From contig JACIWQ010000005.1 of the NCBI GenBank assembly GCA_014360895.1, forward strand, positions 1 to 57,423: 57,423 bases of DNA. Reading direction: 5' to 3'. Shown piece after piece: positions 1 through 57,423 of the stretch. Below the pieces are notes generated by a model that did no database searches, was not told where the DNA came from, and was given only the letters and a program-made list of their open reading frames with translations. Origin of the DNA: Thermoflexales bacterium. Lineage in GTDB: Bacteria; Chloroflexota; Anaerolineae; B4-G1; DUEL01. Numbering within the stretch: position 1 is the first letter of the stretch; each line of letters starts with the position of its first letter. Position numbers and translations under genes: made by a program.

Positions 1-10
1 GACTCTCGGT

Positions 11-58
11 CAGGAGAGGGGAGGGGGTAGCGGCGAAGCCGCTGGGGGTGGGGTGAGG
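11..58. repeat. Right part of a REP-like palindromic element (GGAGAGGGG...GGGGTGAGG) cut by the window edge
   Basis: GGAGAGGGGAGGGGGT-AGCGGC-GAA-GCCGCT-GGGGGTGGGGTGAGG; related to the CCCTCACCCC/GAGGGGAGGGG element at 48207-48346. Confidence 0.5.
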
Positions 59-109
59 AACCGCGCAAATCCCCTGTCCGAACTCACGTCCGAACCTCGG
101 GGATTCCGC

Positions 110-138
110 TTGACGAAAAACCGGAAATCCGGTAAAAT
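110..138 (+). promoter_or_regulatory. Sigma70-type promoter of hppA
   Basis: TTGACG (110-115), 17-bp spacer, TAAAAT (133-138). Confidence 0.65.
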
Positions 139-226
139 CTTTCCGTCCCCCTTTTGAAACGTAAGGTGCAACAGGGGATACTTCCCCCGTTGCACCTTGT
201 GAATTCTATTTCCAACGGAGGCGCCT

Positions 227-2575
227 GTGAAAGAGCTGAGCACCCTGGAACAAGGTATGCTCTACGGCGTCATTGCCACGGCCATCATCGGCCTCCTCTA
301 CGCCCTCTGGCTCTGGCGCGATACGGTGCGCCGGGACAAGGGGAGCCAGAAGATGCAGGATGTATGGCTGGCGATTAAGGTGGGGGCCGAGGCCTATCTG
401 CGACGCCAACTCCGGACCATCCTCCCCATCCTCGGACTGCTGGTCGTCCTCCTCTTCCTCAGCGTCTACGTCATCGCGCCCTCCCGCGAAGCCTACGAAC
501 TCTTCGGCGAGCGGGCCCGCCTGGCCCTGGGGCTGGGACGGGCGGGCGCCTTCATCCTCGGGGCCACCTTTTCCCTGCTGGTGGGCCAGTTGGGGATGCG
601 GGTCGCCATTGAGGGCAACGTCCGGGTGACCGCTGAGGCGGTGCGCGGCAGTTACAACGGCGCACTGACCGTCGCCTACCGGGCCGGCACCTTCACCGGC
701 ATGCTCACCGACGGCCTGGGACTCCTGGGCGGCACCATCATCTTCATGATTTTCGGCCGCGCCGCGCCCGATGCCCTCCTGGGCTTCGGGTTCGGTGGCA
801 CCCTGTTGGCCCTCTTTATGCGGATCGGCGGCGGCATCTACACCAAATCCGCCGACGTCGGGGCCGACCTGGTGGGGAAGGTGGAGGCCGGAGTTCCGGA
901 GGACGACCCCCGCAACGCGGCCGTCGTCGCCGACCTGGTGGGGGATAACGTCGGCGACTGCGCCGGGATGGCCGCCGACATCTTTGAGTCCTACGAGGTC
1001 ACCATCGTCTCCACCCTGATCCTGGGCATCGCCCTGGCCCACGTCACCGGGGAGATTGTCTGGATCGTCTACCCGCTGATTGTGCGGGCCATCGGCGTCA
1101 TCTCCTCCATTCTGGGGACGTTCACCGTGCCCATCTGGGAGCGGTTCCCGCTGAAGTTCCTCCGCGCCCGGGACGCCGAGGAGGCTATGTTCCGCTCCTA
1201 CGAGGTCTCCAGCGTCAACACCGTCCTCTGGTCCTTCCTCTTCGCCTGGTGGTACGCCCACGACTGGCGGCTGGCCCTCCTGAACGCGGTCGGCGTCGGC
1301 CTGGCGGTCAGTTTCAACCCCATCACTTCCTACTTCACCTCGGCCAAGCGCAAGCCCGTACAGGAAATCGTCCAGTCCACCCGCACCGGCTCCGCCACGA
1401 CCGTCCTCTCCGGCCTCTCGGTGGGGATGGAGACCAGCGTCTGGAGCGTGCTGGTCATCTGTATCACGATGGGCATCTCCTTCCTGGTCGCCCGCCTCTT
1501 CCCGCCCGCCAATATCCAGGCGCTGGGTGAGCAGGTCATCCTGCTCTATATGCTCTACGGCGTGGCGATGGTCGGTATCGGCATGCTCTCCCACACCGGG
1601 AACAACGTGGCGATGGACTCCTACGGCCCCATCGCGGATAACGCTAACGGCATCGCCGAGATGGTCGGCGTGGACCCGAAGGCCATGCACATCATGGCCG
1701 AACTGGACGCGGTGGGGAACACGACGAAGGCCATCACCAAGCAGATTGCCATCGCCTCCGCCGTCATCGCGGCCACCAGCCTCTTCTTCTCTTTCGTCAC
1801 CGACGTCTCGCTGGTGCAGGAGCGGCTGGGCGTTCCGGTCCCGCAGTGGCTGCTCTCCACCGGCATCCGGGTCTCCCTGCTGGAGGGGGTCATCGGGTTC
1901 CTGATCGGCGGGGCGCTGCCGTTCTTCTTCTCCGCCTTCGCGCTGCGGGCGGTCAGCCGGGGCGCGTCGCTGGTGGTGGAGGAGGTCCGGCGGCAGTTCC
2001 GCATCCCCGGCGTGATGGAGGGCAAGGTGAAGCCCGACTACGGGAAGGTCGTCGCCATCACCACCGCCGCCGCGCAGAAGGAACTGGTCAGCCTGGTCGT
2101 CCTCTCGGTGACGTTGCCGCTGTTGGTGGGCATCCTCTTCCAGGTGGAGGCACTGGGGGCGTTCCTGGCCGGGGTCATCCTCTCCGGACAGTTGCTGGCA
2201 GTCTTTATGGCCATCGCCGGGGGCGCGATGGACAACGCCAAGAAGTACATTGAGGACGGCCACCTGGGCGGGAAAGGCTCCGAGCCGCATAAAGCCAGCG
2301 TCGTCGGCGACACGGTGGGCGACCCGCTGAAGGATACCGCCGGGCCGGCCCTCAACCCGATGATCAAGGTGGTGAACCTGGTGAGCTTGCTGGCCGCGCC
2401 GCTGCTGGTGCAGTACCGCGACCATCCGGTCCCGCTGGCCGTCGCCGCGGTCATCTTGCTGATCCTGCTGGTCTGGGCCATCGGGCAGAGCCGGCGGAGC
2501 CTGGAGGTGCCCGGCGGCGCGCCGGTGGAAGCCAAAGCGGCGGCCCTTCCGGGCGGTGGGAGCGACGGGGAATAG
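227..2575 (+). CDS. hppA: Membrane-bound H+-translocating pyrophosphatase, K+-independent type
   Basis: GGGIYTKSADVGADLVGKVE, EDDPRN, DNVGD, GNTTKA and GDTVGDPLKD motifs; many TM helices; GGAGG before GTG. Confidence 0.96.
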   Translation: MKELSTLEQGMLYGVIATAIIGLLYALWLWRDTVRRDKGSQKMQDVWLAIKVGAEAYLRRQLRTILPILGLLVVLLFLSVYVIAPSREAYELFGERARLALGLGRAGAFILGATFSLLVGQLGMRVAIEGNVRVTAEAVRGSYNGALTVAYRAGTFTGMLTDGLGLLGGTIIFMIFGRAAPDALLGFGFGGTLLALFMRIGGGIYTKSADVGADLVGKVEAGVPEDDPRNAAVVADLVGDNVGDCAGMAADIFESYEVTIVSTLILGIALAHVTGEIVWIVYPLIVRAIGVISSILGTFTVPIWERFPLKFLRARDAEEAMFRSYEVSSVNTVLWSFLFAWWYAHDWRLALLNAVGVGLAVSFNPITSYFTSAKRKPVQEIVQSTRTGSATTVLSGLSVGMETSVWSVLVICITMGISFLVARLFPPANIQALGEQVILLYMLYGVAMVGIGMLSHTGNNVAMDSYGPIADNANGIAEMVGVDPKAMHIMAELDAVGNTTKAITKQIAIASAVIAATSLFFSFVTDVSLVQERLGVPVPQWLLSTGIRVSLLEGVIGFLIGGALPFFFSAFALRAVSRGASLVVEEVRRQFRIPGVMEGKVKPDYGKVVAITTAAAQKELVSLVVLSVTLPLLVGILFQVEALGAFLAGVILSGQLLAVFMAIAGGAMDNAKKYIEDGHLGGKGSEPHKASVVGDTVGDPLKDTAGPALNPMIKVVNLVSLLAAPLLVQYRDHPVPLAVAAVILLILLVWAIGQSRRSLEVPGGAPVEAKAAALPGGGSDGE

Positions 2576-2592
2576 GCCGTCTGCCCTGCGAA

Positions 2593-4251
2593 TCAGGGGG
2601 AGTGCGGCGGGCGGCTTCGCTGCCCGCCGCACTCCTTTTTCTCTTTCCGGCGACGAGGTCTCCGGTTCACCGCCAGCCCCGCGATGCCTAACCCGCCCAG
2701 CAACGCACCGGCCAGAAAGGCAGAAAGAGGCTCCGGAACCGTCGCCGCCGGCATGGCCGCCGGGGTAGGAGTCGGGGAGGCCGTGGGAGAGGCCGTCGCC
2801 GTGGGAGTCGGAGTGGGCGTAGGGGTCAACGTCGCTGCCGGGATGGGGGTCGGCGTGGGGGTGGGAGTGGGCATCGGGGTGGGGGGCGGGGACGGTACGA
2901 CCTCCGGCACGGCGGATGGCGGGGAGAAAGCAACGGCCCCGGCGCCGTTCTCCTCCACCAGCATCAACGGCATCCCGCCTACCCGGCAGATGTCCCCCCC
3001 GACGCAGCCCGGGAGCGTGAGCAGGTAGTAGCCCCGGTCGGGATGGACAATCCAGGCCTCGCCGCGCGCATTGGCCAGAAGCGCCCGCGTCGTCTGCGCG
3101 GGTAGCATCAGGCTCTGGGTGAGCGGGGTGCGGGCCCAAGCGACCGTCGTCACCTGCGCCCCCCGGTCCACCACCACCACGCTGACGTCGTCCCGCCGCT
3201 CCCACCGGGCAGAGCGGAAGTCCCCCAGATAGGTCACGGCCACCTGAAAGGCCGCGAAGGCCGGGCGAGGAGCGCCGTCTGCGCCGATCAATCCGTACGG
3301 CGCCTCTCCCATCTCATCCACCATCCGGTAGACGGCCATCCGTTCGGCCCCGCCCGCAATCCCCAACGTCAGCGCCTGGATCAGGAAGGCCGCCTGCTCC
3401 TCCGGCAGCAGTCCTTCCTCCCCCTCCTCCGACACCGCGCGACCGACCTCCACCCATATCTTCTTCTGGAGGCCGTACTCCCCCAGCAGGCGACGGTAGA
3501 AAACGGAGAGGTCATAGAGGCTCTCCGGCTGGTCGTAAACTCTCAGCGTCAGGACGTCAAAGTAGAAGCCGCTGGCGCGGGCCTGGGGATCGGTCGCCAG
3601 CGCATCCAAAAGGCGGCGGACGAAGGGGGGATTGCCCTGGAGGACGTCGGGCCAGTGGGATACGGCGCCCAGGTGGACCACGGCGCGGGAGTTGGCCCGC
3701 CGGGCCGCCGTCCAGGCCGCACGCAGGAGTCCGGCGAAGTCCGCCGCCGACCCGCGCCAGTTCTCCGGCCGGTCCGGCCCCTCCCAGACCACCCAGTGGT
3801 CAATCCGACCGGCGTATCGCTGGACCACCGTCCACACGAAGGCCGCCCAGAGATTTTCGGGGTCGTCGGGGGCGTCCTCCAGGCCCCGGGGCAGGCCGGT
3901 GACGGGGTCGGCGGCCCAGGAAGGGACGCCGGTCAGCACGCCCACCACCTGACGGCCCAGGGCAAACTCCAGGGCCAGTTGGTCATCGGAGAGGGGAGGG
4001 TTCCAATCGGCGGGGCCGCCGGGCTGGATGTCGTCCCAGCGGAAAGGGATGACGGTCCAGCTGACTCCCAGGTCGGCGGCGGCCCAGGGGGCCTCATGGG
4101 CCGCGACGACGCCGAAGCGGGGGGCAGGGGCAGTGGCAGTCCCAACCGTCGGCGCCAACAGTCCAATCAGAAAAAATACCGCCGTCAGGAGAGGGAGCAG
4201 CGATCGGGTTTTACCGGGATTTCGCCCTCGCCGGGCCCTGTCTGCGCCCAT
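2593..4251 (-). CDS. Secreted, membrane-anchored glycoside-hydrolase-like (clan GH-A-like) protein with Pro/Thr linker and C-terminal TM anchor
   Basis: Signal-like N-terminus; FRWDDIQP, RYAGRIDHWVVW and KKIWVE motifs; (PT)n linker; hydrophobic helix followed by a basic tail. Confidence 0.7.
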   Translation of the reverse strand: MGADRARRGRNPGKTRSLLPLLTAVFFLIGLLAPTVGTATAPAPRFGVVAAHEAPWAAADLGVSWTVIPFRWDDIQPGGPADWNPPLSDDQLALEFALGRQVVGVLTGVPSWAADPVTGLPRGLEDAPDDPENLWAAFVWTVVQRYAGRIDHWVVWEGPDRPENWRGSAADFAGLLRAAWTAARRANSRAVVHLGAVSHWPDVLQGNPPFVRRLLDALATDPQARASGFYFDVLTLRVYDQPESLYDLSVFYRRLLGEYGLQKKIWVEVGRAVSEEGEEGLLPEEQAAFLIQALTLGIAGGAERMAVYRMVDEMGEAPYGLIGADGAPRPAFAAFQVAVTYLGDFRSARWERRDDVSVVVVDRGAQVTTVAWARTPLTQSLMLPAQTTRALLANARGEAWIVHPDRGYYLLTLPGCVGGDICRVGGMPLMLVEENGAGAVAFSPPSAVPEVVPSPPPTPMPTPTPTPTPIPAATLTPTPTPTPTATASPTASPTPTPAAMPAATVPEPLSAFLAGALLGGLGIAGLAVNRRPRRRKEKKECGGQRSRPPHSP

Positions 4252-4279
4252 AGAAAACCTTAAAATTTTCGCCAGGTAC

Positions 4280-4330
4280 TGGACAAATTAAAAAAAGTGG
4301 TGTATAATGGCACATAGTGGTACGAAGTGG
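4280..4330 (+). promoter_or_regulatory. dcw/mraZ promoter with MraZ-binding direct repeats
   Basis: TGGACA (4280-85), 17-bp spacer, TATAAT (4303-08); AGTGG at 4296, 4316 and 4326 plus AATGG at 4306, on a 10-bp period. Confidence 0.8.
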
Positions 4331-4389
4331 AATGCATTGCCCCATTTTGCCTGGATTTTGCCGCGTCGGTGGGGGAGGAAGTAGAACAA

Positions 4390-4818
4390 ATGTTCCTCGG
4401 CGAGTATATCCACACCATAGACGATAAAGGCCGTCTGGTCGTCCCGGCGAAGTTCCGCAACGCCCTGGCCGGAGGGATGGTCATCACCAAAGGGGTGGAC
4501 CGGTGCCTGGTCATCTACTCTATGGATGCCTGGCAGGCATACCGGGAGCGGATTTCCGCCCTCCCCACGCTGGATCGGGACGCCCGGGACCTGCGGCGGT
4601 TAGTGTTTGCCGGCGCGGTGGACGTCGTGCCCGATACGCAGGGCCGCTTTGTCATCCCCCAATCGCTGCGGGAGTACGCTGGCCTGGATGGACAGGTGGT
4701 CATCGCCGGCTGCGACACGTACATTGAACTCTGGAATCCCGAAGAGTGGGCCAAAGTCCAGGCCCGAATGACCCAGAACGAAGAGAACGCCGGGCGATGG
4801 GCCAATCTGGGGGTATAA
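4390..4818 (+). CDS. mraZ: Division/cell-wall cluster transcriptional repressor MraZ
   Basis: [23 protein letters not shown] and DTQGRFVIP duplicated AbrB-like motifs; first gene of the dcw cluster. Confidence 0.96.
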
Positions 4819-5774
4819 CCTCCTCTCCTCAGGCGCACCGCCCTTCGCTCCACATCCCCGTTCTTTTACAAGCGGTGCTCTCTTTTTTGCGGGTCCGGCC
4901 CGGCGGCGTCTACATTGACGGGACGGTGGGCGGAGGAGGACACGCGGCGGCGGTCCTGGATGCCTCCGCTCCGGACGGTCGGTTGCTGGGCCTGGACCGG
5001 GACCCGGCGGCATTGGAGGTCGCCCGGGAGCGCCTGGCCCCCTTCGGAGACCGGGCAGTCCTCCGCAGAGGCTCCTTCGCTGATTTGATACGCCTGGCCG
5101 AAGATTTCATCCCGGCCGACGGCGTGCTGCTGGACCTGGGGCTTTCCTCCCTCCAGTTGGCGGACCCCAGCCGGGGGTTTTCGTTCTCCCAGGACGGCCC
5201 GCTGGATATGCGGTTTGATCCCTCTGAGGGGACGACGGCCGCCGACCTGGTCAACACGCTCTCGGCCCGGGAACTGGCAGACTTATTGTACCGATATGGC
5301 GAGGAAAAGCAAGCGCGGCGGATTGCGGAGGCCATCGTCGCCGCCCGTCCCATCTATCGGACCGGCGAACTGGCCGCGCTGATAGAGCGGACGGTGGGGC
5401 GACGGGAACGGATCCACCCCGCCACGCGGACGTTTCAGGCGTTGCGCATCGCGGTCAACCGGGAACTGGAGGCGCTGGAAGCGGCCCTGCCCCAGGCGCT
5501 GGAAGCGCTCCGGCCAGGCGGACGGCTGGTCGTTATCAGTTTCCATTCCCTGGAAGACCGCATCGTCAAACAGTTTCTGCATCGGGAAGCGCGGGATTGC
5601 ATCTGTCCGCCGGAAATTCCGGTCTGCGTCTGCGGGCATCGGGCCCAGGTGCGGGTGCTGACCCCCAAACCGGTCCGGCCCGACGAGGCCGAGGTGGCCG
5701 CCAACCCCCGGGCCCGCTCATCCCGATTGCGGGCAGCAGAGAAGATCATCTGGTCGTCGTCAGGGGTCCAATGA
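4797..5774 (+). CDS. rsmH: 16S rRNA m4C1402 methyltransferase (start approximate)
   Basis: [53 protein letters not shown]. Confidence 0.95.
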
Positions 5775-6151
5775 CAGAGACTCAGCGGGAACCAGAGGAT
5801 GTCCGGTCGTCCGGCAACGACCGTCCTGCCGGCCCTCCCCGGCCCCGTCGGCGCGGGAAGGGCTGGGACTTTGGTTTCCGCAAGGGAGGGGACCTGAACC
5901 GCCAGGGGGCGCTGTTCCTGTTCGGCTTGCTGATGGTCAGTGGGTTGCTGGCATCGCTCTATCTGGGATTGGTCAGTTATACCATCATTCAAGCCCGACA
6001 CGTTCAGGACCTTCGGGAAATGCTCCTCCAAATCCAGGCGATCAATGCGGCCCTGGAAAAGCAAATCGGGGAGAAGCAACAGAATCTGTTCCAGCAAGCC
6101 ATTCAGAGGGGGTTCATCCCCGCCTCCCAGGTGGAAACGGTGGGTCCCTGA
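5771..6151 (+). CDS. ftsL: Putative cell division protein FtsL (short cytoplasmic part, TM helix, coiled coil)
   Basis: Position between rsmH and ftsI; TM helix followed by a heptad-like helix; ATGA overlap with the rsmH stop. Confidence 0.55.
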
Positions 6152-6153
6152 CC

Positions 6154-7839
6154 ATGCCCGTCCATATCCGCCCCCGGCTGACGCTTCTGATACTCCTGCT
6201 GGCGCCCCTGGCCCTGCTCCTCCTCTGGCGCCTGCTGGACGTCCAGGTCGTTCACGGACTCGCGTATCGCCAGCAGGCCGTTCAGGAACGGACGCACAAC
6301 CTGACGCTGCCCGAACCCCCCCGGGGCTCTATCTCCGATGCCCACGGCTTTCCCCTGGCGGTCAGCGTGCCCCGTTACACCATCTGGGCCAGCCCCGCGT
6401 ACATCAAAGACGCCGGGGCAGTGGCCCAAATCCTGTCTCCGGTCCTCCAGGTTCCCGCCGACACCCTGTCCGCGACGATGGCGTATACATCCCAGGGCGT
6501 GATTCTGGCCCCCTATGCCTCCTGGGAGCAGGGAGAAGTCGTCAAGAAGTTGAAACTGGCCGGAGTCTGGGCAACCCTGCGCTGGCGGCGACAATATCCC
6601 CACCAGACCCTGGCCGCCCACCTGTTGGGCTTCACCGCCTACAGCGGGGAAGGGTTCTACGGACTGGAGGGGTATTACGACCGCGCGCTTCGCCCCCAGA
6701 CCGTAGCCCAGGTCGTGGAAACGGACCCCTCTGGCCTGCGGCCGCTCCCCCATGAGGAAGGCCAAGTGCCCACCCCTCAACGGGGCAACCACCTGGTGCT
6801 GACGCTGGACCTGGCCATGCAGATGGCCGCCGAGGAGGAACTGGCCCGCGCCCTGGCGGAGTATCAGGCAGATAGCGGCCTGGTCATCGTGATGGCCCCC
6901 CAGACGGGGGCCATCCTGGCGATGGCCGTCCAGCCGTCCTTTGACCCGAATCAGTACGAAGTGTACATGGATGAGAGGGGGGAGGAAGTTTTCCTGAACC
7001 CGGCCCTCAGCGCCCAGTACGAGCCCGGCTCCATTTTCAAAATTATCACCCTGGCGGGGGCGCTGGATAGCGGCGCGGTCTCCCCGCAGGATACGTATGT
7101 GGATACCGGACAGACAGAGGTCGGCGGACAGGTCATTACGAACTGGGACGGGAAGGCCTACGGGGAGCAGGACCTGGTCGGCCTGATGGGGCACTCCTTG
7201 AACGTGGGGGCGGCCTGGCTGGCGACCAAGATGGGCCCGGAGACGTTCTACCGCTACGTCCGGGCCTTTGGCTTCGGACAGCCCACCGGGGTGGACCTCC
7301 AGGGAGAGGTGGCCGGGACGGTCCATATGCCGGGGGACCTGGACTGGTACGATTCGTACCTGGGGGCCAATGCCTACGGGCAGGGGATCGCGGTGACGCC
7401 GGTGCAGATGGCGGCGGCGGTGGCGGCGGTCGCCAACGGCGGCCACCTGATGCGGCCCTACGTCGTCGCCCGGCAGATTCGGCCCGACGGGTCGGCCCTG
7501 GAATCCCGTCCCGTCGTCCGGGGGCAGCCCATTTCTCCCGAAACGGCGCGGGCCGTCTCGGAGATTCTGGCCCAGGCAGTGGAGGAGTATATGCCCCAGG
7601 CCGCCGTCCCTGGCTACCGGGTCGCCGGGAAGACGGGCACGGCCCAGATTCCGGTCCCCGGCGGCTACGACCCGCGCGGGACCATCGCGTCCTTCGTGGG
7701 CTACGGGCCGGTGGAGGACCCGCACCTGCTGATTCTGGTGCGGCTGGACCGTCCCCGGACCTCGCCCTGGGCCTCCCAGACCGCCGCCGTCGTCTTCCAG
7801 CGACTGGCGACGCGGCTGTTCCCGATGAGCAGGGATTAA
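6154..7839 (+). CDS. ftsI: Class B penicillin-binding protein (FtsI/PBP2B-like)
   Basis: RGSISD, EPGSIFK (SxxK), SLN (SxN), KTGTAQ. Confidence 0.92.
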   Translation: MPVHIRPRLTLLILLLAPLALLLLWRLLDVQVVHGLAYRQQAVQERTHNLTLPEPPRGSISDAHGFPLAVSVPRYTIWASPAYIKDAGAVAQILSPVLQVPADTLSATMAYTSQGVILAPYASWEQGEVVKKLKLAGVWATLRWRRQYPHQTLAAHLLGFTAYSGEGFYGLEGYYDRALRPQTVAQVVETDPSGLRPLPHEEGQVPTPQRGNHLVLTLDLAMQMAAEEELARALAEYQADSGLVIVMAPQTGAILAMAVQPSFDPNQYEVYMDERGEEVFLNPALSAQYEPGSIFKIITLAGALDSGAVSPQDTYVDTGQTEVGGQVITNWDGKAYGEQDLVGLMGHSLNVGAAWLATKMGPETFYRYVRAFGFGQPTGVDLQGEVAGTVHMPGDLDWYDSYLGANAYGQGIAVTPVQMAAAVAAVANGGHLMRPYVVARQIRPDGSALESRPVVRGQPISPETARAVSEILAQAVEEYMPQAAVPGYRVAGKTGTAQIPVPGGYDPRGTIASFVGYGPVEDPHLLILVRLDRPRTSPWASQTAAVVFQRLATRLFPMSRD

Positions 7840-8112
7840 CCGCAGAGCGCGCAGAGGGCGCAAAGGCAAAAAACTTTCTTCGCGTTCTTTGCGTCCTTTG
7901 CGGTTTCAGAGAGATTCACCGCAGAGCGCGCAGAGGGCGCAAAGGCAAAAAACTTTCTTCGCGTTCTTTGCGTCCTTTGCGGTTTCAGAGAGATTCACCG
8001 CAGAGCGCGCAGAGAAGACTTTTGAGTGTGGGACACTGCTTGCAGTTGTCCCACAAAGAGCGCAAAGGGCGCAGGAGTGATTAAATATTTTTTCTTTGCG
8101 TTCTTTGCGGTT
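7839..8112. repeat. 79-bp tandem duplication of a 9-mer-period hairpin (ACCGCAGAGCGCGCAGAG...CTTTGCGTCCTTTGCGGT) plus a degenerate third copy
   Basis: Units start at 7839, 7918 and 7997; the arms are reverse complements of each other. Confidence 0.9.
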
Positions 8113-8148
8113 CCTGAAGAATTCACTGGGGGTTCCGAGAGGTCGCGA

Positions 8149-9565
8149 GATGTTGACGTTGGCGGATGTAGTAGAAGGGTTGACGGGAGTGCGGCCGTCG
8201 GCGCTGGAGCGGCGGCCGACGGAGGTGGTGGTGGACTCCCGGCTGGTCTCGCGGGACGGGCTCTTCGTCGCGCTGCGGGGGGAGCGGGCCGACGGACACG
8301 ACTACGTCCCGGACGCGCTGGCCCGGGGCGCGGCGATGGCGCTGGTCGCGCGGCCGGTGGCGGCCGACGCACCGGTGGTAGACCTGACCGTCTCCCCGCC
8401 CGCGCTGCCGGAGGATTGGGCCTTCCCCGTCCTACTGAAAGTCCCGGACCCGCTGGAGGCACTGCAGCGGCTGGCCGCCTTCTGGCGTCGCCGTCACTCC
8501 CCGCGCGTGGTCGGTATCACCGGCAGCGTGGGGAAAACGTCCACCAAAGAACTGGTCGCCGACGTCCTCTCCCGCCGGTACCGCACCCTGAAGAGCGAGA
8601 AGTCCTACAACAACGAGATCGGCCTGCCCCTGACCCTGCTCCGGCTGACGCCCGACACCGAGCGGGTGGTGCTGGAGATGGGGATGTACGACGTCGGGGA
8701 GATCGCCCACCTGGCCGAGATCGCGCTCCCGCACGTGGGCGTCGTCACCATTATCGGCCCGGTCCACCTGGAGCGGCTGGGAACAATGGAACGCATCGTC
8801 CAGGCCAAGACGGAACTGGTCCAGGCGCTGCCGCCCGCGCCGGAGGGGGTGGCGATCCTCAACTATGACGACCCCAACGTCCTGGGGATGCGCGCGGCCA
8901 CGAAGGCGCGGGTTTTCACCTACGGCCTCTCCCCCGAAGCCGACCTCTGGGCCGACGGCATTGAGGGGCTGGGCCTGGAGGGGGTCCGCTTCCGGCTCCA
9001 CTACCGGGGCGAGACCCTGCACGTCCGCATCCCGCTCCTGGGGCGGCACTCCGTCCACACCGCGCTGCGGGCGGCGGCCGTGGGCATCGTGGAGGGGCTG
9101 ACCTGGCAGGAGATTCTGGAGGGGATGTCGTCGCCGTCGTCGCAGTTGCGGCTGGTGGCGGTGCCCGGCCCGCGCGGCTCCACCATTCTGGACGACACCT
9201 ACAACGCCAGTCCGCCCTCCATGATGGCCGCGCTGAACCTGCTGGACGAACTGGAGGGGCGGAAGATCGCCGTCCTGGGGGACATGCTGGAACTGGGCGA
9301 CTACGAGCGGGAAGGGCACGAGAAGGTGGGCCTGCGGGCGATGGAGGTGGTGGACATCCTCATTACCGTCGGGCCGAGGGGGCGCATCATCGGCGAGACG
9401 GCCCTTCGCTGGGGCATGCCCGCCGACCGGGTCCACATCCTGGAGGACAACTCATCCGCCGTCCGGCTCCTGGAGGGCCTGGTCCAGCCCGGCGACATCA
9501 TCCTGGTCAAGGGCTCCCGCGCGATGCGGATGGAGGAGATTGTCAACGCCCTGAGCCAGGGGTAG
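8149..9565 (+). CDS. murF: UDP-N-acetylmuramoyl-tripeptide--D-Ala-D-Ala ligase
   Basis: DSR..LFVAL.GE..DGH, GITGSVGKTSTKE, SYNNEIGLP, DDTYNASP, LGDMLELG, KGSR; start taken at MLTLAD (ATG about 8149-8152). Confidence 0.93.
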
Positions 9566-9567
9566 CG

Positions 9568-9672
9568 GGAAGCCGGAAGCCGGAAGTGGGAAGTCGGAAG
9601 TAGGAAGTCGGAAGTAGGAAGTAGGAAGCCGGAAGCACGGAATACGCAATACGCAACACGCAACACGTAACG
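9568..9672 (+). repeat. Heptamer arrays: 10x GGAAGNN then 4x AAYACGY
   Basis: Directly visible; fills the whole murF-mraY spacer. Confidence 0.95.
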
Positions 9673-10671
9673 ATGGATTTCGCTCTGATTCTCGCCAGTA
9701 TCTCCTTTCTCCTGACCGTCGGGTGGGGGCCGCTGCTGATCCGGCTGCTGCGCCGCTACGGCATCGGCAAGCGCATCCGCATTGATGGCCCCAGCGGCCA
9801 CCAGGTCAAACTGGGCACGCCCACGATGGGCGGGCTGATGATCGTCGTGCCGGTGCTCCTCATCACCCTGGGGCTGAACATCTACAACCTGATCCAGCGG
9901 AACCTGGTGGGGCGGTCCATTCTGGTCCCGCTGGGGGTGATGCTGATCTACGCCCTCATCGGCGCGGTGGACGACCTGGCGGGCGTGCGCGGGGTCCGGC
10001 AGGGGGAGGGGCTGACGGCCCGTCAGAAGATGGCGGTGGAAATCCTGCTGACCTTCGGGATCGCACTGGTGCTCCACTTCGGCCTGGGCCTGCGCAGCAT
10101 CGCGATCCCGGGGGTCCCGCAGAAAATAGAGATCGGCCTCTTCTACATCCCGGTGGCGATGTTCGTCATCATCGGCGCGTCCAACGCCATGAATTTCACG
10201 GATGGGCTGGACGGGCTGGCGGGCATCATCGCCGCCAGCACCTTTCTGGCCTACGGGGTCATCGCCTACCTGCAGGGGCAGATTTACCTGGTCCGCTTCT
10301 GCTTCACCGTCGTGGGGGCCTGCTTCGCGTTTCTCTGGTACAACGCCCACCCGGCCCAGTTGTTCATGGGCGACACGGGGAGCCTGGCCCTGGGGGCCAC
10401 CCTGGGAGTCGTTGCGCTGATGACCGGTCAGTGGCTGATTCTGCCAGTGGTGGCGCTGGTGCCGGTGGCGGAGGTCCTCTCGGTCATCATCCAGGTCTCG
10501 TACTTCAAGTACACCAAACGGCGCTACGGGCAGGGGCGGCGGGTCTTCAAGATGGCGCCGCTCCACCACCACTTTGAACTCCTGGGCTGGTCGGAGACCC
10601 AGGTCGTCCAGCGGTTCTGGCTGGTCCAGTTGATGGCGGCGATGGCAGGTGTCGCGCTGGCGCTGCTGTAG
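9673..10671 (+). CDS. mraY: Phospho-N-acetylmuramoyl-pentapeptide transferase
   Basis: GTPTMGG, DD, SNAMNFTDGLDGL, FMGDTGS, MAPLHHHFE. Confidence 0.97.
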   Translation: MDFALILASISFLLTVGWGPLLIRLLRRYGIGKRIRIDGPSGHQVKLGTPTMGGLMIVVPVLLITLGLNIYNLIQRNLVGRSILVPLGVMLIYALIGAVDDLAGVRGVRQGEGLTARQKMAVEILLTFGIALVLHFGLGLRSIAIPGVPQKIEIGLFYIPVAMFVIIGASNAMNFTDGLDGLAGIIAASTFLAYGVIAYLQGQIYLVRFCFTVVGACFAFLWYNAHPAQLFMGDTGSLALGATLGVVALMTGQWLILPVVALVPVAEVLSVIIQVSYFKYTKRRYGQGRRVFKMAPLHHHFELLGWSETQVVQRFWLVQLMAAMAGVALALL

Positions 10672-10711
10672 AGACGGGGGTCGGCGCGGAGAATGCGAAG
10701 TTTAGGGTGGA

Positions 10712-10748
10712 TTGCCCATTGTGGCTACCTGATGTATAATGTAGCCAC
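10712..10748 (+). promoter_or_regulatory. TA promoter with palindromic operator
   Basis: TTGCCC (10712-17), 17-bp spacer, TATAAT (10735-40); GTGGCTAC-N12-GTAGCCAC inverted repeat straddles the -10. Confidence 0.75.
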
Positions 10749-10766
10749 GAAATGCGAGGGTGGGCT

Positions 10767-11060
10767 ATGGAATCCGTAGGTGTGCGGGAGTTAAAGAACC
10801 GGTTGGGGTACTACCTGCGGGCGATCCGGCAAGGGAAGAGTTTCGTGGTGACGGACCGGGGGAAGCCCGTGGCCCGGCTGGTGCCGGTGGGGCCGGTTGA
10901 AGAGGGAAGATGGCCGCCGGGCCTGGAGAAGAAGTTGTGGGAACTGGCCGCAGAGGGCCTGCTGGACTGGACAGGCGAGCCCGCGCGGCTTCCGGAGCCG
11001 ATAGCGGTCAATCGGGGACCGGGGCTCCTGAGCGAACTGGTGGTGGAAGGACGGGAATGA
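10767..11060 (+). CDS. Phd/YefM family antitoxin
   Basis: VGVRELKNRLGYYLR...VVTDRGKPVARLVP; ATGA-coupled to the PIN gene. Confidence 0.9.
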   Translation: MESVGVRELKNRLGYYLRAIRQGKSFVVTDRGKPVARLVPVGPVEEGRWPPGLEKKLWELAAEGLLDWTGEPARLPEPIAVNRGPGLLSELVVEGRE

Positions 11061-11497
11061 TCCTCTACGCCGACACCAGCGCGCTGGTCAAGTTGTTCGT
11101 CGCGGAGGAGGGCTCCGATGCAACGCACGACCTGTTCCGGCAGGCTTCGTTGCTGGGAACCAGCGTCCTGGCCCGCGCGGAACTGGAGGCGGCACTGGCC
11201 CGAGCGGTGCGCCGGGGGTTGATTCGGGACGAAGATGGACTGGACGCCCGGCGGAGGCTGGAAATCGTCTGGCCGACGTGGGTCCGTATCGCGGTGGACG
11301 AGCGGTTGGTCGCGCGGGCTGGGGCGCTGGCCTGGGAATATGGCCTGCGGGGATACGACGCCGTCCACCTGGCTGCCGCGCTGGTTTGGCAGGAGCGGAT
11401 AGGGTATCCCGTTGTGGTAGCAACCTTTGACAGCGAATTGGGGGAGGCGGCCCGCCAGGCCAGCTTGGAGGTATGGCCGGCGGCGGGACTCAAATAA
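11057..11497 (+). CDS. vapC: VapC/PIN family toxin
   Basis: YADTSALVKL, LRGYDAVHLAAA, TFD. Confidence 0.9.
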   Translation: MILYADTSALVKLFVAEEGSDATHDLFRQASLLGTSVLARAELEAALARAVRRGLIRDEDGLDARRRLEIVWPTWVRIAVDERLVARAGALAWEYGLRGYDAVHLAAALVWQERIGYPVVVATFDSELGEAARQASLEVWPAAGLK

Positions 11498-11583
11498 AGC
11501 GTCCCATCCAGGCTGACAGCCTGCACTGCGCTATACCGCCGGCCGCCGGGCCCCGGTAGGTCGGTCTCTGGTGGGGGGATAAT

Positions 11584-11612
11584 TTGTCCGGTTCGGGAAA
11601 CGGGTGTATACT
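11584..11612 (+). promoter_or_regulatory. Promoter of the second TA module
   Basis: TTGTCC, 17-bp spacer, TATACT. Confidence 0.55.
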
Positions 11613-11656
11613 GCAGAAAATCCGTCATCACAGAAATGCAGACAAAGGGTGATGCG

Positions 11657-11935
11657 ATGAATGCAACGGTTCAGGTGCGACAGCGAGGGACGTTGACCCT
11701 GCCCGCCGAACTGCGGGAGAAGTACGGCATCCGACCCGGCGATACGTTTCGCCTGGTGGACCTGGACGGGATTTTCGTCCTCACGCCGATGGTGCCGATG
11801 GTGCCGGAACTGGCCCGGGAGATTGAGCGGATGCGGCTGGAGGCCGGGCTGAGCATAGAGGACCTGCTGGCGGGTCTGCGAGAGCAGCGGGAGCGATACT
11901 ACCGGGAAAAATATGCCGCCCGTCAGGCCGTCTAA
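11657..11935 (+). CDS. AbrB/MazE family antitoxin
   Basis: VQVRQRGTLTLPAELREKYGIRPGD. Confidence 0.88.
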   Translation: MNATVQVRQRGTLTLPAELREKYGIRPGDTFRLVDLDGIFVLTPMVPMVPELAREIERMRLEAGLSIEDLLAGLREQRERYYREKYAARQAV

Positions 11936-12368
11936 ACCGCGAGTGTTTGTAGATGCAGACGTTCTCTTCGCCGGGGCAGCGGGGCCGGGCGAGCACGGGG
12001 CCAGCCTGCTGGTCCTGCGGATGGCGGAAATCACGCTGATAGAGGCTCTGACCTCGCAGCAGGCGGTGACGGAGGCGGAGAGGAATCTGGCGGAGAAATT
12101 GCCCCAGGCCCTGCCGGCCTTTCAGATGATTGTCCGCCGTTGCCTGCGGGTGGTCTCGGACCCGGAGCCGGAGGAACTGGAGCCCTACGCGGGCCTGGCC
12201 GACCCTGAGGACTTGCCCATTCTGGTCGCGGCGGTACGGGAAGAGTGTTCCTGGCTGGTGACCTTCAACGTCCGGCACTTCCAGCCCGGACATCCTTCGG
12301 TGACGGTGCTCCGGCCAGGGGAGTTCATCGTCCGGGTCCGGGAGATGCTGGCGATGATGGGGACATAA
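11913..12368 (+). CDS. PIN-domain toxin
   Basis: RVFVDADVLFA, DPEDLPILVAA, LVTFNVRHF. Confidence 0.87.
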   Translation: MPPVRPSKPRVFVDADVLFAGAAGPGEHGASLLVLRMAEITLIEALTSQQAVTEAERNLAEKLPQALPAFQMIVRRCLRVVSDPEPEELEPYAGLADPEDLPILVAAVREECSWLVTFNVRHFQPGHPSVTVLRPGEFIVRVREMLAMMGT

Positions 12369-12389
12369 ACAACGACCCAGGGAGGAACG

Positions 12390-12626
12390 ATGATGACGAC
12401 AAACTCCGGCCTTCTCTGGTTTGACGACAACCCCTATCGGGGGGTCACCGAAAAGGTCCGGCGGGCGGTGGCCCGCTACCAGCAGAAGTACGGGCAGCGC
12501 CCGACGGCCTGCTTTGTCCATCCCAGCCTGCTGGGCGGGAACGGCCACGCCCGACCGATACGGGTCGGCGAGGTGGAAGTCTACCCGTCCCGCGCCGTCC
12601 TGCCCGATCATATCTGGGTGAAATGA
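12390..12626 (+). CDS. Small hypothetical protein (GLLWFDD...YQQKYG..P..C.VHP)
   Basis: GGAGG RBS, host-like codon usage, globular composition. Confidence 0.75.
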   Translation: MMTTNSGLLWFDDNPYRGVTEKVRRAVARYQQKYGQRPTACFVHPSLLGGNGHARPIRVGEVEVYPSRAVLPDHIWVK

Positions 12627-12739
12627 CGGAATACGGAATGACGGAATGGCAAATGACAGAATGACAGAATGACGGAATGACAGAATGACGGAATAACGGA
12701 ATGAGTCAATTCGCGTCTCATCTGCGTTCATCTGCGTCC
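12621..12739 (+). repeat. 8-mer array GAATGAC(G/A), about 10 copies, followed by a 10-mer pair TCATCTGCGT
   Basis: Directly visible; overlaps the upstream stop codon and the murD start. Confidence 0.9.
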
Positions 12740-14158
12740 GATAGTGCGACCCGGGACCTGGACGGGAAGCGGGTGGTGGTGCTGGGGCTGGCCCGGCAGG
12801 GGGTGGCGATGGCCCGCTTCCTGGCCCGCGCGGGCGCCCGGGTCACCGTCTCCGACCTGAAGACGAAGGCGGAACTGGCCGACGCCGTCGCCGCGCTGGC
12901 CGACCTGCCCGTCCGCTATGTGTTGGGCGACCACCCGATGTCGCTCCTGCGGGGGACCGACCTCATCTGCGTGAGCGGCGGGGTGCCGCTGGACATCCCG
13001 CTGCTGGTGGAGGCCCGGAAGAAGGGCATCCCGCTGGTGAGCGACGCGCAGTTGTTCCTGGAGCGCTGCCCCGCGACGGTGGTCGGCATCACCGGCTCCG
13101 CAGGCAAGACGACGACCACCGCGCTGGTGGGGGAGATGTGCCGGGCCGCCGGGCGCCGAACCTGGGTCGGCGGCAACATCGGCAACCCGCTCTTGGACGA
13201 CCTGGAGCACATCGCGCCCGACGACCTGGTGGTGATGGAACTCTCCAGTTTCCAACTGGAACTGGTGACGGTGAGCCCGCCGGTGGCCGCGGTGCTCAAC
13301 ATCACGCCCAACCACCTGGACCGGCACAAGACGATGGAGGCGTACATCGCGGCCAAGCGGCGCATCGTCGCTTTCCAAAAGCCGGAGGATTGGGCCGTCC
13401 TGGGGTTTGACGACGCCAACGCGCGGGCGCTGGCGCTGGAGACGCCGGCCCGGGTGGTCTTCTTCAGCGGCGGGGCGCAGGTGGACCGGGGCGCCTACAA
13501 GACCAACGGCCTGCTGGCCCTGCGACTGGGGGAAGCCGAGGAGGTCATCTGCCGCCGGGAGGAGGTCCGGCTCCGGGGCGACCACAACCTGCTGAACGTC
13601 CTGGCGGCCTGCGCGCTGGCGGGGGTCGTCGGCGTGCCCGTGGAGGCGATGCGGCAGGTCATCCGGACCTTCGCCGGGGTGGAGCACCGGCTGGAGTTCG
13701 TCCGGGAGTGGCGCGGGGTCCAGTGGTACGACGACTCTATCGCCACCGCGCCGGAGCGGGTGGTGGCAGCCCTGCGGTCGTTCAGCGAGCCCATCGTCCT
13801 GCTGGCCGGGGGGCGGGATAAGAAACTGCCCTGGGAGGAGTTCGCGCAGGAGGCCGTGGGGCGAGTCCGCTACCTCATCACCTTCGGCGAGGCCGGGGAG
13901 ATGATTGCGGGCAAGGTGGAAGAGGCGGCGCGGGTCGCTCCGGGACGTCTGGAGGGAATCCAGCGGGTGCGCACGCTGGAGGAGGCGGTAGAGGCCGCTG
14001 CGCGGGTCGCCCGCCCGGGGGACGTGGTGCTCCTCTCCCCCGGCGGGACCAGTTTTGACGCCTTCCGGGACTTCGCCGAGCGCGGCGACCGGTTTAAGGA
14101 ATTGGTGCGGAGTTTAACCGCCGAGGACGCAGAGGGCGCAGAGGAAATAAAGAGGTGA
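12701..14158 (+). CDS. murD: UDP-N-acetylmuramoyl-L-alanine--D-glutamate ligase
   Basis: GITGSAGKTTT, GGNIG, ELSSFQL, NHLDRH, EHRLE, DDSIAT, LLSPGGTSFD. Confidence 0.96.
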   Translation: MSQFASHLRSSASDSATRDLDGKRVVVLGLARQGVAMARFLARAGARVTVSDLKTKAELADAVAALADLPVRYVLGDHPMSLLRGTDLICVSGGVPLDIPLLVEARKKGIPLVSDAQLFLERCPATVVGITGSAGKTTTTALVGEMCRAAGRRTWVGGNIGNPLLDDLEHIAPDDLVVMELSSFQLELVTVSPPVAAVLNITPNHLDRHKTMEAYIAAKRRIVAFQKPEDWAVLGFDDANARALALETPARVVFFSGGAQVDRGAYKTNGLLALRLGEAEEVICRREEVRLRGDHNLLNVLAACALAGVVGVPVEAMRQVIRTFAGVEHRLEFVREWRGVQWYDDSIATAPERVVAALRSFSEPIVLLAGGRDKKLPWEEFAQEAVGRVRYLITFGEAGEMIAGKVEEAARVAPGRLEGIQRVRTLEEAVEAAARVARPGDVVLLSPGGTSFDAFRDFAERGDRFKELVRSLTAEDAEGAEEIKR

Positions 14159-14275
14159 CTCTGCGTTGCTCTGCGCTCTCTGCGGTGAATGAACCGCAAA
14201 GAACACAGAGGGCGCAGAGGAAATGAAATAAAAAAATAAGTTAGAATCTCCGGGTCCTCTGCGCTCTCCGCGGTG
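14116..14275. repeat. Two tandem 9-mer-period hairpins (ACCGC.GAG..CGCAGAG / CTCTGCG..CTC.GCGGT)
   Basis: Same family as 7839; the first arm lies inside the murD 3' end. Confidence 0.88.
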
Positions 14276-14281
14276 AGATAC

Positions 14282-15457
14282 ATGAGAGAGTCGCGTCCAC
14301 CCGATTATCTGCTGATGCTGGCGACGGCCGCCCTGGTCCTGCTGGGGCTGCTGATGGTCTACAGCACGACCTTTGACTGGGGCTACGGCGAGTACGGCGA
14401 TCCGCTCTACTGGCTCAAGCAGCAGGTCCTGTGGCTGGTCATCGGGGCCGCCGTGGCCGTGGTGCTGGCCCGGACGGATTATATGCTCTGGCGGGACTGG
14501 GCGGTGCCCCTCCTGGGCGGGACGCTGGTCCTGCTCCTGCTGGTCCTGGTCGTCGGGCGGCCGCAGTGGGGGGCCCAGCGCTCCCTGTTGGGGGGCTCCG
14601 TCCAGCCGGCGGAACTGGCGAAGGTCGCGACGGTGGTCTACGCGGCCGCGTGGGCCTCGTCCAAAGGGGAGCGCATCCGCGACCTCTCCTACGGCCTGAT
14701 TCCCTTCTCCGTCTGGATGGGGGTGGTGGCGGGACTGGTGGCCCTGCAGCCGGACCTGAGCGCGATGGCCGTCCTGGTCTTTGCCGGGTTCCTGGTCTTC
14801 TTCCTCTCCGGCGCGCACATCGGGCAGTTGTTCGTCGCCGGGCTGATGGGCGCCGTCGTCTTCTGGGGGCTGATTACCGTCTACCCGCACGCGCACGAGC
14901 GGTTTGAGGCCTTCCTGGCCGGGCTGAAGGACCCGTCGCTCCTGCCGTACCACCCGCAGCAGGCCCTCTACGCGCTGGCCAGCGGCGGCCTCTTCGGCGT
15001 GGGCCTGGGGGAGGGACGGGTGAAGTTCTACCTGCCCGCCGCCCACACCGACGCGGTCTTCGCCGTCGTCGGGGAGGAGTTGGGGCTGGTCGGGTGCCTG
15101 CTGGTGGTCGGGCTCTTCGGCGTCCTGGCCTGGCGGGGGTTCCGCATCGCGCTGCGCGCGAAGGACAGTTTCGGCGGACTCCTGGCCGCCGGGCTGACGG
15201 GGCTCCTGGTCTTCCAGGCGTTGCTGAACATGGGCGTCATCGCGTCGCTGCTGCCCTTCACCGGGACCAATCTGCCCTTTATCAGCAAGGGCGGCTCGTC
15301 GCTGGTGAGTTCGCTGGCGGCCGTGGGGCTCCTGGAGAGCGTCGCGCGGGGGCGCCCGCCTCGCCGCTGGAAGGGGGAGGAAACGCAACCGCAAAGAGCG
15401 CAGAGGGCGCAAAAGGAAACCAGAAATTCTTCGCGGTCTTTGCGTCCTTTGCGGTGA
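14282..15457 (+). CDS. ftsW: SEDS peptidoglycan polymerase FtsW
   Basis: QPAELAK, LQPDL, LPAAHTD, GEELG, LLPFTGTNLPFISKGGSS; located between murD and murG. Confidence 0.94.
   Translation: MRESRPPDYLLMLATAALVLLGLLMVYSTTFDWGYGEYGDPLYWLKQQVLWLVIGAAVAVVLARTDYMLWRDWAVPLLGGTLVLLLLVLVVGRPQWGAQRSLLGGSVQPAELAKVATVVYAAAWASSKGERIRDLSYGLIPFSVWMGVVAGLVALQPDLSAMAVLVFAGFLVFFLSGAHIGQLFVAGLMGAVVFWGLITVYPHAHERFEAFLAGLKDPSLLPYHPQQALYALASGGLFGVGLGEGRVKFYLPAAHTDAVFAVVGEELGLVGCLLVVGLFGVLAWRGFRIALRAKDSFGGLLAAGLTGLLVFQALLNMGVIASLLPFTGTNLPFISKGGSSLVSSLAAVGLLESVARGRPPRRWKGEETQPQRAQRAQKETRNSSRSLRPLR
15388..15457. repeat. 9-mer-period hairpin inside the ftsW 3' end
   Basis: ACCGCAAAGAGCGCAGAGGGCGCAAA...TTCGCGGTCTTTGCGTCCTTTGCGGTGA. 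Confidence 0.88.
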
Positions 15458-15470
15458 GTAAGGAAGCGCG

Positions 15471-16580
15471 ATGTTTCTCTGGATAGCCGGAGGGGGGACA
15501 GGCGGGCACGTCTATCCGGGGCTGGCGGTCCTGCAGGCGCTGCAGGGCCGGGGGCCGGTGGAGGTGCTCTACGTCGGCGGCCGGGGGAGCGTGGAGGAGC
15601 GGCTGGTCGCCCAGGCGGGGCTCCCCTTCGCCGGGATTCCGGCCGGGGGCGTGCACGGACTGGCACCCTGGCGGGCCGCAGTCAACCTGATCAAACTGGC
15701 GCGGGGGTTTCTGGAAGCGCTGCGACTGGGCCGTCGGCGCCGGCCGGACGCGCTCTTCGTCACCGGCGGGTACGCCAGCGTGCCCGTCGCGCTGGCGGCG
15801 TGGGCCCTGCGGGTGCCCATTCTGCTCTACCTGCCGGACATTGAGCCCGGGCTGGCGGTGCGGTTCATCGCCCGCCTGGCGACCCGCATCGGGGTCACCG
15901 TGGAGGATTCCCGGGCCTTCCTGCCCGCCCACAAGGTCGTGGTGACGGGCTACCCGGTCCGGCCCGAGTTCGCCGGAATAGACCGGGCGGCGGCCCGGCA
16001 GGCGCTGGGGCTGCCGGAGGGGGAGCTCGTGCTCCTGGTTTTCGGGGGGAGCACCGGGGCCCGGAGCATCAACCAGGCCGTGGTGGAGAATCTGGAGGCA
16101 CTGCTGGAGGCAGCGCACGTGCTCCACGTCACTGGGGAGCGGGACTGGCCGTGGGTGGAAAGTGGCATTCGTAGCGCAAGATTCACCGGACGTCGCTATC
16201 ACCCGTACCCGTACCTGCACGGGGCGGCGATGGGGCAGGCGTTGGCGGCGGCGGACCTGGCCGTCTGCCGGGCGGGAGCGTCCACCCTGGGGGAATTGCC
16301 CTACTTTGGCCTGCCCGCCGTCCTGGTCCCGTACCCATACGCCTGGCGCTACCAGCGGGTGAACGCCCAGTGGCTGGCCTCGCGCGGCGCGGCGGTCGTC
16401 CTGGAGGACGCGCGGCTGAAGGAGGACCTGGTTCCGACGGTGCGGTCGCTTCTGGGAGACCCGGCGCGACTGGCCGAAATGCGGGCCCGCGCGGCGGCCC
16501 TGGCCCATCCCGACGCGGCGGAGAGGCTGGCTGCGATGCTGGTTGAGTTCCAGAAGGACGATGCAAAGGGGGCGGCATGA
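15471..16580 (+). CDS. murG: Lipid I GlcNAc transferase
   Basis: GGGTGGHVYPG, TGGYAS, GGSTGA, RAGASTLGE, QRVNA. Confidence 0.96.
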   Translation: MFLWIAGGGTGGHVYPGLAVLQALQGRGPVEVLYVGGRGSVEERLVAQAGLPFAGIPAGGVHGLAPWRAAVNLIKLARGFLEALRLGRRRRPDALFVTGGYASVPVALAAWALRVPILLYLPDIEPGLAVRFIARLATRIGVTVEDSRAFLPAHKVVVTGYPVRPEFAGIDRAAARQALGLPEGELVLLVFGGSTGARSINQAVVENLEALLEAAHVLHVTGERDWPWVESGIRSARFTGRRYHPYPYLHGAAMGQALAAADLAVCRAGASTLGELPYFGLPAVLVPYPYAWRYQRVNAQWLASRGAAVVLEDARLKEDLVPTVRSLLGDPARLAEMRARAAALAHPDAAERLAAMLVEFQKDDAKGAA

Positions 16581-17143
16581 TCCCGCTCAACACCTTTTTC
16601 TGGATGGTTGTCCTGATGTTCGGCCTTATCGGCGCGCTGCGGGGGTGGGTGCGGGAGTTGCTGGTCACCCTGGCCATTATCTCTGCCTACTTCCTGCGCT
16701 GGCTTTTCCTGAACATCATTCCGTTTGTCCGGGAGTACCTGAGAGACCGCTCGCCCATAGACCAGTTCTACATTTTCAGCGCGCTCTTCGTCATTATGGC
16801 TCTCTTCGGCTACGCCGGGCCGGTGATGTCGCCCTACCTGGCTGGAAAGGCGCGGCGGGAAAAGATTCAGGACCTGCTTCTGGGGTTCATCGTCGGCGCC
16901 GCCAACGGCTACCTGCTGGCGGGCACGATATGGGGGTTTCTGCACGCGGCCAACTATGGCCTTCCCCCGGACCTCCCACCGGAGATGTTGCAGCAGATGT
17001 CAGGGGTCTGGGGTATCCGCTTCCCGGACCCCGAGGTAGTTCGGTTCGCCGAAACATTCCTCCCTCACGCCTGGATGAGCGACACCATAATGCTCATCCT
17101 GACCGGGGCGACGCTGATTACGGTGTTGGTGGTGCTGCTATAG
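16577..17143 (+). CDS. CvpA-like membrane protein
   Basis: G..RGWVRELL motif, D.LLGFIVGA.NG, several TM helices. Confidence 0.65.
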   Translation: MIPLNTFFWMVVLMFGLIGALRGWVRELLVTLAIISAYFLRWLFLNIIPFVREYLRDRSPIDQFYIFSALFVIMALFGYAGPVMSPYLAGKARREKIQDLLLGFIVGAANGYLLAGTIWGFLHAANYGLPPDLPPEMLQQMSGVWGIRFPDPEVVRFAETFLPHAWMSDTIMLILTGATLITVLVVLL

Positions 17144-17157
17144 GGGAGGGTAAACCG

Positions 17158-18336
17158 ATGGAAAATGAGACCCTGCAAATCCGTCAGGGAGTTTTGGGCC
17201 CCATTCGGGAATTCCCGCCTGGGGGGTTGAAACTCTTCCCTTTCACTCTGTTTATCGGCAAGCAGGGGACGGGCAAGTCACTGGTCTCACAAATCCTGTA
17301 CTTTTTCAGGAACCTGCCTTTTTTGGTGCAGTTTTACCGCGCCGGTTTAGGACCGGAGGCCGGTCCGGAAACGATTGTACGGAGTGCCCTGGACGAACTG
17401 CGCAGCGCTCAACGGGCTTTCGCCGTTTTCGCCAAACCCTCTGTGTCCATTGAGTATATCCCGCCCGACGGCCGGAAGGGACTGGGGATCGGGATGGATC
17501 GGCGAAATCGCCGGATCGTCCCGCACAAGCGCCTTCGGGAGGAGATAGAGAGTCTGATACAGAGAGGGGAGGGGACCCCGCTGGGGGATGCGCTGTACAT
17601 CCCTGCCGAACGGGTGTTATATTCTCACGCCCGGGGGCCCGAACCCTGGAGGATCCTGGCCGTACCCGCCACACTGAGTCGCTTTGCCACCGTTCTGGAA
17701 ATTTTAGGTGAGACTTTCAAGAGATGGCCCGACGGTGAACCGGACACGGAAGAGGGGCGATGGGTGCGAAAGATGGGGAGAATCGCACTGGCTGGAGAGG
17801 CCTATCGGGTGGGGGAGTACTGGAAATGGGAATACGGTGAGGAAGAGCGCCTGGATATTGATATGGCCTCGTCCGGCCAGAAAGCCAACTGGCCCATCGT
17901 TTTGCTGGCGGAGGCTCTCTTCTCGTGGCGTCGGGAGCGGAAAATCCCACCCGATTTCGCCATCCACGTGGAGGAGCCGGAAATCCACCTGCACCCGGAG
18001 GCCCAGGTCGCAATCGTCAAAATCCTGGCCTATCTGGTCAACCACGGCTTCCGCGTCCTGGTGACGACCCATTCCCTGACCGTCCTATATGCGCTGAACA
18101 ACCTGCTGGCCGCATCGGCTTTGCCGGAGGAGTTCGTGGAGCCGGGTCTTCCGGAGCCGGAGGTGCGCTTAAAGCCGGGAATGGCGGGAGCGTACCTTTT
18201 CCGGGAGGACGGCGTTGTGGTCAGCCTGGTGGATGCGGAGACCGGGCTCCTATCTGAAGCGGAACTGGCCGAAACCGGCGAGCAATTAATGGTGGAGGCC
18301 AACCGGATAGAATACTTGAGAGCATACGGGGCGTGA
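17158..18336 (+). CDS. Stand-alone ABC-type ATPase (AAA_21/AbiEii-like)
   Basis: Walker A GKQGTGKS, signature-like ASSGQ, Walker B/D-loop HVEEPEIHLHP, H-loop TTHS; GGAGG RBS. Confidence 0.88.
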   Translation: MENETLQIRQGVLGPIREFPPGGLKLFPFTLFIGKQGTGKSLVSQILYFFRNLPFLVQFYRAGLGPEAGPETIVRSALDELRSAQRAFAVFAKPSVSIEYIPPDGRKGLGIGMDRRNRRIVPHKRLREEIESLIQRGEGTPLGDALYIPAERVLYSHARGPEPWRILAVPATLSRFATVLEILGETFKRWPDGEPDTEEGRWVRKMGRIALAGEAYRVGEYWKWEYGEEERLDIDMASSGQKANWPIVLLAEALFSWRRERKIPPDFAIHVEEPEIHLHPEAQVAIVKILAYLVNHGFRVLVTTHSLTVLYALNNLLAASALPEEFVEPGLPEPEVRLKPGMAGAYLFREDGVVVSLVDAETGLLSEAELAETGEQLMVEANRIEYLRAYGA

Positions 18337-18339
18337 GGG

Positions 18340-18912
18340 ATGTGTCGGCTGGCCGACTATTGTATCTACGACTCCGCGGAACGCTCTACTTATTCTGCAG
18401 AAGATAGCTCTTTGTCCATTACTGTCCAAAAGGATGAACGACTTCTGGTGTATGACCTGGAGACCTATCTGGGCAAACGTCCAATCAAAAGGCCAGACCT
18501 CCTGCTGATTGGCCGGGTCGGAGAAGGGCCCTGGATTGTCGTGCTGATGGAAACCAAGAGCGGAACGGGCTGGGAAAAGGCGATAAAACAATTCCGCGAA
18601 GTTCTGCCTGCATTAGGAAAAGGCGGAGAGGAGGGCGGGGAACAACACCATCAGGAATGCGCTGACCGACTCCCTCTGGGTAGAGACCACAGGGTGGTCG
18701 CTGTGGTGCTTGGTCAGGTGGGGAAAGAATACAGAAAGTCCCTGCAGCCGGGTGGGTTCGGAGACCGAAGGAGAAAGCAAATTCGCGATATCTCTTGGAG
18801 AGGCAAGCCTGTACCGGTGGTCCCGCCAATGTCGGGAAAATCGTTTCGCTCGCTCAGGCAGTTCTGGATTCAGTTGGGCGTTCTCCCACGCTCCGGGTCA
18901 ACAGCGCGATGA
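18340..18912 (+). CDS. Hypothetical protein, PD-(D/E)xK nuclease-like
   Basis: KRPDLLLI...VLMETKSG; begins 3 nt after the ATPase; its stop overlaps the murC start. Confidence 0.65.
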   Translation: MCRLADYCIYDSAERSTYSAEDSSLSITVQKDERLLVYDLETYLGKRPIKRPDLLLIGRVGEGPWIVVLMETKSGTGWEKAIKQFREVLPALGKGGEEGGEQHHQECADRLPLGRDHRVVAVVLGQVGKEYRKSLQPGGFGDRRRKQIRDISWRGKPVPVVPPMSGKSFRSLRQFWIQLGVLPRSGSTAR

Positions 18913-20363
18913 TGCTGGATTTGCGGACTGTTCGCCATATTCACTTCATCGGCATTGGCGGGGCGGGGCTCTCGGCGATGGCCCGGGTGCTGATGGAGCG
19001 AGGGGCCGTCGTCTCCGGCTCCGACCTGACCCTCTCTCCGGCGGCGGAAGCGCTGATGCGGGACGGCGCGCGGGTCTATGTGGGCCACCGGGCCGAGAAC
19101 GTGGCGGGCGCGGACGTGGTCATCGCCTCTTCGGCGGTGCGGGAGGACAACGTGGAGGTCCAGGCGGCGCGGGCGGCGGGCATCCCGGTGCTCCGCCGTG
19201 CGCAGGTGCTGGGCCAACTGATGGAGGGACACATCGGCATCGCCGTCGCGGGGACCCACGGGAAGACGACGACAACGGCGATGATTGCGACGGTTCTCTG
19301 GGAGGCCGGCCTGGACCCGACCTTCATCGTCGGCGGGACGCTGGTGGGGCCGGGGACCAACGCCCGAGCGGGCGGCGGACCGCATTTCGTCATTGAGGCC
19401 GACGAGTACGACCGGACCTTTCTGGCGCTGACGCCGCGCATCGCCGTGGTGACCAACGTGGAGCACGACCACCCGGATTGCTACCCGACTTTTGAGGACT
19501 TCCGGGCCGCCTTCGCCGAGTTCGTCGCCCGGATTCCGCCCGACGGCCTGCTGGTGGCCTGCTGGGACCACCCTGTGGCGCGGGAACTGGGCCGGGAACG
19601 GCGGGCCCAGGGCGGACGGGTCGTCTTCTACGGCTTCGCCGCAGGCGGCTGCTTCGCTGCGCTCGCAGTGACAACCTCGCCGCGCGGCGGCCGGGAACGG
19701 GGCGCAGAGTGGACGGCCCGGCGTGTCCACGCCAACCCGTCCGGCGGGACGGACTTCTACGCGGTCCGGTCGGGGCGGACGCTGGGGGAGGTCCGGCTGC
19801 GGGTGCCGGGGGAGCACAACGTCCTGAACGCGCTGGCCGCGCTGGCAGTGGCCGAGGAGGTCGGCGTGCCCTTTCCCACGGCCCGGGCCGCGCTTTCGGG
19901 CTTCCGGGGCGTGGGGCGCCGCTTTGAGGTCAAGGGGGAGGCGGAGGGGGTGGTCGTCGTGGACGACTACGCTCACCACCCGACGGAGATTCGGGCGACC
20001 CTGGCAGCGGCCCGTCAGCGGTTCCCCGGACGGCCGGTCTGGGCGGTCTGGCAGCCGCACACCTACAGCCGGACGAAGGCGCTGCTGGAGGAGTTCGCGG
20101 AGGCTTTTGACCAGGCCGACCACGTGGTGGTGCTCCCGATCTACGCCGCGCGGGAGTCGGACACCCTGGGGGTCAGCAGCGCCGACGTGGTGGCCCGGAT
20201 GCGCCACCCCGACGCGCGGGTCGTGGGCTCCCGGGAGGAGGCGGTGGCGCTCTTAGGGACGGAGGTCCGGCCCGGCGACGTGGTCCTTACCCTGGGCGCG
20301 GGGGATGGGGATAAGGTGGGGGAGTGGTTGCTGGAGGCGCTGAGGCGGGGGGCTGAAGCGTGA
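18909..20363 (+). CDS. murC: UDP-N-acetylmuramate--L-alanine ligase, with a repeat-derived insertion
   Basis: HFIGIGGAGLS, AGTHGKTTT, EADEYD, DHPD, GVGRRF, DDYAHHPTE, QPHTYSR. Confidence 0.97.
   Translation: MMLDLRTVRHIHFIGIGGAGLSAMARVLMERGAVVSGSDLTLSPAAEALMRDGARVYVGHRAENVAGADVVIASSAVREDNVEVQAARAAGIPVLRRAQVLGQLMEGHIGIAVAGTHGKTTTTAMIATVLWEAGLDPTFIVGGTLVGPGTNARAGGGPHFVIEADEYDRTFLALTPRIAVVTNVEHDHPDCYPTFEDFRAAFAEFVARIPPDGLLVACWDHPVARELGRERRAQGGRVVFYGFAAGGCFAALAVTTSPRGGRERGAEWTARRVHANPSGGTDFYAVRSGRTLGEVRLRVPGEHNVLNALAALAVAEEVGVPFPTARAALSGFRGVGRRFEVKGEAEGVVVVDDYAHHPTEIRATLAAARQRFPGRPVWAVWQPHTYSRTKALLEEFAEAFDQADHVVVLPIYAARESDTLGVSSADVVARMRHPDARVVGSREEAVALLGTEVRPGDVVLTLGAGDGDKVGEWLLEALRRGAEA
19648..19691 (-). 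repeat. 44-bp copy of an intergenic REP-like element, in frame inside murC
   Basis: 43/44 identical to the reverse complement of 29090-29133. Confidence 0.92.
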
Positions 20364-20414
20364 AACGTGAAACGTGAAGCGTGAAACGTGAGGCGTGAAA
20401 CGTGAAACGTGAGG
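20354..20414 (+). repeat. Heptamer array TGA(A/G)(A/G)CG x8
   Basis: Directly visible; contains the murC stop; same unit at 52408-52435 and, in reverse, at 56193-56275. Confidence 0.95.
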
Positions 20415-20435
20415 TGGGAAGCGGGGGAGGTGCCG

Positions 20436-20576
20436 ATGGCCAACCAGAGTGAGCGCACGTTGGGGCGACTGCAGCGGGTGCGGCGGCGACGCCGAAAGCG
20501 GAACGCCTTCGCCAGCGAGGTGCTGGCGGCCAAACTGGAACTGGTCCAGGCCCAGAAGTCCCGCTCTGGGCGGTAG
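20436..20576 (+). CDS. 46-aa Arg-rich small protein (MANQSERTLGRLQRVRRRRRKRNAFASEVLAAKLELVQAQKSRSGR)
   Basis: GGAGGT RBS 4 nt upstream, ATG to TAG, GC-rich third positions; below the ORF-track length cutoff. Confidence 0.65.
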   Translation: MANQSERTLGRLQRVRRRRRKRNAFASEVLAAKLELVQAQKSRSGR

Positions 20577-20579
20577 GGC

Positions 20580-21017
20580 CTACAGGTTTATTGGGGATTG
20601 GGGCGACGGAAGAATCTGGAAGCGGTCGCAGTGCGCGGGGCGGATAATGTTGAAGTGACGATAATCCAGCGTAAGGATGGTCGTTATCTTCAGCCGTTCC
20701 GCGATCGCCACAATCGCTGCATCCGTGAAATCCAGGCCGATGTCTTCGTAGCGCTCAAGGAGTTCCAGGACTCGCGGCAGGTCGCGGGGCTGAAGGGGTT
20801 CCACAGGGATAGCGTTTCGGATCAGTTCTCGCAAGAATTGCCGCATCGCTCTGCGGCCCAGCCGTGAGTCTAATAAATAGCAGATTTCTGGCAGTACCGG
20901 GCAAGGGAGTACCAGAGGGGCCTGGAAGGTCTGCGCCACGGCCAGGGCTCGGGCGTGATGACGGTCGCTGGAATCCGCAAGGGCGAAGAGGAATCCGGTG
21001 TCAGCGAGGGCTACCAT
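20580..21017 (-). CDS. vapC: VapC/PIN toxin
   Basis: ALADTGFLFALAD..D.HH, LPEICYLL, LDFTDAAIVA, TLDYRHF. Confidence 0.9.
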   Translation of the reverse strand: MVALADTGFLFALADSSDRHHARALAVAQTFQAPLVLPCPVLPEICYLLDSRLGRRAMRQFLRELIRNAIPVEPLQPRDLPRVLELLERYEDIGLDFTDAAIVAIAERLKITTILTLDYRHFNIIRPAHCDRFQILPSPQSPINL

Positions 21018-21261
21018 GGGGTTCCCAACCGCAGGCAGAAGTGGTTTCTGCCTTGAGGATTTCCTCACTCTGTTCGGCGATGTCGCCCTGACCGGAGGCG
21101 CCCAGGCCGGTGATAGCGGCCAGGAAAGCGCCGGACGAGGGGGTTGTCCTCTCTTCGTAAAGGCGCAGGGCGTCGGCAACGATGTCCGCCGGGCGGCGCC
21201 GCTCCCGCCGGGCGAGAGAGCGAATTCTTTGTACCAGATTGCGGTCCAAAATCCAGATCAT
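21001..21261 (-). CDS. Putative RHH-type antitoxin
   Basis: LVQRIRSLARRERRRPADIVADALRLY...G..DIAEQSEEIL; overlaps the PIN gene start. Confidence 0.75.
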   Translation of the reverse strand: MIWILDRNLVQRIRSLARRERRRPADIVADALRLYEERTTPSSGAFLAAITGLGASGQGDIAEQSEEILKAETTSACGWEPHGSPR

Positions 21262-21262
21262 G

Positions 21263-21308
21263 TTTCCGCTCCAGCGGAAATTATAACACGCCCTGGCCTG
21301 GATGCCAA
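21263..21308 (-). promoter_or_regulatory. Promoter and operator of the antisense TA module
   Basis: Minus strand TTGGCA (21308-03), 17-bp spacer, TATAAT (21285-80); perfect inverted repeat TTTCCGCT-CC-AGCGGAAA at 21263-80. Confidence 0.7.
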
Positions 21309-21324
21309 ACTTGTTGCGAAGAAT

Positions 21325-21353
21325 CTCTGCGTTCTCCGCGCTCTCTGCGGTGA
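21325..21353. repeat. Solo right arm of the 9-mer-period hairpin family
   Basis: CTCTGCGTTCTCCGCGCTCTCTGCGGTGA directly before the murB ATG. Confidence 0.8.
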
Positions 21354-21356
21354 AAC

Positions 21357-22286
21357 ATGAACCTTGCTTCGCTTCTGGAGTGGGCCTCGGGGTTGGGAGA
21401 GCGGGCGCGGCGGGAAGAGCCGCTGGCGTCCTACACCGCGATGCGCGTCGGCGGGCCGGCGGACCTGCTGGTGGTCTGCCGGACGACGGAGGAGGTGGTA
21501 GAGGCAGTGGAGCGGGCGCGCGCGGCGGGGGTGCCATGGCGGGTCCTGGGCGGCGGCTGCAACGTCCTGGTCTCCGACGCCGGGGTGCGGGGGCTGGTGG
21601 TGGTCAACCGGGCCGACCGGACCCGCATAGAGGCCGACGGGACGGTCTGGGCGGAGGCCGGGGCGCCGATGGCCGCGCTGGCCCGGGAGACGGCGGCCCG
21701 GGGCCTGGCCGGGCTGGAGTGGGCGGCAGGATTGCCGGGGACCGTCGGCGGGGCGGTGGTGGGGAACGCGGGCGCCTTCGGGGGCGACGTAGCCTCGGTG
21801 CTGCGCAGCGTCACCCTGCTGGAGCGGGACGGGAGTATCGCGGAGCGGCCCGCGGACTGGATGGCCTTCGCCTACCGGGAGAGCCGGATCAAACGGTTGC
21901 CGCCGCAGGAGCGGCCCGTCGTCCTGGCGGCGACGTTCTGCCTGACGCCCGGCGACTCGGCCGTGCTGGCGGCCCGGGTGGAGGAGATTCTGACCTGGCG
22001 GCGGACCCGTCATCCCTCGGGGGCGACAATGGGGTCTACCTTCAAGAACCCTCCCGGCAACCACGCGGGGCGGCTGATAGAGGCGGCGGGGCTGAAGGGG
22101 TATCGCATCGGCGGGGCGATGGTCTCGGAACTACACGCCAACTTTCTCATCAACACCGGCTCCGCCACCGCCGCCGACGTCCGGGCCCTCATCCGGCACA
22201 TCCAGGCCGAGGTGGAGCGACAGTTCGGCATCCGGCTGGAGCCGGAGGTGGAGTTTATTGGGTGGGACGCGGATGAACGCGGATGA
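21357..22286 (+). CDS. murB: UDP-N-acetylenolpyruvoylglucosamine reductase
   Basis: RVGGPA, LGGGCN, GLPGTVGGAVVGNAGA, YRES, GSTFKNP, HANF, LEPEV. Confidence 0.96.
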   Translation: MNLASLLEWASGLGERARREEPLASYTAMRVGGPADLLVVCRTTEEVVEAVERARAAGVPWRVLGGGCNVLVSDAGVRGLVVVNRADRTRIEADGTVWAEAGAPMAALARETAARGLAGLEWAAGLPGTVGGAVVGNAGAFGGDVASVLRSVTLLERDGSIAERPADWMAFAYRESRIKRLPPQERPVVLAATFCLTPGDSAVLAARVEEILTWRRTRHPSGATMGSTFKNPPGNHAGRLIEAAGLKGYRIGGAMVSELHANFLINTGSATAADVRALIRHIQAEVERQFGIRLEPEVEFIGWDADERG

Positions 22287-22314
22287 ACGCGGATGAACGC
22301 GGATAAACGCGGAT
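22263..22314 (+). repeat. 10-mer array (G/A)(A/G)ACGCGGAT x5
   Basis: Directly visible; contains the murB stop. Confidence 0.95.
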
Positions 22315-22341
22315 GTGTTTTTGCTTTTCAGGAGGTCGGAA

Positions 22342-22791
22342 GTGCTTGCAGATCTTAAGCATCGGGAGATCACGGAGAGGATTCTTCACGTGTTCTTCAA
22401 GGTGGTTTATCCGCAATTGGGGTACGGGTTTCTGGAGAAGGTGTATGAGAACGCGATGGCCATCGCGTTGCAGGAGGCCGGATTGCGGGTTCAGCAACAG
22501 GTCCGGATTCCTGTGTATTTTCACGGACAACTGGTGGGAGAATACATCGCGGATTTGCTGGTTGAAGACGCCGTTATTGTGGAATTGAAGGCGGTTTCTC
22601 AGTTGACCAAAGAACATGAGGCGCAACTGTTGAACTACCTGCGGGCCACACCCTATGAAGTAGGGCTTCTGCTGAATTTCGGGCCCAAGCCCGATTTCTG
22701 CCGTCGGGCCTTTGACAACGAGCGCAAAACGGTGACTTGGGACGCGGAGGGACGCAGATCAACGCGGAAATATTCATCAAAATCCGCGTAA
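22342..22791 (+). CDS. GxxExxY protein (PD-(D/E)xK nuclease-like)
   Basis: LGYGFLEKVYE, ADLLVEDAVIVELK, HEAQLLNYL, GLLLNFG; GGAGGT RBS before GTG. Confidence 0.93.
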   Translation: MLADLKHREITERILHVFFKVVYPQLGYGFLEKVYENAMAIALQEAGLRVQQQVRIPVYFHGQLVGEYIADLLVEDAVIVELKAVSQLTKEHEAQLLNYLRATPYEVGLLLNFGPKPDFCRRAFDNERKTVTWDAEGRRSTRKYSSKSA

Positions 22792-22813
22792 ATCCGCGTT
22801 TATCGGCGTCCAA
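22738..22813. repeat. 10-mer-period hairpin downstream of GxxExxY
   Basis: TGGGACGCGGAGGGACGCAGATCAACGCGGA...ATCCGCGTAAATCCGCGTTTATCGGCGTCCAA. Confidence 0.9.
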
Positions 22814-22823
22814 AGGAGCAAAA

Positions 22824-23951
22824 ATGGGCAAGATTCGGGTTGGGGTGCTGTTTGGAGGGCGGTCGGGGGAGCACGAGATCAGCCTGATCTCGGCCCGGTC
22901 GGTGATGCGGGTGATGGACCCGGAGAAGTACGAGGTGGTCCCGATCGGCATCACCAAGGACGGGCGCTGGCTGGCCTCGGGCGACCCGATGGCCGCGCTG
23001 ACCCAGGGCGACGAATGTCTCAGCAGCCCGGCCGCGCTCTTAGGCGACCCGACACACCGGGGCGTCGTCTCCCTGAAAGAACTGGAGCCCCACCTGGCCC
23101 GCGCGCTCCTGGCCGAACTGGACGTCGTCTTCCCGGTCCTGCACGGGCCCTACGGGGAGGACGGGACGGTCCAGGGGCTCCTGGACCTGGCGGGCATCCC
23201 GTACGTGGGCGCCGGGGTGGCCGCGTCGGCGCTGGGGATGGACAAAGTCCTCTTCAAGGACCTGATGCGGGCCCACGGCCTGCCCATCGTGAAGTACATC
23301 GTGGTCAAGCGCAGGGAGTGGGAGCGGGACCCGGAGGCGGTCCTGGACCGGGTGGAGGGCGAACTGGGGTACCCCGTCTTCACCAAACCGGCCAACCTGG
23401 GCTCCAGCGTGGGGGTCAACAAGTGTCGCAACCGGGAGGAACTGGCGCGGGGGCTCGCCGACGCGGCCCAGTACGACCGGAAACTGCTGGTGGAGGCCGC
23501 GGTCCCGCAGGCCCGGGAGATTGAGGTCAGCGTCCTGGGGAACGACGAGCCCATCGCGTCGGTGCCGGGGGAAATCATTCCCAGCCGGGAGTTCTACAGT
23601 TACGCCGCCAAGTACCTGGACGACGGGGACCGGGCGTCTAAACTGCTCATTCCCGCGCCGCTACCGGAGGAGGTGGCCCAGCGGGCGCGCGAGTTGGCCA
23701 TTCGGGCCTACCTGGCGGTGGACTGCGCGGGGATGGCGCGGGTGGACTTCCTGCTCTCGCGGGAGACGGGGGAACTCTTCGTCAGCGAACTGAACACCAT
23801 TCCCGGTTTCACCGCCATCAGTATGTACCCGAAGTTGTGGGAGGCCAGCGGGATTCCGTACCCGGAGTTGATTGACCGGCTCATTCGGTTGGCCTTGGAA
23901 CGGCACGCAGACCGGGCGCGGAACCGGGTGTCGTATCAGCCGGAGGAGTAG
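22824..23951 (+). CDS. ddl: D-alanine--D-alanine ligase
   Basis: GGRSGEHEIS, LHGPYGEDG, KPANLGSSVG, FYSYAAKY, RVDF, ELNTIPGFT. Confidence 0.97.
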   Translation: MGKIRVGVLFGGRSGEHEISLISARSVMRVMDPEKYEVVPIGITKDGRWLASGDPMAALTQGDECLSSPAALLGDPTHRGVVSLKELEPHLARALLAELDVVFPVLHGPYGEDGTVQGLLDLAGIPYVGAGVAASALGMDKVLFKDLMRAHGLPIVKYIVVKRREWERDPEAVLDRVEGELGYPVFTKPANLGSSVGVNKCRNREELARGLADAAQYDRKLLVEAAVPQAREIEVSVLGNDEPIASVPGEIIPSREFYSYAAKYLDDGDRASKLLIPAPLPEEVAQRARELAIRAYLAVDCAGMARVDFLLSRETGELFVSELNTIPGFTAISMYPKLWEASGIPYPELIDRLIRLALERHADRARNRVSYQPEE

Positions 23952-24008
23952 GGGAGCGGAGGGGCTGGGGGAGCAGAGGGGTAGGGGAGCAGGAGAGCAG
24001 AGGAGAGA
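23951..24008 (+). repeat. Degenerate 8-mer purine array (GGGAGC(A/G)G)
   Basis: Visible; the same family forms a hairpin at 52089-52150. Confidence 0.75.
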
Positions 24009-24011
24009 GGC

Positions 24012-25682
24012 ATGGGGGCGCATCTGTTGCAGGAACTGATCCGAAAAGGCGAGAGTCGTGAGGTGGAATTCAAGAGTGACCGGGGGCCGCTCTCCGACGC
24101 GGAACTATTGGAAGCCGTTGTCTGCCTGGCAAACGATCAGGGCGGCGTGCTGTTGATAGGCGTAGAGGATGACGGCACGGTTACCGGGTTGCATGAAAGC
24201 CACCGTACAAACCCGAAGCAACTGGAAGCCTTCGTTGCCGCTCGCACACAGCCGCCCTTGCTGGTTCGGGTGTCCTTTGAGTCTTTAGAGGGGCATATCG
24301 TTGCGGTGGTTGAGGTTCCAAAAGTCAGTCAGCCGGTGGCAACCAGCGACGGTCGGCTGGTGATTCGGTATCTGGATACACATGGCCGTCCTGGCTGCCG
24401 TCCACTGTATCCCTATGAACTCTCTTCCTGGCGAGCAGACCGGGGCCTTTTTGACTACACCGCGCAGCCAGTGGAAGGAGCCAGTTGGCAAGACCTGGAC
24501 CCTTTAGAGTTTGAACGCCTACGCCGACTGGTGCAGGAATATCGGGGGGACTCTCAACTGTTGGTTTTGGACGACCAACAGTTGGCTCGCGCTTTGAACC
24601 TTGTCTTCGGTCGGGGTCAACATTTCGTGCCGACCGTGGCAGGCCTCTTGCTGGTCGGGAGGGAAGAGGCCCTTCGCACCTTGTTGCCTGCCCATGAGGT
24701 AGCCTTGCAGGTTCTGGAGCGGCGAGAAGTTCGGCTGAACGAATTTTACCGTTGGCCGCTGTTGCGGATTTTTGAGCGGATTATGGAGGCCTTCTCGGTT
24801 AGAAACGAAGAACGGGAGTTGACAGTGGGCCTCTTCCGGGTGGGGATACCGGCTTATGACCCACGGGCGTTCCGTGAGGCGGTAAACAACGCCCTGACCC
24901 ATCGGGACTATACCCGGCTGGGCGCGGTGCACATTCAGTTACGCGAAGACCATGTCCTGATTTCCAATCCGGGTGGATTTGTAGAGGGAGTTACAATCCA
25001 CAACATCCTGGTCGCGGGGCCCAAACCGCGCAATCCGGTCCTGGCCGATGCGTTCAAGCGGATTGGACTGGTGGAGCGGACAGGGCGTGGCGTCAGCATC
25101 ATCTATGAAGGGCTTCTGCGGACTGGACATCTGCCACCGGACTATTCCCGAACCACCCATACATCGGTCACCCTGATTTTGCCAGGAGGTCCGAGTGACC
25201 TGGATTTTGTCTCGTTGATTGTCCAAGAGGAAAACAAACGACAACGTCCGTTTTCAGTGGAGGAATTGCTCCTGCTGAACTATCTCTGGCGGGAGCGGGA
25301 AGTAGACCTTAAGGAGGCGGCCCGGCTGATTCAGCAGGACGAGGTTGTAGCCCGCAGAGTACTGGAACATCTGCTGGAAAGTGGGCTGGTAGAGGGGCGA
25401 GGCCGGACACGGGCTCGCCGTTATCATCTGAGCCTTGCTGTCTATCGGGAGACGGGGAAAAGAGCGGAATACGTGCGCCGACGGGGCTTTGACCGCCCAC
25501 AGATGGAGCAAATGATTCTGGAATATGTACGGTTATATGGTCGGATTACCCGCCGGGAGGTGATGGATTTGTGCCGTGTGAGTGCTCATCAAGCAGCATA
25601 TTTGCTAAGGCGATTAGCAAAAGATGGGCATCTGGAAGTGGTCGGAGCAGGACGTGCTGCCTTTTACCGGCTGAAACGTTGA
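24012..25682 (+). CDS. AlbA_2 (Schlafen) + HATPase_c_4 + winged-helix protein (RecG-like ATP-binding regulator family)
   Basis: ESREVEFKS, LANDQGGVLLIGVEDDG, REAVNNALTHRDY, NPGG, RNPVLA, ERTGRG, C-terminal HTH; codon usage less GC-biased than its neighbours. Confidence 0.88.
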   Translation: MGAHLLQELIRKGESREVEFKSDRGPLSDAELLEAVVCLANDQGGVLLIGVEDDGTVTGLHESHRTNPKQLEAFVAARTQPPLLVRVSFESLEGHIVAVVEVPKVSQPVATSDGRLVIRYLDTHGRPGCRPLYPYELSSWRADRGLFDYTAQPVEGASWQDLDPLEFERLRRLVQEYRGDSQLLVLDDQQLARALNLVFGRGQHFVPTVAGLLLVGREEALRTLLPAHEVALQVLERREVRLNEFYRWPLLRIFERIMEAFSVRNEERELTVGLFRVGIPAYDPRAFREAVNNALTHRDYTRLGAVHIQLREDHVLISNPGGFVEGVTIHNILVAGPKPRNPVLADAFKRIGLVERTGRGVSIIYEGLLRTGHLPPDYSRTTHTSVTLILPGGPSDLDFVSLIVQEENKRQRPFSVEELLLLNYLWREREVDLKEAARLIQQDEVVARRVLEHLLESGLVEGRGRTRARRYHLSLAVYRETGKRAEYVRRRGFDRPQMEQMILEYVRLYGRITRREVMDLCRVSAHQAAYLLRRLAKDGHLEVVGAGRAAFYRLKR

Positions 25683-25741
25683 AAAGAATGTGGAATTCGT
25701 CAAAAGAATGTGGAATTCATCAAAAGAATGTGGAATTCAAC
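25682..25741 (+). repeat. 20-bp tandem repeat x3 (AAAAGAATGTGGAATTCRWC)
   Basis: Units at 25682, 25702 and 25722. Confidence 0.95.
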
Positions 25742-25808
25742 GAAAAATCGCGCGATTAGGCATACATCTATACGTTTCAAAGAGCGACGAACGTAACGGG
25801 AGCACACG

Positions 25809-26597
25809 ATGCCCGCAGCACGACGGGGGAGCAGGAGGCGACGGCAGGGGTTCCGGCAGAGCGTCCCGCTGGTGATTGGGGGCCGGGTAGCCCAGCCACG
25901 GGCGGCCGCGCGCCCAGCGGCGGTGCTGGGCGTGGTGGGGGGCCTGGCCCTGCTGGGGCTGGTCCTGTGGTTCGCGTTTAGCCCGCAGTTCTACGTCACC
26001 GAGGCGCAGGTGGTGGGCGCACAGCGGGTCCCGGCGGAGGCAATTTTCGCCGCCAGCGGGCTCCAGCGCCTGCACATCCTCTGGGCCAGCCCGCGCGCGG
26101 CAGAGGCACGCATCCTGGAAACAATCCCGTCTATAGAGCGGGTGCGGGTCTCCTGCCGACTCCCGGCCCGCTGCGTCATCGCCGTCACCGAACGGGAGCC
26201 GGTGGCGGCCTGGGACCAGGGCGGGACGTACTACTGGGTGGACCGCGCGGGCGGCGCGTTCCCGGGCCCCGGGCCGCTGGAGGGGAGGTGGCAGGTCAGC
26301 GGGCCGCTGCCCACCGACGAGAAAGGGCTGGTGGCCCGGGACGTGCTGGTCGGACTGGGGGAACTGGAACGGCTGGGGATTCGCCCGGGCCGCATTCTCT
26401 ACCGGCCCGGTCGCGGGCTGGTCCTGGAGGACCCGGCGGGCTGGCGGGTGGTCCTGGGCCAGGGGACGGGAATGGCCCGTCGGCTCCAGGTCTACCTGAA
26501 AATCCGGGCCCACCTGCTGGAAAAGGGAATCACGCCGAAGTTTGTGGACGTCCGCTTCCCAGACGCGCCGTATTATTCCGCCACGAACGAGTGGTAG
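25809..26597 (+). CDS. ftsQ: Cell division protein FtsQ/DivIB (POTRA)
   Basis: TM helix, V.G POTRA start, LP....I.V.ER.P, VD..G, VDVRF; upstream of ftsA. Confidence 0.85.
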   Translation: MPAARRGSRRRRQGFRQSVPLVIGGRVAQPRAAARPAAVLGVVGGLALLGLVLWFAFSPQFYVTEAQVVGAQRVPAEAIFAASGLQRLHILWASPRAAEARILETIPSIERVRVSCRLPARCVIAVTEREPVAAWDQGGTYYWVDRAGGAFPGPGPLEGRWQVSGPLPTDEKGLVARDVLVGLGELERLGIRPGRILYRPGRGLVLEDPAGWRVVLGQGTGMARRLQVYLKIRAHLLEKGITPKFVDVRFPDAPYYSATNEW

Positions 26598-26614
26598 GGC
26601 CTTCGGAGGGCCGT

Positions 26615-27835
26615 ATGGAGCAGACGGTCGTCGGTATAGATGTCGGTTCCAGCAAAATCTGTACGCTGGTCGGAGAAATCCGGGAGGACGTGGGCCTGCG
26701 CGTCATCGGCGTCGGCATCGTGCCCTCACGCGGCCTGCGCAAAGGGGCCGTCGTCAACCTGACCGAAGCGACGGCCGCCATCACCGCGTCGGTCCAGGAG
26801 GCAGAACGGTCGTCCGGCTACCGGATTGAGCGGGCCTACGTCAGCCTCAGCGGCCCTCACATCGCGTCGCTCAATAGCCGGGGGGTCATCGCCGTCCCGC
26901 GCCGGGAGGAGGGGATCACCCTGGAGGATGTAGACCGCGCCCTGGACGCCGCGGGCGCGGTCGCCATACCCTATAACCGGGAACTGCTCCACATCGTCCC
27001 GCGCCACTATATCGTGGACGGTCAGGAGGGAGTACGGGACCCGGTGGGCATGCACGGGTTCCGGTTGGAGGTGGAGGCGCATGTCATTACGGCGTCCTCT
27101 ATGGCGATCCAGAATCTGGTCAAGTGCGTCGCCGGCGCGGGGGTGGAGGTGGAGGAGATGGTTCTGGGCCCGCTGGCGGCGGGGGACGCCGTCCTCACCG
27201 AGAACGAGCGGGAGGTGGGGGTGGTGCTGGTGGACATCGGCGGCGGCACCACCGACATCGCCATTTTCATTGACGGGACGGTCTGGCATACGGCGTCGCT
27301 GGGGATCGGCGGCGAGTACATCACCAACGACATCGCCATTGGCCTGCGGCTGCCCACCGAGGTCGCCGAGCAGGTGAAAATCCGCTACGGCCATGCCCGG
27401 CCCGCGCAGGTGGGCCAGGACGAGCGGTTCCCGGCGGAGCCGTTCGGCGAGAGCGGCCCGCAGATGCTCCCGCGCTGGAAGATGGCGGAGATTATTGAAG
27501 CTCGCGCGGTGGAGATTCTGGAGATGGTCCAGACAGACATCAAGCGCTCCGGCTACGACGGCCTGCTTCCGGCGGGCGTCGTCCTCTGCGGCGGGGTGGC
27601 CCAGTTGCCCGGCATGCCGGAATTGGCGCGGGAGGTGCTGGGACTGCCCGTCCGGGTGGGCCGTCCGCAGGGGCTGGTGGGGCTGGTGGACCGGATCAGC
27701 GGGCCGGCCTTCGCCGTCGCCGCCGGCCTGATGGGCTGGGGGATGACCGCCGACGTCCGCCGACCGCTGCCCAAAGGGGGGCCATCGCTGGGGAAACGGC
27801 TCCGGGAGTGGCTGCGGGCCCTGCTCCCGGGGTGA
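26615..27835 (+). CDS. ftsA: Cell division protein FtsA
   Basis: [48 protein letters not shown]. Confidence 0.96.
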
Positions 27836-27838
27836 GGC

Positions 27839-27918
27839 GAATCAAAAGAATCAGGAGAATCAAAGAATCGGGAGAAAACAGGAAACAATCTGCGTTTATC
27901 CGCGTTCATCCGCGTCCC
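27839..27918 (+). repeat. GAATC(A/G)-based 8/9-mer array followed by a solo 10-mer right arm (ATCCGCGTT)
   Basis: Visible in the ftsA-ftsZ spacer. Confidence 0.85.
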
Positions 27919-27941
27919 AATCCTATGTCTGGAGGTCGCTC

Positions 27942-29003
27942 ATGAAACCGTCCGAGAACTTCGCCCGTATCCGTGTGGTCGGGGTTGGCGGCGGCGGGAG
28001 CAACGCCGTCAACCGGATGATAGAGACGGGCATCGCCGGGGTGGACTTCATCGCCGTCAACACCGACGCCCAGGCGCTCATGCTCTCCAACGCGCCCACC
28101 CGCGTGCGCATCGGCGACAAACTGACGCGCGGGCTGGGTGTCGGCGGCAACCCGGAACTGGGCCGCAAGGCCGCCGAGGAGTCTATGGACGAACTCTACC
28201 AGGTCCTGGACGGCTCCGACATGGTCTTCATCACCGCCGGGATGGGCGGCGGGACGGGGACCGGAGCCTCGCCGGTGGTCGCCAGAATCGCCCGCGAGAT
28301 GAACGCCCTGACCATCGGCATCGTCACCCGGCCGTTCTTCTTTGAAGGGAAGAAGCGGGCCGAACTGGCGGCGGCGGGCATTGAGGCCCTGAAGGAGCAG
28401 GTGGATACCCTCATCGTCATTCCCAACGACCGCCTGCTGGAGATTGTGGAGAAGCGGGTCTCCCTTCAGGACGCCTTCCGCCTGGCGGACGACGTGCTCC
28501 GGCAGGGCATCCAGGCCATCTCCGAGGTCATCACCGTCCCCGGCCTCATCAACCTGGACTTCAACGACGTCCGGGCGGTGATGTCCGAGGGCGGCGCGGC
28601 GCTGATGGCGGTGGGCCAGGGCAGTGGCGAGAACCGGGCCCAGGAAGCGGCCCAGCAGGCCATCTCCAACCGGCTGCTGGACATCACCATTGACGGCGCC
28701 CAGCGCATCCTCTTCAACATCACCGGCGGCCCGGACCTCTCCCTGCACGAGGTCTACGAGGCGGCGACGGTCATCCGGGAGACGGCGCATCCCGATGTAG
28801 ACCTGCGGTTCGGCGCAGTGATTGACGAGGAGATGGGCGACCAGGTGCGCATCACCCTCATCGCCACCGGCTTTGACGCCGGACAGCGCCCGCAGAAGGC
28901 AGCCCGGACGCCCGCGCGGGAGGTCCTGGAGCGCCCGGTGCCCGTCTTTGACAAAGACGACCTGGAGATTCCCGCCTTCCTGCGCCGCCGCGCCGGGGGA
29001 TGA
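27942..29003 (+). CDS. ftsZ: Cell division protein FtsZ
   Basis: [34 protein letters not shown]-terminal EIPAFLR. Confidence 0.98.
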
Positions 29004-29067
29004 GTCACCCCGAAGAGACCCAGACACGAAGAATGATTCATTTGCCCATTCTTCCATTTGCCGCGTG

Positions 29068-29232
29068 GTCATTGCGAGGCGGCAAAACTGCCGCCACGCG
29101 GCGAGGTTGTCACTGCGAGCGCAGCGAAGCAGCTGCTCGCCTCGGCGCGAGCGCCTTCGGCGCGTGGCGCGGCGTGGCCGAAGCACTCCCTTCAGTTTCC
29201 CGGGGGATTGCTTCGCTTTGCTCGTCGTGACA
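29068..29232. repeat. REP-like palindromic mosaic (GTCA(T/C)TGCGAG...GATTGCTTCG...TGAC)
   Basis: Same family as 44238-44505 and 48238-48308. Confidence 0.8.
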
Positions 29233-29273
29233 CGGTGGGCAGTTACTCCTGGTGGTAAATCCTGGAGGTGCAT

Positions 29274-30161
29274 ATGGCGGAGGGCGTCGGCCTGACCGCG
29301 CGCTCGTCTCTGGAAGAGGCCATTCCGGCCTTCCAGGACTACATGCGCGCGCGGGACTTCAGCCAGCACACCATTCGCTCCTTCACCTCCGACCTGCGCA
29401 TCCTGGGCGAGTACATCGGAATGAAGACGGCGGTGGGCGACATCGGCACCCGCGACCTGAACCGCTTCGTCCACTGGCTCACCGAAGAGCGGGACGTCCC
29501 GTGCACACCCAAGTCCCTCTCCCGCCGCATCACCACGCTCAAGGTCTTCTTCGGCTGGCTGGCGGAGACGGGCGTCCTGCCGGAGGACCCCGCCGCACCG
29601 GTCATCCACCGCCCCGTCCTGACCGGGCCGCCCCGGGTGCTCAGCGACGAAGAAGTGGCCCGCGTGTTGGAGGTGACGGAGGCCATGCGCCGCCGCGACC
29701 CGTCCGATGCCCGTCCGCATCTCCTGGTCACCCTGCTCCTCGCCACCGGCATCAAGAAGGGCGAATGCATGAACATCGCGCTGGACCACATAGACCTCTC
29801 CGACCCGGCGCGGCCGATATTGTGGGTGCGGTACGCCAGCCCGCGCCGCAAGCACAAGGAGCGGCGTCTGCCCCTGCCCACCGAATGGCTGGCGGTGCTG
29901 GCCGAATACCGCGCCCAGTATGCTCCCCAGGACCGGCTGTTCCCCTGCACCGCGCGCAACCTGGAGTACGTCCTGGACGACGTGGCCCAGCAGGCCGGGA
30001 TTCCCGACGGCCTCTCTTTTGAGACGTTGCGCTGGACATGCGCCGTCCGGGACTATCGGGCCGGGATGCCCCCGGAGCAACTGCGGCAGAAACTGGGCCT
30101 CACCCGCATCTCCTGGCGGGAGGTGGAGCCCAAACTCGCCCGCCTGGCAGAGAAAGAGTGA
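29274..30161 (+). CDS. XerC/D-like tyrosine-recombinase-fold protein lacking catalytic residues
   Basis: SAM-like N-domain (S.HTIRSF..DL, SLSRRITTLKVFF), LPRVL-like PPRVLS, ATGIKKGE, ETLRWT, KLGL; no C-terminal Tyr. Confidence 0.85.
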   Translation: MAEGVGLTARSSLEEAIPAFQDYMRARDFSQHTIRSFTSDLRILGEYIGMKTAVGDIGTRDLNRFVHWLTEERDVPCTPKSLSRRITTLKVFFGWLAETGVLPEDPAAPVIHRPVLTGPPRVLSDEEVARVLEVTEAMRRRDPSDARPHLLVTLLLATGIKKGECMNIALDHIDLSDPARPILWVRYASPRRKHKERRLPLPTEWLAVLAEYRAQYAPQDRLFPCTARNLEYVLDDVAQQAGIPDGLSFETLRWTCAVRDYRAGMPPEQLRQKLGLTRISWREVEPKLARLAEKE

Positions 30162-30310
30162 AAACCACGAAGACACAAAGACACGAATGGTTAGGAGAAA
30201 AAGAAAAACCACGAAGACACAAAGACACGAAGAAATCGCTGTTAATTGTTAATTTTTAATTGTTAATTTTTAATTGTTAATTCCCCTTTGTGCCTTCGTG
30301 TCTTGATGGT
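30161..30310. repeat. 8-mer hairpin arms (ACAC(G/A)AAG / CTT(C/T)GTGT) enclosing a TTAATT(G/T) heptamer array
   Basis: 27-bp direct repeat at 30161 and 30205; heptamers at 30240-30282; right arm at 30286-30310. Confidence 0.9.
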
Positions 30311-30325
30311 AAAAAAACAAACACC

Positions 30326-31438
30326 ATGAACGAAACTCAGTCCCACCCTGTCCTGATTGACGGTTCCCGGCTCATTGCCGAAGCCTGTGTCCGAGCCGGC
30401 GCGGACGCGTACGTGGGCTACCCCATTACCCCGGCCAGCCTCATCTTCTTCTTCGCCAGCCGCCGCTTTCCCATCGCGCTGCCCGCCCCGGACGAAATCA
30501 CCGCTCTCCAGTGGATGGCCGGCCTTTCCGCCGCCGGATACCTCCCCGTCTCCGCTACCTCCTTCCCGGGATTCGCCCTGATGGTGGAGTCCATCAACAT
30601 GGCCTACATGATGGAACTCCCCATGCTGGTCATTCTCGTCCAGCGGCTGGGCCCGGCCACCGGCACCGCCACAGCGGGCGCCCAGGGCGACCTCCTGCTC
30701 CTGAACGGCCTGGTCTCCGGCGGTTACCCCCTCCCGGTCTTCTGCATCGCCGACCTGGAGGACTGCTGGCGCCTCCCGCCCGTCGCCCTGCAGACGGCGG
30801 TGGACCTGCGGACGCCGGTGGTGCTGCTGACCTCCAAAGAGATGGTGATGACCCAGGAGAGTTTTGACCTGGCGCGTCTGGCGGAGATTGCGCCGGTCCG
30901 CCGGACCTTCTACGAGGGCCCCGGCCCGTACTGCACCTACGACCCCGCCGACGGCCTGGTCCCACCCTTCCTGCCGGTGGGCAACGGGCAGCATCAGGTG
31001 CGGCTGAACGCCTCCACCCACGACCGCTGCGGCATCATCCAGCACACCAGCGACGAGGCTATGGCCAACACCCGCCGCCTTCAGGCCAAAGTGGAGGCCC
31101 GGACCCCCGTCCTCTACAGCCTGGACGAGCAGGAGGGCGCCCGGACGCTGGTGGTGGCCTACGACATCACCGCCGGTGCGGCGCGCGAGGCGGTGGCTGC
31201 CCTGCGGGCCCAGGGCGTGCCCGTCTCCCTGCTGATCCCCCGCACCCTGCTCCCGCTTCCCGCCGTCTACCTGGAGACGATGGACCGCTACCCGCGCGTC
31301 GTCATTGCCGAGGAGAACCACCAGGGGCAACTGGCGCACCTCCTCTTCGGACGGCGCGTCCCGCCCCACGTCCGACGGGTCACGGCCATTGGGCGGATGA
31401 TCCGGCCCGACGAAATCGCCCAGGAGGTGGCCCGATGA
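30326..31438 (+). CDS. 2-oxoacid:ferredoxin oxidoreductase alpha subunit
   Basis: GYPITPAS, DEI.A, ATSFPGFALMVE, QRLGPATG, EENHQGQL. Confidence 0.9.
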   Translation: MNETQSHPVLIDGSRLIAEACVRAGADAYVGYPITPASLIFFFASRRFPIALPAPDEITALQWMAGLSAAGYLPVSATSFPGFALMVESINMAYMMELPMLVILVQRLGPATGTATAGAQGDLLLLNGLVSGGYPLPVFCIADLEDCWRLPPVALQTAVDLRTPVVLLTSKEMVMTQESFDLARLAEIAPVRRTFYEGPGPYCTYDPADGLVPPFLPVGNGQHQVRLNASTHDRCGIIQHTSDEAMANTRRLQAKVEARTPVLYSLDEQEGARTLVVAYDITAGAAREAVAALRAQGVPVSLLIPRTLLPLPAVYLETMDRYPRVVIAEENHQGQLAHLLFGRRVPPHVRRVTAIGRMIRPDEIAQEVAR

Positions 31439-32676
31439 GCGGCTTCCTGGTCAAACCCGAACTCCCGTACTGCAAAGGCTGCGGGCACCACCTCATCGTC
31501 CGCAACACCGTGAAGGCGCTGGAGGCGCTGGGCGCCTCCCCGCTGGACGTCGTGCTGGTTACTGACATCGGCTGTCACGGCATTGTGGACGGCAACTTTG
31601 CCACCCACACCGTCCACGGCCTTCATGGACGGTCTGTCGCGCTGGCGGCGGGGATCGCCATGGGCCTCCCGCCGGAGAAGAAAGTCATCGTCTACATCGG
31701 CGACGGCGGCGCCACCATTGGCCTCCAGCACATCCTGGAGGCGGCGCGGATGAACGTGGACCTGACCGTCGTCGTCCACAACAACATGCTCTACGGGATG
31801 ACGGGCGGGCAGCCCAGCGGCCTGACCCCCACCGGCTTCCGGACCGTCCTCACCCCCCAGGGCTACCCCCTCCCCCATCACGACCTGCCCCGGCTGGTGC
31901 GGGATGCGGGCGCGCCGTACGCGGCCCGCGTCGTCGGCCTGGGCGACTTCTCGGACGTCCTCCGTCAGGCGCTGGAGGTGGAGGGCTTCGCACTGGTGGA
32001 GGTGCTGGAAATCTGCGTCAGTTACGGCGTGAAGATGAATCCGGACCTGCGGCTGAAGGAACTGGCCCAGGAAACGGGCTACGAGCCGGGCGTCTGGACG
32101 GGGGCCCGTCCGGCCTTCCGCCCATCCCGCCGGGAGACGGCCTCTCTTCTGGAGATGCCCGCCGTCCCCCGCCAGTACTCATCTCCGCTGGAGGGCCGGA
32201 TGGCCCTCATTCTGGCGGGCTCGGCGGGGGAGGGCGTGCAGCAGGCGGCGGAACTGCTGGCACAGGCGGCGATGATGGCGGGCCTCCACGCCACCAAAAA
32301 GGGCAGTTACCCGGTCACCGTGGGCGTGGGATTTTCTACTGCCGAAATCGTCCTTTCCCGCGACCCTATTTTCTACCACGGCGTCCCCCAGCCCGACGCG
32401 GTGGTGGTGACCTCAGCGGACGGGCTGGCGAACCAGCGGGAGCGCATCCGCCGGATGACGGGAGGGGTCCTCTGGCTGGACGCGTCGCTGCCGCGGCCGG
32501 AGACGGGCGCGGAGGTGCGGGTGGCCGATTTTCGCGGACGGGCGGGCGCGCGCAACGCCGCCCTCTATGCCCTGCTCACCGTCCTGCGGGAGACCGGTGT
32601 TGTTCCTCCCGAGGCCTTCCTGGAGGCGGTGCGGGAGAGCCCCATTGGCAAACACGTAGACCTGAGCGGGTGGTAG
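31435..32676 (+). CDS. 2-oxoacid:ferredoxin oxidoreductase beta subunit fused to a gamma domain
   Basis: YCKGCGH, DIGC, LHGR, GDGG...NN.LYGMTGGQ; C-terminal AGSAGEGVQ gamma motif. Confidence 0.88.
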   Translation: MSGFLVKPELPYCKGCGHHLIVRNTVKALEALGASPLDVVLVTDIGCHGIVDGNFATHTVHGLHGRSVALAAGIAMGLPPEKKVIVYIGDGGATIGLQHILEAARMNVDLTVVVHNNMLYGMTGGQPSGLTPTGFRTVLTPQGYPLPHHDLPRLVRDAGAPYAARVVGLGDFSDVLRQALEVEGFALVEVLEICVSYGVKMNPDLRLKELAQETGYEPGVWTGARPAFRPSRRETASLLEMPAVPRQYSSPLEGRMALILAGSAGEGVQQAAELLAQAAMMAGLHATKKGSYPVTVGVGFSTAEIVLSRDPIFYHGVPQPDAVVVTSADGLANQRERIRRMTGGVLWLDASLPRPETGAEVRVADFRGRAGARNAALYALLTVLRETGVVPPEAFLEAVRESPIGKHVDLSGW

Positions 32677-32697
32677 CGCAGGGTTTGTCCTGCACAC

Positions 32698-32751
32698 AAA
32701 ACACGAGGGGGTTGGGGCAGCGGCTTCGCCGCCCCGACCCCCTCGCGTTTT
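32698..32751. terminator. Bidirectional terminator-like hairpin between convergent operons
   Basis: AAAACACGAGGGGGTTGGGGC...GCCCCGACCCCCTCGCGTTTT. Confidence 0.7.
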
Positions 32752-32769
32752 GCCCAGCCGTGGTGCGGT

Positions 32770-33594
32770 TTACCCCTTCAGAGCCCCCGCCAGAACACCC
32801 CGAATGAAGTACCGTCCGAGGAACAGGAAGAAAGCGAGAGGAATCAGAACGCCGATGAGCGCCGAGGCCATCTGGATATTATACAGGGCCACGAAACTCC
32901 CCTTCACTTCAGCCAGTTTAACCTGAATCGTCGTCGTGCGCGGAGTGGAGAGGGTCAGCGCCAGCAGGAACTCGTTCCAGACCTGCGTGAAGACAATAAT
33001 GGCCGTGGAAGCATACGCGGGCAGAGAAATGGGAGAGACCACCCGGAAAAAGAGTTGCAGCCGGTTGGCCCCGTCCACCTGGGCCGCCTCTTCCAGTTCT
33101 CGGGGAATAGAGAGGAAAAACGTCCCCATCAGCACAGATGCCAGGGGAACATTCAGGATCAGATAACTTAAAATCAATCCCATATGGGTCAGCGCCATAC
33201 GGGTCTTCGCCATGAATTGGACCAGGGGGATCAGAATGACCTGATAGGGCAGGTAGAGGGCCACGCCGACCAGGATGAACAGGACCCGCACAAATGGGGA
33301 GCGGGAACGGCTCAGATAGTACCCGCCCAGTCCTCCGAAGAACGCGGCCAGGAGGGTGACGGCGAAAGAAATGATGGAAGAGTTAATCAGCGAAGGATAG
33401 ACCAGTCGGAAGGCCTCTGCGTAGTTTTGAAATTGTAGATTTCGGGTCGGGATCAGATAGGCCCGTTGGCTGATCTCCACGGGGGTCTTCAGAGAAGTAA
33501 CCACCATCACGTAGATGGGCAGAACGTACACCCCGGTCAACACCAGGGTGACCAATAGGACAATTAGTTTGGTAGAGAGGTCTCGGGTTCTCAT
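32770..33594 (-). CDS. Carbohydrate ABC transporter permease (MalG-type)
   Basis: IPRELEEAAQVDGA EAA loop, WNEFL. Confidence 0.93.
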   Translation of the reverse strand: MRTRDLSTKLIVLLVTLVLTGVYVLPIYVMVVTSLKTPVEISQRAYLIPTRNLQFQNYAEAFRLVYPSLINSSIISFAVTLLAAFFGGLGGYYLSRSRSPFVRVLFILVGVALYLPYQVILIPLVQFMAKTRMALTHMGLILSYLILNVPLASVLMGTFFLSIPRELEEAAQVDGANRLQLFFRVVSPISLPAYASTAIIVFTQVWNEFLLALTLSTPRTTTIQVKLAEVKGSFVALYNIQMASALIGVLIPLAFFLFLGRYFIRGVLAGALKG

Positions 33595-34502
33595 TCAAAC
33601 CACTTCCTGAAAGCGTAGATGGTGTACGGAATGACGATGACCAGGGCCATAAGGAAGATAATCATCCCCAACCCGGCCCCCAGGGCAACCAGATGCTGCT
33701 GAAAAGTGGCGATGAACATAAAGAGGGCCAGCACATCGGTGGAATAGCCAGGGCCGCCGAAAGTGACCACGTAGACGATGTCAAAGACCTTCAGCGCCGA
33801 GATGAGGAGCAAGGAGACCAGAATCAAGATGCCGCCCCGGATGTTGGGCACGATGACGGAAAAGAGAATGCGTAACTTGGAGGCCCCATCCACAATGGCC
33901 GCCTCCACCATTTCCTGAAGTTCCGTTGTTCGGAAAGAAGATTGGAGGATAATGACGGCGAAGCCCAGGTACTGCCAGACGAAAATCAGAATCAGCCAGT
34001 AAGTGGCGGTCGCGGGATTGGTGGTATAACGCCCCGCCAGTTCGGAAAGGCCAACGGCGCGCAGGATGGTGTTGAGCACTCCTTTATCGGGCTGGTACAT
34101 CCACGACCAGATGGTCCCGGTGACAACGAAAGACATGGCAACCGGGTAGAGGATGAGGGTACGCACGTAGCCCTCAATTCGTTTCACCGAACCGATTTCC
34201 AACATATAAGCCAGGAACAGCGCCAGAGCCACGGTCGGCAGCACCCCGATGGCAAGCCACTTCACGTTGTTGTTCATGTCCACCCGGAAGCGATCCAGGC
34301 GGAACATCATCTGGTACCACTTCAGCCCGGCAAATTCATAATTGGGCGCTGTCCCGACCCAGTTGGCCATAGAGACGTAGAGCGTCCAGCCCAGCATCCC
34401 GTAGAGAATCACCAGGAAAACCAGCAGGGGAGCCAGGAAGGGCAGGGATTCCAGTACTTCGGAAAGGCGTTGCCGGAAGGAGCGTCGCGGTTTTCGGTTC
34501 AT
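33591..34502 (-). CDS. Carbohydrate ABC transporter permease (MalF-type)
   Basis: EAAIVDGAS, LKVFDIVYVVTFGGPG. Confidence 0.93.
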   Translation of the reverse strand: MNRKPRRSFRQRLSEVLESLPFLAPLLVFLVILYGMLGWTLYVSMANWVGTAPNYEFAGLKWYQMMFRLDRFRVDMNNNVKWLAIGVLPTVALALFLAYMLEIGSVKRIEGYVRTLILYPVAMSFVVTGTIWSWMYQPDKGVLNTILRAVGLSELAGRYTTNPATATYWLILIFVWQYLGFAVIILQSSFRTTELQEMVEAAIVDGASKLRILFSVIVPNIRGGILILVSLLLISALKVFDIVYVVTFGGPGYSTDVLALFMFIATFQQHLVALGAGLGMIIFLMALVIVIPYTIYAFRKWFE

Positions 34503-34516
34503 TGGGACATCCCGAT

Positions 34517-34563
34517 AAAAAGAAAGGGGGTATTTGCGGATTTCCTCACGCAAATACCCCCTT
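34517..34563 (-). terminator. Intra-operon stem-loop/terminator after the binding-protein gene
   Basis: 15-bp stem AAGGGGGTATTTGCG/CGCAAATACCCCCTT followed by a T-run on the minus strand. Confidence 0.75.
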
Positions 34564-34634
34564 ATGCATCTCAACTGCCCGAACCAGCGACAGATGGCCG
34601 CGTCATATTGTCGGGACTCCTGACGGTGGGCGGA

Positions 34635-36005
34635 TTACGGCCACTGATACCAGGCCGCCTCAGCCTTCACATTGTAGGTGGTCAGCAGGTCCGCCACCGA
34701 AGAGAGCGTCCCGTCCACGTTCGGCTGGGCGATGAACGCGGCAATCACATCCCAGTAGGCCTGGGTGAAACTGAACGGCGCGATGCTGCCGTGCTGGTCC
34801 AGGATCAGTTTGTCCGGGTTGTTCCGGACGTAGGTCTGGAGTTCCTGCCGGATGGGGTCAGGGAAGTTGGCGGGGTCAATGTCAATCCGGGCAAACAGAC
34901 CGCCCTGGGTCACATCGGTGGGGATCTGGAGTTCCGGCGAGGCCACGACCTTCAGCCACTCCATCGTGGTCTGCGGATGGGGCGCGCCCTTCGCCAGGCC
35001 GTAGGTGTCCGGGTGGAAGAGGAGGATGCGCTCCGGCTTCTGAGGGAAGGTCACCGCGCTGAACTCCTTGCCCGGCGTCCAGCCCCGGCTCTGGAAGTAG
35101 CCGATGGCCCAGGTCCCCATCAGCACCATTGCCGCGTCGCCGGAGACGACCAGACCACAGGACTCATCCCAGGTCAGACCGGCGTGGTAGGGGTAGATGT
35201 AGGGCACCAGGGCCTCCAGTTTCTGCAGCGCCTCCTTGTAGGCAGGGTCGTTCTTCACGTCCACTTCGCCCTTGTAGACCTGGACGTAATGGGCCGGCCC
35301 CCCCACCTCCAGGAGGATGCTGTCAAACACGAAGGCCGCTTCCCACTTTTCCTTAGTCCCCAGAGCCAGCGGGCTCATCTCCGGCTTGGCTGCCTTGATC
35401 GCTTCGGCGACCGCGATCAGTTCGTCGTAGTTCGTCGGCGGCTGAAGGCCCAGTTCATCAAACAGGGCTTTGTTGTAGTAGAGGATGTTCTGGATGTGCA
35501 TGTTCAAGGGGACGACGTAGGGGTGCCCGTTGATGGTCACGGCCTTCGCCAGCGGACCCGGGATGACCGCGGCGTAGTTCAACTCCGCCCACAGGTCGTC
35601 CAGCGGTTCCAGAAAGCCGCCGTCCACGTAGGACTTCAGTTCGGCGCCGCCCAGGGTCTGCCAGGTGTCCGGGGGCAGACCGGCGGAGAGCCGGGCCTGG
35701 AGGACCACGCGATGGCTCACGCCACCGCCGCCCGCGACCGGGTTCTCCACAATCTCCACATCCGGCACCTTATCCTTGAAGGCCTTGAACATCGCGTCGG
35801 CCGCTTCCCGCTCGCCGCCCGCAGTCCACCAGTGGAAGATTTCCAGTTTCTTGGGCTCCGGGGCCGGCGTCGCGGTGACCACCACCTGCTCGCGCACAAC
35901 GGTGACGACGGGCGGTGGGGCGGTCGGGGTTTGAGCCGGGCCGCAGGCGCTGAGAACAAGGCTCAACACCAGCAGCAGGAGTACAGGGAGCACTACCCTC
36001 TTCAT
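34635..36005 (-). CDS. Sugar ABC substrate-binding lipoprotein (glucose-binding GtsA-like)
   Basis: Lipobox LSAC; LEIFHWWTAGGE, VAGGGG, PPDTWQ, MGTWA. Confidence 0.9.
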   Translation of the reverse strand: MKRVVLPVLLLLVLSLVLSACGPAQTPTAPPPVVTVVREQVVVTATPAPEPKKLEIFHWWTAGGEREAADAMFKAFKDKVPDVEIVENPVAGGGGVSHRVVLQARLSAGLPPDTWQTLGGAELKSYVDGGFLEPLDDLWAELNYAAVIPGPLAKAVTINGHPYVVPLNMHIQNILYYNKALFDELGLQPPTNYDELIAVAEAIKAAKPEMSPLALGTKEKWEAAFVFDSILLEVGGPAHYVQVYKGEVDVKNDPAYKEALQKLEALVPYIYPYHAGLTWDESCGLVVSGDAAMVLMGTWAIGYFQSRGWTPGKEFSAVTFPQKPERILLFHPDTYGLAKGAPHPQTTMEWLKVVASPELQIPTDVTQGGLFARIDIDPANFPDPIRQELQTYVRNNPDKLILDQHGSIAPFSFTQAYWDVIAAFIAQPNVDGTLSSVADLLTTYNVKAEAAWYQWP

Positions 36006-36070
36006 GTGGACCTCCTTTTGAGGTTAAATATGGGAGACGGTATGTAATGCCTGCCAGCGCAGGCGGCTAT

Positions 36071-36099
36071 ATTATACACCTGCCTGTGGTGATTGTCAA
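36071..36099 (-). promoter_or_regulatory. Consensus sigma70 promoter of the sugar ABC operon
   Basis: Minus strand TTGACA, 17-bp spacer, TATAAT. Confidence 0.85.
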
Positions 36100-36145
36100 G
36101 GCACAATCCGCTTTTTAGACTTTATCGGCACAGCACATTTTTCTC

Positions 36146-36173
36146 TTGACAAATTTCCACTTCATAGTATAAT
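36146..36173 (+). promoter_or_regulatory. Promoter of perR-rubrerythrin
   Basis: TTGACA, 16-bp spacer, TATAAT. Confidence 0.75.
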
Positions 36174-36185
36174 TTGCTAAAGAAA

Positions 36186-36665
36186 ATGGTTATCAACAGA
36201 GAACATTTACTCCAAGAACGTTTGACGACCGTCACCCAGCGCCTTCGGAGCCAGGGCTACCGGTTCACCCCCCAGCGCATGGCTATTGTGCAGGCAGTGT
36301 TGGGCAGTACCGACCACCCCTCTGCCGAAGAAATCTACCAGCAGGTCTCGGCGGTCTTCCCGATGATCAGCTTGGCGACCGTCTACAAGACCCTGGACGT
36401 TCTCCGGGACCTGGGCGAGGTGGTGGAACTGCCGGTGGAGGGCCGGACCCGCTACGACGGAAACCCCCGGCCCCACGTCCACCTGATCTGCGAGAAATGC
36501 CACGCTGTGACCGATTGGAACGAGGGCACTGCATTCCCGGTGCCCGAAGAGGCCATCGCGGCCTCGGGCTTCCGCCCCCACCACTACCACATGGAGGTCT
36601 ACGGCCTCTGCTCCCGATGTCAGAGGGAGGATGAGGACCGCGCGGATAACGGCAGAGGACCCTGA
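36186..36665 (+). CDS. perR: Fur-family repressor, probably PerR
   Basis: TPQR, HPSAEEIY, SLATVYKTL, RYD, H.HLIC..C, C..C; adjacent to rubrerythrin. Confidence 0.8.
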   Translation: MVINREHLLQERLTTVTQRLRSQGYRFTPQRMAIVQAVLGSTDHPSAEEIYQQVSAVFPMISLATVYKTLDVLRDLGEVVELPVEGRTRYDGNPRPHVHLICEKCHAVTDWNEGTAFPVPEEAIAASGFRPHHYHMEVYGLCSRCQREDEDRADNGRGP

Positions 36666-36753
36666 GCCAGCCATCAGGGTGGAACGTTCCATTGGGTGGC
36701 GGGCTGGCGCCGCCCGGGTTCTATCCATCCCCAATCCCAGATAGGAGGTAACC

Positions 36754-37257
36754 ATGCATAAGATGACCCAATCCAATCTGGAAGGCGCCTTCTCCGGAGA
36801 GAGCCAGGCGCACATGAAGTACCTCATCTTCGCCGAGCGGGCGGAGCAGGAGAACTTCCCCAACGTCGCCCGCCTCTTCCGGGCCATCGCCTTCGCCGAG
36901 CAGGTCCATGCCGCCAACCACTTCAAGGCCCTGGGACACCTGGGCCAGACGGCGGACAACCTCCAGGCGGCCATCAACGGCGAGACCTTTGAGGTGGACG
37001 AGATGTACCCCGCCTACCGCGCGGTGGCCGAACTGCAAGAGGAGAAATCCGCCGTCCGCACCACCACCTGGGCCCTGGAGGCGGAGAAGGTCCACGCCGG
37101 GATGTACGAACAGGCCCGACAGGCGGTGCTGGCGGGCAAGGACGCCGCCGTGGGCGACATCTACATCTGCGAGGCCTGCGGCTGGACGGTGGAGGGGGAG
37201 GCTCCGGATCGCTGCCCCATCTGCGGCGCCCCGCGAGAGAGGTTCCGCAAGTTCTAA
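36754..37257 (+). CDS. rbr: Rubrerythrin
   Basis: AFSGESQA, EQVHA, GETFE..EMYP, EKVH, C-terminal CxxC...CPIC. Confidence 0.94.
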   Translation: MHKMTQSNLEGAFSGESQAHMKYLIFAERAEQENFPNVARLFRAIAFAEQVHAANHFKALGHLGQTADNLQAAINGETFEVDEMYPAYRAVAELQEEKSAVRTTTWALEAEKVHAGMYEQARQAVLAGKDAAVGDIYICEACGWTVEGEAPDRCPICGAPRERFRKF

Positions 37258-37269
37258 CCCCTCCCGACC

Positions 37270-37306
37270 GAAAACCCCCGTAGGCCCCCTGCGGGGGTTT
37301 TCGTTT
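37270..37306 (+). terminator. Intrinsic terminator
   Basis: GAAAACCCCCGTAGG-CCC-CCTGCGGGGGTTTTC. Confidence 0.8.
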
Positions 37307-37380
37307 GCCACCCCGCTGTTTTGGGATATAATAGAAAAGCCGATGCAGGAGAGAATTGACCCGCGTTGGGGATGAGAGCA

Positions 37381-38421
37381 ATGGTCCCAGAGAGCCTGCG
37401 GAAGGGAATCGCCGCGGCGAAAGGAGGTCGGAAAGGGGAAGCTCGCGCCGCTTTCCGGGCCGTGCTGGCAGAGGACCCGACCCATGAGACGGCCCTCCTC
37501 TGGCTAGCTTACCTGGCCGATGATCCCCGGGCCTCGCTGGCCTACATCGCGCGGGCGCTGGAAGCCCACCCCGATAGCCGGCGAGCCCATGCGGCATTGC
37601 GCTGGGCTCGCCGACGGCTGGCAGAGCAGACCGGGCCCTCTCCCGCCGTCCCCTCTCAGGCTACCCGCCCCACCGAGGTCCCCCAGGCCACCCGCCCGGC
37701 AGGGAGTAGGCCCCCCACCTCATCCGCCCGGGCCCGCCGAAGGACGGTCCGTTGGTGGTTGCCCATTCTCTGGATTTTCCTGAGCCTGCTTTGCATTAGC
37801 ATGCTCTGGCGGGACGGATGGACTCCCTATGCGCTGATCGCGATGTTCGCCCCCTCCCCCACGTACACCTCTACCCCGACGGCAACCCCGACGCCGACAC
37901 CCACTTCCACCCCGACTTTTACCCCGACCCCCACCCCCACGGCGACCCCCACGCCGACCCCGACGCCCACATCAACTCCCACGCCGACGCCCACCCCAAC
38001 CCCATCGCCGACGGCGACCCGCCGTCCGCCCACGGCGACCCCCGTCCCACCGCCCGCGCCGGTGAACGAAGACCGCTGGATTGACGTGGACCTCACCCGC
38101 CAGATACTGACCGCCTATGAGGGGGATGTCCCGGTGCGGGTGATCGTCGTCTCCACCGGCCTGCCCCGAACGCCGACGCCGACCGGGCAGTTTCGCATCT
38201 GGGCCAAACTCCGCTACGATGATATGTACGGGCCCGACTACTATCTCCCCGACGTCCCCTACGTGATGTACTTCTACGGCGGCTACGGCCTGCACGGCAC
38301 CTACTGGCATAACAACTTCGGTCGCCCGATGAGCCACGGTTGTATCAATCTCCCCACTCCCGAAGCGGAGTGGCTGTTCAACTGGGCCGAGGTGGGGACG
38401 CTGGTCAATATTCACTACTGA
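37381..38421 (+). CDS. L,D-transpeptidase (YkuD) with N-terminal TPR-like helices, TM helix and Pro/Thr stalk
   Basis: WIDVDLTRQ, VSTG..TPTP.G.F, HGTYW...SHGCINL (HxX14-17HGC); start could be 37372. Confidence 0.9.
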   Translation: MVPESLRKGIAAAKGGRKGEARAAFRAVLAEDPTHETALLWLAYLADDPRASLAYIARALEAHPDSRRAHAALRWARRRLAEQTGPSPAVPSQATRPTEVPQATRPAGSRPPTSSARARRRTVRWWLPILWIFLSLLCISMLWRDGWTPYALIAMFAPSPTYTSTPTATPTPTPTSTPTFTPTPTPTATPTPTPTPTSTPTPTPTPTPSPTATRRPPTATPVPPPAPVNEDRWIDVDLTRQILTAYEGDVPVRVIVVSTGLPRTPTPTGQFRIWAKLRYDDMYGPDYYLPDVPYVMYFYGGYGLHGTYWHNNFGRPMSHGCINLPTPEAEWLFNWAEVGTLVNIHY

Positions 38422-38445
38422 AAGAGGGGCTGCGGCGGATACATT

Positions 38446-38547
38446 AAACTTCATCGGAAATAGGACGCGGATGAACGCGGACGAGCGCAGATTCTCCTTG
38501 GAAAAAGATACGTGCTGCGCCACTTGGCGCTATTTCCGATAAAGTCT
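38446..38547. mobile_element. Putative MITE of about 100 bp with 18-bp terminal inverted repeats (copy 1)
   Basis: AAACTTCATCGGAAATAG...CTATTTCCGATAAAGTCT; near-identical inverted copy at 45622-45719. Confidence 0.75.
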
Positions 38548-38561
38548 GTTCTTGCAGTTTC

Positions 38562-38648
38562 GCCCGGCGCTGATATGCCGGGCTCCGTTGCAAAGCCCTT
38601 GAAGGAGGCTTTGGGACACGCGCCGGGCATTTTCAGAAGCGCCGGGCA
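38562..38648. repeat. Palindromic REP-like element
   Basis: GCCCGGCGCT...AGCGCCGGGC stem; inner AAGCCCTT..GGCTTTGGGA motif shared with 48072-48113. Confidence 0.6.
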
Positions 38649-38708
38649 CGTTCGGGCACCCGTTCGCTCTGCCCGCAGTGATACGGCAGGCAGTTACTTT
38701 CCACTCGT

Positions 38709-40100
38709 TCACTGCCAGAACTGGGGCAGATACTCCCGGTACGTGGTCAGATAATCATCCAGAATCTGCTGCGCCACCTCTATGTCGGTGACCACCGGGT
38801 CCAGGAGCAGGCACTGGAGCGCAGCCCGGCGGTCGCCCTTCACCGCCGCGTCCACGCACAACCGGGCCACCGCAATCTCGCGCCGGCACAACTCTGCGAT
38901 GGGCTCCGGCAGCGCCCCCACGCAGACCCCCTGCACCCCGGCCCCGGTGACCACGCCGGGGACCTCCACAATCGCCCCCTCCGGCAGGTTGGAGATGGCG
39001 CCCCGATTGGGAACGTTGACCGCCAGATGGTAATGGCGCCCCGCCCCCGCGATGTTCTCAATCATCTCCAGCGCCCCCTCGCTATCCGCCCCGGCCAGGG
39101 AGTCCAAGCTCAGCCGACCGTCGGCCAGGCGGGCCATCTCCTCATACCGGACCTCCCGGACCTGCTCCCAGATGTCCCACTCATACAGGTCCAGGCCGTA
39201 CTTCTCCCAGGGGCGGGTGACGGGGTCACTGACCCAGGGCAGATACTCGGAAAGATGCTCGTCGCCGGGAACGGGGAACAGTCCGAAAATCTCGTACATC
39301 CGACGGGTCAGCGGCTCAAAGGCGGGGTCCATCTGCGCCCAGCGGGCCGCGAACAGGGGGTAGAGGTCTTCACCCGTGAGCCGGTCTCGCACGCTCAGCA
39401 TCCAGGTGAAGTGATTCAGGCCGGCCGCCTGAATATCCAGCCGCTCCACCGCCTGCCGGATGACCACCTCGCGCGCCGGAATCGTGGCGAGGGACGCGCG
39501 GGTATCGGTGAACCCCTCGGGGACGGTAAAACCCAGGTCTGCCGCCAGGGCCAGTCCCACCACCGCATACCCCACGTAAATCTGATGGCAGAGGCCAACG
39601 ACCTTGATGCGGCTATAACGGGCAATCGCGTCGCAGATGCGGACCATCGGATTGGTGTAGTTGATGAGCCAGGCATTCGGGCAGAGCTGTTCCATATCCC
39701 GCGCAATCTCCATGACCGGAACAATATTGCGGGCCGCGTGGGCGAACCCGCCCGGTCCGCCGTTTTCGGCGTAGGGCTGTCGGACGCCGTACCGGAGAGG
39801 GATTTCGTAGTCCATCCGCCACAGCCGTTCGCGCGGCGTCACCTCAATGGAGAGGACGACGAACCCGGCCCCCTCCAGCGCTTCGGCATGATGGGTGTGG
39901 GTAGTCACGGTCATCCGGGCATCCCACTCCCGGTTCAACCAATGGGCCAGACGGCCCACCAGCGTCAGTGCGTCGGCGTTGCGGTCCACCAATGCCAGGT
40001 GGCTCTCCCGCAGGCGTGGGCTCCGCATCAGCGCGGCCAGCGTGTTCAACCCGAAACTGGCACTGCCGGCCCCAATCACGACGATTTTGGTCGGAAGCAT
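38709..40100 (-). CDS. Family 4 glycoside hydrolase (NAD+-dependent alpha-galactosidase/glucosidase)
   Basis: KIVVIGAGS, ENGGPGG, NYTNPM, GLCH, AGLNHFTW, HLSEY, NLPEGAIVEVP. Confidence 0.92.
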   Translation of the reverse strand: MLPTKIVVIGAGSASFGLNTLAALMRSPRLRESHLALVDRNADALTLVGRLAHWLNREWDARMTVTTHTHHAEALEGAGFVVLSIEVTPRERLWRMDYEIPLRYGVRQPYAENGGPGGFAHAARNIVPVMEIARDMEQLCPNAWLINYTNPMVRICDAIARYSRIKVVGLCHQIYVGYAVVGLALAADLGFTVPEGFTDTRASLATIPAREVVIRQAVERLDIQAAGLNHFTWMLSVRDRLTGEDLYPLFAARWAQMDPAFEPLTRRMYEIFGLFPVPGDEHLSEYLPWVSDPVTRPWEKYGLDLYEWDIWEQVREVRYEEMARLADGRLSLDSLAGADSEGALEMIENIAGAGRHYHLAVNVPNRGAISNLPEGAIVEVPGVVTGAGVQGVCVGALPEPIAELCRREIAVARLCVDAAVKGDRRAALQCLLLDPVVTDIEVAQQILDDYLTTYREYLPQFWQ

Positions 40101-40122
40101 GCTGTTCCTCCTCTGGGTTCGC

Positions 40123-40172
40123 TTGACGAAAAAACGCTGTTCCATTATAATGCCGCCATCAATGGAGGACAA
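40123..40172. promoter_or_regulatory. Overlapping divergent promoters for ffh and the GH4 gene
   Basis: Plus: TTGACG (40123), 17 bp, TATAAT (40146). Minus: TTGTCC (40172), 17 bp, TATAAT (40149). Confidence 0.7.
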
Positions 40173-40177
40173 ACCGG

Positions 40178-41509
40178 ATGTTTGAGAATCTGAGCGACCG
40201 GCTTCAGGCCATCTTCGGGCGACTGCGCAAGCGGGGCGTCCTGCGCGAGGCGGATGTGGACGAGGTGATGCGGGAAATCCGCCTGGCCCTTCTGGAGGCG
40301 GACGTCCATTACAAAGTGGTCCGGGACTTCATCGCCCGCGTGCGGGAGCGGGCGATCGGAGCGGAGGTGAGCCGGGCGCTCAGTCCGGCGCAACAGGTCA
40401 TTAAAATCGTCTACGAGGAACTGGTCGCCACGCTGGGGGAGCCGGGGCGGCTGGAACTGAAAGGGCCGGCACCCTACGTGATTATGGCCGTCGGCCTCCA
40501 GGGCTCCGGCAAGACGACGACGGTCGCCAAACTGGCCCGTCACCTCAAGGAGCGGGGCCACCTGCCGCTGATGGTCGCCGCCGATACCTACCGTCCGGCG
40601 GCGGTGACCCAACTGGAAGTGCTGGGCCGCCAGTTGGGGCTGCCGGTCTACAGCGAGGGCGTCTCCGCCGACCCGCCGTCTATCTGCGTCCGGGGCGTGC
40701 AGGAGGCCCGCCGTCGGGGCTACGACGTGGTCATCCTGGATACCGCCGGTCGCCTCCAGATTGACGATGAGATGATGCGGGAACTGGAAGCCGTCGCCCG
40801 GCAGGTCCGCCCGGTGGAGATTCTGCTGGTCGCCGACGCGATGACCGGGCAGGAGGCCGTCAACATCGCCTCCGGCTTCCACCAGCGGCTGGGACTCACC
40901 GGTCTGATTCTGACCAAGATAGACGGCGACGCGCGCGGCGGGGCGGCCATCAGCATGCGGGCGGTCACCGGCGTCCCCATCAAGTTTTTGGGGACGGGCG
41001 AGAAGGCGGACGCGCTGGAGGTCTTCCACCCGGAGCGGCTGGCCTCCCGCATCCTGGGCATGGGGGACGTGTTGACCCTCATTGAGCGGGCGGAGGCGGC
41101 CTTTGACGCCGAGCAGGCCCGCCGGATGGTGGAGAAAATCCAGGAGGCGGAGTTTGACCTGGAGGACTTCCTGGAGCAACTGCGGCAGGTGCGCAAGATG
41201 GGGCCGGTGACCCAGGTTCTGGAGATGATGCCGGGGATGGGGAAGGTGGCGGGCGCCGTGGACCCGAAAGAGGCGGAGCGGCAACTGCGGCGGGTGGAGG
41301 CGATCATCCTCTCCATGACCCCGGAGGAGCGGCGGAACCCGCGCATCCTGAACGCCAGCCGGAAGCGGCGCATCGCCCGGGGGAGCGGGACCACCGTCCA
41401 GGAGGTCAACGCGCTGCTCAACCAGTACCGCCAGATGCAGCGGATGCTGAAGCAGATGACGCGCGGGCGCGGCCTCCTCTCCGGCCTGGCGCGGATGTTC
41501 GGTGGATAA
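40178..41509 (+). CDS. ffh: Signal recognition particle protein
   Basis: ALLEADV, GLQGSGKTT, DTAGRL, TKIDGDARGG, M domain. Confidence 0.98.
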   Translation: MFENLSDRLQAIFGRLRKRGVLREADVDEVMREIRLALLEADVHYKVVRDFIARVRERAIGAEVSRALSPAQQVIKIVYEELVATLGEPGRLELKGPAPYVIMAVGLQGSGKTTTVAKLARHLKERGHLPLMVAADTYRPAAVTQLEVLGRQLGLPVYSEGVSADPPSICVRGVQEARRRGYDVVILDTAGRLQIDDEMMRELEAVARQVRPVEILLVADAMTGQEAVNIASGFHQRLGLTGLILTKIDGDARGGAAISMRAVTGVPIKFLGTGEKADALEVFHPERLASRILGMGDVLTLIERAEAAFDAEQARRMVEKIQEAEFDLEDFLEQLRQVRKMGPVTQVLEMMPGMGKVAGAVDPKEAERQLRRVEAIILSMTPEERRNPRILNASRKRRIARGSGTTVQEVNALLNQYRQMQRMLKQMTRGRGLLSGLARMFGG

Positions 41510-41519
41510 CCCCGGCGAT

Positions 41520-41548
41520 TTGACAAAATAAAAAGGGTGGTGTATGCT
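41520..41548 (+). promoter_or_regulatory. rpsP operon promoter
   Basis: TTGACA, 17-bp spacer, TATGCT. Confidence 0.75.
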
Positions 41549-41748
41549 GAAAGTAGCCCGGGAGGGATGACCTCATCCCTTAGTGCTGAATGACCAAATA
41601 CCAATTTGCGCAATGGGGCAAAAACCGCATCGCGGCAGAGAAATCTCCCCCGGAGCGGTGAGGGGCTACACCTCCTGCCGCAAGCGAAGTGCGGTTTTGC
41701 CTTACTGCCAATTTACCAAATCCCAACCTACCAACCCTCAGGAGGAGC

Positions 41749-42051
41749 ATGGTCAAAATCCGATTACGACGCGTAGGCGCCAAGCAGCAACCCAGTTACC
41801 GGATTGTGGTCACCGACTCCCGAGCTCCCCGGGACGGGGCCTACATAGAGGCCATCGGCTTCTATAACCCCCGCACGGAGCCGGAGACGGTCCAGATTCA
41901 GGAAGAGCGGGCGCTCTACTGGCTGAGTGTCGGCGCCCAGCCGACGGAAGCCGTTGCCCGCCTGTTAGAGAAGAGCGGTACGCTGGCCCGGTTCGCCCGA
42001 CTGAAGGCGGGAGAATCCCTGGAGGCACTGGTCGCGGAGGCGGCCGCCTGA
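41749..42051 (+). CDS. rpsP: 30S ribosomal protein S16
   Basis: [33 protein letters not shown]. Confidence 0.97.
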
Positions 42052-42228
42052 CCGATCGTCCTTCCGGGCACGGCCTCGCTCCGGCTATTCGGGTCAGCGG
42101 ACCGTGGCGGGGAGGCTTCTCGCGCCCGAATGATAGCCGAGGGGAAGGGGGAAGAGCCGAGAGACCTGTTCCCACCTGGAACCTCATCTCCGTAAACTGC
42201 CCATCCACCACCATCATGGAGGTCTACT

Positions 42229-42465
42229 ATGTCCGCAATGAAAGACCTGGTTGAGTATATCGCCAAAGCGCTGGCCGACAAGCCGAACCAGGTACAGGTC
42301 TCCGAGATTGAGGGAGAGGCCGCGCTCGTTCTGGAACTGCGGGTTGCCCCGGAGGATATGGGGCGCATCATCGGGAAGGACGGGCGAACCGCCAATGCGA
42401 TTCGCACCCTCGTTCGTGTGCTTGCCGCCAAACAGGGGAAGCGGGTCACCCTGGAAATCGTCTGA
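42229..42465 (+). CDS. khpA: KH-domain RNA-binding protein KhpA
   Basis: [16 protein letters not shown]; directly after rpsP. Confidence 0.93.
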
Positions 42466-42505
42466 TCGCCAACGCACTCATCCTTCCGGGAGGGAGCCCG
42501 AAACC

Positions 42506-43081
42506 ACGCGGGGCTCAGGGCCGCCGCCTCGGCCGACTGAGCCCCGCTTCTTGACCGTCGGCCGCATCCTCCGCCCTCACGGTGTCCGGGGCGAGATGCG
42601 CATGGAGATCCTCACCGGTTATCCGGAGCGGCTCCATCTCCATCGCGTCTTCTATCTGGGCCCCCAGGCCCGACCCTATCCGGTGGAGTCCGTCCGATTC
42701 CACCAGGGAGCCGCGCTGATTAAACTCGCGGGCTGCGACACCCGCACCGCCGCCGAGGCCCTGCGCGGCCTGCTGGTCCAGATTCCCCTGGAAGACGCCG
42801 TCCCCCTGGAAGAAGGAGAGTATTATTACTTCCAGGTCGTCGGCGTGGAGGTCTTCACCGACGGAGGGGAGTTCCTGGGCCGGGTGGTGGAGGTTATGGA
42901 GACGGGCGCCAATGACGTCTACGTTGTCCAGGGGCCGCGCGGGGAAGTGCTTATCCCGGCAGTAGAGGACGTGGTGCGCGAACTGGACCTGACCGCCCGC
43001 CGAATGGTCATCGTCCCACTGCCGGGATTGCTGGAAGACGAAAATCACACAAGGACACAAAGACACAAAGACATAAATTAA
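42506..43081 (+). CDS. rimM: Ribosome maturation factor RimM (start codon uncertain)
   Basis: VGRILRPHGVRGE, EGEYY, TGANDVYV, LIPAV. Confidence 0.9.
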   Translation, partial: TRGSGPPPRPTEPRFLTVGRILRPHGVRGEMRMEILTGYPERLHLHRVFYLGPQARPYPVESVRFHQGAALIKLAGCDTRTAAEALRGLLVQIPLEDAVPLEEGEYYYFQVVGVEVFTDGGEFLGRVVEVMETGANDVYVVQGPRGEVLIPAVEDVVRELDLTARRMVIVPLPGLLEDENHTRTQRHKDIN

Positions 43082-43112
43082 AAATTTCTTTGTGCCTCGG
43101 CGTCTTGGTGTG
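43046..43112. repeat. 8-mer hairpin (ACACAAAG family) overlapping the rimM 3' end
   Basis: CACACAAGGACACAAAGACACAAAG...CTTTGTGCCTCGGCGTCTTGGTGTG. Confidence 0.85.
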
Positions 43113-43121
43113 AGGAAAAAC

Positions 43122-44204
43122 ATGACCGGAAGGGAGCGCTACTACGTCGGGTTCAATCTGGTGCGGGGCATCGGCCCGGCCCGCCTGCGCATGCTGATAG
43201 ACGCCTTCGGGGACGTGGAGCGGGCATGGCACGCACCGGCGGACGCGCTCCACCGGGTCGGGCTGGACCGGCGGTCACTGGAGAACCTGCTGGAGACCCG
43301 CGCCCGGGTGGACTTGGACCGGGAAGTGCGGCGGGTGGCCGCCGCAGGCGCCCACATCCTCACCTGGGAGGACGAGGCATACCCCCGGCTGCTGGCGGAG
43401 ATTCCCGACCCGCCGCCCATCCTGTACATCCGGGGAGAACTGAAGCCGGAGGACGCCTGGGCGGTGGCCGTGGTGGGCACCCGCCGCGCCAGCACCTACG
43501 GGCGGGAGGTCACCCGGCGGCTGGTGACGGTGCTGGCCCAGAGCGGCGTCACCATTGTCAGCGGGCTGGCCCGGGGGATAGACGCGGTGGCCCACCAGGC
43601 CGCGCTGGAGGCCGGCGGGCGTACCGTCGCCGTCCTGGGCTGCGGGATTGACCTGGTCTACCCGCCGGAGCACCGGGACCTGGCCCGCCGCATCGCCGCG
43701 CAGGGCGCGCTGGTCACCGAGTACCCGCCGGGCACCCCGCCGGAGCCGGGCAATTTTCCCCCGCGCAACCGCATCATCAGCGGGCTGAGCCTGGGCGTCC
43801 TCATCACCGAAGCCGGGCGGGATAGCGGGGCCCTCATCACCGCCGACTATGCCGCCGAGCAGGGCCGGGACGTCTTCGCCGTCCCCGGCTCCATTCTCTC
43901 CGCCGGTTGCGCGGGCACCAACCGCCTCATCCAGGACGGCGCCAAAGCGGTCCTGGACGCGGCCGACATCCTCCAGGAACTGAACCTGACGATGGTCGCG
44001 GAGCAGAAGGAGGCCCGTCAGGCCCTGCCCGCGACGGAGACGGAAGCGCTCATCCTGGCCCACCTGAGCGCGGAGCCCGTCCACGTGGACGACCTGACCC
44101 GCGCCGTCGGCCTGCCGGTGGCCCAGGTCACCAGCACCCTAGCGCTGATGGAACTGAAGGGGATGGTGCGACAGGTGGGCGGGATGAAGTATGTGGCGGT
44201 ATGA
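43122..44204 (+). CDS. dprA: DNA-processing protein DprA
   Basis: YP.LL.EI.DPP, VAVVGTR, VSGLARGID, FPPRNRIISGLS, SGALITA, FAVPG. Confidence 0.96.
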   Translation: MTGRERYYVGFNLVRGIGPARLRMLIDAFGDVERAWHAPADALHRVGLDRRSLENLLETRARVDLDREVRRVAAAGAHILTWEDEAYPRLLAEIPDPPPILYIRGELKPEDAWAVAVVGTRRASTYGREVTRRLVTVLAQSGVTIVSGLARGIDAVAHQAALEAGGRTVAVLGCGIDLVYPPEHRDLARRIAAQGALVTEYPPGTPPEPGNFPPRNRIISGLSLGVLITEAGRDSGALITADYAAEQGRDVFAVPGSILSAGCAGTNRLIQDGAKAVLDAADILQELNLTMVAEQKEARQALPATETEALILAHLSAEPVHVDDLTRAVGLPVAQVTSTLALMELKGMVRQVGGMKYVAV

Positions 44205-44237
44205 CCACAGACAGCGGACAACAGTGATCCGTTCCGA

Positions 44238-44505
44238 GGGGGTCATTGCGAGCCGCCGAAGGGGGCGAAGCAATCCCCCCGTCGCATTGTGGGGATTGCT
44301 TCGGGCACTCCGTGCCCTCGCAATGACCCCGTGGCCGTCATTGCGAGCCGCCGAAGGGGGCGAAGGGCCACTCCGAAGGCCATGGCCCGAGAGGCCTCGC
44401 CTCGTGGGGCTCGCCCGAGGCGCAATCCCCCGGTGCTTCTGGGGATTGCCACCACGCTCTGCTCGTGGCAGGCTTTCGGGCGCTGCGTGCCCTCGCAATG
44501 ACCCC
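44238..44505. repeat. Two tandem REP-like palindromes GTCATTGCGAG...GCAATC / GATTGC...CTCGCAATGAC
   Basis: Elements at 44238-44330 and 44337-44505 with identical 5' arms. Confidence 0.9.
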
Positions 44506-44532
44506 ATCAATATCCATTAAGGAAGGAGTCCG

Positions 44533-45609
44533 ATGAGTTCCTGCTATGCGTTGATTATGGCGGGCGGCGGCGGGACGCGGCTGTGGCCGCTCAGCCGCCG
44601 TTCTCGCCCCAAACAGGCCCTCACCCTGGTGGGGGAACGGACCATGTTTGAGCACGCGGTGGACCGCATCGCGTCGCTCTTTCAGCCCGAAGAGATTTTC
44701 GTGGTGACCGGGGAGGAGCATCTGGAAACGCTCCTTTTCCAGGCGCCGGAACTTCCCCGGCAGAACTTCCTGCTGGAACCGGTGGGCCAGGGGACGGCCC
44801 CCGCCATCGGCCTGGGCGCCGTCCACCTGCGCCGTCGCGACCCTCAGGCCGTAATGGTTGTCCTCACTGCCGACCACTTCATCCGGGATGTGGAGACGTT
44901 TCGTCGGGCCCTGGCCGCCGCCGCCGAGGTCGCCGAAAAGGGCCACCTGGTCACCCTGGGCATCACCCCGTCCTTCCCCTCCACCGGCTTCGGCTACATC
45001 CAGCAGGGGGAACAACTCTATGAGGTGGACGGGTTCGCCGTCTTCCGCGCCCTGCGCTTCACCGAAAAGCCCACCGCGGAGACGGCGTTCCGGATGGTGG
45101 AATCCGGCCTCTACACCTGGAACAGTGGTATGTTCATCTGGCGGGTGGACCGGATTCTGGAGGAATTCGCCCGTCAGATGCCGGACCTCTACGACGTCCT
45201 GATGCAGATAGACGCGGTGCTGGATACCCCCGCCTACGAGCCGACACTCCGGCGGCTCTGGCCGGAACTTTCGCCCCAGTCCATTGACTACGGCGTTATG
45301 GAGGGGGCCCAGGACGTGGTCGTCATTCCGGTGGACATCGGCTGGTCGGATGTGGGGAACTGGTCCAGCATGCGGGAGATTCTCCCCGCCGACGCCGACG
45401 GGAACGTCGTCGTCGGCGAGCATGTGGGGATAGAGACCCGCAACTCCATTATCTTTGGCGGCCGCCGACTGATTGCCACCATCGGCCTGGAGGACATGAT
45501 CATCGTGGATACCGACGACGCCCTGCTCATCTGCCCGCTGGAGCGGGAGCAGGACGTTCGGGAGATGGTGCAGCGGCTGCGGGTGATGGGGAAGAACGGA
45601 GTACTGTAG
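44533..45609 (+). CDS. manC: Mannose-1-phosphate guanylyltransferase
   Basis: MAGGGGTRLWPLSR...PKQ, EP.G..TAPAI, ADH, GFGYI, FTEKP, WNSG.F, SIDYGVME, WSDVG.W. Confidence 0.94.
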   Translation: MSSCYALIMAGGGGTRLWPLSRRSRPKQALTLVGERTMFEHAVDRIASLFQPEEIFVVTGEEHLETLLFQAPELPRQNFLLEPVGQGTAPAIGLGAVHLRRRDPQAVMVVLTADHFIRDVETFRRALAAAAEVAEKGHLVTLGITPSFPSTGFGYIQQGEQLYEVDGFAVFRALRFTEKPTAETAFRMVESGLYTWNSGMFIWRVDRILEEFARQMPDLYDVLMQIDAVLDTPAYEPTLRRLWPELSPQSIDYGVMEGAQDVVVIPVDIGWSDVGNWSSMREILPADADGNVVVGEHVGIETRNSIIFGGRRLIATIGLEDMIIVDTDDALLICPLEREQDVREMVQRLRVMGKNGVL

Positions 45610-45621
45610 CGGGGAAATTCC

Positions 45622-45719
45622 AGATTTTATCGGAAATAGCGCCAGGTGGCGCAGTACGTATCTTTAAGGGAAATCTGCGCTCGTCCGCGTTCATCCGCGT
45701 CCTATTTCCGATGAAGTTT
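45622..45719. mobile_element. Putative MITE (copy 2, inverted relative to copy 1)
   Basis: AGATTTTATCGGAAATAG...CTATTTCCGATGAAGTTT; 48 contiguous identical nt with copy 1. Confidence 0.75.
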
Positions 45720-45739
45720 CCTGAGGAGGCTTTTCGCGA

Positions 45740-48043
45740 ATGACGGATCACACGCACTCTGTTCTGGAGGCCTACTGCGTCCGCTGTAGAGAGAAGCGAC
45801 CATTGAAAGACCCCGAGCCGGTCTTCACCGCCGGGGGCCGCCCCGCCACGCGCGGCACCTGCCCGGTCTGCGGGACCGCCCTCTTCCGCATGGGTGCCAC
45901 GCCCGCCCATGAAGGGATGGACCCGCCCCCGCCCCCCAAACCGGAGGGCCGGCTGGTCATCGTGGAATCCCCCGCCAAGGCCCGCACCGTCGGCCGATTC
46001 CTGGGCAAGGGCTACACCGTCCGCGCCTCCGTCGGCCACGTCCGCGACCTGCTGCGCTCCTCCATGTCGGTGGACGTGGAGAACGACTTCAAACCCACCT
46101 ACCGGGTGCCCAAAGAGAAAAAGCAGGTGGTGAAGGAACTGGCGGAGGAGGTGAAGAAGGCCGCCGAGGTCTATCTCGCCACCGACCCGGACCGGGAGGG
46201 CGAGGCCATCGCCTGGCACCTGACCGAAGCGATCGGCATCCGCCCCCAGCAACTGCGCCGGGTTGTCTTCCACGAAATCACCCAGTCGGCCATAGAGGAG
46301 GCGTTCGCCCACCCGCGCGGGATTGACATGAACCTGGTCAACGCCCAGCAGGCGCGCCGTATCCTGGACCGACTGGTCGGTTACAGCCTGAGCCCGCTAT
46401 TGTGGCGCAAAGTCCGCAGCCGCCTCAGCGCCGGACGGGTCCAGTCCGTCGCCGTGCGGATGGTCGTGGAGCGGGAGCGGGAAATCCAGAACTTCGTCCC
46501 TGAAGAGTACTGGTCGGTCCAGGCCGAACTGGCCAAGCGGGAGGCCCGGCGCCGCTCCTTCCTGGCCAAACTCCACCGCATTCGTGGGGAAGAGGTCAAC
46601 CTGAAGGACGAACCGGCCACCCGCGCGGTGGTGGAGGAACTGGAGCGGGCCGTCTACGTCGTCGCCTCGGTCAAAGAGGGCCAGCGGAGACGACAACCCT
46701 CGCCGCCCTTCACCACCAGCACCATGCAACAGGAAGCGTCCCGGCGGCTGGGCTTTACCGCCACCCGCACCATGCGCATCGCCCAGCAACTCTACGAAGG
46801 GATTGACCTGGACGGGAGCGGGCCGGTGGGCCTCATCACGTACATGCGCACCGACTCCACCAACGTCGCCGAACAGGCGCAGGCGGAGGCGCGCCAGTAC
46901 ATCGCCCGCCGGTACGGAGAGAACTTCCTCCCCCCTCAGCCCCCCGTCTACAAGACCCGGACGAAGGGCGCGCAGGAGGCCCACGAGGCCATCCGCCCCA
47001 CCTCCGTCTTCCGGGAGCCGGAGGCCATCAAGGACCAATTGACCCGGGACCAGTATCGGCTCTATCAGTTAATCTGGCAGCGGTTTGTCGCCAGCCAGAT
47101 GCCCCCCGCGCTCTACGACACGATGACGGTGGAGATAGAGGCGGGCCCGGCCGAGGGCGAACGTCCCTACCTCTTCCGCGCCACCGGCTCCACGCTCCGG
47201 TTCCCCGGCTTCCTGATTGTGTACGAGGAGGCGAAGGACGAGGACGTGCAGGAAGAGGAGCCCGTCCAGCAAATCCCGCCGCTGACGGTCGGAGAGGTGC
47301 TGGACCTGGTGCGGCTCATCCCGGAACAGCACTTCACCCAGCCGCCGCCCCGCTACACCGAGGCGACGCTGGTTCGGGCACTGGAGGAATACGGCATCGG
47401 TCGCCCGTCCACCTACGCGCCCATCCTGGCGACGATCCAGCAGCGCGGGTACGTGCGCCGGGAGGGGAAGCGTCTGGTTCCCACCGAGACCGGCTTCCTG
47501 GTCAACGACCTGCTGGTGGAGCACTTCCCGGAGGTCATGGACTACGGCTTCACCGCGCAGATGGAGGAGCAGTTGGATGAGATTGCCGCCGGTCGGCAGG
47601 AATGGGTGCCGGTGGTGCGGGAGTTCTACCGCCCCTTCGCGCTCCAGGTGGCCCGGGCCGACCAGCGGATAGAGAAGGTGGAACTGGAATCGGCACAGGT
47701 GGGACGGGATTGTCCCGAATGCGGCGCGCCGCTCACCATCCGTTGGGGCCGGTACGGGAAGTTTATCGGCTGCTCCCGCTTCCCGGAGTGCCGCTACACC
47801 GAGCCCTGGCAGGAGCGGGTGGGCGTGACCTGCCCCCAATGCGGCGGCGACCTGGTGGAGAAGCGCACCCGCAAAGGACGGACGGGCTACGGCTGCATCA
47901 ACTACCCGACCTGCAACTTCTGGGTCTGGCAGCGGCCGCTGCCCACGCCGTGCCCGGCCTGCGGTGGCCTGATGACGGAAGCGCGCAAGGGGGTCGCGCG
48001 CTGCACCGCCTGCGGAGAGGAAGTACCACTGGCGGAGGAATAG
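45740..48043 (+). CDS. topA: DNA topoisomerase I with an extra N-terminal Zn-ribbon (DUF5679-like)
   Basis: LVIVESPAKA, DPDREGE, SAGRVQS, ITYMRTDS, AHEAIRPT, GIGRPST, C-terminal C4 zinc ribbons. Confidence 0.97.
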   Translation: MTDHTHSVLEAYCVRCREKRPLKDPEPVFTAGGRPATRGTCPVCGTALFRMGATPAHEGMDPPPPPKPEGRLVIVESPAKARTVGRFLGKGYTVRASVGHVRDLLRSSMSVDVENDFKPTYRVPKEKKQVVKELAEEVKKAAEVYLATDPDREGEAIAWHLTEAIGIRPQQLRRVVFHEITQSAIEEAFAHPRGIDMNLVNAQQARRILDRLVGYSLSPLLWRKVRSRLSAGRVQSVAVRMVVEREREIQNFVPEEYWSVQAELAKREARRRSFLAKLHRIRGEEVNLKDEPATRAVVEELERAVYVVASVKEGQRRRQPSPPFTTSTMQQEASRRLGFTATRTMRIAQQLYEGIDLDGSGPVGLITYMRTDSTNVAEQAQAEARQYIARRYGENFLPPQPPVYKTRTKGAQEAHEAIRPTSVFREPEAIKDQLTRDQYRLYQLIWQRFVASQMPPALYDTMTVEIEAGPAEGERPYLFRATGSTLRFPGFLIVYEEAKDEDVQEEEPVQQIPPLTVGEVLDLVRLIPEQHFTQPPPRYTEATLVRALEEYGIGRPSTYAPILATIQQRGYVRREGKRLVPTETGFLVNDLLVEHFPEVMDYGFTAQMEEQLDEIAAGRQEWVPVVREFYRPFALQVARADQRIEKVELESAQVGRDCPECGAPLTIRWGRYGKFIGCSRFPECRYTEPWQERVGVTCPQCGGDLVEKRTRKGRTGYGCINYPTCNFWVWQRPLPTPCPACGGLMTEARKGVARCTACGEEVPLAEE

Positions 48044-48063
48044 GACACGGATTGGCTATCTGA

Positions 48064-48346
48064 CAGCTGCTTCGCCCGGCGGTGAACTGCGAAGCCCCTT
48101 CGGGGGCTTTGGGATAGCCCGAGGGGCCTCGCCCCGTGGAGCTTTGCATCCTGAGCCCGACTGTTTTGCGACTTGAAAAATGAATCCGGCAATCTGCCGT
48201 TTTTCGCCCTCACCCCTCCCCTTGCCTCGGGCGAGCGATGTCATCGCGAGCGGAGCGAAGCGACCTCGGCGTGGCCCTCCCGCTCGCCTGCTTCGCTTGC
48301 AGTGACATTCTTCGGCGGCGGGCGAGGGGAGGGGAAATGGGTGGGG
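48064..48346. repeat. Mosaic of nested REP-like palindromes
   Basis: CCCCTCCCCTTGCC (48213) / GGCGAGGGGAGGGG (48321) enclosing an ATGTCA..GCGAG / CTTGCAGTGACAT element; upstream modules shared with 38562 and 44385. Confidence 0.7.
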
Positions 48347-48374
48347 GTTTGGTGCCCTACCAGAAAGGAGCCCA

Positions 48375-48656
48375 ATGGCCCAGGAACCTCCCGATAACGG
48401 CTACACGGTGGTGGTCCGCGTCATCCGGCAGGAGGGCCACTGCGCCGCCGGCCATCAGGTCGGCGACGAGGTGGTCTTTGACGGGATGACCGTCCAGGGC
48501 AAAATCTGCATCAGCGCCCTCTACTCCTTCCTGCCCAAAGTCTTCGCCATGCGCTACGGGGCGACCTTCCCCTGGCTGGAGGACCCGGACGTCGCCACCC
48601 ACGCCTGCCCCGACGCCTGGAATCCCGTCGTCTTTGAGATTCGGCGCGTGCGGTGA
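48375..48656 (+). CDS. TIGR04076-family small Cys protein
   Basis: G.C.AGH.VGD, C..A, CPD..NPVVFEI. Confidence 0.8.
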   Translation: MAQEPPDNGYTVVVRVIRQEGHCAAGHQVGDEVVFDGMTVQGKICISALYSFLPKVFAMRYGATFPWLEDPDVATHACPDAWNPVVFEIRRVR

Positions 48657-49672
48657 AGCAGCAGACCCTCTGGACCCTCTGCCTGCTCCTGCTGCTGGCG
48701 GCCTGCCGGGCCCCTGGCGCGACCCGCCCGACGGTCAAAATCGGGCTGGTCGCCCCCTTTGAGGGCCGCTACCGCTCCGTGGGCTACGGCCTCTTCGCCG
48801 CCGTCCGGCTGGCCCTGCGGGAGGCCAACGCGGCCGGTGGGATCGGGCATCCCCCCTACTCCGTAGAACTGGTCGCCTACGACGACGGCGCCGACCCCGA
48901 GATGGCCCGTCAGCAGGCGGAGAAACTGGCCGTAGACCCACAGGTTGTGGCCGTCATCGGCCATTTCCGGGAAGGGACGACGCGCGCCGCCCTCCCTGTC
49001 TACGCCCGCGAGAGGTTGCCGCTCCTGGCCCCTGCGGTACTGGACCCGGCGCTGACCTCCGGGCCGGGGACGGTAGTCCGCATCGGCCCGGACGCGGACG
49101 CGCTGGCCGCCCGGATGCTGGAAGGCGTGACAGAGGCCGGGCTGATTACCGACGGCGGCCCGCTGGGGGCAGCGTTGGAGCGCGTGGCGGCGGCGCGCGG
49201 GATTCCCCTCCGACCCGTCGGCCCGCCTGCCGACGCAGCCCGCTGGAGCGACCTCCCGCCCGTCCTCTTCTGCGACGCGCCGCCCGTGGATTGCGGCGAG
49301 GTACTGGTCGCCCTGCGCGCTCGCGGCTGGGAGGGGGAGTTTGTGGGTGGGCCGGACCTGGCTGCCGACGAGTTCCGGGCCATCGCCGGGGACGCGGCCG
49401 CCGGTGTCCGCGCGGTCACCCCCTGGCCCTACCCCCAGAGCCTGCCCGCCTGCGCCGACTTCGTCGCCGCCTGCACCGAAATCTCCCTGGGCATCCCCCC
49501 CGGCGACATGGCGCTACCCGCGTACGCGGCGGCCCAGCGCGCCCTCCGCGCAGTGGAGTGGGCCATCGCGCGGGACGGCAGACCCTCCCGTCCCGGCGTC
49601 GCCGCCGCCCTGACCGCCCTGGCCGCCGAACCCTTCATCTACCCTTGCGGAGAATGGACGACGACCCCCTGA
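48653..49672 (+). CDS. Branched-chain amino-acid ABC-type substrate-binding lipoprotein
   Basis: Lipobox LAAC; VKIGLVAPFEG, ELVAYDD, DPQVVAVIGH. Confidence 0.82.
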   Translation: MKQQTLWTLCLLLLLAACRAPGATRPTVKIGLVAPFEGRYRSVGYGLFAAVRLALREANAAGGIGHPPYSVELVAYDDGADPEMARQQAEKLAVDPQVVAVIGHFREGTTRAALPVYARERLPLLAPAVLDPALTSGPGTVVRIGPDADALAARMLEGVTEAGLITDGGPLGAALERVAAARGIPLRPVGPPADAARWSDLPPVLFCDAPPVDCGEVLVALRARGWEGEFVGGPDLAADEFRAIAGDAAAGVRAVTPWPYPQSLPACADFVAACTEISLGIPPGDMALPAYAAAQRALRAVEWAIARDGRPSRPGVAAALTALAAEPFIYPCGEWTTTP

Positions 49673-50919
49673 CCACTGCCGACTATCCCCTTCCGGCTGC
49701 CGACTATCCCCTTCCGGCTGCCGACTATCCCCTTTCGGCTACCGGCTTTCTTCACCTGGCCCTGCTGGGCAGCGAGATTCTGGCCCGCATCCCGCCTCTT
49801 TCGGTATCCCCCGCGCTGGCGGGGATCGCCGCCATCGGCGCCTGGCCCTGGGGTCAGCCGTCCCTCCAGGCGGCGGTGGGCCTCTGCCTGGGGGCCGCCA
49901 TCCTGGGGGACGGGGTCTCCCTGGCCCTGCTGCCCCGCAAGGGCCGGTCGTTTGGCCCGGTCACGCCGCCCCTGCTGGCCCTGGCCCTCCTGCGGGCCGC
50001 GCTGGCCTTCGGCCTGGGCGCGCTCTCGCCGACCGTCGCCGGGGCCGTCCTGACGGTCATCCTCCAGGCCGGCATCACTGCCCTCCACCTCTACGCCACC
50101 TGGGTGGAGCCGTTCCGCCTGACCGTCACTTCGCTGGAAATCCCGTCCCCCAAACTGCAGAGCGGGGAATCGCTGCGGGTGCTCCACCTCTCGGACATCC
50201 ACTTTGAAGGCTGGACCCCCCGGGAGCGGCAGTTGCTGGAGACCGTCCGGGCGCTCGCCCCCGACCTGATTTTTCTGACGGGCGACTATCTGAACCTTTC
50301 CTCGGTGGATGACGGTCCCGCCCGCCAGGGGGTGCGGGACCTGCTGGCCCAACTAGCCGCGGTCGCCCCGACCTGGGCCGTTATCGGCAGCCCGCCCGTG
50401 GACCGTCCGGACGTCGTCCCCCAAATCTTCGCCGGACTCCCGATCACCTGGCTGGTGGACGACGTGGCGGAAGTGGCGGTGAAAGGCCACTCCTTCCGGC
50501 TGATCGGGGTCCGCTGTACGGCCGACCATCGGCGGGACGGGGAACGATTGCGGCGGTTGCTGGAAAGCGTGTCCTCCCACCTCACCCCTGACGGCGCAAA
50601 GGAGGGAGGAGCGGGGAAATTCCAAATCCTCCTCTACCACTCCCCGGACCTCTTCCCGGTGGCGGCGGAGTTGGGGATAGACCTGCATCTGGCGGGGCAC
50701 ACGCACGGCGGACAACTCCGTCTGCCTCTCTTCGGCGCCCTGGTCACCAGTTCGGCCTTCTGGAAACGGTACGAGGCCGGGCTCTATCGCCACAGCCGGT
50801 CCACCCTCTATGTGAGCCGGGGGATCGGGGTGGAGGGGAAGGGAGCACCCCGGGCCCGCTTCCTGGCCCCGCCGGAAATCGTCCTCTTGGAACTGGGAGG
50901 CATATGCACACCTTCCTGA
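49654..50919 (+). CDS. Membrane-anchored metallophosphoesterase (YkuE-like)
   Basis: HLSDIH, TGDY, LYHSPD, AGHTHGGQ, VSRGIG, PEI; N-terminal TM helices. Confidence 0.88.
   Translation: MDDDPLTTADYPLPAADYPLPAADYPLSATGFLHLALLGSEILARIPPLSVSPALAGIAAIGAWPWGQPSLQAAVGLCLGAAILGDGVSLALLPRKGRSFGPVTPPLLALALLRAALAFGLGALSPTVAGAVLTVILQAGITALHLYATWVEPFRLTVTSLEIPSPKLQSGESLRVLHLSDIHFEGWTPRERQLLETVRALAPDLIFLTGDYLNLSSVDDGPARQGVRDLLAQLAAVAPTWAVIGSPPVDRPDVVPQIFAGLPITWLVDDVAEVAVKGHSFRLIGVRCTADHRRDGERLRRLLESVSSHLTPDGAKEGGAGKFQILLYHSPDLFPVAAELGIDLHLAGHTHGGQLRLPLFGALVTSSAFWKRYEAGLYRHSRSTLYVSRGIGVEGKGAPRARFLAPPEIVLLELGGICTPS
49676..49738 (+). repeat. 21-bp tandem repeat x3, translated as ADYPLPA
   Basis: CTGCCGACTATCCCCTT(C/T)CGG at 49676, 49697 and 49718. 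Confidence 0.93.
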
Positions 50920-52064
50920 CCCACCTGGAATGCTCTCTCTGCGGCAAGACGTATGACGCTGACCGTCTCTGGCAGGCCTGCCCCGATTGCGGGCGGCCGC
51001 TCCTGGCCCGCTACGACTTGGATGCGGCGCGGCAGCTGGGGCGGGAGCGCCTGATCGGCTCCGAGCCGTCCCTCTGGCGCTACCGGGCCCTCCTGCCGGT
51101 GCGGGACGAAGCCCACATCGTCACCCTGGGCGAGGGGTTCACCCCCCTGCTCCCTGCCCGGCGGCTGGGCGCGGAACTGGGGATGCCCCGTCTCTACATC
51201 AAGGAAGAAAGCCTCAATCCGACCGGTTCCTTCAAAGCGCGCGGGCTGGCCGTGGCCGTCTCCCGGGCCCGGGAACTGGGGGTACGGGAGATGGTCATCC
51301 CGTCGGCGGGGAATGCGGCCGGGGCGGCCGCCGCCTACGCCGCCCGCGCGGGCCTCCCCCTCCACGTCTTCATGCCCCGCGACGTCCCGGCCCCCTTCCT
51401 GGCGGAATGTCGCGCCCTGGGCGCAGACATCGCGCTGGTGGACGGCCTCATCACCGACTGCGGTCGGGAGGCCCGACGGCTGGCGGCGGAGCATGGCTGG
51501 TTTGACCTCTCCACCCTGAAGGAGCCATACCGGCTGGAGGGGAAAAAGACGATGGGGTACGAACTGGCCGAACAGTTGAGCTGGGACCTGCCCGACGTCA
51601 TCATCTACCCCACCGGGGGCGGGACCGGGCTGGTGGGGATGTGGAAGGCGTTTGAGGAGATGGCCCAACTGGGCTGGATTGGAGACCGTCGCCCGCGCAT
51701 GGTGACGGTCCAGAGCACGGGCTGTGCGCCGATGGTGCGGGCGTTCCACGCCGGAGCGGAGTTCGCCGCCCCCTGGGAGGCCGCCCAGACCGTCGCGGCC
51801 GGACTGCGGGTGCCGGCAGCGGTGGGGGATTTCCTCATCCTGCGGGCGTTGCGGGAAAGCGGTGGGACCGCCATCGCCGTCTCCGACGAGGCGCTGCTGG
51901 AAGCCCAGAAGTGGCTGGGCCGGACGGAGGGGGTTTTCGCCTGTCCGGAGGGCGGCGCGACGCTGGCCGCGCTGAAGGCACTGCTGGAGGAGGGTTGGAT
52001 AGACCCCGGTGAGCGGGTCGTCCTCTTCAACACCGGCAGCGGGCTGAAGTATCCCTTGCTGTAG
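50904..52064 (+). CDS. thrC: Threonine synthase (PLP fold II, N-terminal Zn ribbon)
   Basis: TLGEGFTPL, NPTGSFKARG, SAGNA, EGKKT, PTGGGTG, NTGSGLKY. Confidence 0.88.
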   Translation: MHTFLTHLECSLCGKTYDADRLWQACPDCGRPLLARYDLDAARQLGRERLIGSEPSLWRYRALLPVRDEAHIVTLGEGFTPLLPARRLGAELGMPRLYIKEESLNPTGSFKARGLAVAVSRARELGVREMVIPSAGNAAGAAAAYAARAGLPLHVFMPRDVPAPFLAECRALGADIALVDGLITDCGREARRLAAEHGWFDLSTLKEPYRLEGKKTMGYELAEQLSWDLPDVIIYPTGGGTGLVGMWKAFEEMAQLGWIGDRRPRMVTVQSTGCAPMVRAFHAGAEFAAPWEAAQTVAAGLRVPAAVGDFLILRALRESGGTAIAVSDEALLEAQKWLGRTEGVFACPEGGATLAALKALLEEGWIDPGERVVLFNTGSGLKYPLL

Positions 52065-52088
52065 AACCCATTGTCGGGATGCTGGAGG

Positions 52089-52150
52089 TGGGAGCAGAGG
52101 GCGGAGAGAGCACGGCCCCCTCCGCTCCTCCGCCCCTCCGTTCCCCTGCT
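52089..52150. repeat. 8-mer-family hairpin between convergent genes, possible terminator
   Basis: GGGAGCAGAGGGCGGAGAGAGC...CTCCGCTCCTCCGCCCCTCCGTTCCCCTGCTC. Confidence 0.6.
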
Positions 52151-52440
52151 CAGTAGTTCCGCAGCACCAGGGGGAGGTAGACGCGGTACTGCACTGCCAC
52201 GCCGCTCCAGAAGCCACCGACCAGGGTGTAGCCTCCACCGGTCAAGGCAACCCCCGCCTCCGGCTGGCCGACGGTGCCGCCCAGAGCGTAGGCGCCGCCC
52301 GTGCTCCAGGTATAGCCCCCGCCGTCCACCGTGCTCCAGGTCAGGTCGTAGCCGCCGGTCTGGGCCAGGGCGACGGGGGCCAGAAGGGCGAGGAGGGCAA
52401 GCAGGAGTGAGGCGTGAAGCGTGAAACGTGAAGCGTTCAT
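52150..52440 (-). CDS. Small secreted Gly-rich protein with a VYLPLVLR tail
   Basis: Signal peptide ALA-Q; YDLTWSTVDGGG...GTVGQP...GGFW; C-terminal YRVYLPLVLRNY. Confidence 0.8.
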   Translation of the reverse strand: MNASRFTLHASLLLALLALLAPVALAQTGGYDLTWSTVDGGGYTWSTGGAYALGGTVGQPEAGVALTGGGYTLVGGFWSGVAVQYRVYLPLVLRNY

Positions 52441-52450
52441 CGCTGCCCTC

Positions 52451-53890
52451 CTACCAGGAGACCTCCACCGTGCGCACGGTGGCGACCCAGCGGATGGTCT
52501 CCCCGTTGCCCTGGACCTGGATGAAGAGCGCGTCATAGCTGTTGCTGGCCACGGCCTGAGCGTTCCAGGCGGCGTCGTCTTCGCCGAGAAGCGTCACAGA
52601 GGGCGAGCCGACAAAGGCCGTTGTTCCGCCGACGTTCTCGATGAGCCCGCGGATCAGGTAGCCGGCAGACTCGCCGGCCTCCGTGCGGCCCACCACCAGG
52701 GCGTCAAAAGCAACGGCGCGGCCCGGAGCGATGGTGAGGTATCCTAACGAACCGCCCTCATTGCCATTGAGATACAGGTCGTACCAGTTGCCGGCCGTGC
52801 AGGCCCGCTCAATGCGCATCACATAGAGTGAGGTCTGGGCGTTGCCAGCGGTGGCTCCGAATGTCCCACTGGCGTAGGCCATCTCGCCATAGTGAGAGGC
52901 CGTGGCGCCATAGCCGCCGGGGACGGTGGCAAAATCGCCGCTGGCGGTATTATTGAGACCCCCGCCGACGGTGGCGCCGACGTCGGCTGGCATGTTGTAG
53001 ATTCCCCCGCCGACGGTTGTGTGAAGGCCGCTGGCGGCGTTGCCAATCCCTCCGCTGACCGTGGCGCCTGTGTCGCCGTTGGCTGTGTTGTTGTAGCCTC
53101 CGCCAACGGTGGCGTACAGGCCGCTGGCAGTGTTGCTCATGCCTCCGCCGACGGTGGCGGACTGACCACTGGCAATGTTCTCCGCGCCCCCGCCGACGGT
53201 GGCGTACATGGCGTCGTCTGTCATGTCATTGTCGTTGCCTGCCTGATTGTCTTCCCCGCCGCCTATTGTGCCCAGGCTGTCGGTGATGCGGTTGGGATAG
53301 CTTGAAAAGATCAATCTGCCCCCGCCGCTGATGGTAGCGCCTACTACCCCCCACTGCACGTAATTGCCGCTGTAGCCGCCGATGATATTGGGGCTGACGT
53401 CGTTCTGCTGCGTCCGCAGTCCCGGCAGCGCCAGCGCATAGGGCGCTGGGGTCAGCGGCTGGCGGGGAGAAAGCACATAACCCGAATCTCCGGCACATTT
53501 GATGGTAATCTGCAGCCAGCGGGCATCGCCGTTGAAGGCTCCAGCGCCGAAGTCCAGGTCGGGAATGGTGAAGAGACCGTTGGTCACCTGGACGCCCGTT
53601 TTGGTCTGAGGTGTGCCAATCTGGTTGCCACCTGTGGGGGGCGAGCCAGTGCCAGCGGCATCCCACAAACTGAACTGAAATTCACAGGTGCCGCTATACG
53701 GGGTGCCGCCCTTCTTCAGGTAACCCTGGTAGGTGAAGGCGGTGCCCATAAGGGCCGGGCCGCTCACCTCTCCTTGAGGCTGCCCACCTCCTGTGGGCGG
53801 CTCCGGCCCCTGGGCCTGGGAAAGCCCCACCGCCAGCGCCAGCACGGGCACCGCCACGATGCTCCCCAAAAGGGTCCACTTGCCCTTCAT
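52451..53890 (-). CDS. Secreted protein with a TAFTYQG domain and (A/T)TVGGG-NxAxG repeats (beta-roll, adhesin-like)
   Basis: Signal peptide; FTYQGYL, DFG..AF.G.ARWL, PRQPLTPAPYAL; 14-aa Gly-rich repeats; AGGAGGT RBS. Confidence 0.8.
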   Translation of the reverse strand: MKGKWTLLGSIVAVPVLALAVGLSQAQGPEPPTGGGQPQGEVSGPALMGTAFTYQGYLKKGGTPYSGTCEFQFSLWDAAGTGSPPTGGNQIGTPQTKTGVQVTNGLFTIPDLDFGAGAFNGDARWLQITIKCAGDSGYVLSPRQPLTPAPYALALPGLRTQQNDVSPNIIGGYSGNYVQWGVVGATISGGGRLIFSSYPNRITDSLGTIGGGEDNQAGNDNDMTDDAMYATVGGGAENIASGQSATVGGGMSNTASGLYATVGGGYNNTANGDTGATVSGGIGNAASGLHTTVGGGIYNMPADVGATVGGGLNNTASGDFATVPGGYGATASHYGEMAYASGTFGATAGNAQTSLYVMRIERACTAGNWYDLYLNGNEGGSLGYLTIAPGRAVAFDALVVGRTEAGESAGYLIRGLIENVGGTTAFVGSPSVTLLGEDDAAWNAQAVASNSYDALFIQVQGNGETIRWVATVRTVEVSW

Positions 53891-54092
53891 TCTGCACCTC
53901 CTGAAGTGGATTTCTTGGAGAGAACGCTTTGGAATCTGGACTGACGGGTCATCGCGTATCGCTGATCGCATAGCGCCTGTCGGGGTCGCTATGTGCTCTC
54001 CTTTCGCACTTCACAGACTCGCGCTTCCTGCGCGAATTGCACTTTCTACCCCCGTTCTTGGGAACGTTGCCGGATGGCCGTCGCCTGGACAA

Positions 54093-56078
54093 TCAGTCGT
54101 TCCGCAGCACCAGCGGGAGGTAGACCCACGCGATGTACTCATCCGCCCCGATGTCGTAGCCTGCGCCGATAGGGCGCGGGTCGCCATCTATGTCGGCGGT
54201 CAGCCAAGGGATAGCGATGCCAGCATTTACAGCCGGTGAGCCCGCGCGCAGGTGATAATTCCCTGCTGCCGGATCCAGAAACAGCGGGTTGCGCCCGGTG
54301 ATAGCGTGAGTGCTGGTAATCGGAGCGCCGCCCCCCGTGTCGTAACCGTTTCCGAAGAAAAGCGTGTAATCCGCTACAGCACTGTTCCCCGCATCAGGCC
54401 AGGCTGTGATGCCACAAGCAGTGTGACTGACGATGATGTTGTTGGTGAGAGTGAGCGAAGAGTTCTGCCTCAACTCCACCCCCGAAGAGTCGTTCTGAAC
54501 GATGGTGTTGTGGACCAGCAGTCCCTGAGAGGGATCAGGGGAGGCCCAGCAATACACTCCACTCCCTGAGTTATGGGCGATAAAGTTGTTGGTGGCGGTA
54601 AAGAACGCGCTATTAGCGGTGGACAGGGCCCCACCGTGAAGAGCGTGATTGCCGATGATGATGTTGCTGTCCACCGTGGCCCCGCTGTAGAAGAGGTGCA
54701 GTCCTCCGCCGAAACCATAGCCATTGGCAGCAGCCCGGTTCCCGCGAATCACGTTGCTGGTGATCAGGGCATTGCTTTCATATCCATACCGAAGGTGAAG
54801 GCCGCCGCCATAGCTGTTAACGTTGAAACCAGCGGTGTTGCTCATGATGGTATTGTGAGAGACAAGGAGATTAGCACTACTGGTGCTTAGGAAAAGACCA
54901 CCACCGTATCCCTCGCCAGCAGCATTGGCCGTGTTGCTGACGATCAGGTTGCCGCCGATTACGCTGCCACTGCAACCCCAAAGGGCGATACCACCGCCGT
55001 AGCCATAGTGGTCGGTCCCCGTATAAGCGACGTTGTTTGTGATGACATTGGCGGAAATGATAGGAGAGGAATTCTCGCAGAAAATGCCGCCCCCGGATCC
55101 GGAACGGTTCAGGCTGGCAGCGGACGCGTTGTGGCCGTAGATCAGGTTGCTGTAGATCCACGGGCTGCTATTTCCCTCCACGTGAATACCCCGCCCGTTA
55201 AAGGCGATGGTGTTGGAGATGACGACCGGCATTGCGCCGTGGGCAATGTGAATGCCATAGAATTTGTTGCCCAGCAACTGGCCCACGGTGCCCATTAAAC
55301 CGATCCGGTTATTGCGAATCTCGCCGCTCCCCACATAGTCCATCGCCACCCCGCTCCAGCCATTGCTGGCGATCCAGTTGCCGGTAATCACATTACCGCC
55401 CCCATACCAGACACTGACTCCATGCCAGCCGTTGCCCATTCCCCCAAAGCCCTGCGGACAGGTACCGATATAGTTGGCCGCCACGGTATTGCTGGTCGTT
55501 GTGCTCCCCGTAATCAACACTCCGTGCTGGCCGTTGCCCCAAATGATGTTACTTTGGTGGGTTCCGGCTCCACCAATGACGTTGTTCCGCGCGCCACCGT
55601 ACAGGTAGACGCCATGCTGAGCAAACTCTCTAATTTCCAGCCCGTAGATGGCGCAGTTAGAGGCGGTAATCACCAGGCCGCTGAACGTGCCGGAAGTACC
55701 CCTCAGTCGGACACCAGGGCCAACGTACGCAGGGCTCTCCTGCCACCAATCGCTCCCGTCAATCACTGTGCCGTTGTCGGTGAGGGCAGGTAGCGGTGTG
55801 GTGGGCGTGATCCACATGGGGCCGCTGAACTTGATGGTCTGTGATCCAGAGCAGGCGTTGGCTTCCTGGATGGCGGCGCGCAGAGTGCATTTACCGCCCA
55901 ATGTGCGGCATGTGCAGTTCCCCGGATGCTCGTCTATCTCGTCCTCTGAAGTATCTACAATAAATATCTCGCCGCCCGCTGCCCGGGCCACGGGTGACCG
56001 GCTCAGGGTCAGCAATCCCAACACCAGGGCCAGGAACAGCCCGGCCAGCCCGATGCTCAACCAGAGCCTGAGTCTCAT
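54093..56078 (-). CDS. Secreted right-handed beta-helix protein, CSLREA-type N-terminus, choice-of-anchor-Q-like end and VYLPLVLR tail
   Basis: CTLRAAIQEAN; GGG/N-rich beta-helix repeats; YHL..GSPAVNAG, DIDGDPRP..YDIGADE. Confidence 0.85.
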   Translation of the reverse strand: MRLRLWLSIGLAGLFLALVLGLLTLSRSPVARAAGGEIFIVDTSEDEIDEHPGNCTCRTLGGKCTLRAAIQEANACSGSQTIKFSGPMWITPTTPLPALTDNGTVIDGSDWWQESPAYVGPGVRLRGTSGTFSGLVITASNCAIYGLEIREFAQHGVYLYGGARNNVIGGAGTHQSNIIWGNGQHGVLITGSTTTSNTVAANYIGTCPQGFGGMGNGWHGVSVWYGGGNVITGNWIASNGWSGVAMDYVGSGEIRNNRIGLMGTVGQLLGNKFYGIHIAHGAMPVVISNTIAFNGRGIHVEGNSSPWIYSNLIYGHNASAASLNRSGSGGGIFCENSSPIISANVITNNVAYTGTDHYGYGGGIALWGCSGSVIGGNLIVSNTANAAGEGYGGGLFLSTSSANLLVSHNTIMSNTAGFNVNSYGGGLHLRYGYESNALITSNVIRGNRAAANGYGFGGGLHLFYSGATVDSNIIIGNHALHGGALSTANSAFFTATNNFIAHNSGSGVYCWASPDPSQGLLVHNTIVQNDSSGVELRQNSSLTLTNNIIVSHTACGITAWPDAGNSAVADYTLFFGNGYDTGGGAPITSTHAITGRNPLFLDPAAGNYHLRAGSPAVNAGIAIPWLTADIDGDPRPIGAGYDIGADEYIAWVYLPLVLRND

Positions 56079-56092
56079 CACCCACCTCCTGC

Positions 56093-56160
56093 CGCGTATC
56101 GCGTATCGCGTATCGCATATCGCTTATCGCCTATCGCTTATTGCCCATCGCTGATCGCTG
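56093..56160. repeat. Heptamer array ATCGCNT, about 9 copies
   Basis: Directly visible; a short related tract is at 53951-53975. Confidence 0.92.
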
Positions 56161-56192
56161 GATCACATCGGTCCATACGCCCTCCTTCCCTG

Positions 56193-56275
56193 CTCACGTT
56201 TCACTCTTCACGTTTCACTCTTCACGCTTCACTCCTCACGTTTCACTCTTCACGCTTCACTCCTCACGTTTCACT
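56193..56275. repeat. Alternating heptamer array (14-bp period) YTCACGY-TTCACTC
   Basis: Directly visible; reverse-strand relative of the 20354 array. Confidence 0.92.
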
Positions 56276-57423
56276 ACGGCACCTCCTGCCACATCCCCGA
56301 TGAGGTATCCCACCCGGCGGCCTGGATCACTTTCCCGTCCAGCCGGCGCACGTAGAAGGGGACGCCGATGGACTCCGCGATCCGCATCTGCCACTGGGTA
56401 TAGAAGCCCTGTTCGGGAGCCGTGGCCCAGCCCAGGCCATCCCGCACATGGGAATTGGTCCGCCAGAGTTTGCCGAACCCACGAATCGGCTGATAGAGCC
56501 CCGCCGGGGGCACAATGGACGGGTCGCTCTCCATCTCGCCGTCCACAAAGGTATCCGCGTACTTCTCGTAGCGGCCGTCGTTGTAGAGAACCAGGATGAC
56601 CTTCTGGTAGACGTTGGACTCGGTGCGTACCTCCTGCAGCCAGATCATCCGACCCCGCTCAAAGGGCTCCTCGGCGGCCCAGGTGGTGCTGGCTTCGTAG
56701 GCCGGACAGGTCCGTTCACTGGTGGGGAAGAAGTAGGAGTACCGGCAGGGCCAGGACACCACCGCCGTGGCCTGGACACTGTTGCCCGCCGCGTCCCGCG
56801 CGACCAGGGTCATCACAGGATCGCGGTACAGGGTCATCCCAATGTCCACCGTCCGGGTACCCTCGCCGGGCGGCGTGGCCTCCCAGTACAGAGGGAAGCG
56901 CATCTGGGTACCGCTCCAGATGCCCGCGCCCGTCGCACCCGTGGTCCGCCAGTAGAACCGGATCCGCTTGCCCGCCGGGGGCAGGTCCTGTACCACCTCC
57001 GCGGTGAAGGCGAGAATGGCCAGCCCGGACGGCGGTGGGGCGGTGGGCGTCACGCAGACCACGCCGCAGCCGCCGGGACATGCCCCGGGAGTGGGGCACA
57101 TCAGGACCCCGCCGGAGGGGCAAGGCGGGGGCGTGCAGACCGGAGCCGCCGTGGCCGTGGGCGTCCCCGGCACCACAATCTGCACCCAGATGACGACACC
57201 GAAGCGGGTACCGTCCGGCGCCTGGAACTGGTAGTTGGCCCGGTAGGTGCCGGGCGCGGACGGGGCGACCAGGCTCACGCTCACATCCGTCTGCGCGCCG
57301 GGGGCCAGCGCGGGCACGTCCACCGCCGGGCCCCCCATTGGGGCACCGGAGATGAAGACCAGTTTCGTCCCCGGCTCCCAGGCGCAGGTTCCGGAGTTGC
57401 GCACCCGCCAGGTCTTGACGAAG
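56274..57423 (-). CDS. Secreted NBR1-Ig-like domain protein (5' end outside the window)
   Basis: KTWRVRNSGTCAW, PG...DVSV.L.AP..PG.Y, G..FG..IWV.I; C-terminal FERG.M and PIRGFGKLW motifs. Confidence 0.8.
   Translation of the reverse strand, partial: FVKTWRVRNSGTCAWEPGTKLVFISGAPMGGPAVDVPALAPGAQTDVSVSLVAPSAPGTYRANYQFQAPDGTRFGVVIWVQIVVPGTPTATAAPVCTPPPCPSGGVLMCPTPGACPGGCGVVCVTPTAPPPSGLAILAFTAEVVQDLPPAGKRIRFYWRTTGATGAGIWSGTQMRFPLYWEATPPGEGTRTVDIGMTLYRDPVMTLVARDAAGNSVQATAVVSWPCRYSYFFPTSERTCPAYEASTTWAAEEPFERGRMIWLQEVRTESNVYQKVILVLYNDGRYEKYADTFVDGEMESDPSIVPPAGLYQPIRGFGKLWRTNSHVRDGLGWATAPEQGFYTQWQMRIAESIGVPFYVRRLDGKVIQAAGWDTSSGMWQEVP

Follow-up and report, generated by a model that had tools for sequence, protein, structure and literature searches.

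The window examined here, a stretch of 57,423 nucleotides from a Thermoflexales bacterium, contains the dcw cell-wall and division cluster together with neighboring genes, and about 20 of its gene junctions carry short-period tandem arrays or hairpins. All of the repeat units that an earlier note had named from the letters alone were recovered by TRF. The note had also described three-unit inverted arms around AT-rich loops; this arrangement was found for ACACRAAG (period 8, F8), CGCAGAGGG (period 9, F9), and GAACGCGGAT (period 10, F10), but GAATGACR and GGGAGCAG instead form long one-way arrays.

TRF placed CGCAGAGGG at 7841-8109, 14119-14184, 15390-15413, and 21324-21349. A 79-nt unit, each copy of which is one F9 hairpin of the CGCAGAGNG type, is repeated 2.3 times in tandem (7834-8014; fold z = -6.0), beginning directly after the stop codon (7839) of an ftsI-like PBP gene, and an additional F9-type hairpin lies upstream of murE (8054-8111; z = -4.2). 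Farther along, the left arm of an F9 hairpin (14119-14184; z = -6.4) encodes the end of murD while its loop contains the murD stop codon, a second F9 hairpin follows with a long AT-rich loop (14193-14276; z = -3.6), another lies within the 3' end of ftsW (15388-15455; z = -5.8), and a solo F9 right arm is found immediately upstream of murB (21324-21349). TRF rows for GAACGCGGAT cover 22267-22315, 22780-22799, 27888-27915, 38465-38492, and 45673-45700. Here, an F10 left arm of five units (22264-22315) spans the murB stop codon, and a complete F10 hairpin (22739-22811; z = -6.2), with its left arm in the tail of the nuclease ORF described next (22739-22768) and its right arm at 22782-22811, precedes ddl; between them lies a gene for a PDDEXK_3/GxxExxY nuclease (22342-22791, plus strand, 149 aa, GTG start), bearing out the claim that one repeat family brackets such a gene. 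A solo arm of the 10-mer family, ATCTGCGTYC x2.5 in right-arm orientation, lies at 12713-12738, and the ftsA/ftsZ junction (27835-27915) combines a GAATCAAAA-type array (27835-27876) with a solo F10 right arm (27888-27915). A dispersed element of ~95 nt with terminal inverted repeats and one F10 arm inside occurs at 38446-38545 on the plus strand and, in the opposite orientation, at 45625-45719 on the minus strand. ACACRAAG was detected at 30166-30233 and 43047-43077; at the former site, F8 arms (30163-30310; z = -5.6) form a short hairpin (30163-30192) and a nested hairpin (30207-30310), the loop of which consists of TTAATTG x6 (30240-30282), and at the latter a ACACAAAG-type hairpin spans the rimM stop codon (43047-43112; z = -5.4). 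The tandem double, the three solo arms, and the nested form are all instances of forms that the note had listed. For each of eight window hairpins, with z from -3.6 to -6.4, none of 200 shuffled sequences folded equally well.

For each heptamer family of the window, the genus contains a cognate gene clade. From the murE stop codon runs a GGAAGNN x10 array (9566-9635, plus strand; TRF row 9564-9642), the unit of the GGGAGTA/GGAAGTA four-helix-bundle clade, followed by an AAYACGY x5 array that reaches the mraY start codon (9636-9671, plus strand) and carries the unit of the AAYACGG clade, represented by a gene on contig C197 of the same genome. A GAATGACR x10.6 array (12622-12704, plus strand), which has grown from an ATGA stop/start overlap, has its cognate gene on contig C205, and that of the TGAAACG-type x8-10 array beginning at the murC stop codon (20354-20423, plus strand) is on contig C21. 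The purine-rich GGGAGCAG-type array at the junction of ddl and a Schlafen-AlbA_2 gene (23941-23995, plus strand) has the unit of the GGAGCGGA four-helix-bundle clade. Toward the end of the window, an inverted pair, GGAG-rich and CCTCCGC-rich, occupies a convergent-gene junction (52084-52146), while on the minus strand a GCGATAN x9.6 array (56093-56159; ATCGCNT on the plus strand) upstream of the gene at 54093-56060 has the unit of the ATCGCGT/GCGATAC clade known from congeners, and a TGAARNG x11 array (56194-56275; TTCACNY on the plus strand) lies right after the stop codon of the gene at 56274-57422.

Across the 3.57-Mb draft genome (G000) and the window, arrays and hairpins with 7- to 10-nt units number in the hundreds and are nearly all intergenic. 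Beyond the window, gene positions were taken from a rough codon-usage gene caller made for this analysis. Although coding sequence makes up 83% of the genome, 258 of 288 period-7 TRF rows are mostly intergenic, compared to only 30 of 201 period-12 rows, a placement between genes beyond chance. About 13% of gene junctions hold hairpins or arrays of cassette units. As the note had observed, arrays often start at or across a stop codon: where both neighboring genes are on one strand, the array begins between -10 and +5 nt relative to the upstream stop codon in 122 of 444 cases. In 43, the distance from the array end to the following start codon is 0-5 nt. The arm searches returned far more matches than reversed-unit controls for the 10-mer (154 vs 1) and the 8-mer (134 vs 2), but the 9-mer search was noisy (288 vs 141). 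TGAAACG occurs in two forms with 61 and 28 TRF arrays in the genome, and is present in 31 of 41 relatives, with 0 matches for the reversed control. Most long arrays (252/303) have no same-family partner inside 2.5 kb. Same-family neighboring arrays were nevertheless more frequent than in 200 permutations (34 observed vs 18.7 permuted, maximum 32), and when all genes were counted, same-family arrays around a gene were direct (22) more often than inverted (12).

The product of the bracketed gene in the window matched PF13366 PDDEXK_3 (E = 2e-38) and TIGR04256 GxxExxY (E = 8e-37) in profile searches. In an alignment of 22 sequences, D71, E81, and K83 are invariant, as are the G, E, and Y of the GxxExxY motif, and the structural neighbors of an AF2 model (pLDDT 86.7) include Cas4, lambda-type exonucleases, and Hjc, at TMq values of 0.4-0.5 that indicate the PD-(D/E)XK fold. 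The profile matches, alignment, and model identify the protein as a member of the PD-(D/E)XK nuclease family that retains the predicted catalytic D...ExK; PDDEXK_3 has been listed as of unknown function (PMC3424549). G000 contains six GxxExxY genes, adjoining six different arm families that together are the 8- to 10-mer arm families of this genome. The arms around these genes are inverted, each with about three (2-9) tandem 8- to 10-nt units. Of the 33 GxxExxY copies in the genus, judged by eye, 25 lie between arms of a single family, six have arms on one side only (a contig end truncates three of them), and two lack arms. Every arm family corresponds to one supported clade of the GxxExxY tree, and the units of sister clades are 1 nt apart. 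Among the genomes of the genus, arm copy number tends to be highest where the cognate gene is present. No PDDEXK_3 or PF05635 gene was found in G002 (97% complete), yet this genome has 42 F10 arm matches, and in G004, G007, G009, and G010, each with 24-60 CACGAATT matches, no cognate gene was found.

A second kind of cassette contains genes for four-helix-bundle proteins of PF05635 (S23p/Avd family). In G000, all seven such genes are flanked by inverted same-family arrays with 7- to 8-nt units, in agreement with the link between repeats and four-helix-bundle genes that the note had raised. An unbiased scan of 2607 genes for inverted flank similarity placed six of the seven in its top 10, and among 726 genes of 90-220 aa, only five had inverted same-unit arrays on both flanks, all of them PF05635. 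Of the 67 PF05635 genes in the genus, 39 passed a strict automatic test that requires inverted arrays of one unit on the two flanks; arrays were seen on both sides of 51 genes and on one or both sides of 63. The PF05635 tree contains 19 unit groups and requires 20 unit changes, compared to 43-48 in the 10 shuffles printed. For both kinds of cassette, each gene clade in the genus has its own unit, although clade members share a unit through kinship too. The array upstream of the four-helix-bundle gene usually presents a purine-rich, Shine-Dalgarno-like strand. Nuclease motifs tested in the four-helix-bundle protein were not found. The six GxxExxY and seven PF05635 genes of G000 are spread over 12 contigs, with two on C197, and all cassettes examined are situated between protein-coding genes, none in helix 25 or 45 of 23S rRNA.

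The cassette architecture recurs through the phylum and in other phyla, including on cyanobacterial plasmids. In a sample of the phylum, 11 of 28 four-helix-bundle loci passed the strict inverted-array test, and 20 of 28 PDDEXK_3 loci scored above shuffles. Genes bracketed by TGAAACG were present in one Verrucomicrobiota MAG and one FCB-group MAG, and four of eight cyanobacterial plasmid genes have clear inverted arrays, one of them with the GGGAGTA unit. Across phyla, the unit does not track similarity of the whole protein: an Acidobacteriota gene that has TGAAACG arrays belongs to another, short type, and the GGGAGTA gene of Nostoc is more similar to the TAGYCGK clade.

Comparison of orthologous junctions among congeners revealed empty, hairpin-only, loaded, and decayed states, as well as replacement by another clade, confirming the empty and loaded sites that had been anticipated. 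The junction from the PBP gene to murE is a repeat-free spacer of 20-50 nt in outgroups, carries a single hairpin in G011 and the hairpins described above in the window, and is loaded in G003/G006, G005/G001, and G007, where the PDDEXK_3 genes belong to three clades with separate arms for each clade; sister gene clades at this locus carry different units on both sides. Between murB and ddl, the full cassette is present in the window, G006, G011, and G001, a truncated gene is still found between the arms in G003, G002 has a gene-less multi-arm hairpin that keeps the first codons in its loop, and another family is present in G005 and G012. At this one locus, the derivation of a gene-less element from a gene-bearing one, as in MITEs, can be observed directly. 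In contigs from runs X3 and X4, position 22256 is joined to 22823 with 108 other letters between. At the murD 3' junction, where the window has an F9 hairpin, a PDDEXK_3 gene lies inside F9 arms in G011 and G004. The GAATGACR junction forms a series of 1, 2, 3, 4, 7, and 10 units across congeners. At the murC stop codon, TGAAACG is repeated six times in G012 and occurs as a proto-array in G003, and no array is present in G002. Arrays thus also grow longer at their own site, starting from a local seed. Overall, the orthologous junctions between essential dcw genes are entirely different among congeners, the extremes being a 12-nt spacer and a pair of arrays whose family varies, in genomes whose MraY proteins are 91-96% identical.

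REP/REPIN sequences are dispersed intergenic palindromes, each family tied to an HUH Y1 transposase-like RAYT gene that is itself flanked by inverted REPs. The repeats described here resemble them in that dispersed intergenic palindromic repeats occur with one family per gene lineage, the cognate gene is bracketed by inverted copies, and copy number tends to be high with the gene; they differ in that the flanked genes encode PD-(D/E)XK and four-helix-bundle proteins rather than HUH Y1 proteins, the arms are composed of tandem sub-repeats, and one kind consists mostly of one-way arrays rather than palindromes. As with MITEs, gene-less inverted-repeat elements arise by internal deletion (observed at murB-ddl in G003 and G002), but no known transposase family is involved here and the arms multiply in tandem. 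The repeats also belong to the descriptive class of long simple sequence repeats, or STRRs, which comprises tandem units of 5-11 nt, heptamers foremost, that are enriched between genes. Cyanobacterial STRRs are intergenic heptamer repeats. So are the TAACTGA repeats of Beggiatoaceae (PMC4679880). These share with the present repeats a few specific heptamers, often against start codons, a patchy distribution across phyla, and no known mechanism; the accessible parts of PMC4679880 and of the Nostoc report (bioRxiv 10.1101/2022.06.06.494920) name no associated gene, whereas here every unit can be assigned to a gene clade that it flanks, providing candidate binding proteins for heptamer repeats.

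The intervening sequences (IVSs) of 23S rRNA, found in Coxiella, Leptospira, and others, provide a further parallel. The literature describes an S23p ORF in the loop of a stem formed by inverted flanks, with ORF decay and ORF-less forms, in an element regarded as selfish and horizontally acquired, of unknown mobility (PMC4990558; bioRxiv 10.1101/2024.02.27.582315), and, in Coxiella, tandem heptameric repeats beside the S23p ORF that differ in number among strains, the first of them carrying an RNase III site (PMC4990558). The PF05635 cassettes likewise enclose their ORF in stem-capable inverted repeats. They differ in that they lie between protein-coding genes rather than in rRNA helices, their arms consist of long tandem arrays, their units recur in hundreds of gene-less arrays, a second, nuclease-encoding kind exists, and no pairing bias at the RNA level was found. 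Avd of diversity-generating retroelements is described in PMC10053308 as belonging to the same four-helix-bundle family, but a search of G000 (96% complete) for an RVT_1 reverse transcriptase found none, and no template/variable repeat was evident. The system is thus REP/RAYT-like and IVS-like, with different proteins, and not integron-like.

Based on these data, we consider it probable, though by no means certain, that the junction repeats are mostly gene-less copies of two small selfish cassette kinds living between genes, one a GxxExxY nuclease gene with inverted arms of 8- to 10-nt units and the other a PF05635 gene with inverted 7- to 8-nt arrays. Given the co-variation of gene clade and unit, the encoded protein may bind its own repeated unit. 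The nuclease would cut at or near the arms, allowing arm-gene-arm units or lone arms to be copied into new junctions in a manner analogous to homing or to REPIN/RAYT spread. Loss of the ORF would leave MITE-like hairpins behind, slippage would subsequently expand or contract the gene-less copies, and junctions would be the sites that tolerate such insertions. By analogy with the 23S IVS, pairing of the arms in the transcript may also let RNase III, a gene for which is present in the genome, excise the cassette from operon mRNA.

The cassette model does not by itself explain the 252 solo arrays, and at least one array has grown in place from local sequence, indicating that slippage alone makes some of them. 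The excess of direct over inverted same-family arrays around genes, the arm matches in G002 and the CACGAATT matches in genomes with no cognate gene found, the loose match of protein and unit across phyla, and the absence of a pairing bias in the hairpins likewise speak against the model. It is possible, but unlikely, that the arrays are passive simple-sequence repeats that slip from local seeds, with no protein recognition, gene-less arrays independent of genes, and small mobile or fast-turnover genes that merely carry arrays or land in them. Beyond the stepwise growth of GAATGACR and the TGAAACG proto-form, this would accommodate the many solo arrays, the persistence of arms in G002 in the absence of the genes, the loose match of protein and unit across phyla, and the report, as cited in PMC4679880, that long repeats of prokaryotes are most often heptamers (Mrazek 2007). 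However, local seeding predicts unrelated units at each locus, which is at odds with the repeated use of a small set of units at tens of loci; the recurring units are those that flank genes, inverted same-unit flanks are limited to PF05635 among the small genes, sister clades at a single locus differ in unit on both sides, and same-family neighbors exceed the permuted number.

Selection by the host would offer another account, in which arrays and hairpins are cis elements of operon mRNA or DNA that act in translation start, processing, stability, or attenuation and are bound by four-helix-bundle and GxxExxY regulators, as proposed for TAACTGA. The abutment of arrays on stop and start codons and the Shine-Dalgarno-like strand upstream of genes fit this account, as do the regulatory effects reported for Nostoc heptamer repeats (bioRxiv 10.1101/2022.06.06.494920) and an existing proposal of a mobile repeat-binding protein (PMC4679880). 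We nonetheless regard it as improbable, since the complete turnover of essential dcw junctions among such close relatives is hard to reconcile with a conserved regulatory role. Moreover, TGAAACG arrays run with transcription in 29 cases and against it in 24, and in 60 hairpins, G.U mismatches on the sense strand did not outnumber A.C mismatches (42 vs 60) and the sense fold had no advantage (better fold on the sense strand in 21, antisense in 28, equal in 11), giving no sign of selection for an RNA stem. That the hairpins are plain intrinsic terminators or mRNA stabilizers, unlinked to small genes, is very improbable: they are stable, at gene ends, and alike on both strands, but a consensus terminator scan of 7500-27400, for GC-rich stems with a short loop and U-run, found 12 sites compared to 12.9 in shuffles, with no full F8, F9, or F10 hairpin among them, although one minus-strand site (15403-15389) falls inside the left arm of the hairpin at 15388-15455. 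Several hairpins lie within the operon amid essential genes, and gene-specific arm families would be left unexplained. The earlier note had suggested a REP/RAYT-like or integron-like system, of which the tie between repeats and small genes stands; a true REP/RAYT system or integron is hardly credible. The genome does contain two Y1_Tnp (PF01797) genes, and the window a tyrosine recombinase gene (29274-30161), but the former are flanked by other, GC-rich palindromes and not by the arm or array families, no cassette array adjoins the latter, and cassettes are scattered over many contigs with no array beside an integrase.

We favor, then, the two selfish cassettes. More tentatively, it is conceivable, if rather less likely than not to hold in full, that PF05635 and GxxExxY proteins are sequence-specific binders of their own arms, with the nuclease also a mobilizer, and that they define, with those arms, a widespread, undescribed class of selfish junction elements. 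In Chloroflexota-like bacteria, cyanobacteria, and other phyla, the gene-less copies of such elements would then be the intergenic heptamer arrays, such as STRR and TAACTGA, as well as many REP-like hairpins, with the rRNA IVS as one special case of the class. The match of cassette and unit may account for the long-puzzling heptamer repeats of bacteria. The links to DUF559 and GIY-YIG raised by the note were not supported: both occur in the genome only inside large ORFs. The toxin-antitoxin (TA) modules of the window have promoter-like sites of their own and are not bracketed by arrays; one NTase/HEPN-like pair on contig C201, the only example seen, is bracketed.

The draft genome from which the window derives (3.57 Mb in 262 contigs, G+C 64.6%, completeness 96%) carries its division and cell-wall (dcw) cluster at 6-29 kb of the window, in the order ftsI-like PBP, murE, mraY, murD, ftsW, murG, cvpA, murC, murB, ddl, ftsQ, ftsA, ftsZ. 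Several inserts break up the cluster: two antitoxin-PIN pairs, genes for an AAA_15/21 ATPase and its unknown 190-aa partner, an opposite-strand PIN gene, a GxxExxY nuclease gene and a Schlafen/AlbA_2 gene. Its intergenic spacers consist almost throughout of arrays and hairpins. TRF recovered all of the repeat units that the earlier note had listed at the places where it had put them, and eight of the hairpins fold far better than shuffled sequences (z -3.6 to -6.4). Rfam, at gathering thresholds, returned 0 matches in the window.

Across the genome, TRF returned 288 rows of period 7, 102 of period 8, 117 of period 9 and 72 of period 10. The period-7 rows were mostly intergenic (258 of 288), even though 83% of the genome is coding. 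An array of period 7-10 was present at 356 of 2675 junctions, and among 444 arrays between same-strand genes, 122 started within -10 to +5 nt of a stop codon. A handful of units predominate, with two forms of TGAAACG accounting for 61 and 28 arrays. Controls with reversed units gave approximately zero matches for 8-mer and 10-mer arms (few tandem units each), and the search for 9-mer arms was noisy against this control. Long arrays were solo in 252 of 303 cases. With all genes counted, genes flanked on both sides by arrays of a single family had these in direct orientation in 22 instances and inverted in 12. Same-family array neighbors numbered 34, whereas 200 permutations averaged 18.7 and reached at most 32. 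A histogram of loop sizes over all inverted repeats was uninformative by itself.

The window nuclease gene (PDDEXK_3/GxxExxY, PF13366; 22342-22791) has a five-unit GAACGCGGAT arm on its upstream side, and a complete hairpin of the GAACGCGGAT family overlaps and extends past its end. The genome has six PDDEXK_3 genes, and each adjoins multi-unit arms of a different family; together these six make up its 8-10-mer arm families. Within the genus, the gene is present in 13 of 14 genomes. When the flanks of 33 copies were read by eye, 25 were flanked on either side by arms of a single family, six had arms on one side only (three of them cut by a contig end), and two, both divergent, had none. In the protein tree, every arm family corresponds to one supported clade, and there are sister clades whose units differ by one base (ACGCAGAT/ACGCGGAT, CACGGATT/CACGAATT and CACGAAGA/CACAAAGA). 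Across 22 sequences, neither the catalytic D, E and K nor the GxxExxY residues vary. A confident structure model (pLDDT 86.7) was closest, with modest TM-scores, to Cas4, lambda-type exonucleases and Hjc resolvases, and a sequence search of the PDB gave no match. The function of PDDEXK_3 is given as 'Unknown' in PMC3424549.

A search for inverted repeats with stand-alone arms revealed a second kind of cassette, in which small genes lie between inverted arrays of heptamers or octamers and the products resemble 23S rRNA intervening sequence (IVS) proteins. The genome has seven genes of this four-helix-bundle family (PF05635), and they are exactly the array-bracketed small genes, each with one unit: TAGTCGG, GGAGTAG, GTCGCAN, CAGAATGA, AAGTGGGC, AATACGG and TGAAACG/TGAAAAG. 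In a scan of 2607 genes for inverted flank similarity, six of the seven ranked 1, 4, 5, 6, 7 and 10; the arrays of the seventh lie beyond the 160-nt flank used. Inverted same-unit arrays on both flanks were found for only 5 of 726 genes of 90-220 aa, all five PF05635. This family, too, is present in 13 of 14 genus genomes, and of 67 genes (60 from congeners and 7 from the source genome), 39 passed a strict automatic test for inverted same-unit arrays on both flanks, while 51 had arrays on both sides and 63 on at least one. The bracketed genus copies of both families, 25 of 33 and 39 of 67, bear out the proposed tie between the repeats and GxxExxY and four-helix-bundle genes.

On a tree of 62 PF05635 proteins, 19 unit groups required 20 changes, compared with 43-48 in the ten shuffles listed, and the one surplus change arose because single-linkage labelling merged two units. 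Each heptamer or octamer family of the window has a PF05635 clade in the genus (GGAAGNN, AAYACGY, TGAAACG/TTCACNY, TTAATTG, ATCGCNT, GAATGACR and GGGAGCAG); a search within the source genome itself did not find the cognate gene for TTAATTG, ATCGCNT or GGGAGCAG. Some clades occupy more than one locus, with locus counts being upper bounds owing to contig ends, and two sister four-helix-bundle clades share one common locus at which the units differ on both sides. PF05635 resembles Avd according to PMC10053308, and 23S_rRNA_IVP is termed 'functionally uncharacterized' in bioRxiv 10.1101/2024.02.27.582315.

Comparison of the dcw cluster in 16 relatives showed a conserved backbone with variable inserts, and the junctions included empty, loaded, decayed and replaced sites, as expected from the distinction of empty and loaded sites in the earlier note. 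The PBP-murE junction is 20-50 nt without repeats in four genomes of other genera, holds one hairpin in G011 and several in the window, and carries three different PDDEXK_3 clades, each with its own arms, in G003/G006, G005/G001 and G007. Between murD and ftsW lie two CGCAGAG hairpins in the window; in G011 and G004, CGCAGAG-family arms enclose a PDDEXK_3 gene there, and other relatives have short spacers or a different family. At the murB-ddl junction, four genomes have the complete cassette. G003 keeps a truncated nuclease gene between arms, and G002 a gene-less hairpin of several arms with the first codons still in its loop; G005 and G012 have different families there, and two outgroups nothing. 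In contigs from two runs with a relative, positions 22256 and 22823 are linked by 108 letters of other sequence, which represents an allele without the window nuclease cassette; uncovered parts, the small-share runs and their habitat labels, and joints between arrays of different junctions were excluded as evidence.

Among genomes with MraY 91-96% identical, the murE-mraY junction varies: at its shortest it is a spacer of 12-13 nt that includes a Shine-Dalgarno motif, at its longest two arrays of changing family. Across genomes, the junction before murD is an ATGA stop/start overlap or holds 2, 3, 4, 7 or 10 GAATGACR units, so that local sequence seeded this array and it lengthened in place. 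Four genes take their final codons and stops from repeat arms, namely murD (14119-14158), ftsW (15388-15457), murB (22264-22286) and the nuclease gene (22739-22791), implying that arm insertions rewrote protein C-termini. These elements change the gene ends of murD, murB and ftsW, remodel operon junctions of essential genes within one genus, and disrupt assemblies.

The number of arms was loosely but positively associated with the cognate gene. Matches to the CACGAATT arm numbered 82, 74 and 43 in the three genomes where the cognate gene was found; four incomplete genomes in which it was undetected had 60, 31, 26 and 24, and the other seven had 1-11. The GAACGCGGAT matches numbered 180, 121, 113 and 29 in four genomes with the cognate gene versus 12-127 elsewhere. 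Genome searches detected neither a PDDEXK_3 nor a PF05635 gene in G002 (completeness 97%, ~30 contigs), which has 5 TGAAACG arrays and 42 ten-mer arm matches.

The arrays extend beyond the genus. Of 41 relatives, 31 have triple TGAAACG, for which the reversed control gave 0 matches, and at least 119 stretches of exact quadruple TGAAACG were found in the genome collection, 63 in Chloroflexota records and the remainder in ten other named phyla or in records without a named phylum. This distribution suggests that the source genome is Chloroflexota-like. In a phylum sample of 151 genomes, a tally that includes the unpublished genome G185 (its locus L182 was excluded from all analyses), PF05635 was present in 45 and PF13366 in 29. 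When a single locus was taken from each genome, the strict inverted test was passed by 11 of 28 four-helix-bundle loci, and 27 of the 28 had an array on at least one side; inverted flanks above shuffles were found at 20 of 28 nuclease loci. TGAAACG arrays also bracket a four-helix-bundle gene in a Verrucomicrobiota MAG and an FCB-group MAG, and in an Acidobacteriota MAG they surround, in reverse polarity, a gene of a different short type. A cross-phylum comparison of protein clade with unit was equivocal. Plasmid matches came from 25 records, mostly cyanobacterial. Eight plasmid four-helix-bundle genes were examined, at sites including the nrdB/nrdA, cas6/cas4 and cas10/cmr3 gaps; four had clear inverted arrays (one with GGGAGTA, as in a genus clade), one had direct arrays, the two identical copies from Nostoc PCC 7120 had an array only downstream, and one was weak. 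Two of the cyanobacterial plasmid loci, L290 and L293, lie within CRISPR-Cas operons (cas6/cas4 and cas10/cmr3), a siting that may account for the family being picked up as cas-associated.

The cassette architecture, the rule of one unit per clade, turnover at orthologous junctions, decay of one cassette to a hairpin and in-place growth of an array are observed, and we place high confidence in these structural and comparative claims. Recognition and spread of the repeats driven by the proteins is put forward with moderate confidence: four-helix-bundle and GxxExxY proteins would bind their own repeat unit, and the nuclease would, besides binding, promote copying of the arms or cassette. REP/RAYT systems are a known class of dispersed repeats with a cognate gene. 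The likeness to them drawn in the earlier note holds in that the junction system works alike, but the cassettes are without the Y1 transposase that defines REP/RAYT. The rRNA IVS also works alike, but the cassettes do not lie in rRNA, its defining site. The organization is not integron-like, contrary to the other comparison offered.

An RNA-level role of the hairpins is argued against by the absence of a sense-versus-antisense folding bias and of a G.U excess over A.C mismatches, and the hairpins did not fit a consensus terminator. IVS-like processing of candidate stems by RNase III is possible, as the genome has an RNase III gene. An origin of the arrays by reverse transcription (DGR or telomerase-like) was rejected as unlikely in this genome, since no RVT_1 gene was found in it. 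The suggested link to DUF559 and GIY-YIG cargo failed, each occurring only inside one large ORF, and no repeat-bracketed toxin-antitoxin modules were seen in the window, so that TA genes were also rejected as cargo there.

The finding is real and extends beyond what had been observed from sequence alone. Intergenic heptamer arrays have been on record since the cyanobacterial STRRs. They were reported again in Beggiatoaceae (PMC4679880) and Nostoc (bioRxiv 10.1101/2022.06.06.494920), and neither a mechanism nor a binding protein has been found for them. The former paper deals with TAACTGA repeats, surveys how abundant heptamers are, and puts forward a mobile binding protein that it leaves unnamed; the latter reports regulatory effects of the Nostoc repeats and calls for identification of the binding protein. 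PMC4990558 treats the IVS of Coxiella as selfish: this element has an S23p ORF with heptameric repeats of variable number alongside, and RNase III excises it. The same paper cites an old idea that the ORF serves mobility. Beyond this single IVS, our partial literature coverage, with supplements outside it, yielded no general description of the gene-repeat link, and a prior one is possible. The link between unit and flanked gene clade offers concrete protein-DNA pairs for testing and could unite three puzzles: heptamer repeats, rRNA intervening sequences and multi-copy small genes.

Other elements were also noted. A ~95 nt element with terminal inverted repeats of ~18 nt, carrying one ten-mer arm and a second small stem, lies at 38446-38545 (+) and 45625-45719 (-) and on many other contigs; scattered over dozens of junctions, it is the source of many 'solo' ten-mer arms. 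A GC-rich family with inverted GTCATTGCGAG...CTCGCAATGAC motifs fills three long window junctions (29004-29273, 44205-44556 and 48044-48374) and occurs at the PBP-murE junction of G012. Two Y1_Tnp (PF01797) genes with open frames of 181-186 aa are present elsewhere in the genome (C50:7078-7413 and C21:209-553), and repeated GC-rich palindromes surround the C50 copy; genes and palindromes may represent a separate, genuine REP/RAYT system. The RNase III gene (C90:16026-16400) and its upstream neighbor lie between inverted TGAAACG-type arrays (C90:14906-16723). The defense-like dcw inserts (Phd-PIN, MazE-PIN, the AAA_15/21 ATPase and partner, PIN and Schlafen/AlbA_2; 10782-12368, 17158-18912, 20580-21179 and 24012-25682) are patchy among congeners, and the Schlafen/AlbA_2 gene has a lower G+C. 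Its stop is followed by three copies of a 20-nt AT-rich unit (25682-25739) unlike the other repeat families. Immediately 3' of a TGAAACG array, a basic ORF of ~60 codons (20425-20560), overlooked by the gene caller used, is kept in all five genus genomes compared.

What the first reader, a model, noticed from the sequence alone, without database searches (positions are those of the whole stretch)
19630..19700. An intergenic palindromic element is inserted in frame inside murC
Seen: 19648-19691 matches the reverse complement of intergenic 29090-29133 at 43/44 nt and reads GCFAALAVTTSPRGG. It expands the loop between VVFYG and AEWTA to 23 residues; I expect only a handful in other MurC proteins. 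Established: Rickettsia palindromic elements insert into coding sequences in a similar way. Inference: the repeat family was recently mobile and is tolerated in a surface loop of an essential enzyme.
Basis: partly seen in the sequence, partly recalled or inferred. Interest (0 to 1): 0.8.

Follow-up and report, generated by a model that had tools for sequence, protein, structure and literature searches.

The report
Hairpin repeat inserted in-frame in murC
A 57-base piece of a common DNA hairpin repeat has recently been copied, in frame, into a loop of the essential cell-wall enzyme MurC of a heat-loving Chloroflexota bacterium; this is real, but it is a kind of event already known from Rickettsia and other bacteria.

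Summary
Window 19645-19691 matches the reverse complement of 29090-29136 at 45/47. The full insertion is 57 nt, or 19 codons (19635-19691, FAAGGCFAALAVTTSPRGG). It is missing from murC in all 28 relatives that cover the site, 11 of them in the same genus.

An independent re-assembly of the probable source run crosses both junctions at the same depth as the gene, about 11x, and shows no empty-site form.

The AlphaFold model has mean pLDDT 90.5. It puts the insert in the only disordered loop, between two beta-strands of the middle domain.

The donor is a module of an abundant repeat family, GTCATTGCGAG..CGAAGCAATC. Its core 11-mer occurs 259 times against 1.4 expected. The family has expanded in only some species of the genus.

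In 5 of 5 tested genomes from other phyla, the same motif adjoins a small GIY-YIG nuclease gene, on both sides in four of them. That is the Ssn/SRM arrangement. No such gene was found in this genus.

I found three more in-frame copies in this genome, in gyrA, leuS and a subtilase gene.

The class is known from Rickettsia palindromic elements and intragenic CGTC-tagged REPs. This scan has noted it many times on other DNA, mostly in CPR bacteria. This is a new member of a known kind.

The parts
18909..20363 (+). murC (UDP-N-acetylmuramate--L-alanine ligase). The start codon is uncertain (ATG at 18909; the ORF is open from TTG 18795). The end includes the stop codon.
   Evidence: ORF list. Pfam Mur_ligase, Mur_ligase_M and Mur_ligase_C, E 1e-25 to 1e-27. 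PDB MurC hits at E about 1e-100. The model matches 1p31/1p3d at TM 0.89-0.93. It is the only murC-like match in the genome at E<=1e-40.
19635..19691 (+). The 57-nt (19-codon) in-frame insertion, FAAGGCFAALAVTTSPRGG. CGGC occurs at both junctions, so the boundaries can slide left by up to 4 nt.
   Evidence: The empty site in congeners is ttctacggc|cgggag. There is a 57-nt internal gap in 9 of 10 same-genus nucleotide alignments; the tenth shows 63 gap columns. Logan contigs of run X1 cross both junctions with 0 differences.
19645..19691 (+). The 47-nt core, near-identical to 7 other genomic copies (1 to 8 mismatches).
   Evidence: Closest copies: C256:7741-7787 (46/47), then C216 and the window's own 29090-29136 (45/47 each).
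19650..19672 (-). One short repeat unit embedded in the insert, GTCACTGCGAG-CGCAG-CGAAGCA. It is a variant of GTCATTGCGAG..CGAAGCAATC and reads on the strand opposite to murC.
   Evidence: Read directly from the sequence. Ten exact units of this 23-nt length exist in the genome.
29068..29232 (.). Intergenic composite element: an outer unit with nested modules and an inverted partner.
   Evidence: The flanks of the 47-mer here are shared with copies on C1, C36 and C216 but not with murC.
44239..44330 (.). A canonical head-to-head dimer of the same family, shown for reference.
   Evidence: the repeat finder I20. As ssDNA, 44237-44332 (96 nt) folds at -38.4 kcal/mol, z -7.6, matched by 0 of 200 shuffles. 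The monomer folds at -13.3 kcal/mol, z -2.7.

Best explanation
A 57-bp hairpin module of a dispersed repeat family was copied into murC after this species split from its sequenced congeners. The family's unit is (N)GTCATTGCGAG - variable GC hairpin - CGAAGCAATC, often found as head-to-head dimers. It survived for three reasons: its length is a multiple of three, it has no stop codon in the frame it landed in (5 of its 6 frames are open), and it sits in a beta-hairpin loop of the MurC middle domain that tolerates extra length. The family belongs, by architecture, to the CGTC-tagged REP / Ssn-related-motif superfamily. These are ssDNA hairpins that in other phyla flank a small single-domain GIY-YIG (Ssn-type) nuclease gene.

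Shown: the insertion, its recency, its donor family, the loop position in a model, three further in-frame copies in the same genome, and the GIY-YIG association of the identical motif in other phyla.

Inferred: the copying step. I favour (about 0.45) spread as single-stranded hairpin modules helped by a trans-acting hairpin nuclease whose gene is missing from these metagenome bins. Such a gene, flanked by repeat arrays, would assemble into a tiny contig that binning discards. For the murC event itself, the donor and target share microhomology (CTTCGGC against CTACGGC, and CGGC at both junctions). That fits a copy-choice (template-switch) insertion at a replication fork just as well (about 0.4).
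For: Insertion: 28 of 28 relatives lack it. There is a single 57-nt internal gap in 9 of 10 same-genus nucleotide alignments. A relative at depth 137 in hot-spring run X3 also skips the segment.

Not an artefact: in X1, one contig of 7009 nt (depth 11.1) covers 19300-19674 and one of 729 nt (depth 10.8) covers 19655-20050, both with 0 differences. A 40-nt shared repeat contig has depth 41.5, about 4 copies. X1 shows no joint that skips the insert.

Recency: the core is 46/47 and 45/47 identical to other copies, against 80-90% murC nucleotide identity to congeners.

Family: CTCGCAATGAC occurs 259 times against 1.4 expected. There are 120-121 loci and 304 repeat regions totalling 32.6 kb. Genus counts of the 11-mer are 259, 206, 108, 31, 30, then 13 or fewer. 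Outside the genus the counts are 0-4. The six G005 copies of the 37-mer lie at loci other than those of G000.

Other in-frame copies with empty sites in relatives: gyrA has +27 nt, with SVIASEARQT replacing M, absent in all 15 relatives aligned. leuS has a VIASEAKQ insert of 7-9 residues, absent in all 15 relatives aligned. The subtilase gene holds two units in G000 and one in G005, a remnant that looks to me like a degenerate unit in six congeners, and nothing in two more distant relatives.

Loop: pLDDT is below 50 only at 246-263. Another genus (G015) has an unrelated, single-copy 16-residue insert a few residues away.

Nuclease link: in 5 of 5 genomes tested (two Bradyrhizobium, a Patescibacteria, a Chloroflexus, a Pedobacter), one small GIY-YIG ORF has the identical motifs next to it. 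They lie on both sides in four. In the Chloroflexus genome they were seen downstream only, with 1500 nt upstream examined and motif-free. This is the arrangement described by Chenal et al. 2025 (PMC11893778, sections read).
Against: No small GIY-YIG gene was found in any of the 14 genomes of the genus. Thirteen show only long GIY-YIG-bearing ORFs (446-1182 aa, mostly about 620-690), which I read as UvrC, plus one weak 224-aa ORF; G012 gave no match at all. tblastn with three correctly read motif-flanked GIY-YIG proteins finds nothing in this genome, best E 0.24. The published survey also scores the cultured Thermoflexus hugenholtzii as lacking an SsnA homolog and as not enriched in SRM.

The published SRM search string does not match this family. 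It gives 51 hits against 40-47 in shuffles, and none falls in the repeat loci.

Only contigs were laid, not raw reads. A larger insert bounded by two copies of the 40-nt core is therefore not strictly excluded, although depth 41.5 fits the assembled copy number.

No independent assembly holds the insert. The protein database holds only the window's own protein (1 of 22 candidates). The junction gave 0 hits in metagenome contigs, and the variant left arm gave 0 hits in genome contigs.

The in-gene copies fold no better than shuffled sequence (z -0.6 to +1.4). The gyrA event is not a clean insertion, because ATG was replaced.
Confidence: 0.85

Rival explanations
1. Assembly or binning artefact: the assembler threaded a repeat copy into murC, or collapsed a larger interruption, so the real gene either lacks the insert or is broken.
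For: The genome is a 262-contig metagenome bin. The 40-nt core is shared by several loci, and the k=31 graph cannot link the two junctions through it. No second assembly or database protein carries the insert.
Against: Both junction-spanning contigs in X1 have 0 differences. They include bases unique to the murC copy: the left arm TTCGCCGCAG, which is exact only in murC, and the C at 19685. They have the gene's own depth (11.1 and 10.8), and no empty-site contig is present. The core's depth of 41.5 fits the assembled copy number. The insert is exactly 19 codons and open. Three analogous in-frame copies exist in other genes on other contigs.
Confidence: 0.05
2. Pure copy-choice or microhomology-mediated template switching, with no element-encoded or element-specific enzyme. 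Abundant GC-rich hairpins stall forks, and pieces get copied into nearby or similar sequence.
For: Six of seven bases upstream of the murC site match the donor's upstream flank (CTACGGC against CTTCGGC), and the alignment runs 58/64 across the junction. CGGC sits at both junctions. There is no clear target-site duplication. The gyrA event replaced a codon rather than inserting cleanly. No nuclease partner was found in 14 genomes of the genus.
Against: Bursts from 0-6 copies to 100-259 copies among close species are hard to get from rare replication errors. The same is true of near-identical modules at non-orthologous loci in two species. The motif is conserved base for base across many phyla and sits beside GIY-YIG genes there. 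That argues for recognition by a protein.
Confidence: 0.3
3. The segment is ancestral or functional MurC sequence, a lineage-specific loop, and the intergenic copies derive from it or resemble it by chance.
For: The loop varies in length among MurC proteins: +2 residues in one family of relatives and +16 in G015.
Against: It is absent from all 28 relatives, including 11 congeners. A 37-nt exact match is expected 0 times by chance. Seven other genomic copies lie inside larger intergenic elements.
Confidence: 0.01

Closest known systems
Rickettsia palindromic elements (RPEs; Ogata et al. 2000 Science 290:347, seen only as cited and summarised in the review PMC10969869, passages read)
   Same: Short palindromic repeats copied in frame into unrelated housekeeping genes. 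They are read through as extra peptide segments that appear compatible with the fold, and many copies are also intergenic.
   Different: The review gives RPEs as about 150 bp, in ten families, in reduced genomes of intracellular alphaproteobacteria, with 44 integrations in unrelated metabolic genes. Here the inserts are 27-57 nt (about 200 nt in the subtilase). The host is a free-living thermophilic Chloroflexota with 65% GC. I confirmed four gene hits among about 120 loci.
CGTC-tagged REPs, including intragenic copies (Di Nocera, De Gregorio & Rocco 2013, BMC Genomics 14:522, PMC3733652; passages read)
   Same: A stem-loop unit preceded by a (C/T)GTC tag, with a stem that begins with A-T pairs, frequent head-to-head dimers and a mostly intergenic location. 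Copies inside genes encode 20-30 residues, often in replication and repair genes. RPE-4 and RPE-6 belong to this class.
   Different: The paper reports CGTC repeats in five phyla, not in Chloroflexi, where it found GTAG repeats. It gives stems of 8-9 bp and loops of 4-5 nt. Here only 36 of 162 units have CGTC, while 91 have GGTC. The conserved stem is 5 bp (ATTGC/GCAAT), followed by an internal loop and a variable inner hairpin. Its list of intragenic REPs (Additional file 3, an .xls) was not read.
Ssn-related motifs (SRM/NTS) with Ssn GIY-YIG ssDNA nucleases (Chenal et al. 2025, Nat Commun 16:2388, PMC11893778; abstract, sections 6, 7 and 17, passages and one supplement search read)
   Same: Hairpin repeats of 20-50 nt with an oriented GTCA head. 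They occur in hundreds of copies and in arrays on both sides of a small single-domain GIY-YIG gene. I reproduced that arrangement for this exact motif: the motifs adjoin such a gene in 5 of 5 other genomes, on both sides in four.
   Different: The published degenerate SRM string does not match this family. No Ssn-like gene was found in this genus. Their table lists Thermoflexus hugenholtzii as not enriched and without SsnA. [quoted passage not shown] The words 'in-frame' and 'intragenic' do not occur in its main text.

Membership tests
MurC (Mur ligase family) | Three Mur ligase domains (N-terminal catalytic, middle ATP-binding, C-terminal) | tested here: met
   PF01225, PF08245 and PF02875 all score above their cut-offs. 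Best PDB hits are MurC at E 8e-102.
MurC (Mur ligase family) | MurC fold and conserved residues intact despite the insert | tested here: met
   Model pLDDT 90.5 and pTM 0.90. TM 0.89-0.93 and rmsd 1.9 A to 1p31/1p3d. The 120 columns invariant across all 26 aligned MurC sequences include this protein.
In-frame intragenic palindromic repeat (RPE-like) | The segment is absent from orthologs and present as dispersed copies elsewhere in the genome | tested here: met
   28 of 28 orthologs lack it. There are 7 other copies of the 47-mer.
In-frame intragenic palindromic repeat (RPE-like) | The reading frame is kept and the host protein fold is not disturbed | tested here: met
   57 nt equals 19 codons, with no stop. 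The insert is the only low-confidence loop of the model. Whether it is translated was not tested.
CGTC-tagged REP (Di Nocera 2013) | CGTC (or TGTC/CCTC) tag next to the stem | tested here: inconclusive
   GTC is fixed by my search pattern. The base before it is C in 36, T in 23, G in 91 and A in 12 of 162 units.
CGTC-tagged REP (Di Nocera 2013) | Stem of 8-9 bp starting with A-T pairs, and a loop of 4-5 nt | tested here: not met
   The stem starts AT but is 5 bp (ATTGC/GCAAT), followed by an internal loop and a variable inner hairpin. Unit lengths are 23-31 nt, with nested forms of 53-71 nt.
CGTC-tagged REP (Di Nocera 2013) | Frequent head-to-head dimers, mostly intergenic | tested here: met
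   A strict pattern finds 24 dimers. The dimer at 44237-44332 folds with z -7.6. Only 4 gene hits were confirmed among about 120 loci.
Ssn-related motif (SRM; Chenal 2025) | Matches the published degenerate SRM search string and is enriched over shuffles | tested here: not met
   51 hits against 40-47 in 5 shuffles, and 0 hits inside the family's loci. The paper's own table gives enrichment of about 0.52 for T. hugenholtzii.
Ssn-related motif (SRM; Chenal 2025) | Arrays of the motif flank a small single-domain GIY-YIG gene | tested here: inconclusive
   For the identical motif, the motifs adjoin such a gene in 5 of 5 genomes of other phyla: on both sides in 4, and seen downstream only in 1. 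This was not met in this genome or genus, where 13 of 14 genomes show only long GIY-YIG ORFs that I read as UvrC, plus one weak 224-aa ORF, and one genome has no match.
Ssn-related motif (SRM; Chenal 2025) | The hairpin is bound and cut as ssDNA by the cognate nuclease | not testable with these tools
   This needs a biochemical assay.
MITE (IS-derived) | Terminal inverted repeats, a target-site duplication and a parent IS | tested here: inconclusive
   CGGC occurs at both junctions, but this may be microhomology. The arms are imperfect. The two Y1 transposase genes and the seven PF05635 genes of the genome are flanked by other repeats.

The most novel reading that the evidence does not exclude
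A variant of the Ssn-type hairpin repeat, invisible to the published SRM search string, has burst to about 120 loci in a few species of a thermophilic Chloroflexota genus in which no Ssn-like nuclease gene can be found. In one species it has put peptide inserts into at least four genes, three of them housekeeping genes (murC, gyrA, leuS). If the nuclease is truly absent, these hairpins can spread without it, for instance by copy-choice at microhomology. The genus would then be a natural test bed for how this repeat class moves and how proteins gain loops from it.
Probability: 0.25. Interest if true: 0.6.

Novelty: new member of a known kind. Interest (0 to 1): 0.4.

Why it matters
It is a clean, dated example of a selfish hairpin repeat adding a 19-residue loop to an essential enzyme without breaking it. 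It occurs in a phylum and lifestyle (thermophile, 65% GC) where this had not been described in the papers I could read. It comes with sister genomes that hold the empty site, and with three parallel cases in the same genome.

It shows that the published SRM pattern misses at least one widespread hairpin variant that sits beside GIY-YIG genes in four other phyla.

Practically, such inserts inflate loop lengths in alignments. They also generate spurious peptide motifs such as VIASEAKQ, CFAALA.T and AARND in annotation.

It does not change what is known about the kind of element.

Tried and rejected
Rfam at gathering thresholds over the whole window gave 0 matches.

A full-text search for the two 11-mers returned 23 papers. 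The 20 listed all looked unrelated by title and abstract, apparently chance primer matches. A search for Ssn/GIY-YIG/hairpin/inserted/coding returned only the Chenal paper as relevant. I therefore found no paper on this motif in Chloroflexota, within those searches.

Two regular-expression screens for GIY-YIG motifs gave 0 hits. They covered 594 ORFs of at least 70 aa and 985 ORFs of at least 50 aa, taken within 600 nt of 80 cross-phylum motif loci. The screen is crude. The Pfam search of whole genomes superseded it.

The Y1 transposases (2) and PF05635 genes (7) of this genome are bordered by other repeat types and are not partners of this family.

Genes lying between close pairs of repeat loci looked like ordinary genes by eye: a sulfur-carrier-like gene, an AbrB/PIN pair, a radical SAM gene and an M48 peptidase. 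None looked like a nuclease.

C249:10186-10238 lies in an open frame that is the antisense of two ABC-type genes, so it is not coding. Seven lone 9-mer hits and four of the five lone 11-mer hits examined had no unit-like partner. The fifth 11-mer, at C2, does form a unit.

The 16-residue MurC insert of G015 is single-copy in its genome at up to 3 mismatches, so it is not a repeat.

Runs X2 and X19 cover the stretch only in part, with repeat-derived pieces. They say nothing about the junctions.

The left-junction 34-mer and the 37-nt core each gave 0 hits in metagenome contigs. The variant left arm gave 0 hits in genome contigs. The insert-region protein search found only the window's own protein.

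In one search, the ORFs I cut from L287 and L295 were on the wrong strand. Only the three proteins from L282, L290 and L296 count.

Complex prediction was not used. No binding claim is made.
Full report
**Observation.** The window's murC gene (ORF ending at 20363; Pfam Mur_ligase, Mur_ligase_M and Mur_ligase_C) contains a repeat at 19645-19691. This 47-nt stretch is 96% complementary (45/47) to 29090-29136 in an intergenic region. The 37-nt core occurs exactly twice in the window and in none of 100 shuffles. In the murC frame it reads GCFAALAVTTSPRGG.

**Extent of the insertion.** I searched 30 relatives. Twenty-eight had a murC covering the site: 11 of the 13 same-genus genomes, 5 of the same family and 12 of the same order. 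Of the other two, G009 matched only the N-terminus and G010 gave no match.
- All 28 lack 19 residues, FAAGGCFAALAVTTSPRGG.
- At the DNA level, congeners read ttctacggc|cgggag and this genome has 57 extra bases, 19635-19691.
- This is the only internal gap in 9 of 10 same-genus nucleotide alignments. The tenth has 63 gap columns.
- CGGC occurs at both junctions, so the boundary can slide by up to 4 nt.
- The 10 bases to the left of the 47-mer are not random filler. Against the closest genomic copy (C256:7741-7787) the alignment runs 58/64. It covers a diverged left arm (GGCTTCGCCGCAGG against GGCCACGCCGCGAG) and even the target's own upstream bases (CTACGGC against CTTCGGC).

**Artefact check.** The window is contig C208 of a 262-contig, 3.57-Mb bin with 64.6% GC.
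- One public run (X1, flagged as the possible source) holds all sampled words.
- Its independent Logan contigs include a 7009-nt contig (depth 11.1) covering 19300-19674 and a 729-nt contig (depth 10.8) covering 19655-20050. Both have 0 differences, and each crosses one junction.
- The shared 40-nt core forms its own contig at depth 41.5, about four times the gene's depth.
- No contig in X1 joins across the insert.
- A relative in a hot-spring run (X3, depth 137, 56 differences over the two laid pieces) skips 19635-19699, with 8 other letters between. That is the empty site.
- Raw reads were not available to me, so a longer insert bounded by two cores is unlikely but not excluded.
- No other assembly holds the insert. 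The 5.8-billion-protein search on residues 236-275 returned only the window's own protein (1 of 22 candidates). Exact scans for the left junction and for the variant left arm found nothing.

**Position in the protein.** I gave a 26-sequence MurC alignment to AlphaFold2.
- The model has mean pLDDT 90.5 and pTM 0.90.
- Its only segment below pLDDT 50 is 246-263. The insert is residues 243-261, counting from the ATG at 18909. It lies between strands 237-243 and 268-275.
- Foldseek matches H. influenzae MurC (1p31/1p3d) at TM 0.89-0.93 and rmsd 1.9 A.
- In the phmmer alignment, the insert follows the YGF that aligns with YGF of 1gqq.
- From my recollection of the MurC structures, this is the small antiparallel sheet of domain 2, away from the ATP and UDP-MurNAc sites. 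I did not measure distances.
- The same loop carries +2 residues in one family of relatives. In G015 it carries an unrelated 16-residue insert that is single-copy in that genome. The loop is therefore permissive.
- murC is the only copy in the genome at E<=1e-40.

**The repeat family.** Eight copies of the 47-mer exist in the genome, with 0-8 mismatches.
- The seven others lie inside larger intergenic elements whose flanks murC does not share.
- The building block is GTCA[TC]TGCGAG, then a variable GC-rich hairpin, then CGAAGCAATC. There are 175 exact units, mostly 23-31 nt, plus nested forms of 53-71 nt.
- The core 11-mer CTCGCAATGAC occurs 259 times against 1.4 expected.
- The family occupies 120-121 loci and 304 repeat regions totalling 32.6 kb.
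- A canonical dimer at 44237-44332 folds as ssDNA at -38.4 kcal/mol, z -7.6. The monomer has z -2.7.
- The copies inside genes are short units that fold no better than shuffled sequence.
- Rfam has no match.

**Evidence of recent movement.**
- Core 11-mer counts in the genus are 259 (this genome), 206, 108, 31, 30, 13 and 11, then 0-6 in six further genomes. The 17 genomes outside the genus have 0-4.
- The 37-mer module is found in this genome (6 copies), G005 (6) and G013 (1), and in none of the 28 others.
- The flanks of the G005 copies map to other places in this genome than its own copies.
- murC is 80-90% identical at the DNA level to congeners, while the insert's core is 45/47 to 46/47 identical to other copies.

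**More in-frame copies in the same genome.** Screens for repeat units inside open, GC3-rich frames, followed by ortholog comparison, gave three further cases.
- gyrA (Pfam DNA_topoisoIV plus the GyrA C-terminal domain). At C200:4550-4576, GTCATTGCGAGCGAAGCGAGGCAAACC adds 27 nt, and SVIASEARQT replaces a single M. It is absent in all 15 relatives aligned. A second GyrA/ParC-like paralog exists on C248.
- leuS. At C12:6373-6399, a nearly identical unit reads VIASEAKQT in a variable linker. It is absent in all 15 relatives aligned.
- A subtilase gene (Peptidase_S8). At C190:29112-29309, two units (about 66 residues) are present in this genome and one in G005. Six congeners carry a stretch (ARSESEC-like) that looks to me like a degenerate remnant. 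Two more distant relatives have nothing there.
- Lone 9-mer hits inside genes were chance matches.
- Five of the six frames of the murC insert are open. By inspection, the conserved unit has a stop in only one frame.

**What kind of element this is.** Earlier notes of this scan pointed me to Chenal et al. 2025 (PMC11893778).
- That paper describes hairpin repeats (NTS/SRM) that flank small GIY-YIG ssDNA nucleases (Ssn) in many phyla. [quoted passage not shown] Its main text does not contain 'in-frame' or 'intragenic'.
- I tested this here. By record titles they come from Alpha- and Gammaproteobacteria, Bacteroidota, Cyanobacteria, Patescibacteria, Chloroflexota, Planctomycetota, Zixibacteria, Desulfobacterota and others.
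- In 5 of 5 such genomes, one small GIY-YIG ORF has these motifs next to it. They lie on both sides in four. In the Chloroflexus genome they were seen downstream only, with the 1500 nt upstream examined and motif-free.
- Membership of the published SRM class fails on the letter. The degenerate SRM string gives 51 hits against 40-47 in shuffles, and none falls in the family's loci.
- Only 36 of 162 units carry the CGTC tag of Di Nocera et al. 2013, and the stem is 5 bp rather than 8-9.
- No small GIY-YIG gene was found in this genome or in any of the 14 genomes of the genus. Thirteen have only long GIY-YIG ORFs that I read as UvrC, and G012 gave no match.
- The published table lists Thermoflexus hugenholtzii as not enriched and without SsnA.
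- Metagenome bins tend to lose short, repeat-flanked contigs, so this absence is weak evidence.

**Mechanism.**
- Shown: a discrete 57-nt module, also found nested inside other units of the family, now sits in murC.
- Inferred: how it got there. The species-specific bursts and the cross-phylum conservation beside a nuclease gene favour a protein-assisted, ssDNA-hairpin route. The microhomology at the murC site, the lack of a clear target duplication and the untidy gyrA junction fit copy-choice at a fork.
- I put these at about 0.45 and 0.40.

**Comparison and novelty.**
- In-frame palindromic repeats in housekeeping genes are known from Rickettsia RPEs (review PMC10969869).
- They are also known from intragenic GTAG/CGTC REPs, many in replication and repair genes (PMC3733652). 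That paper reports CGTC repeats in five phyla, not including Chloroflexi.
- This scan has recorded the same class many times on other DNA. 167 notes in at least 124 genomes hold the search words, and the listed ones are mostly from CPR bacteria. It has also recorded a different repeat in frame in a glycosyltransferase gene of this same genome.
- The finding is therefore correct and well supported, and it is a new member of a known kind.
- The points worth keeping are the motif variant that the published pattern misses, the apparent absence of the nuclease in a genus with fresh bursts, and four dated gene insertions with empty sites in sister genomes.

Noticed in passing
G000:C200:4550-4576 (locus L308), outside the window: gyrA carries a 27-nt in-frame repeat unit. 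SVIASEARQT replaces M, and it is absent in all 15 relatives aligned.
   Followed up: yes
G000:C12:6373-6399 (loci L328/L329), outside the window: leuS carries a nearly identical unit in the same orientation and frame (VIASEAKQT). It is absent in all 15 relatives aligned. The gyrA and leuS copies are closer to each other (25/27) than to any intergenic copy in this genome. I have no explanation for this.
   Followed up: partly
G000:C190:29112-29309 (locus L262), outside the window: A subtilase gene has a hypervariable site. It holds two repeat units here, one in G005, a stretch that looks like a degenerate remnant in six congeners, and nothing in two distant relatives. This looks like stepwise gain and decay of repeat-derived peptide.
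   Followed up: yes
G000:C8:5542-5575, outside the window: A different near-perfect palindrome (34 nt) lies in an open, GC3-rich frame of what looks by eye like a GH38-type mannosidase gene. It may be another in-frame repeat of another family. It was not compared with orthologs.
   Followed up: no
L014:977-1024 (G015 murC): Another genus has an independent 16-residue insert a few residues downstream in the same MurC loop. It is single-copy in that genome.
   Followed up: yes
window 20354-20432, 22263-22313, 27887-27917, 52403-52442, 56171-56282: Intergenic arrays of 7-14-nt tandem units (for example TGAAACG/TGAAGCG and GGATGAACGC), with inverted partners elsewhere. Elsewhere in the genome, similar arrays border the seven PF05635 (23S rRNA IVS protein) genes.
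   Followed up: partly
window 38446-38548 and 45621-45719: Two adjacent inverted repeat pairs (54 nt at 96% and 45 nt at 93%) lie about 7.1 kb apart. They may be the ends of a mobile segment or a pair of repeat-array spacers.
   Followed up: no
window 7829-8014, 14107-14227, 15378-15460: Another dispersed repeat family of about 79 nt (..CCGCAGAGCGCGCAGAGGGCGCAAAGG..), in tandem and dispersed copies.
   Followed up: no
window 37841-38020: An imperfect 12/18-nt periodic tract rich in CCC/ACC/CCG codons, probably a Pro/Thr-rich linker if it is coding. It shows 70% complementarity to 2755-2885.
   Followed up: no
G000:C21:209-553 and C50:7078-7413, outside the window: Two Y1 (IS200/RAYT-type) transposase genes. 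The one on C50 is bordered by yet another hairpin repeat type (GGCGTCAACGAAGGTTGACGCC..).
   Followed up: partly
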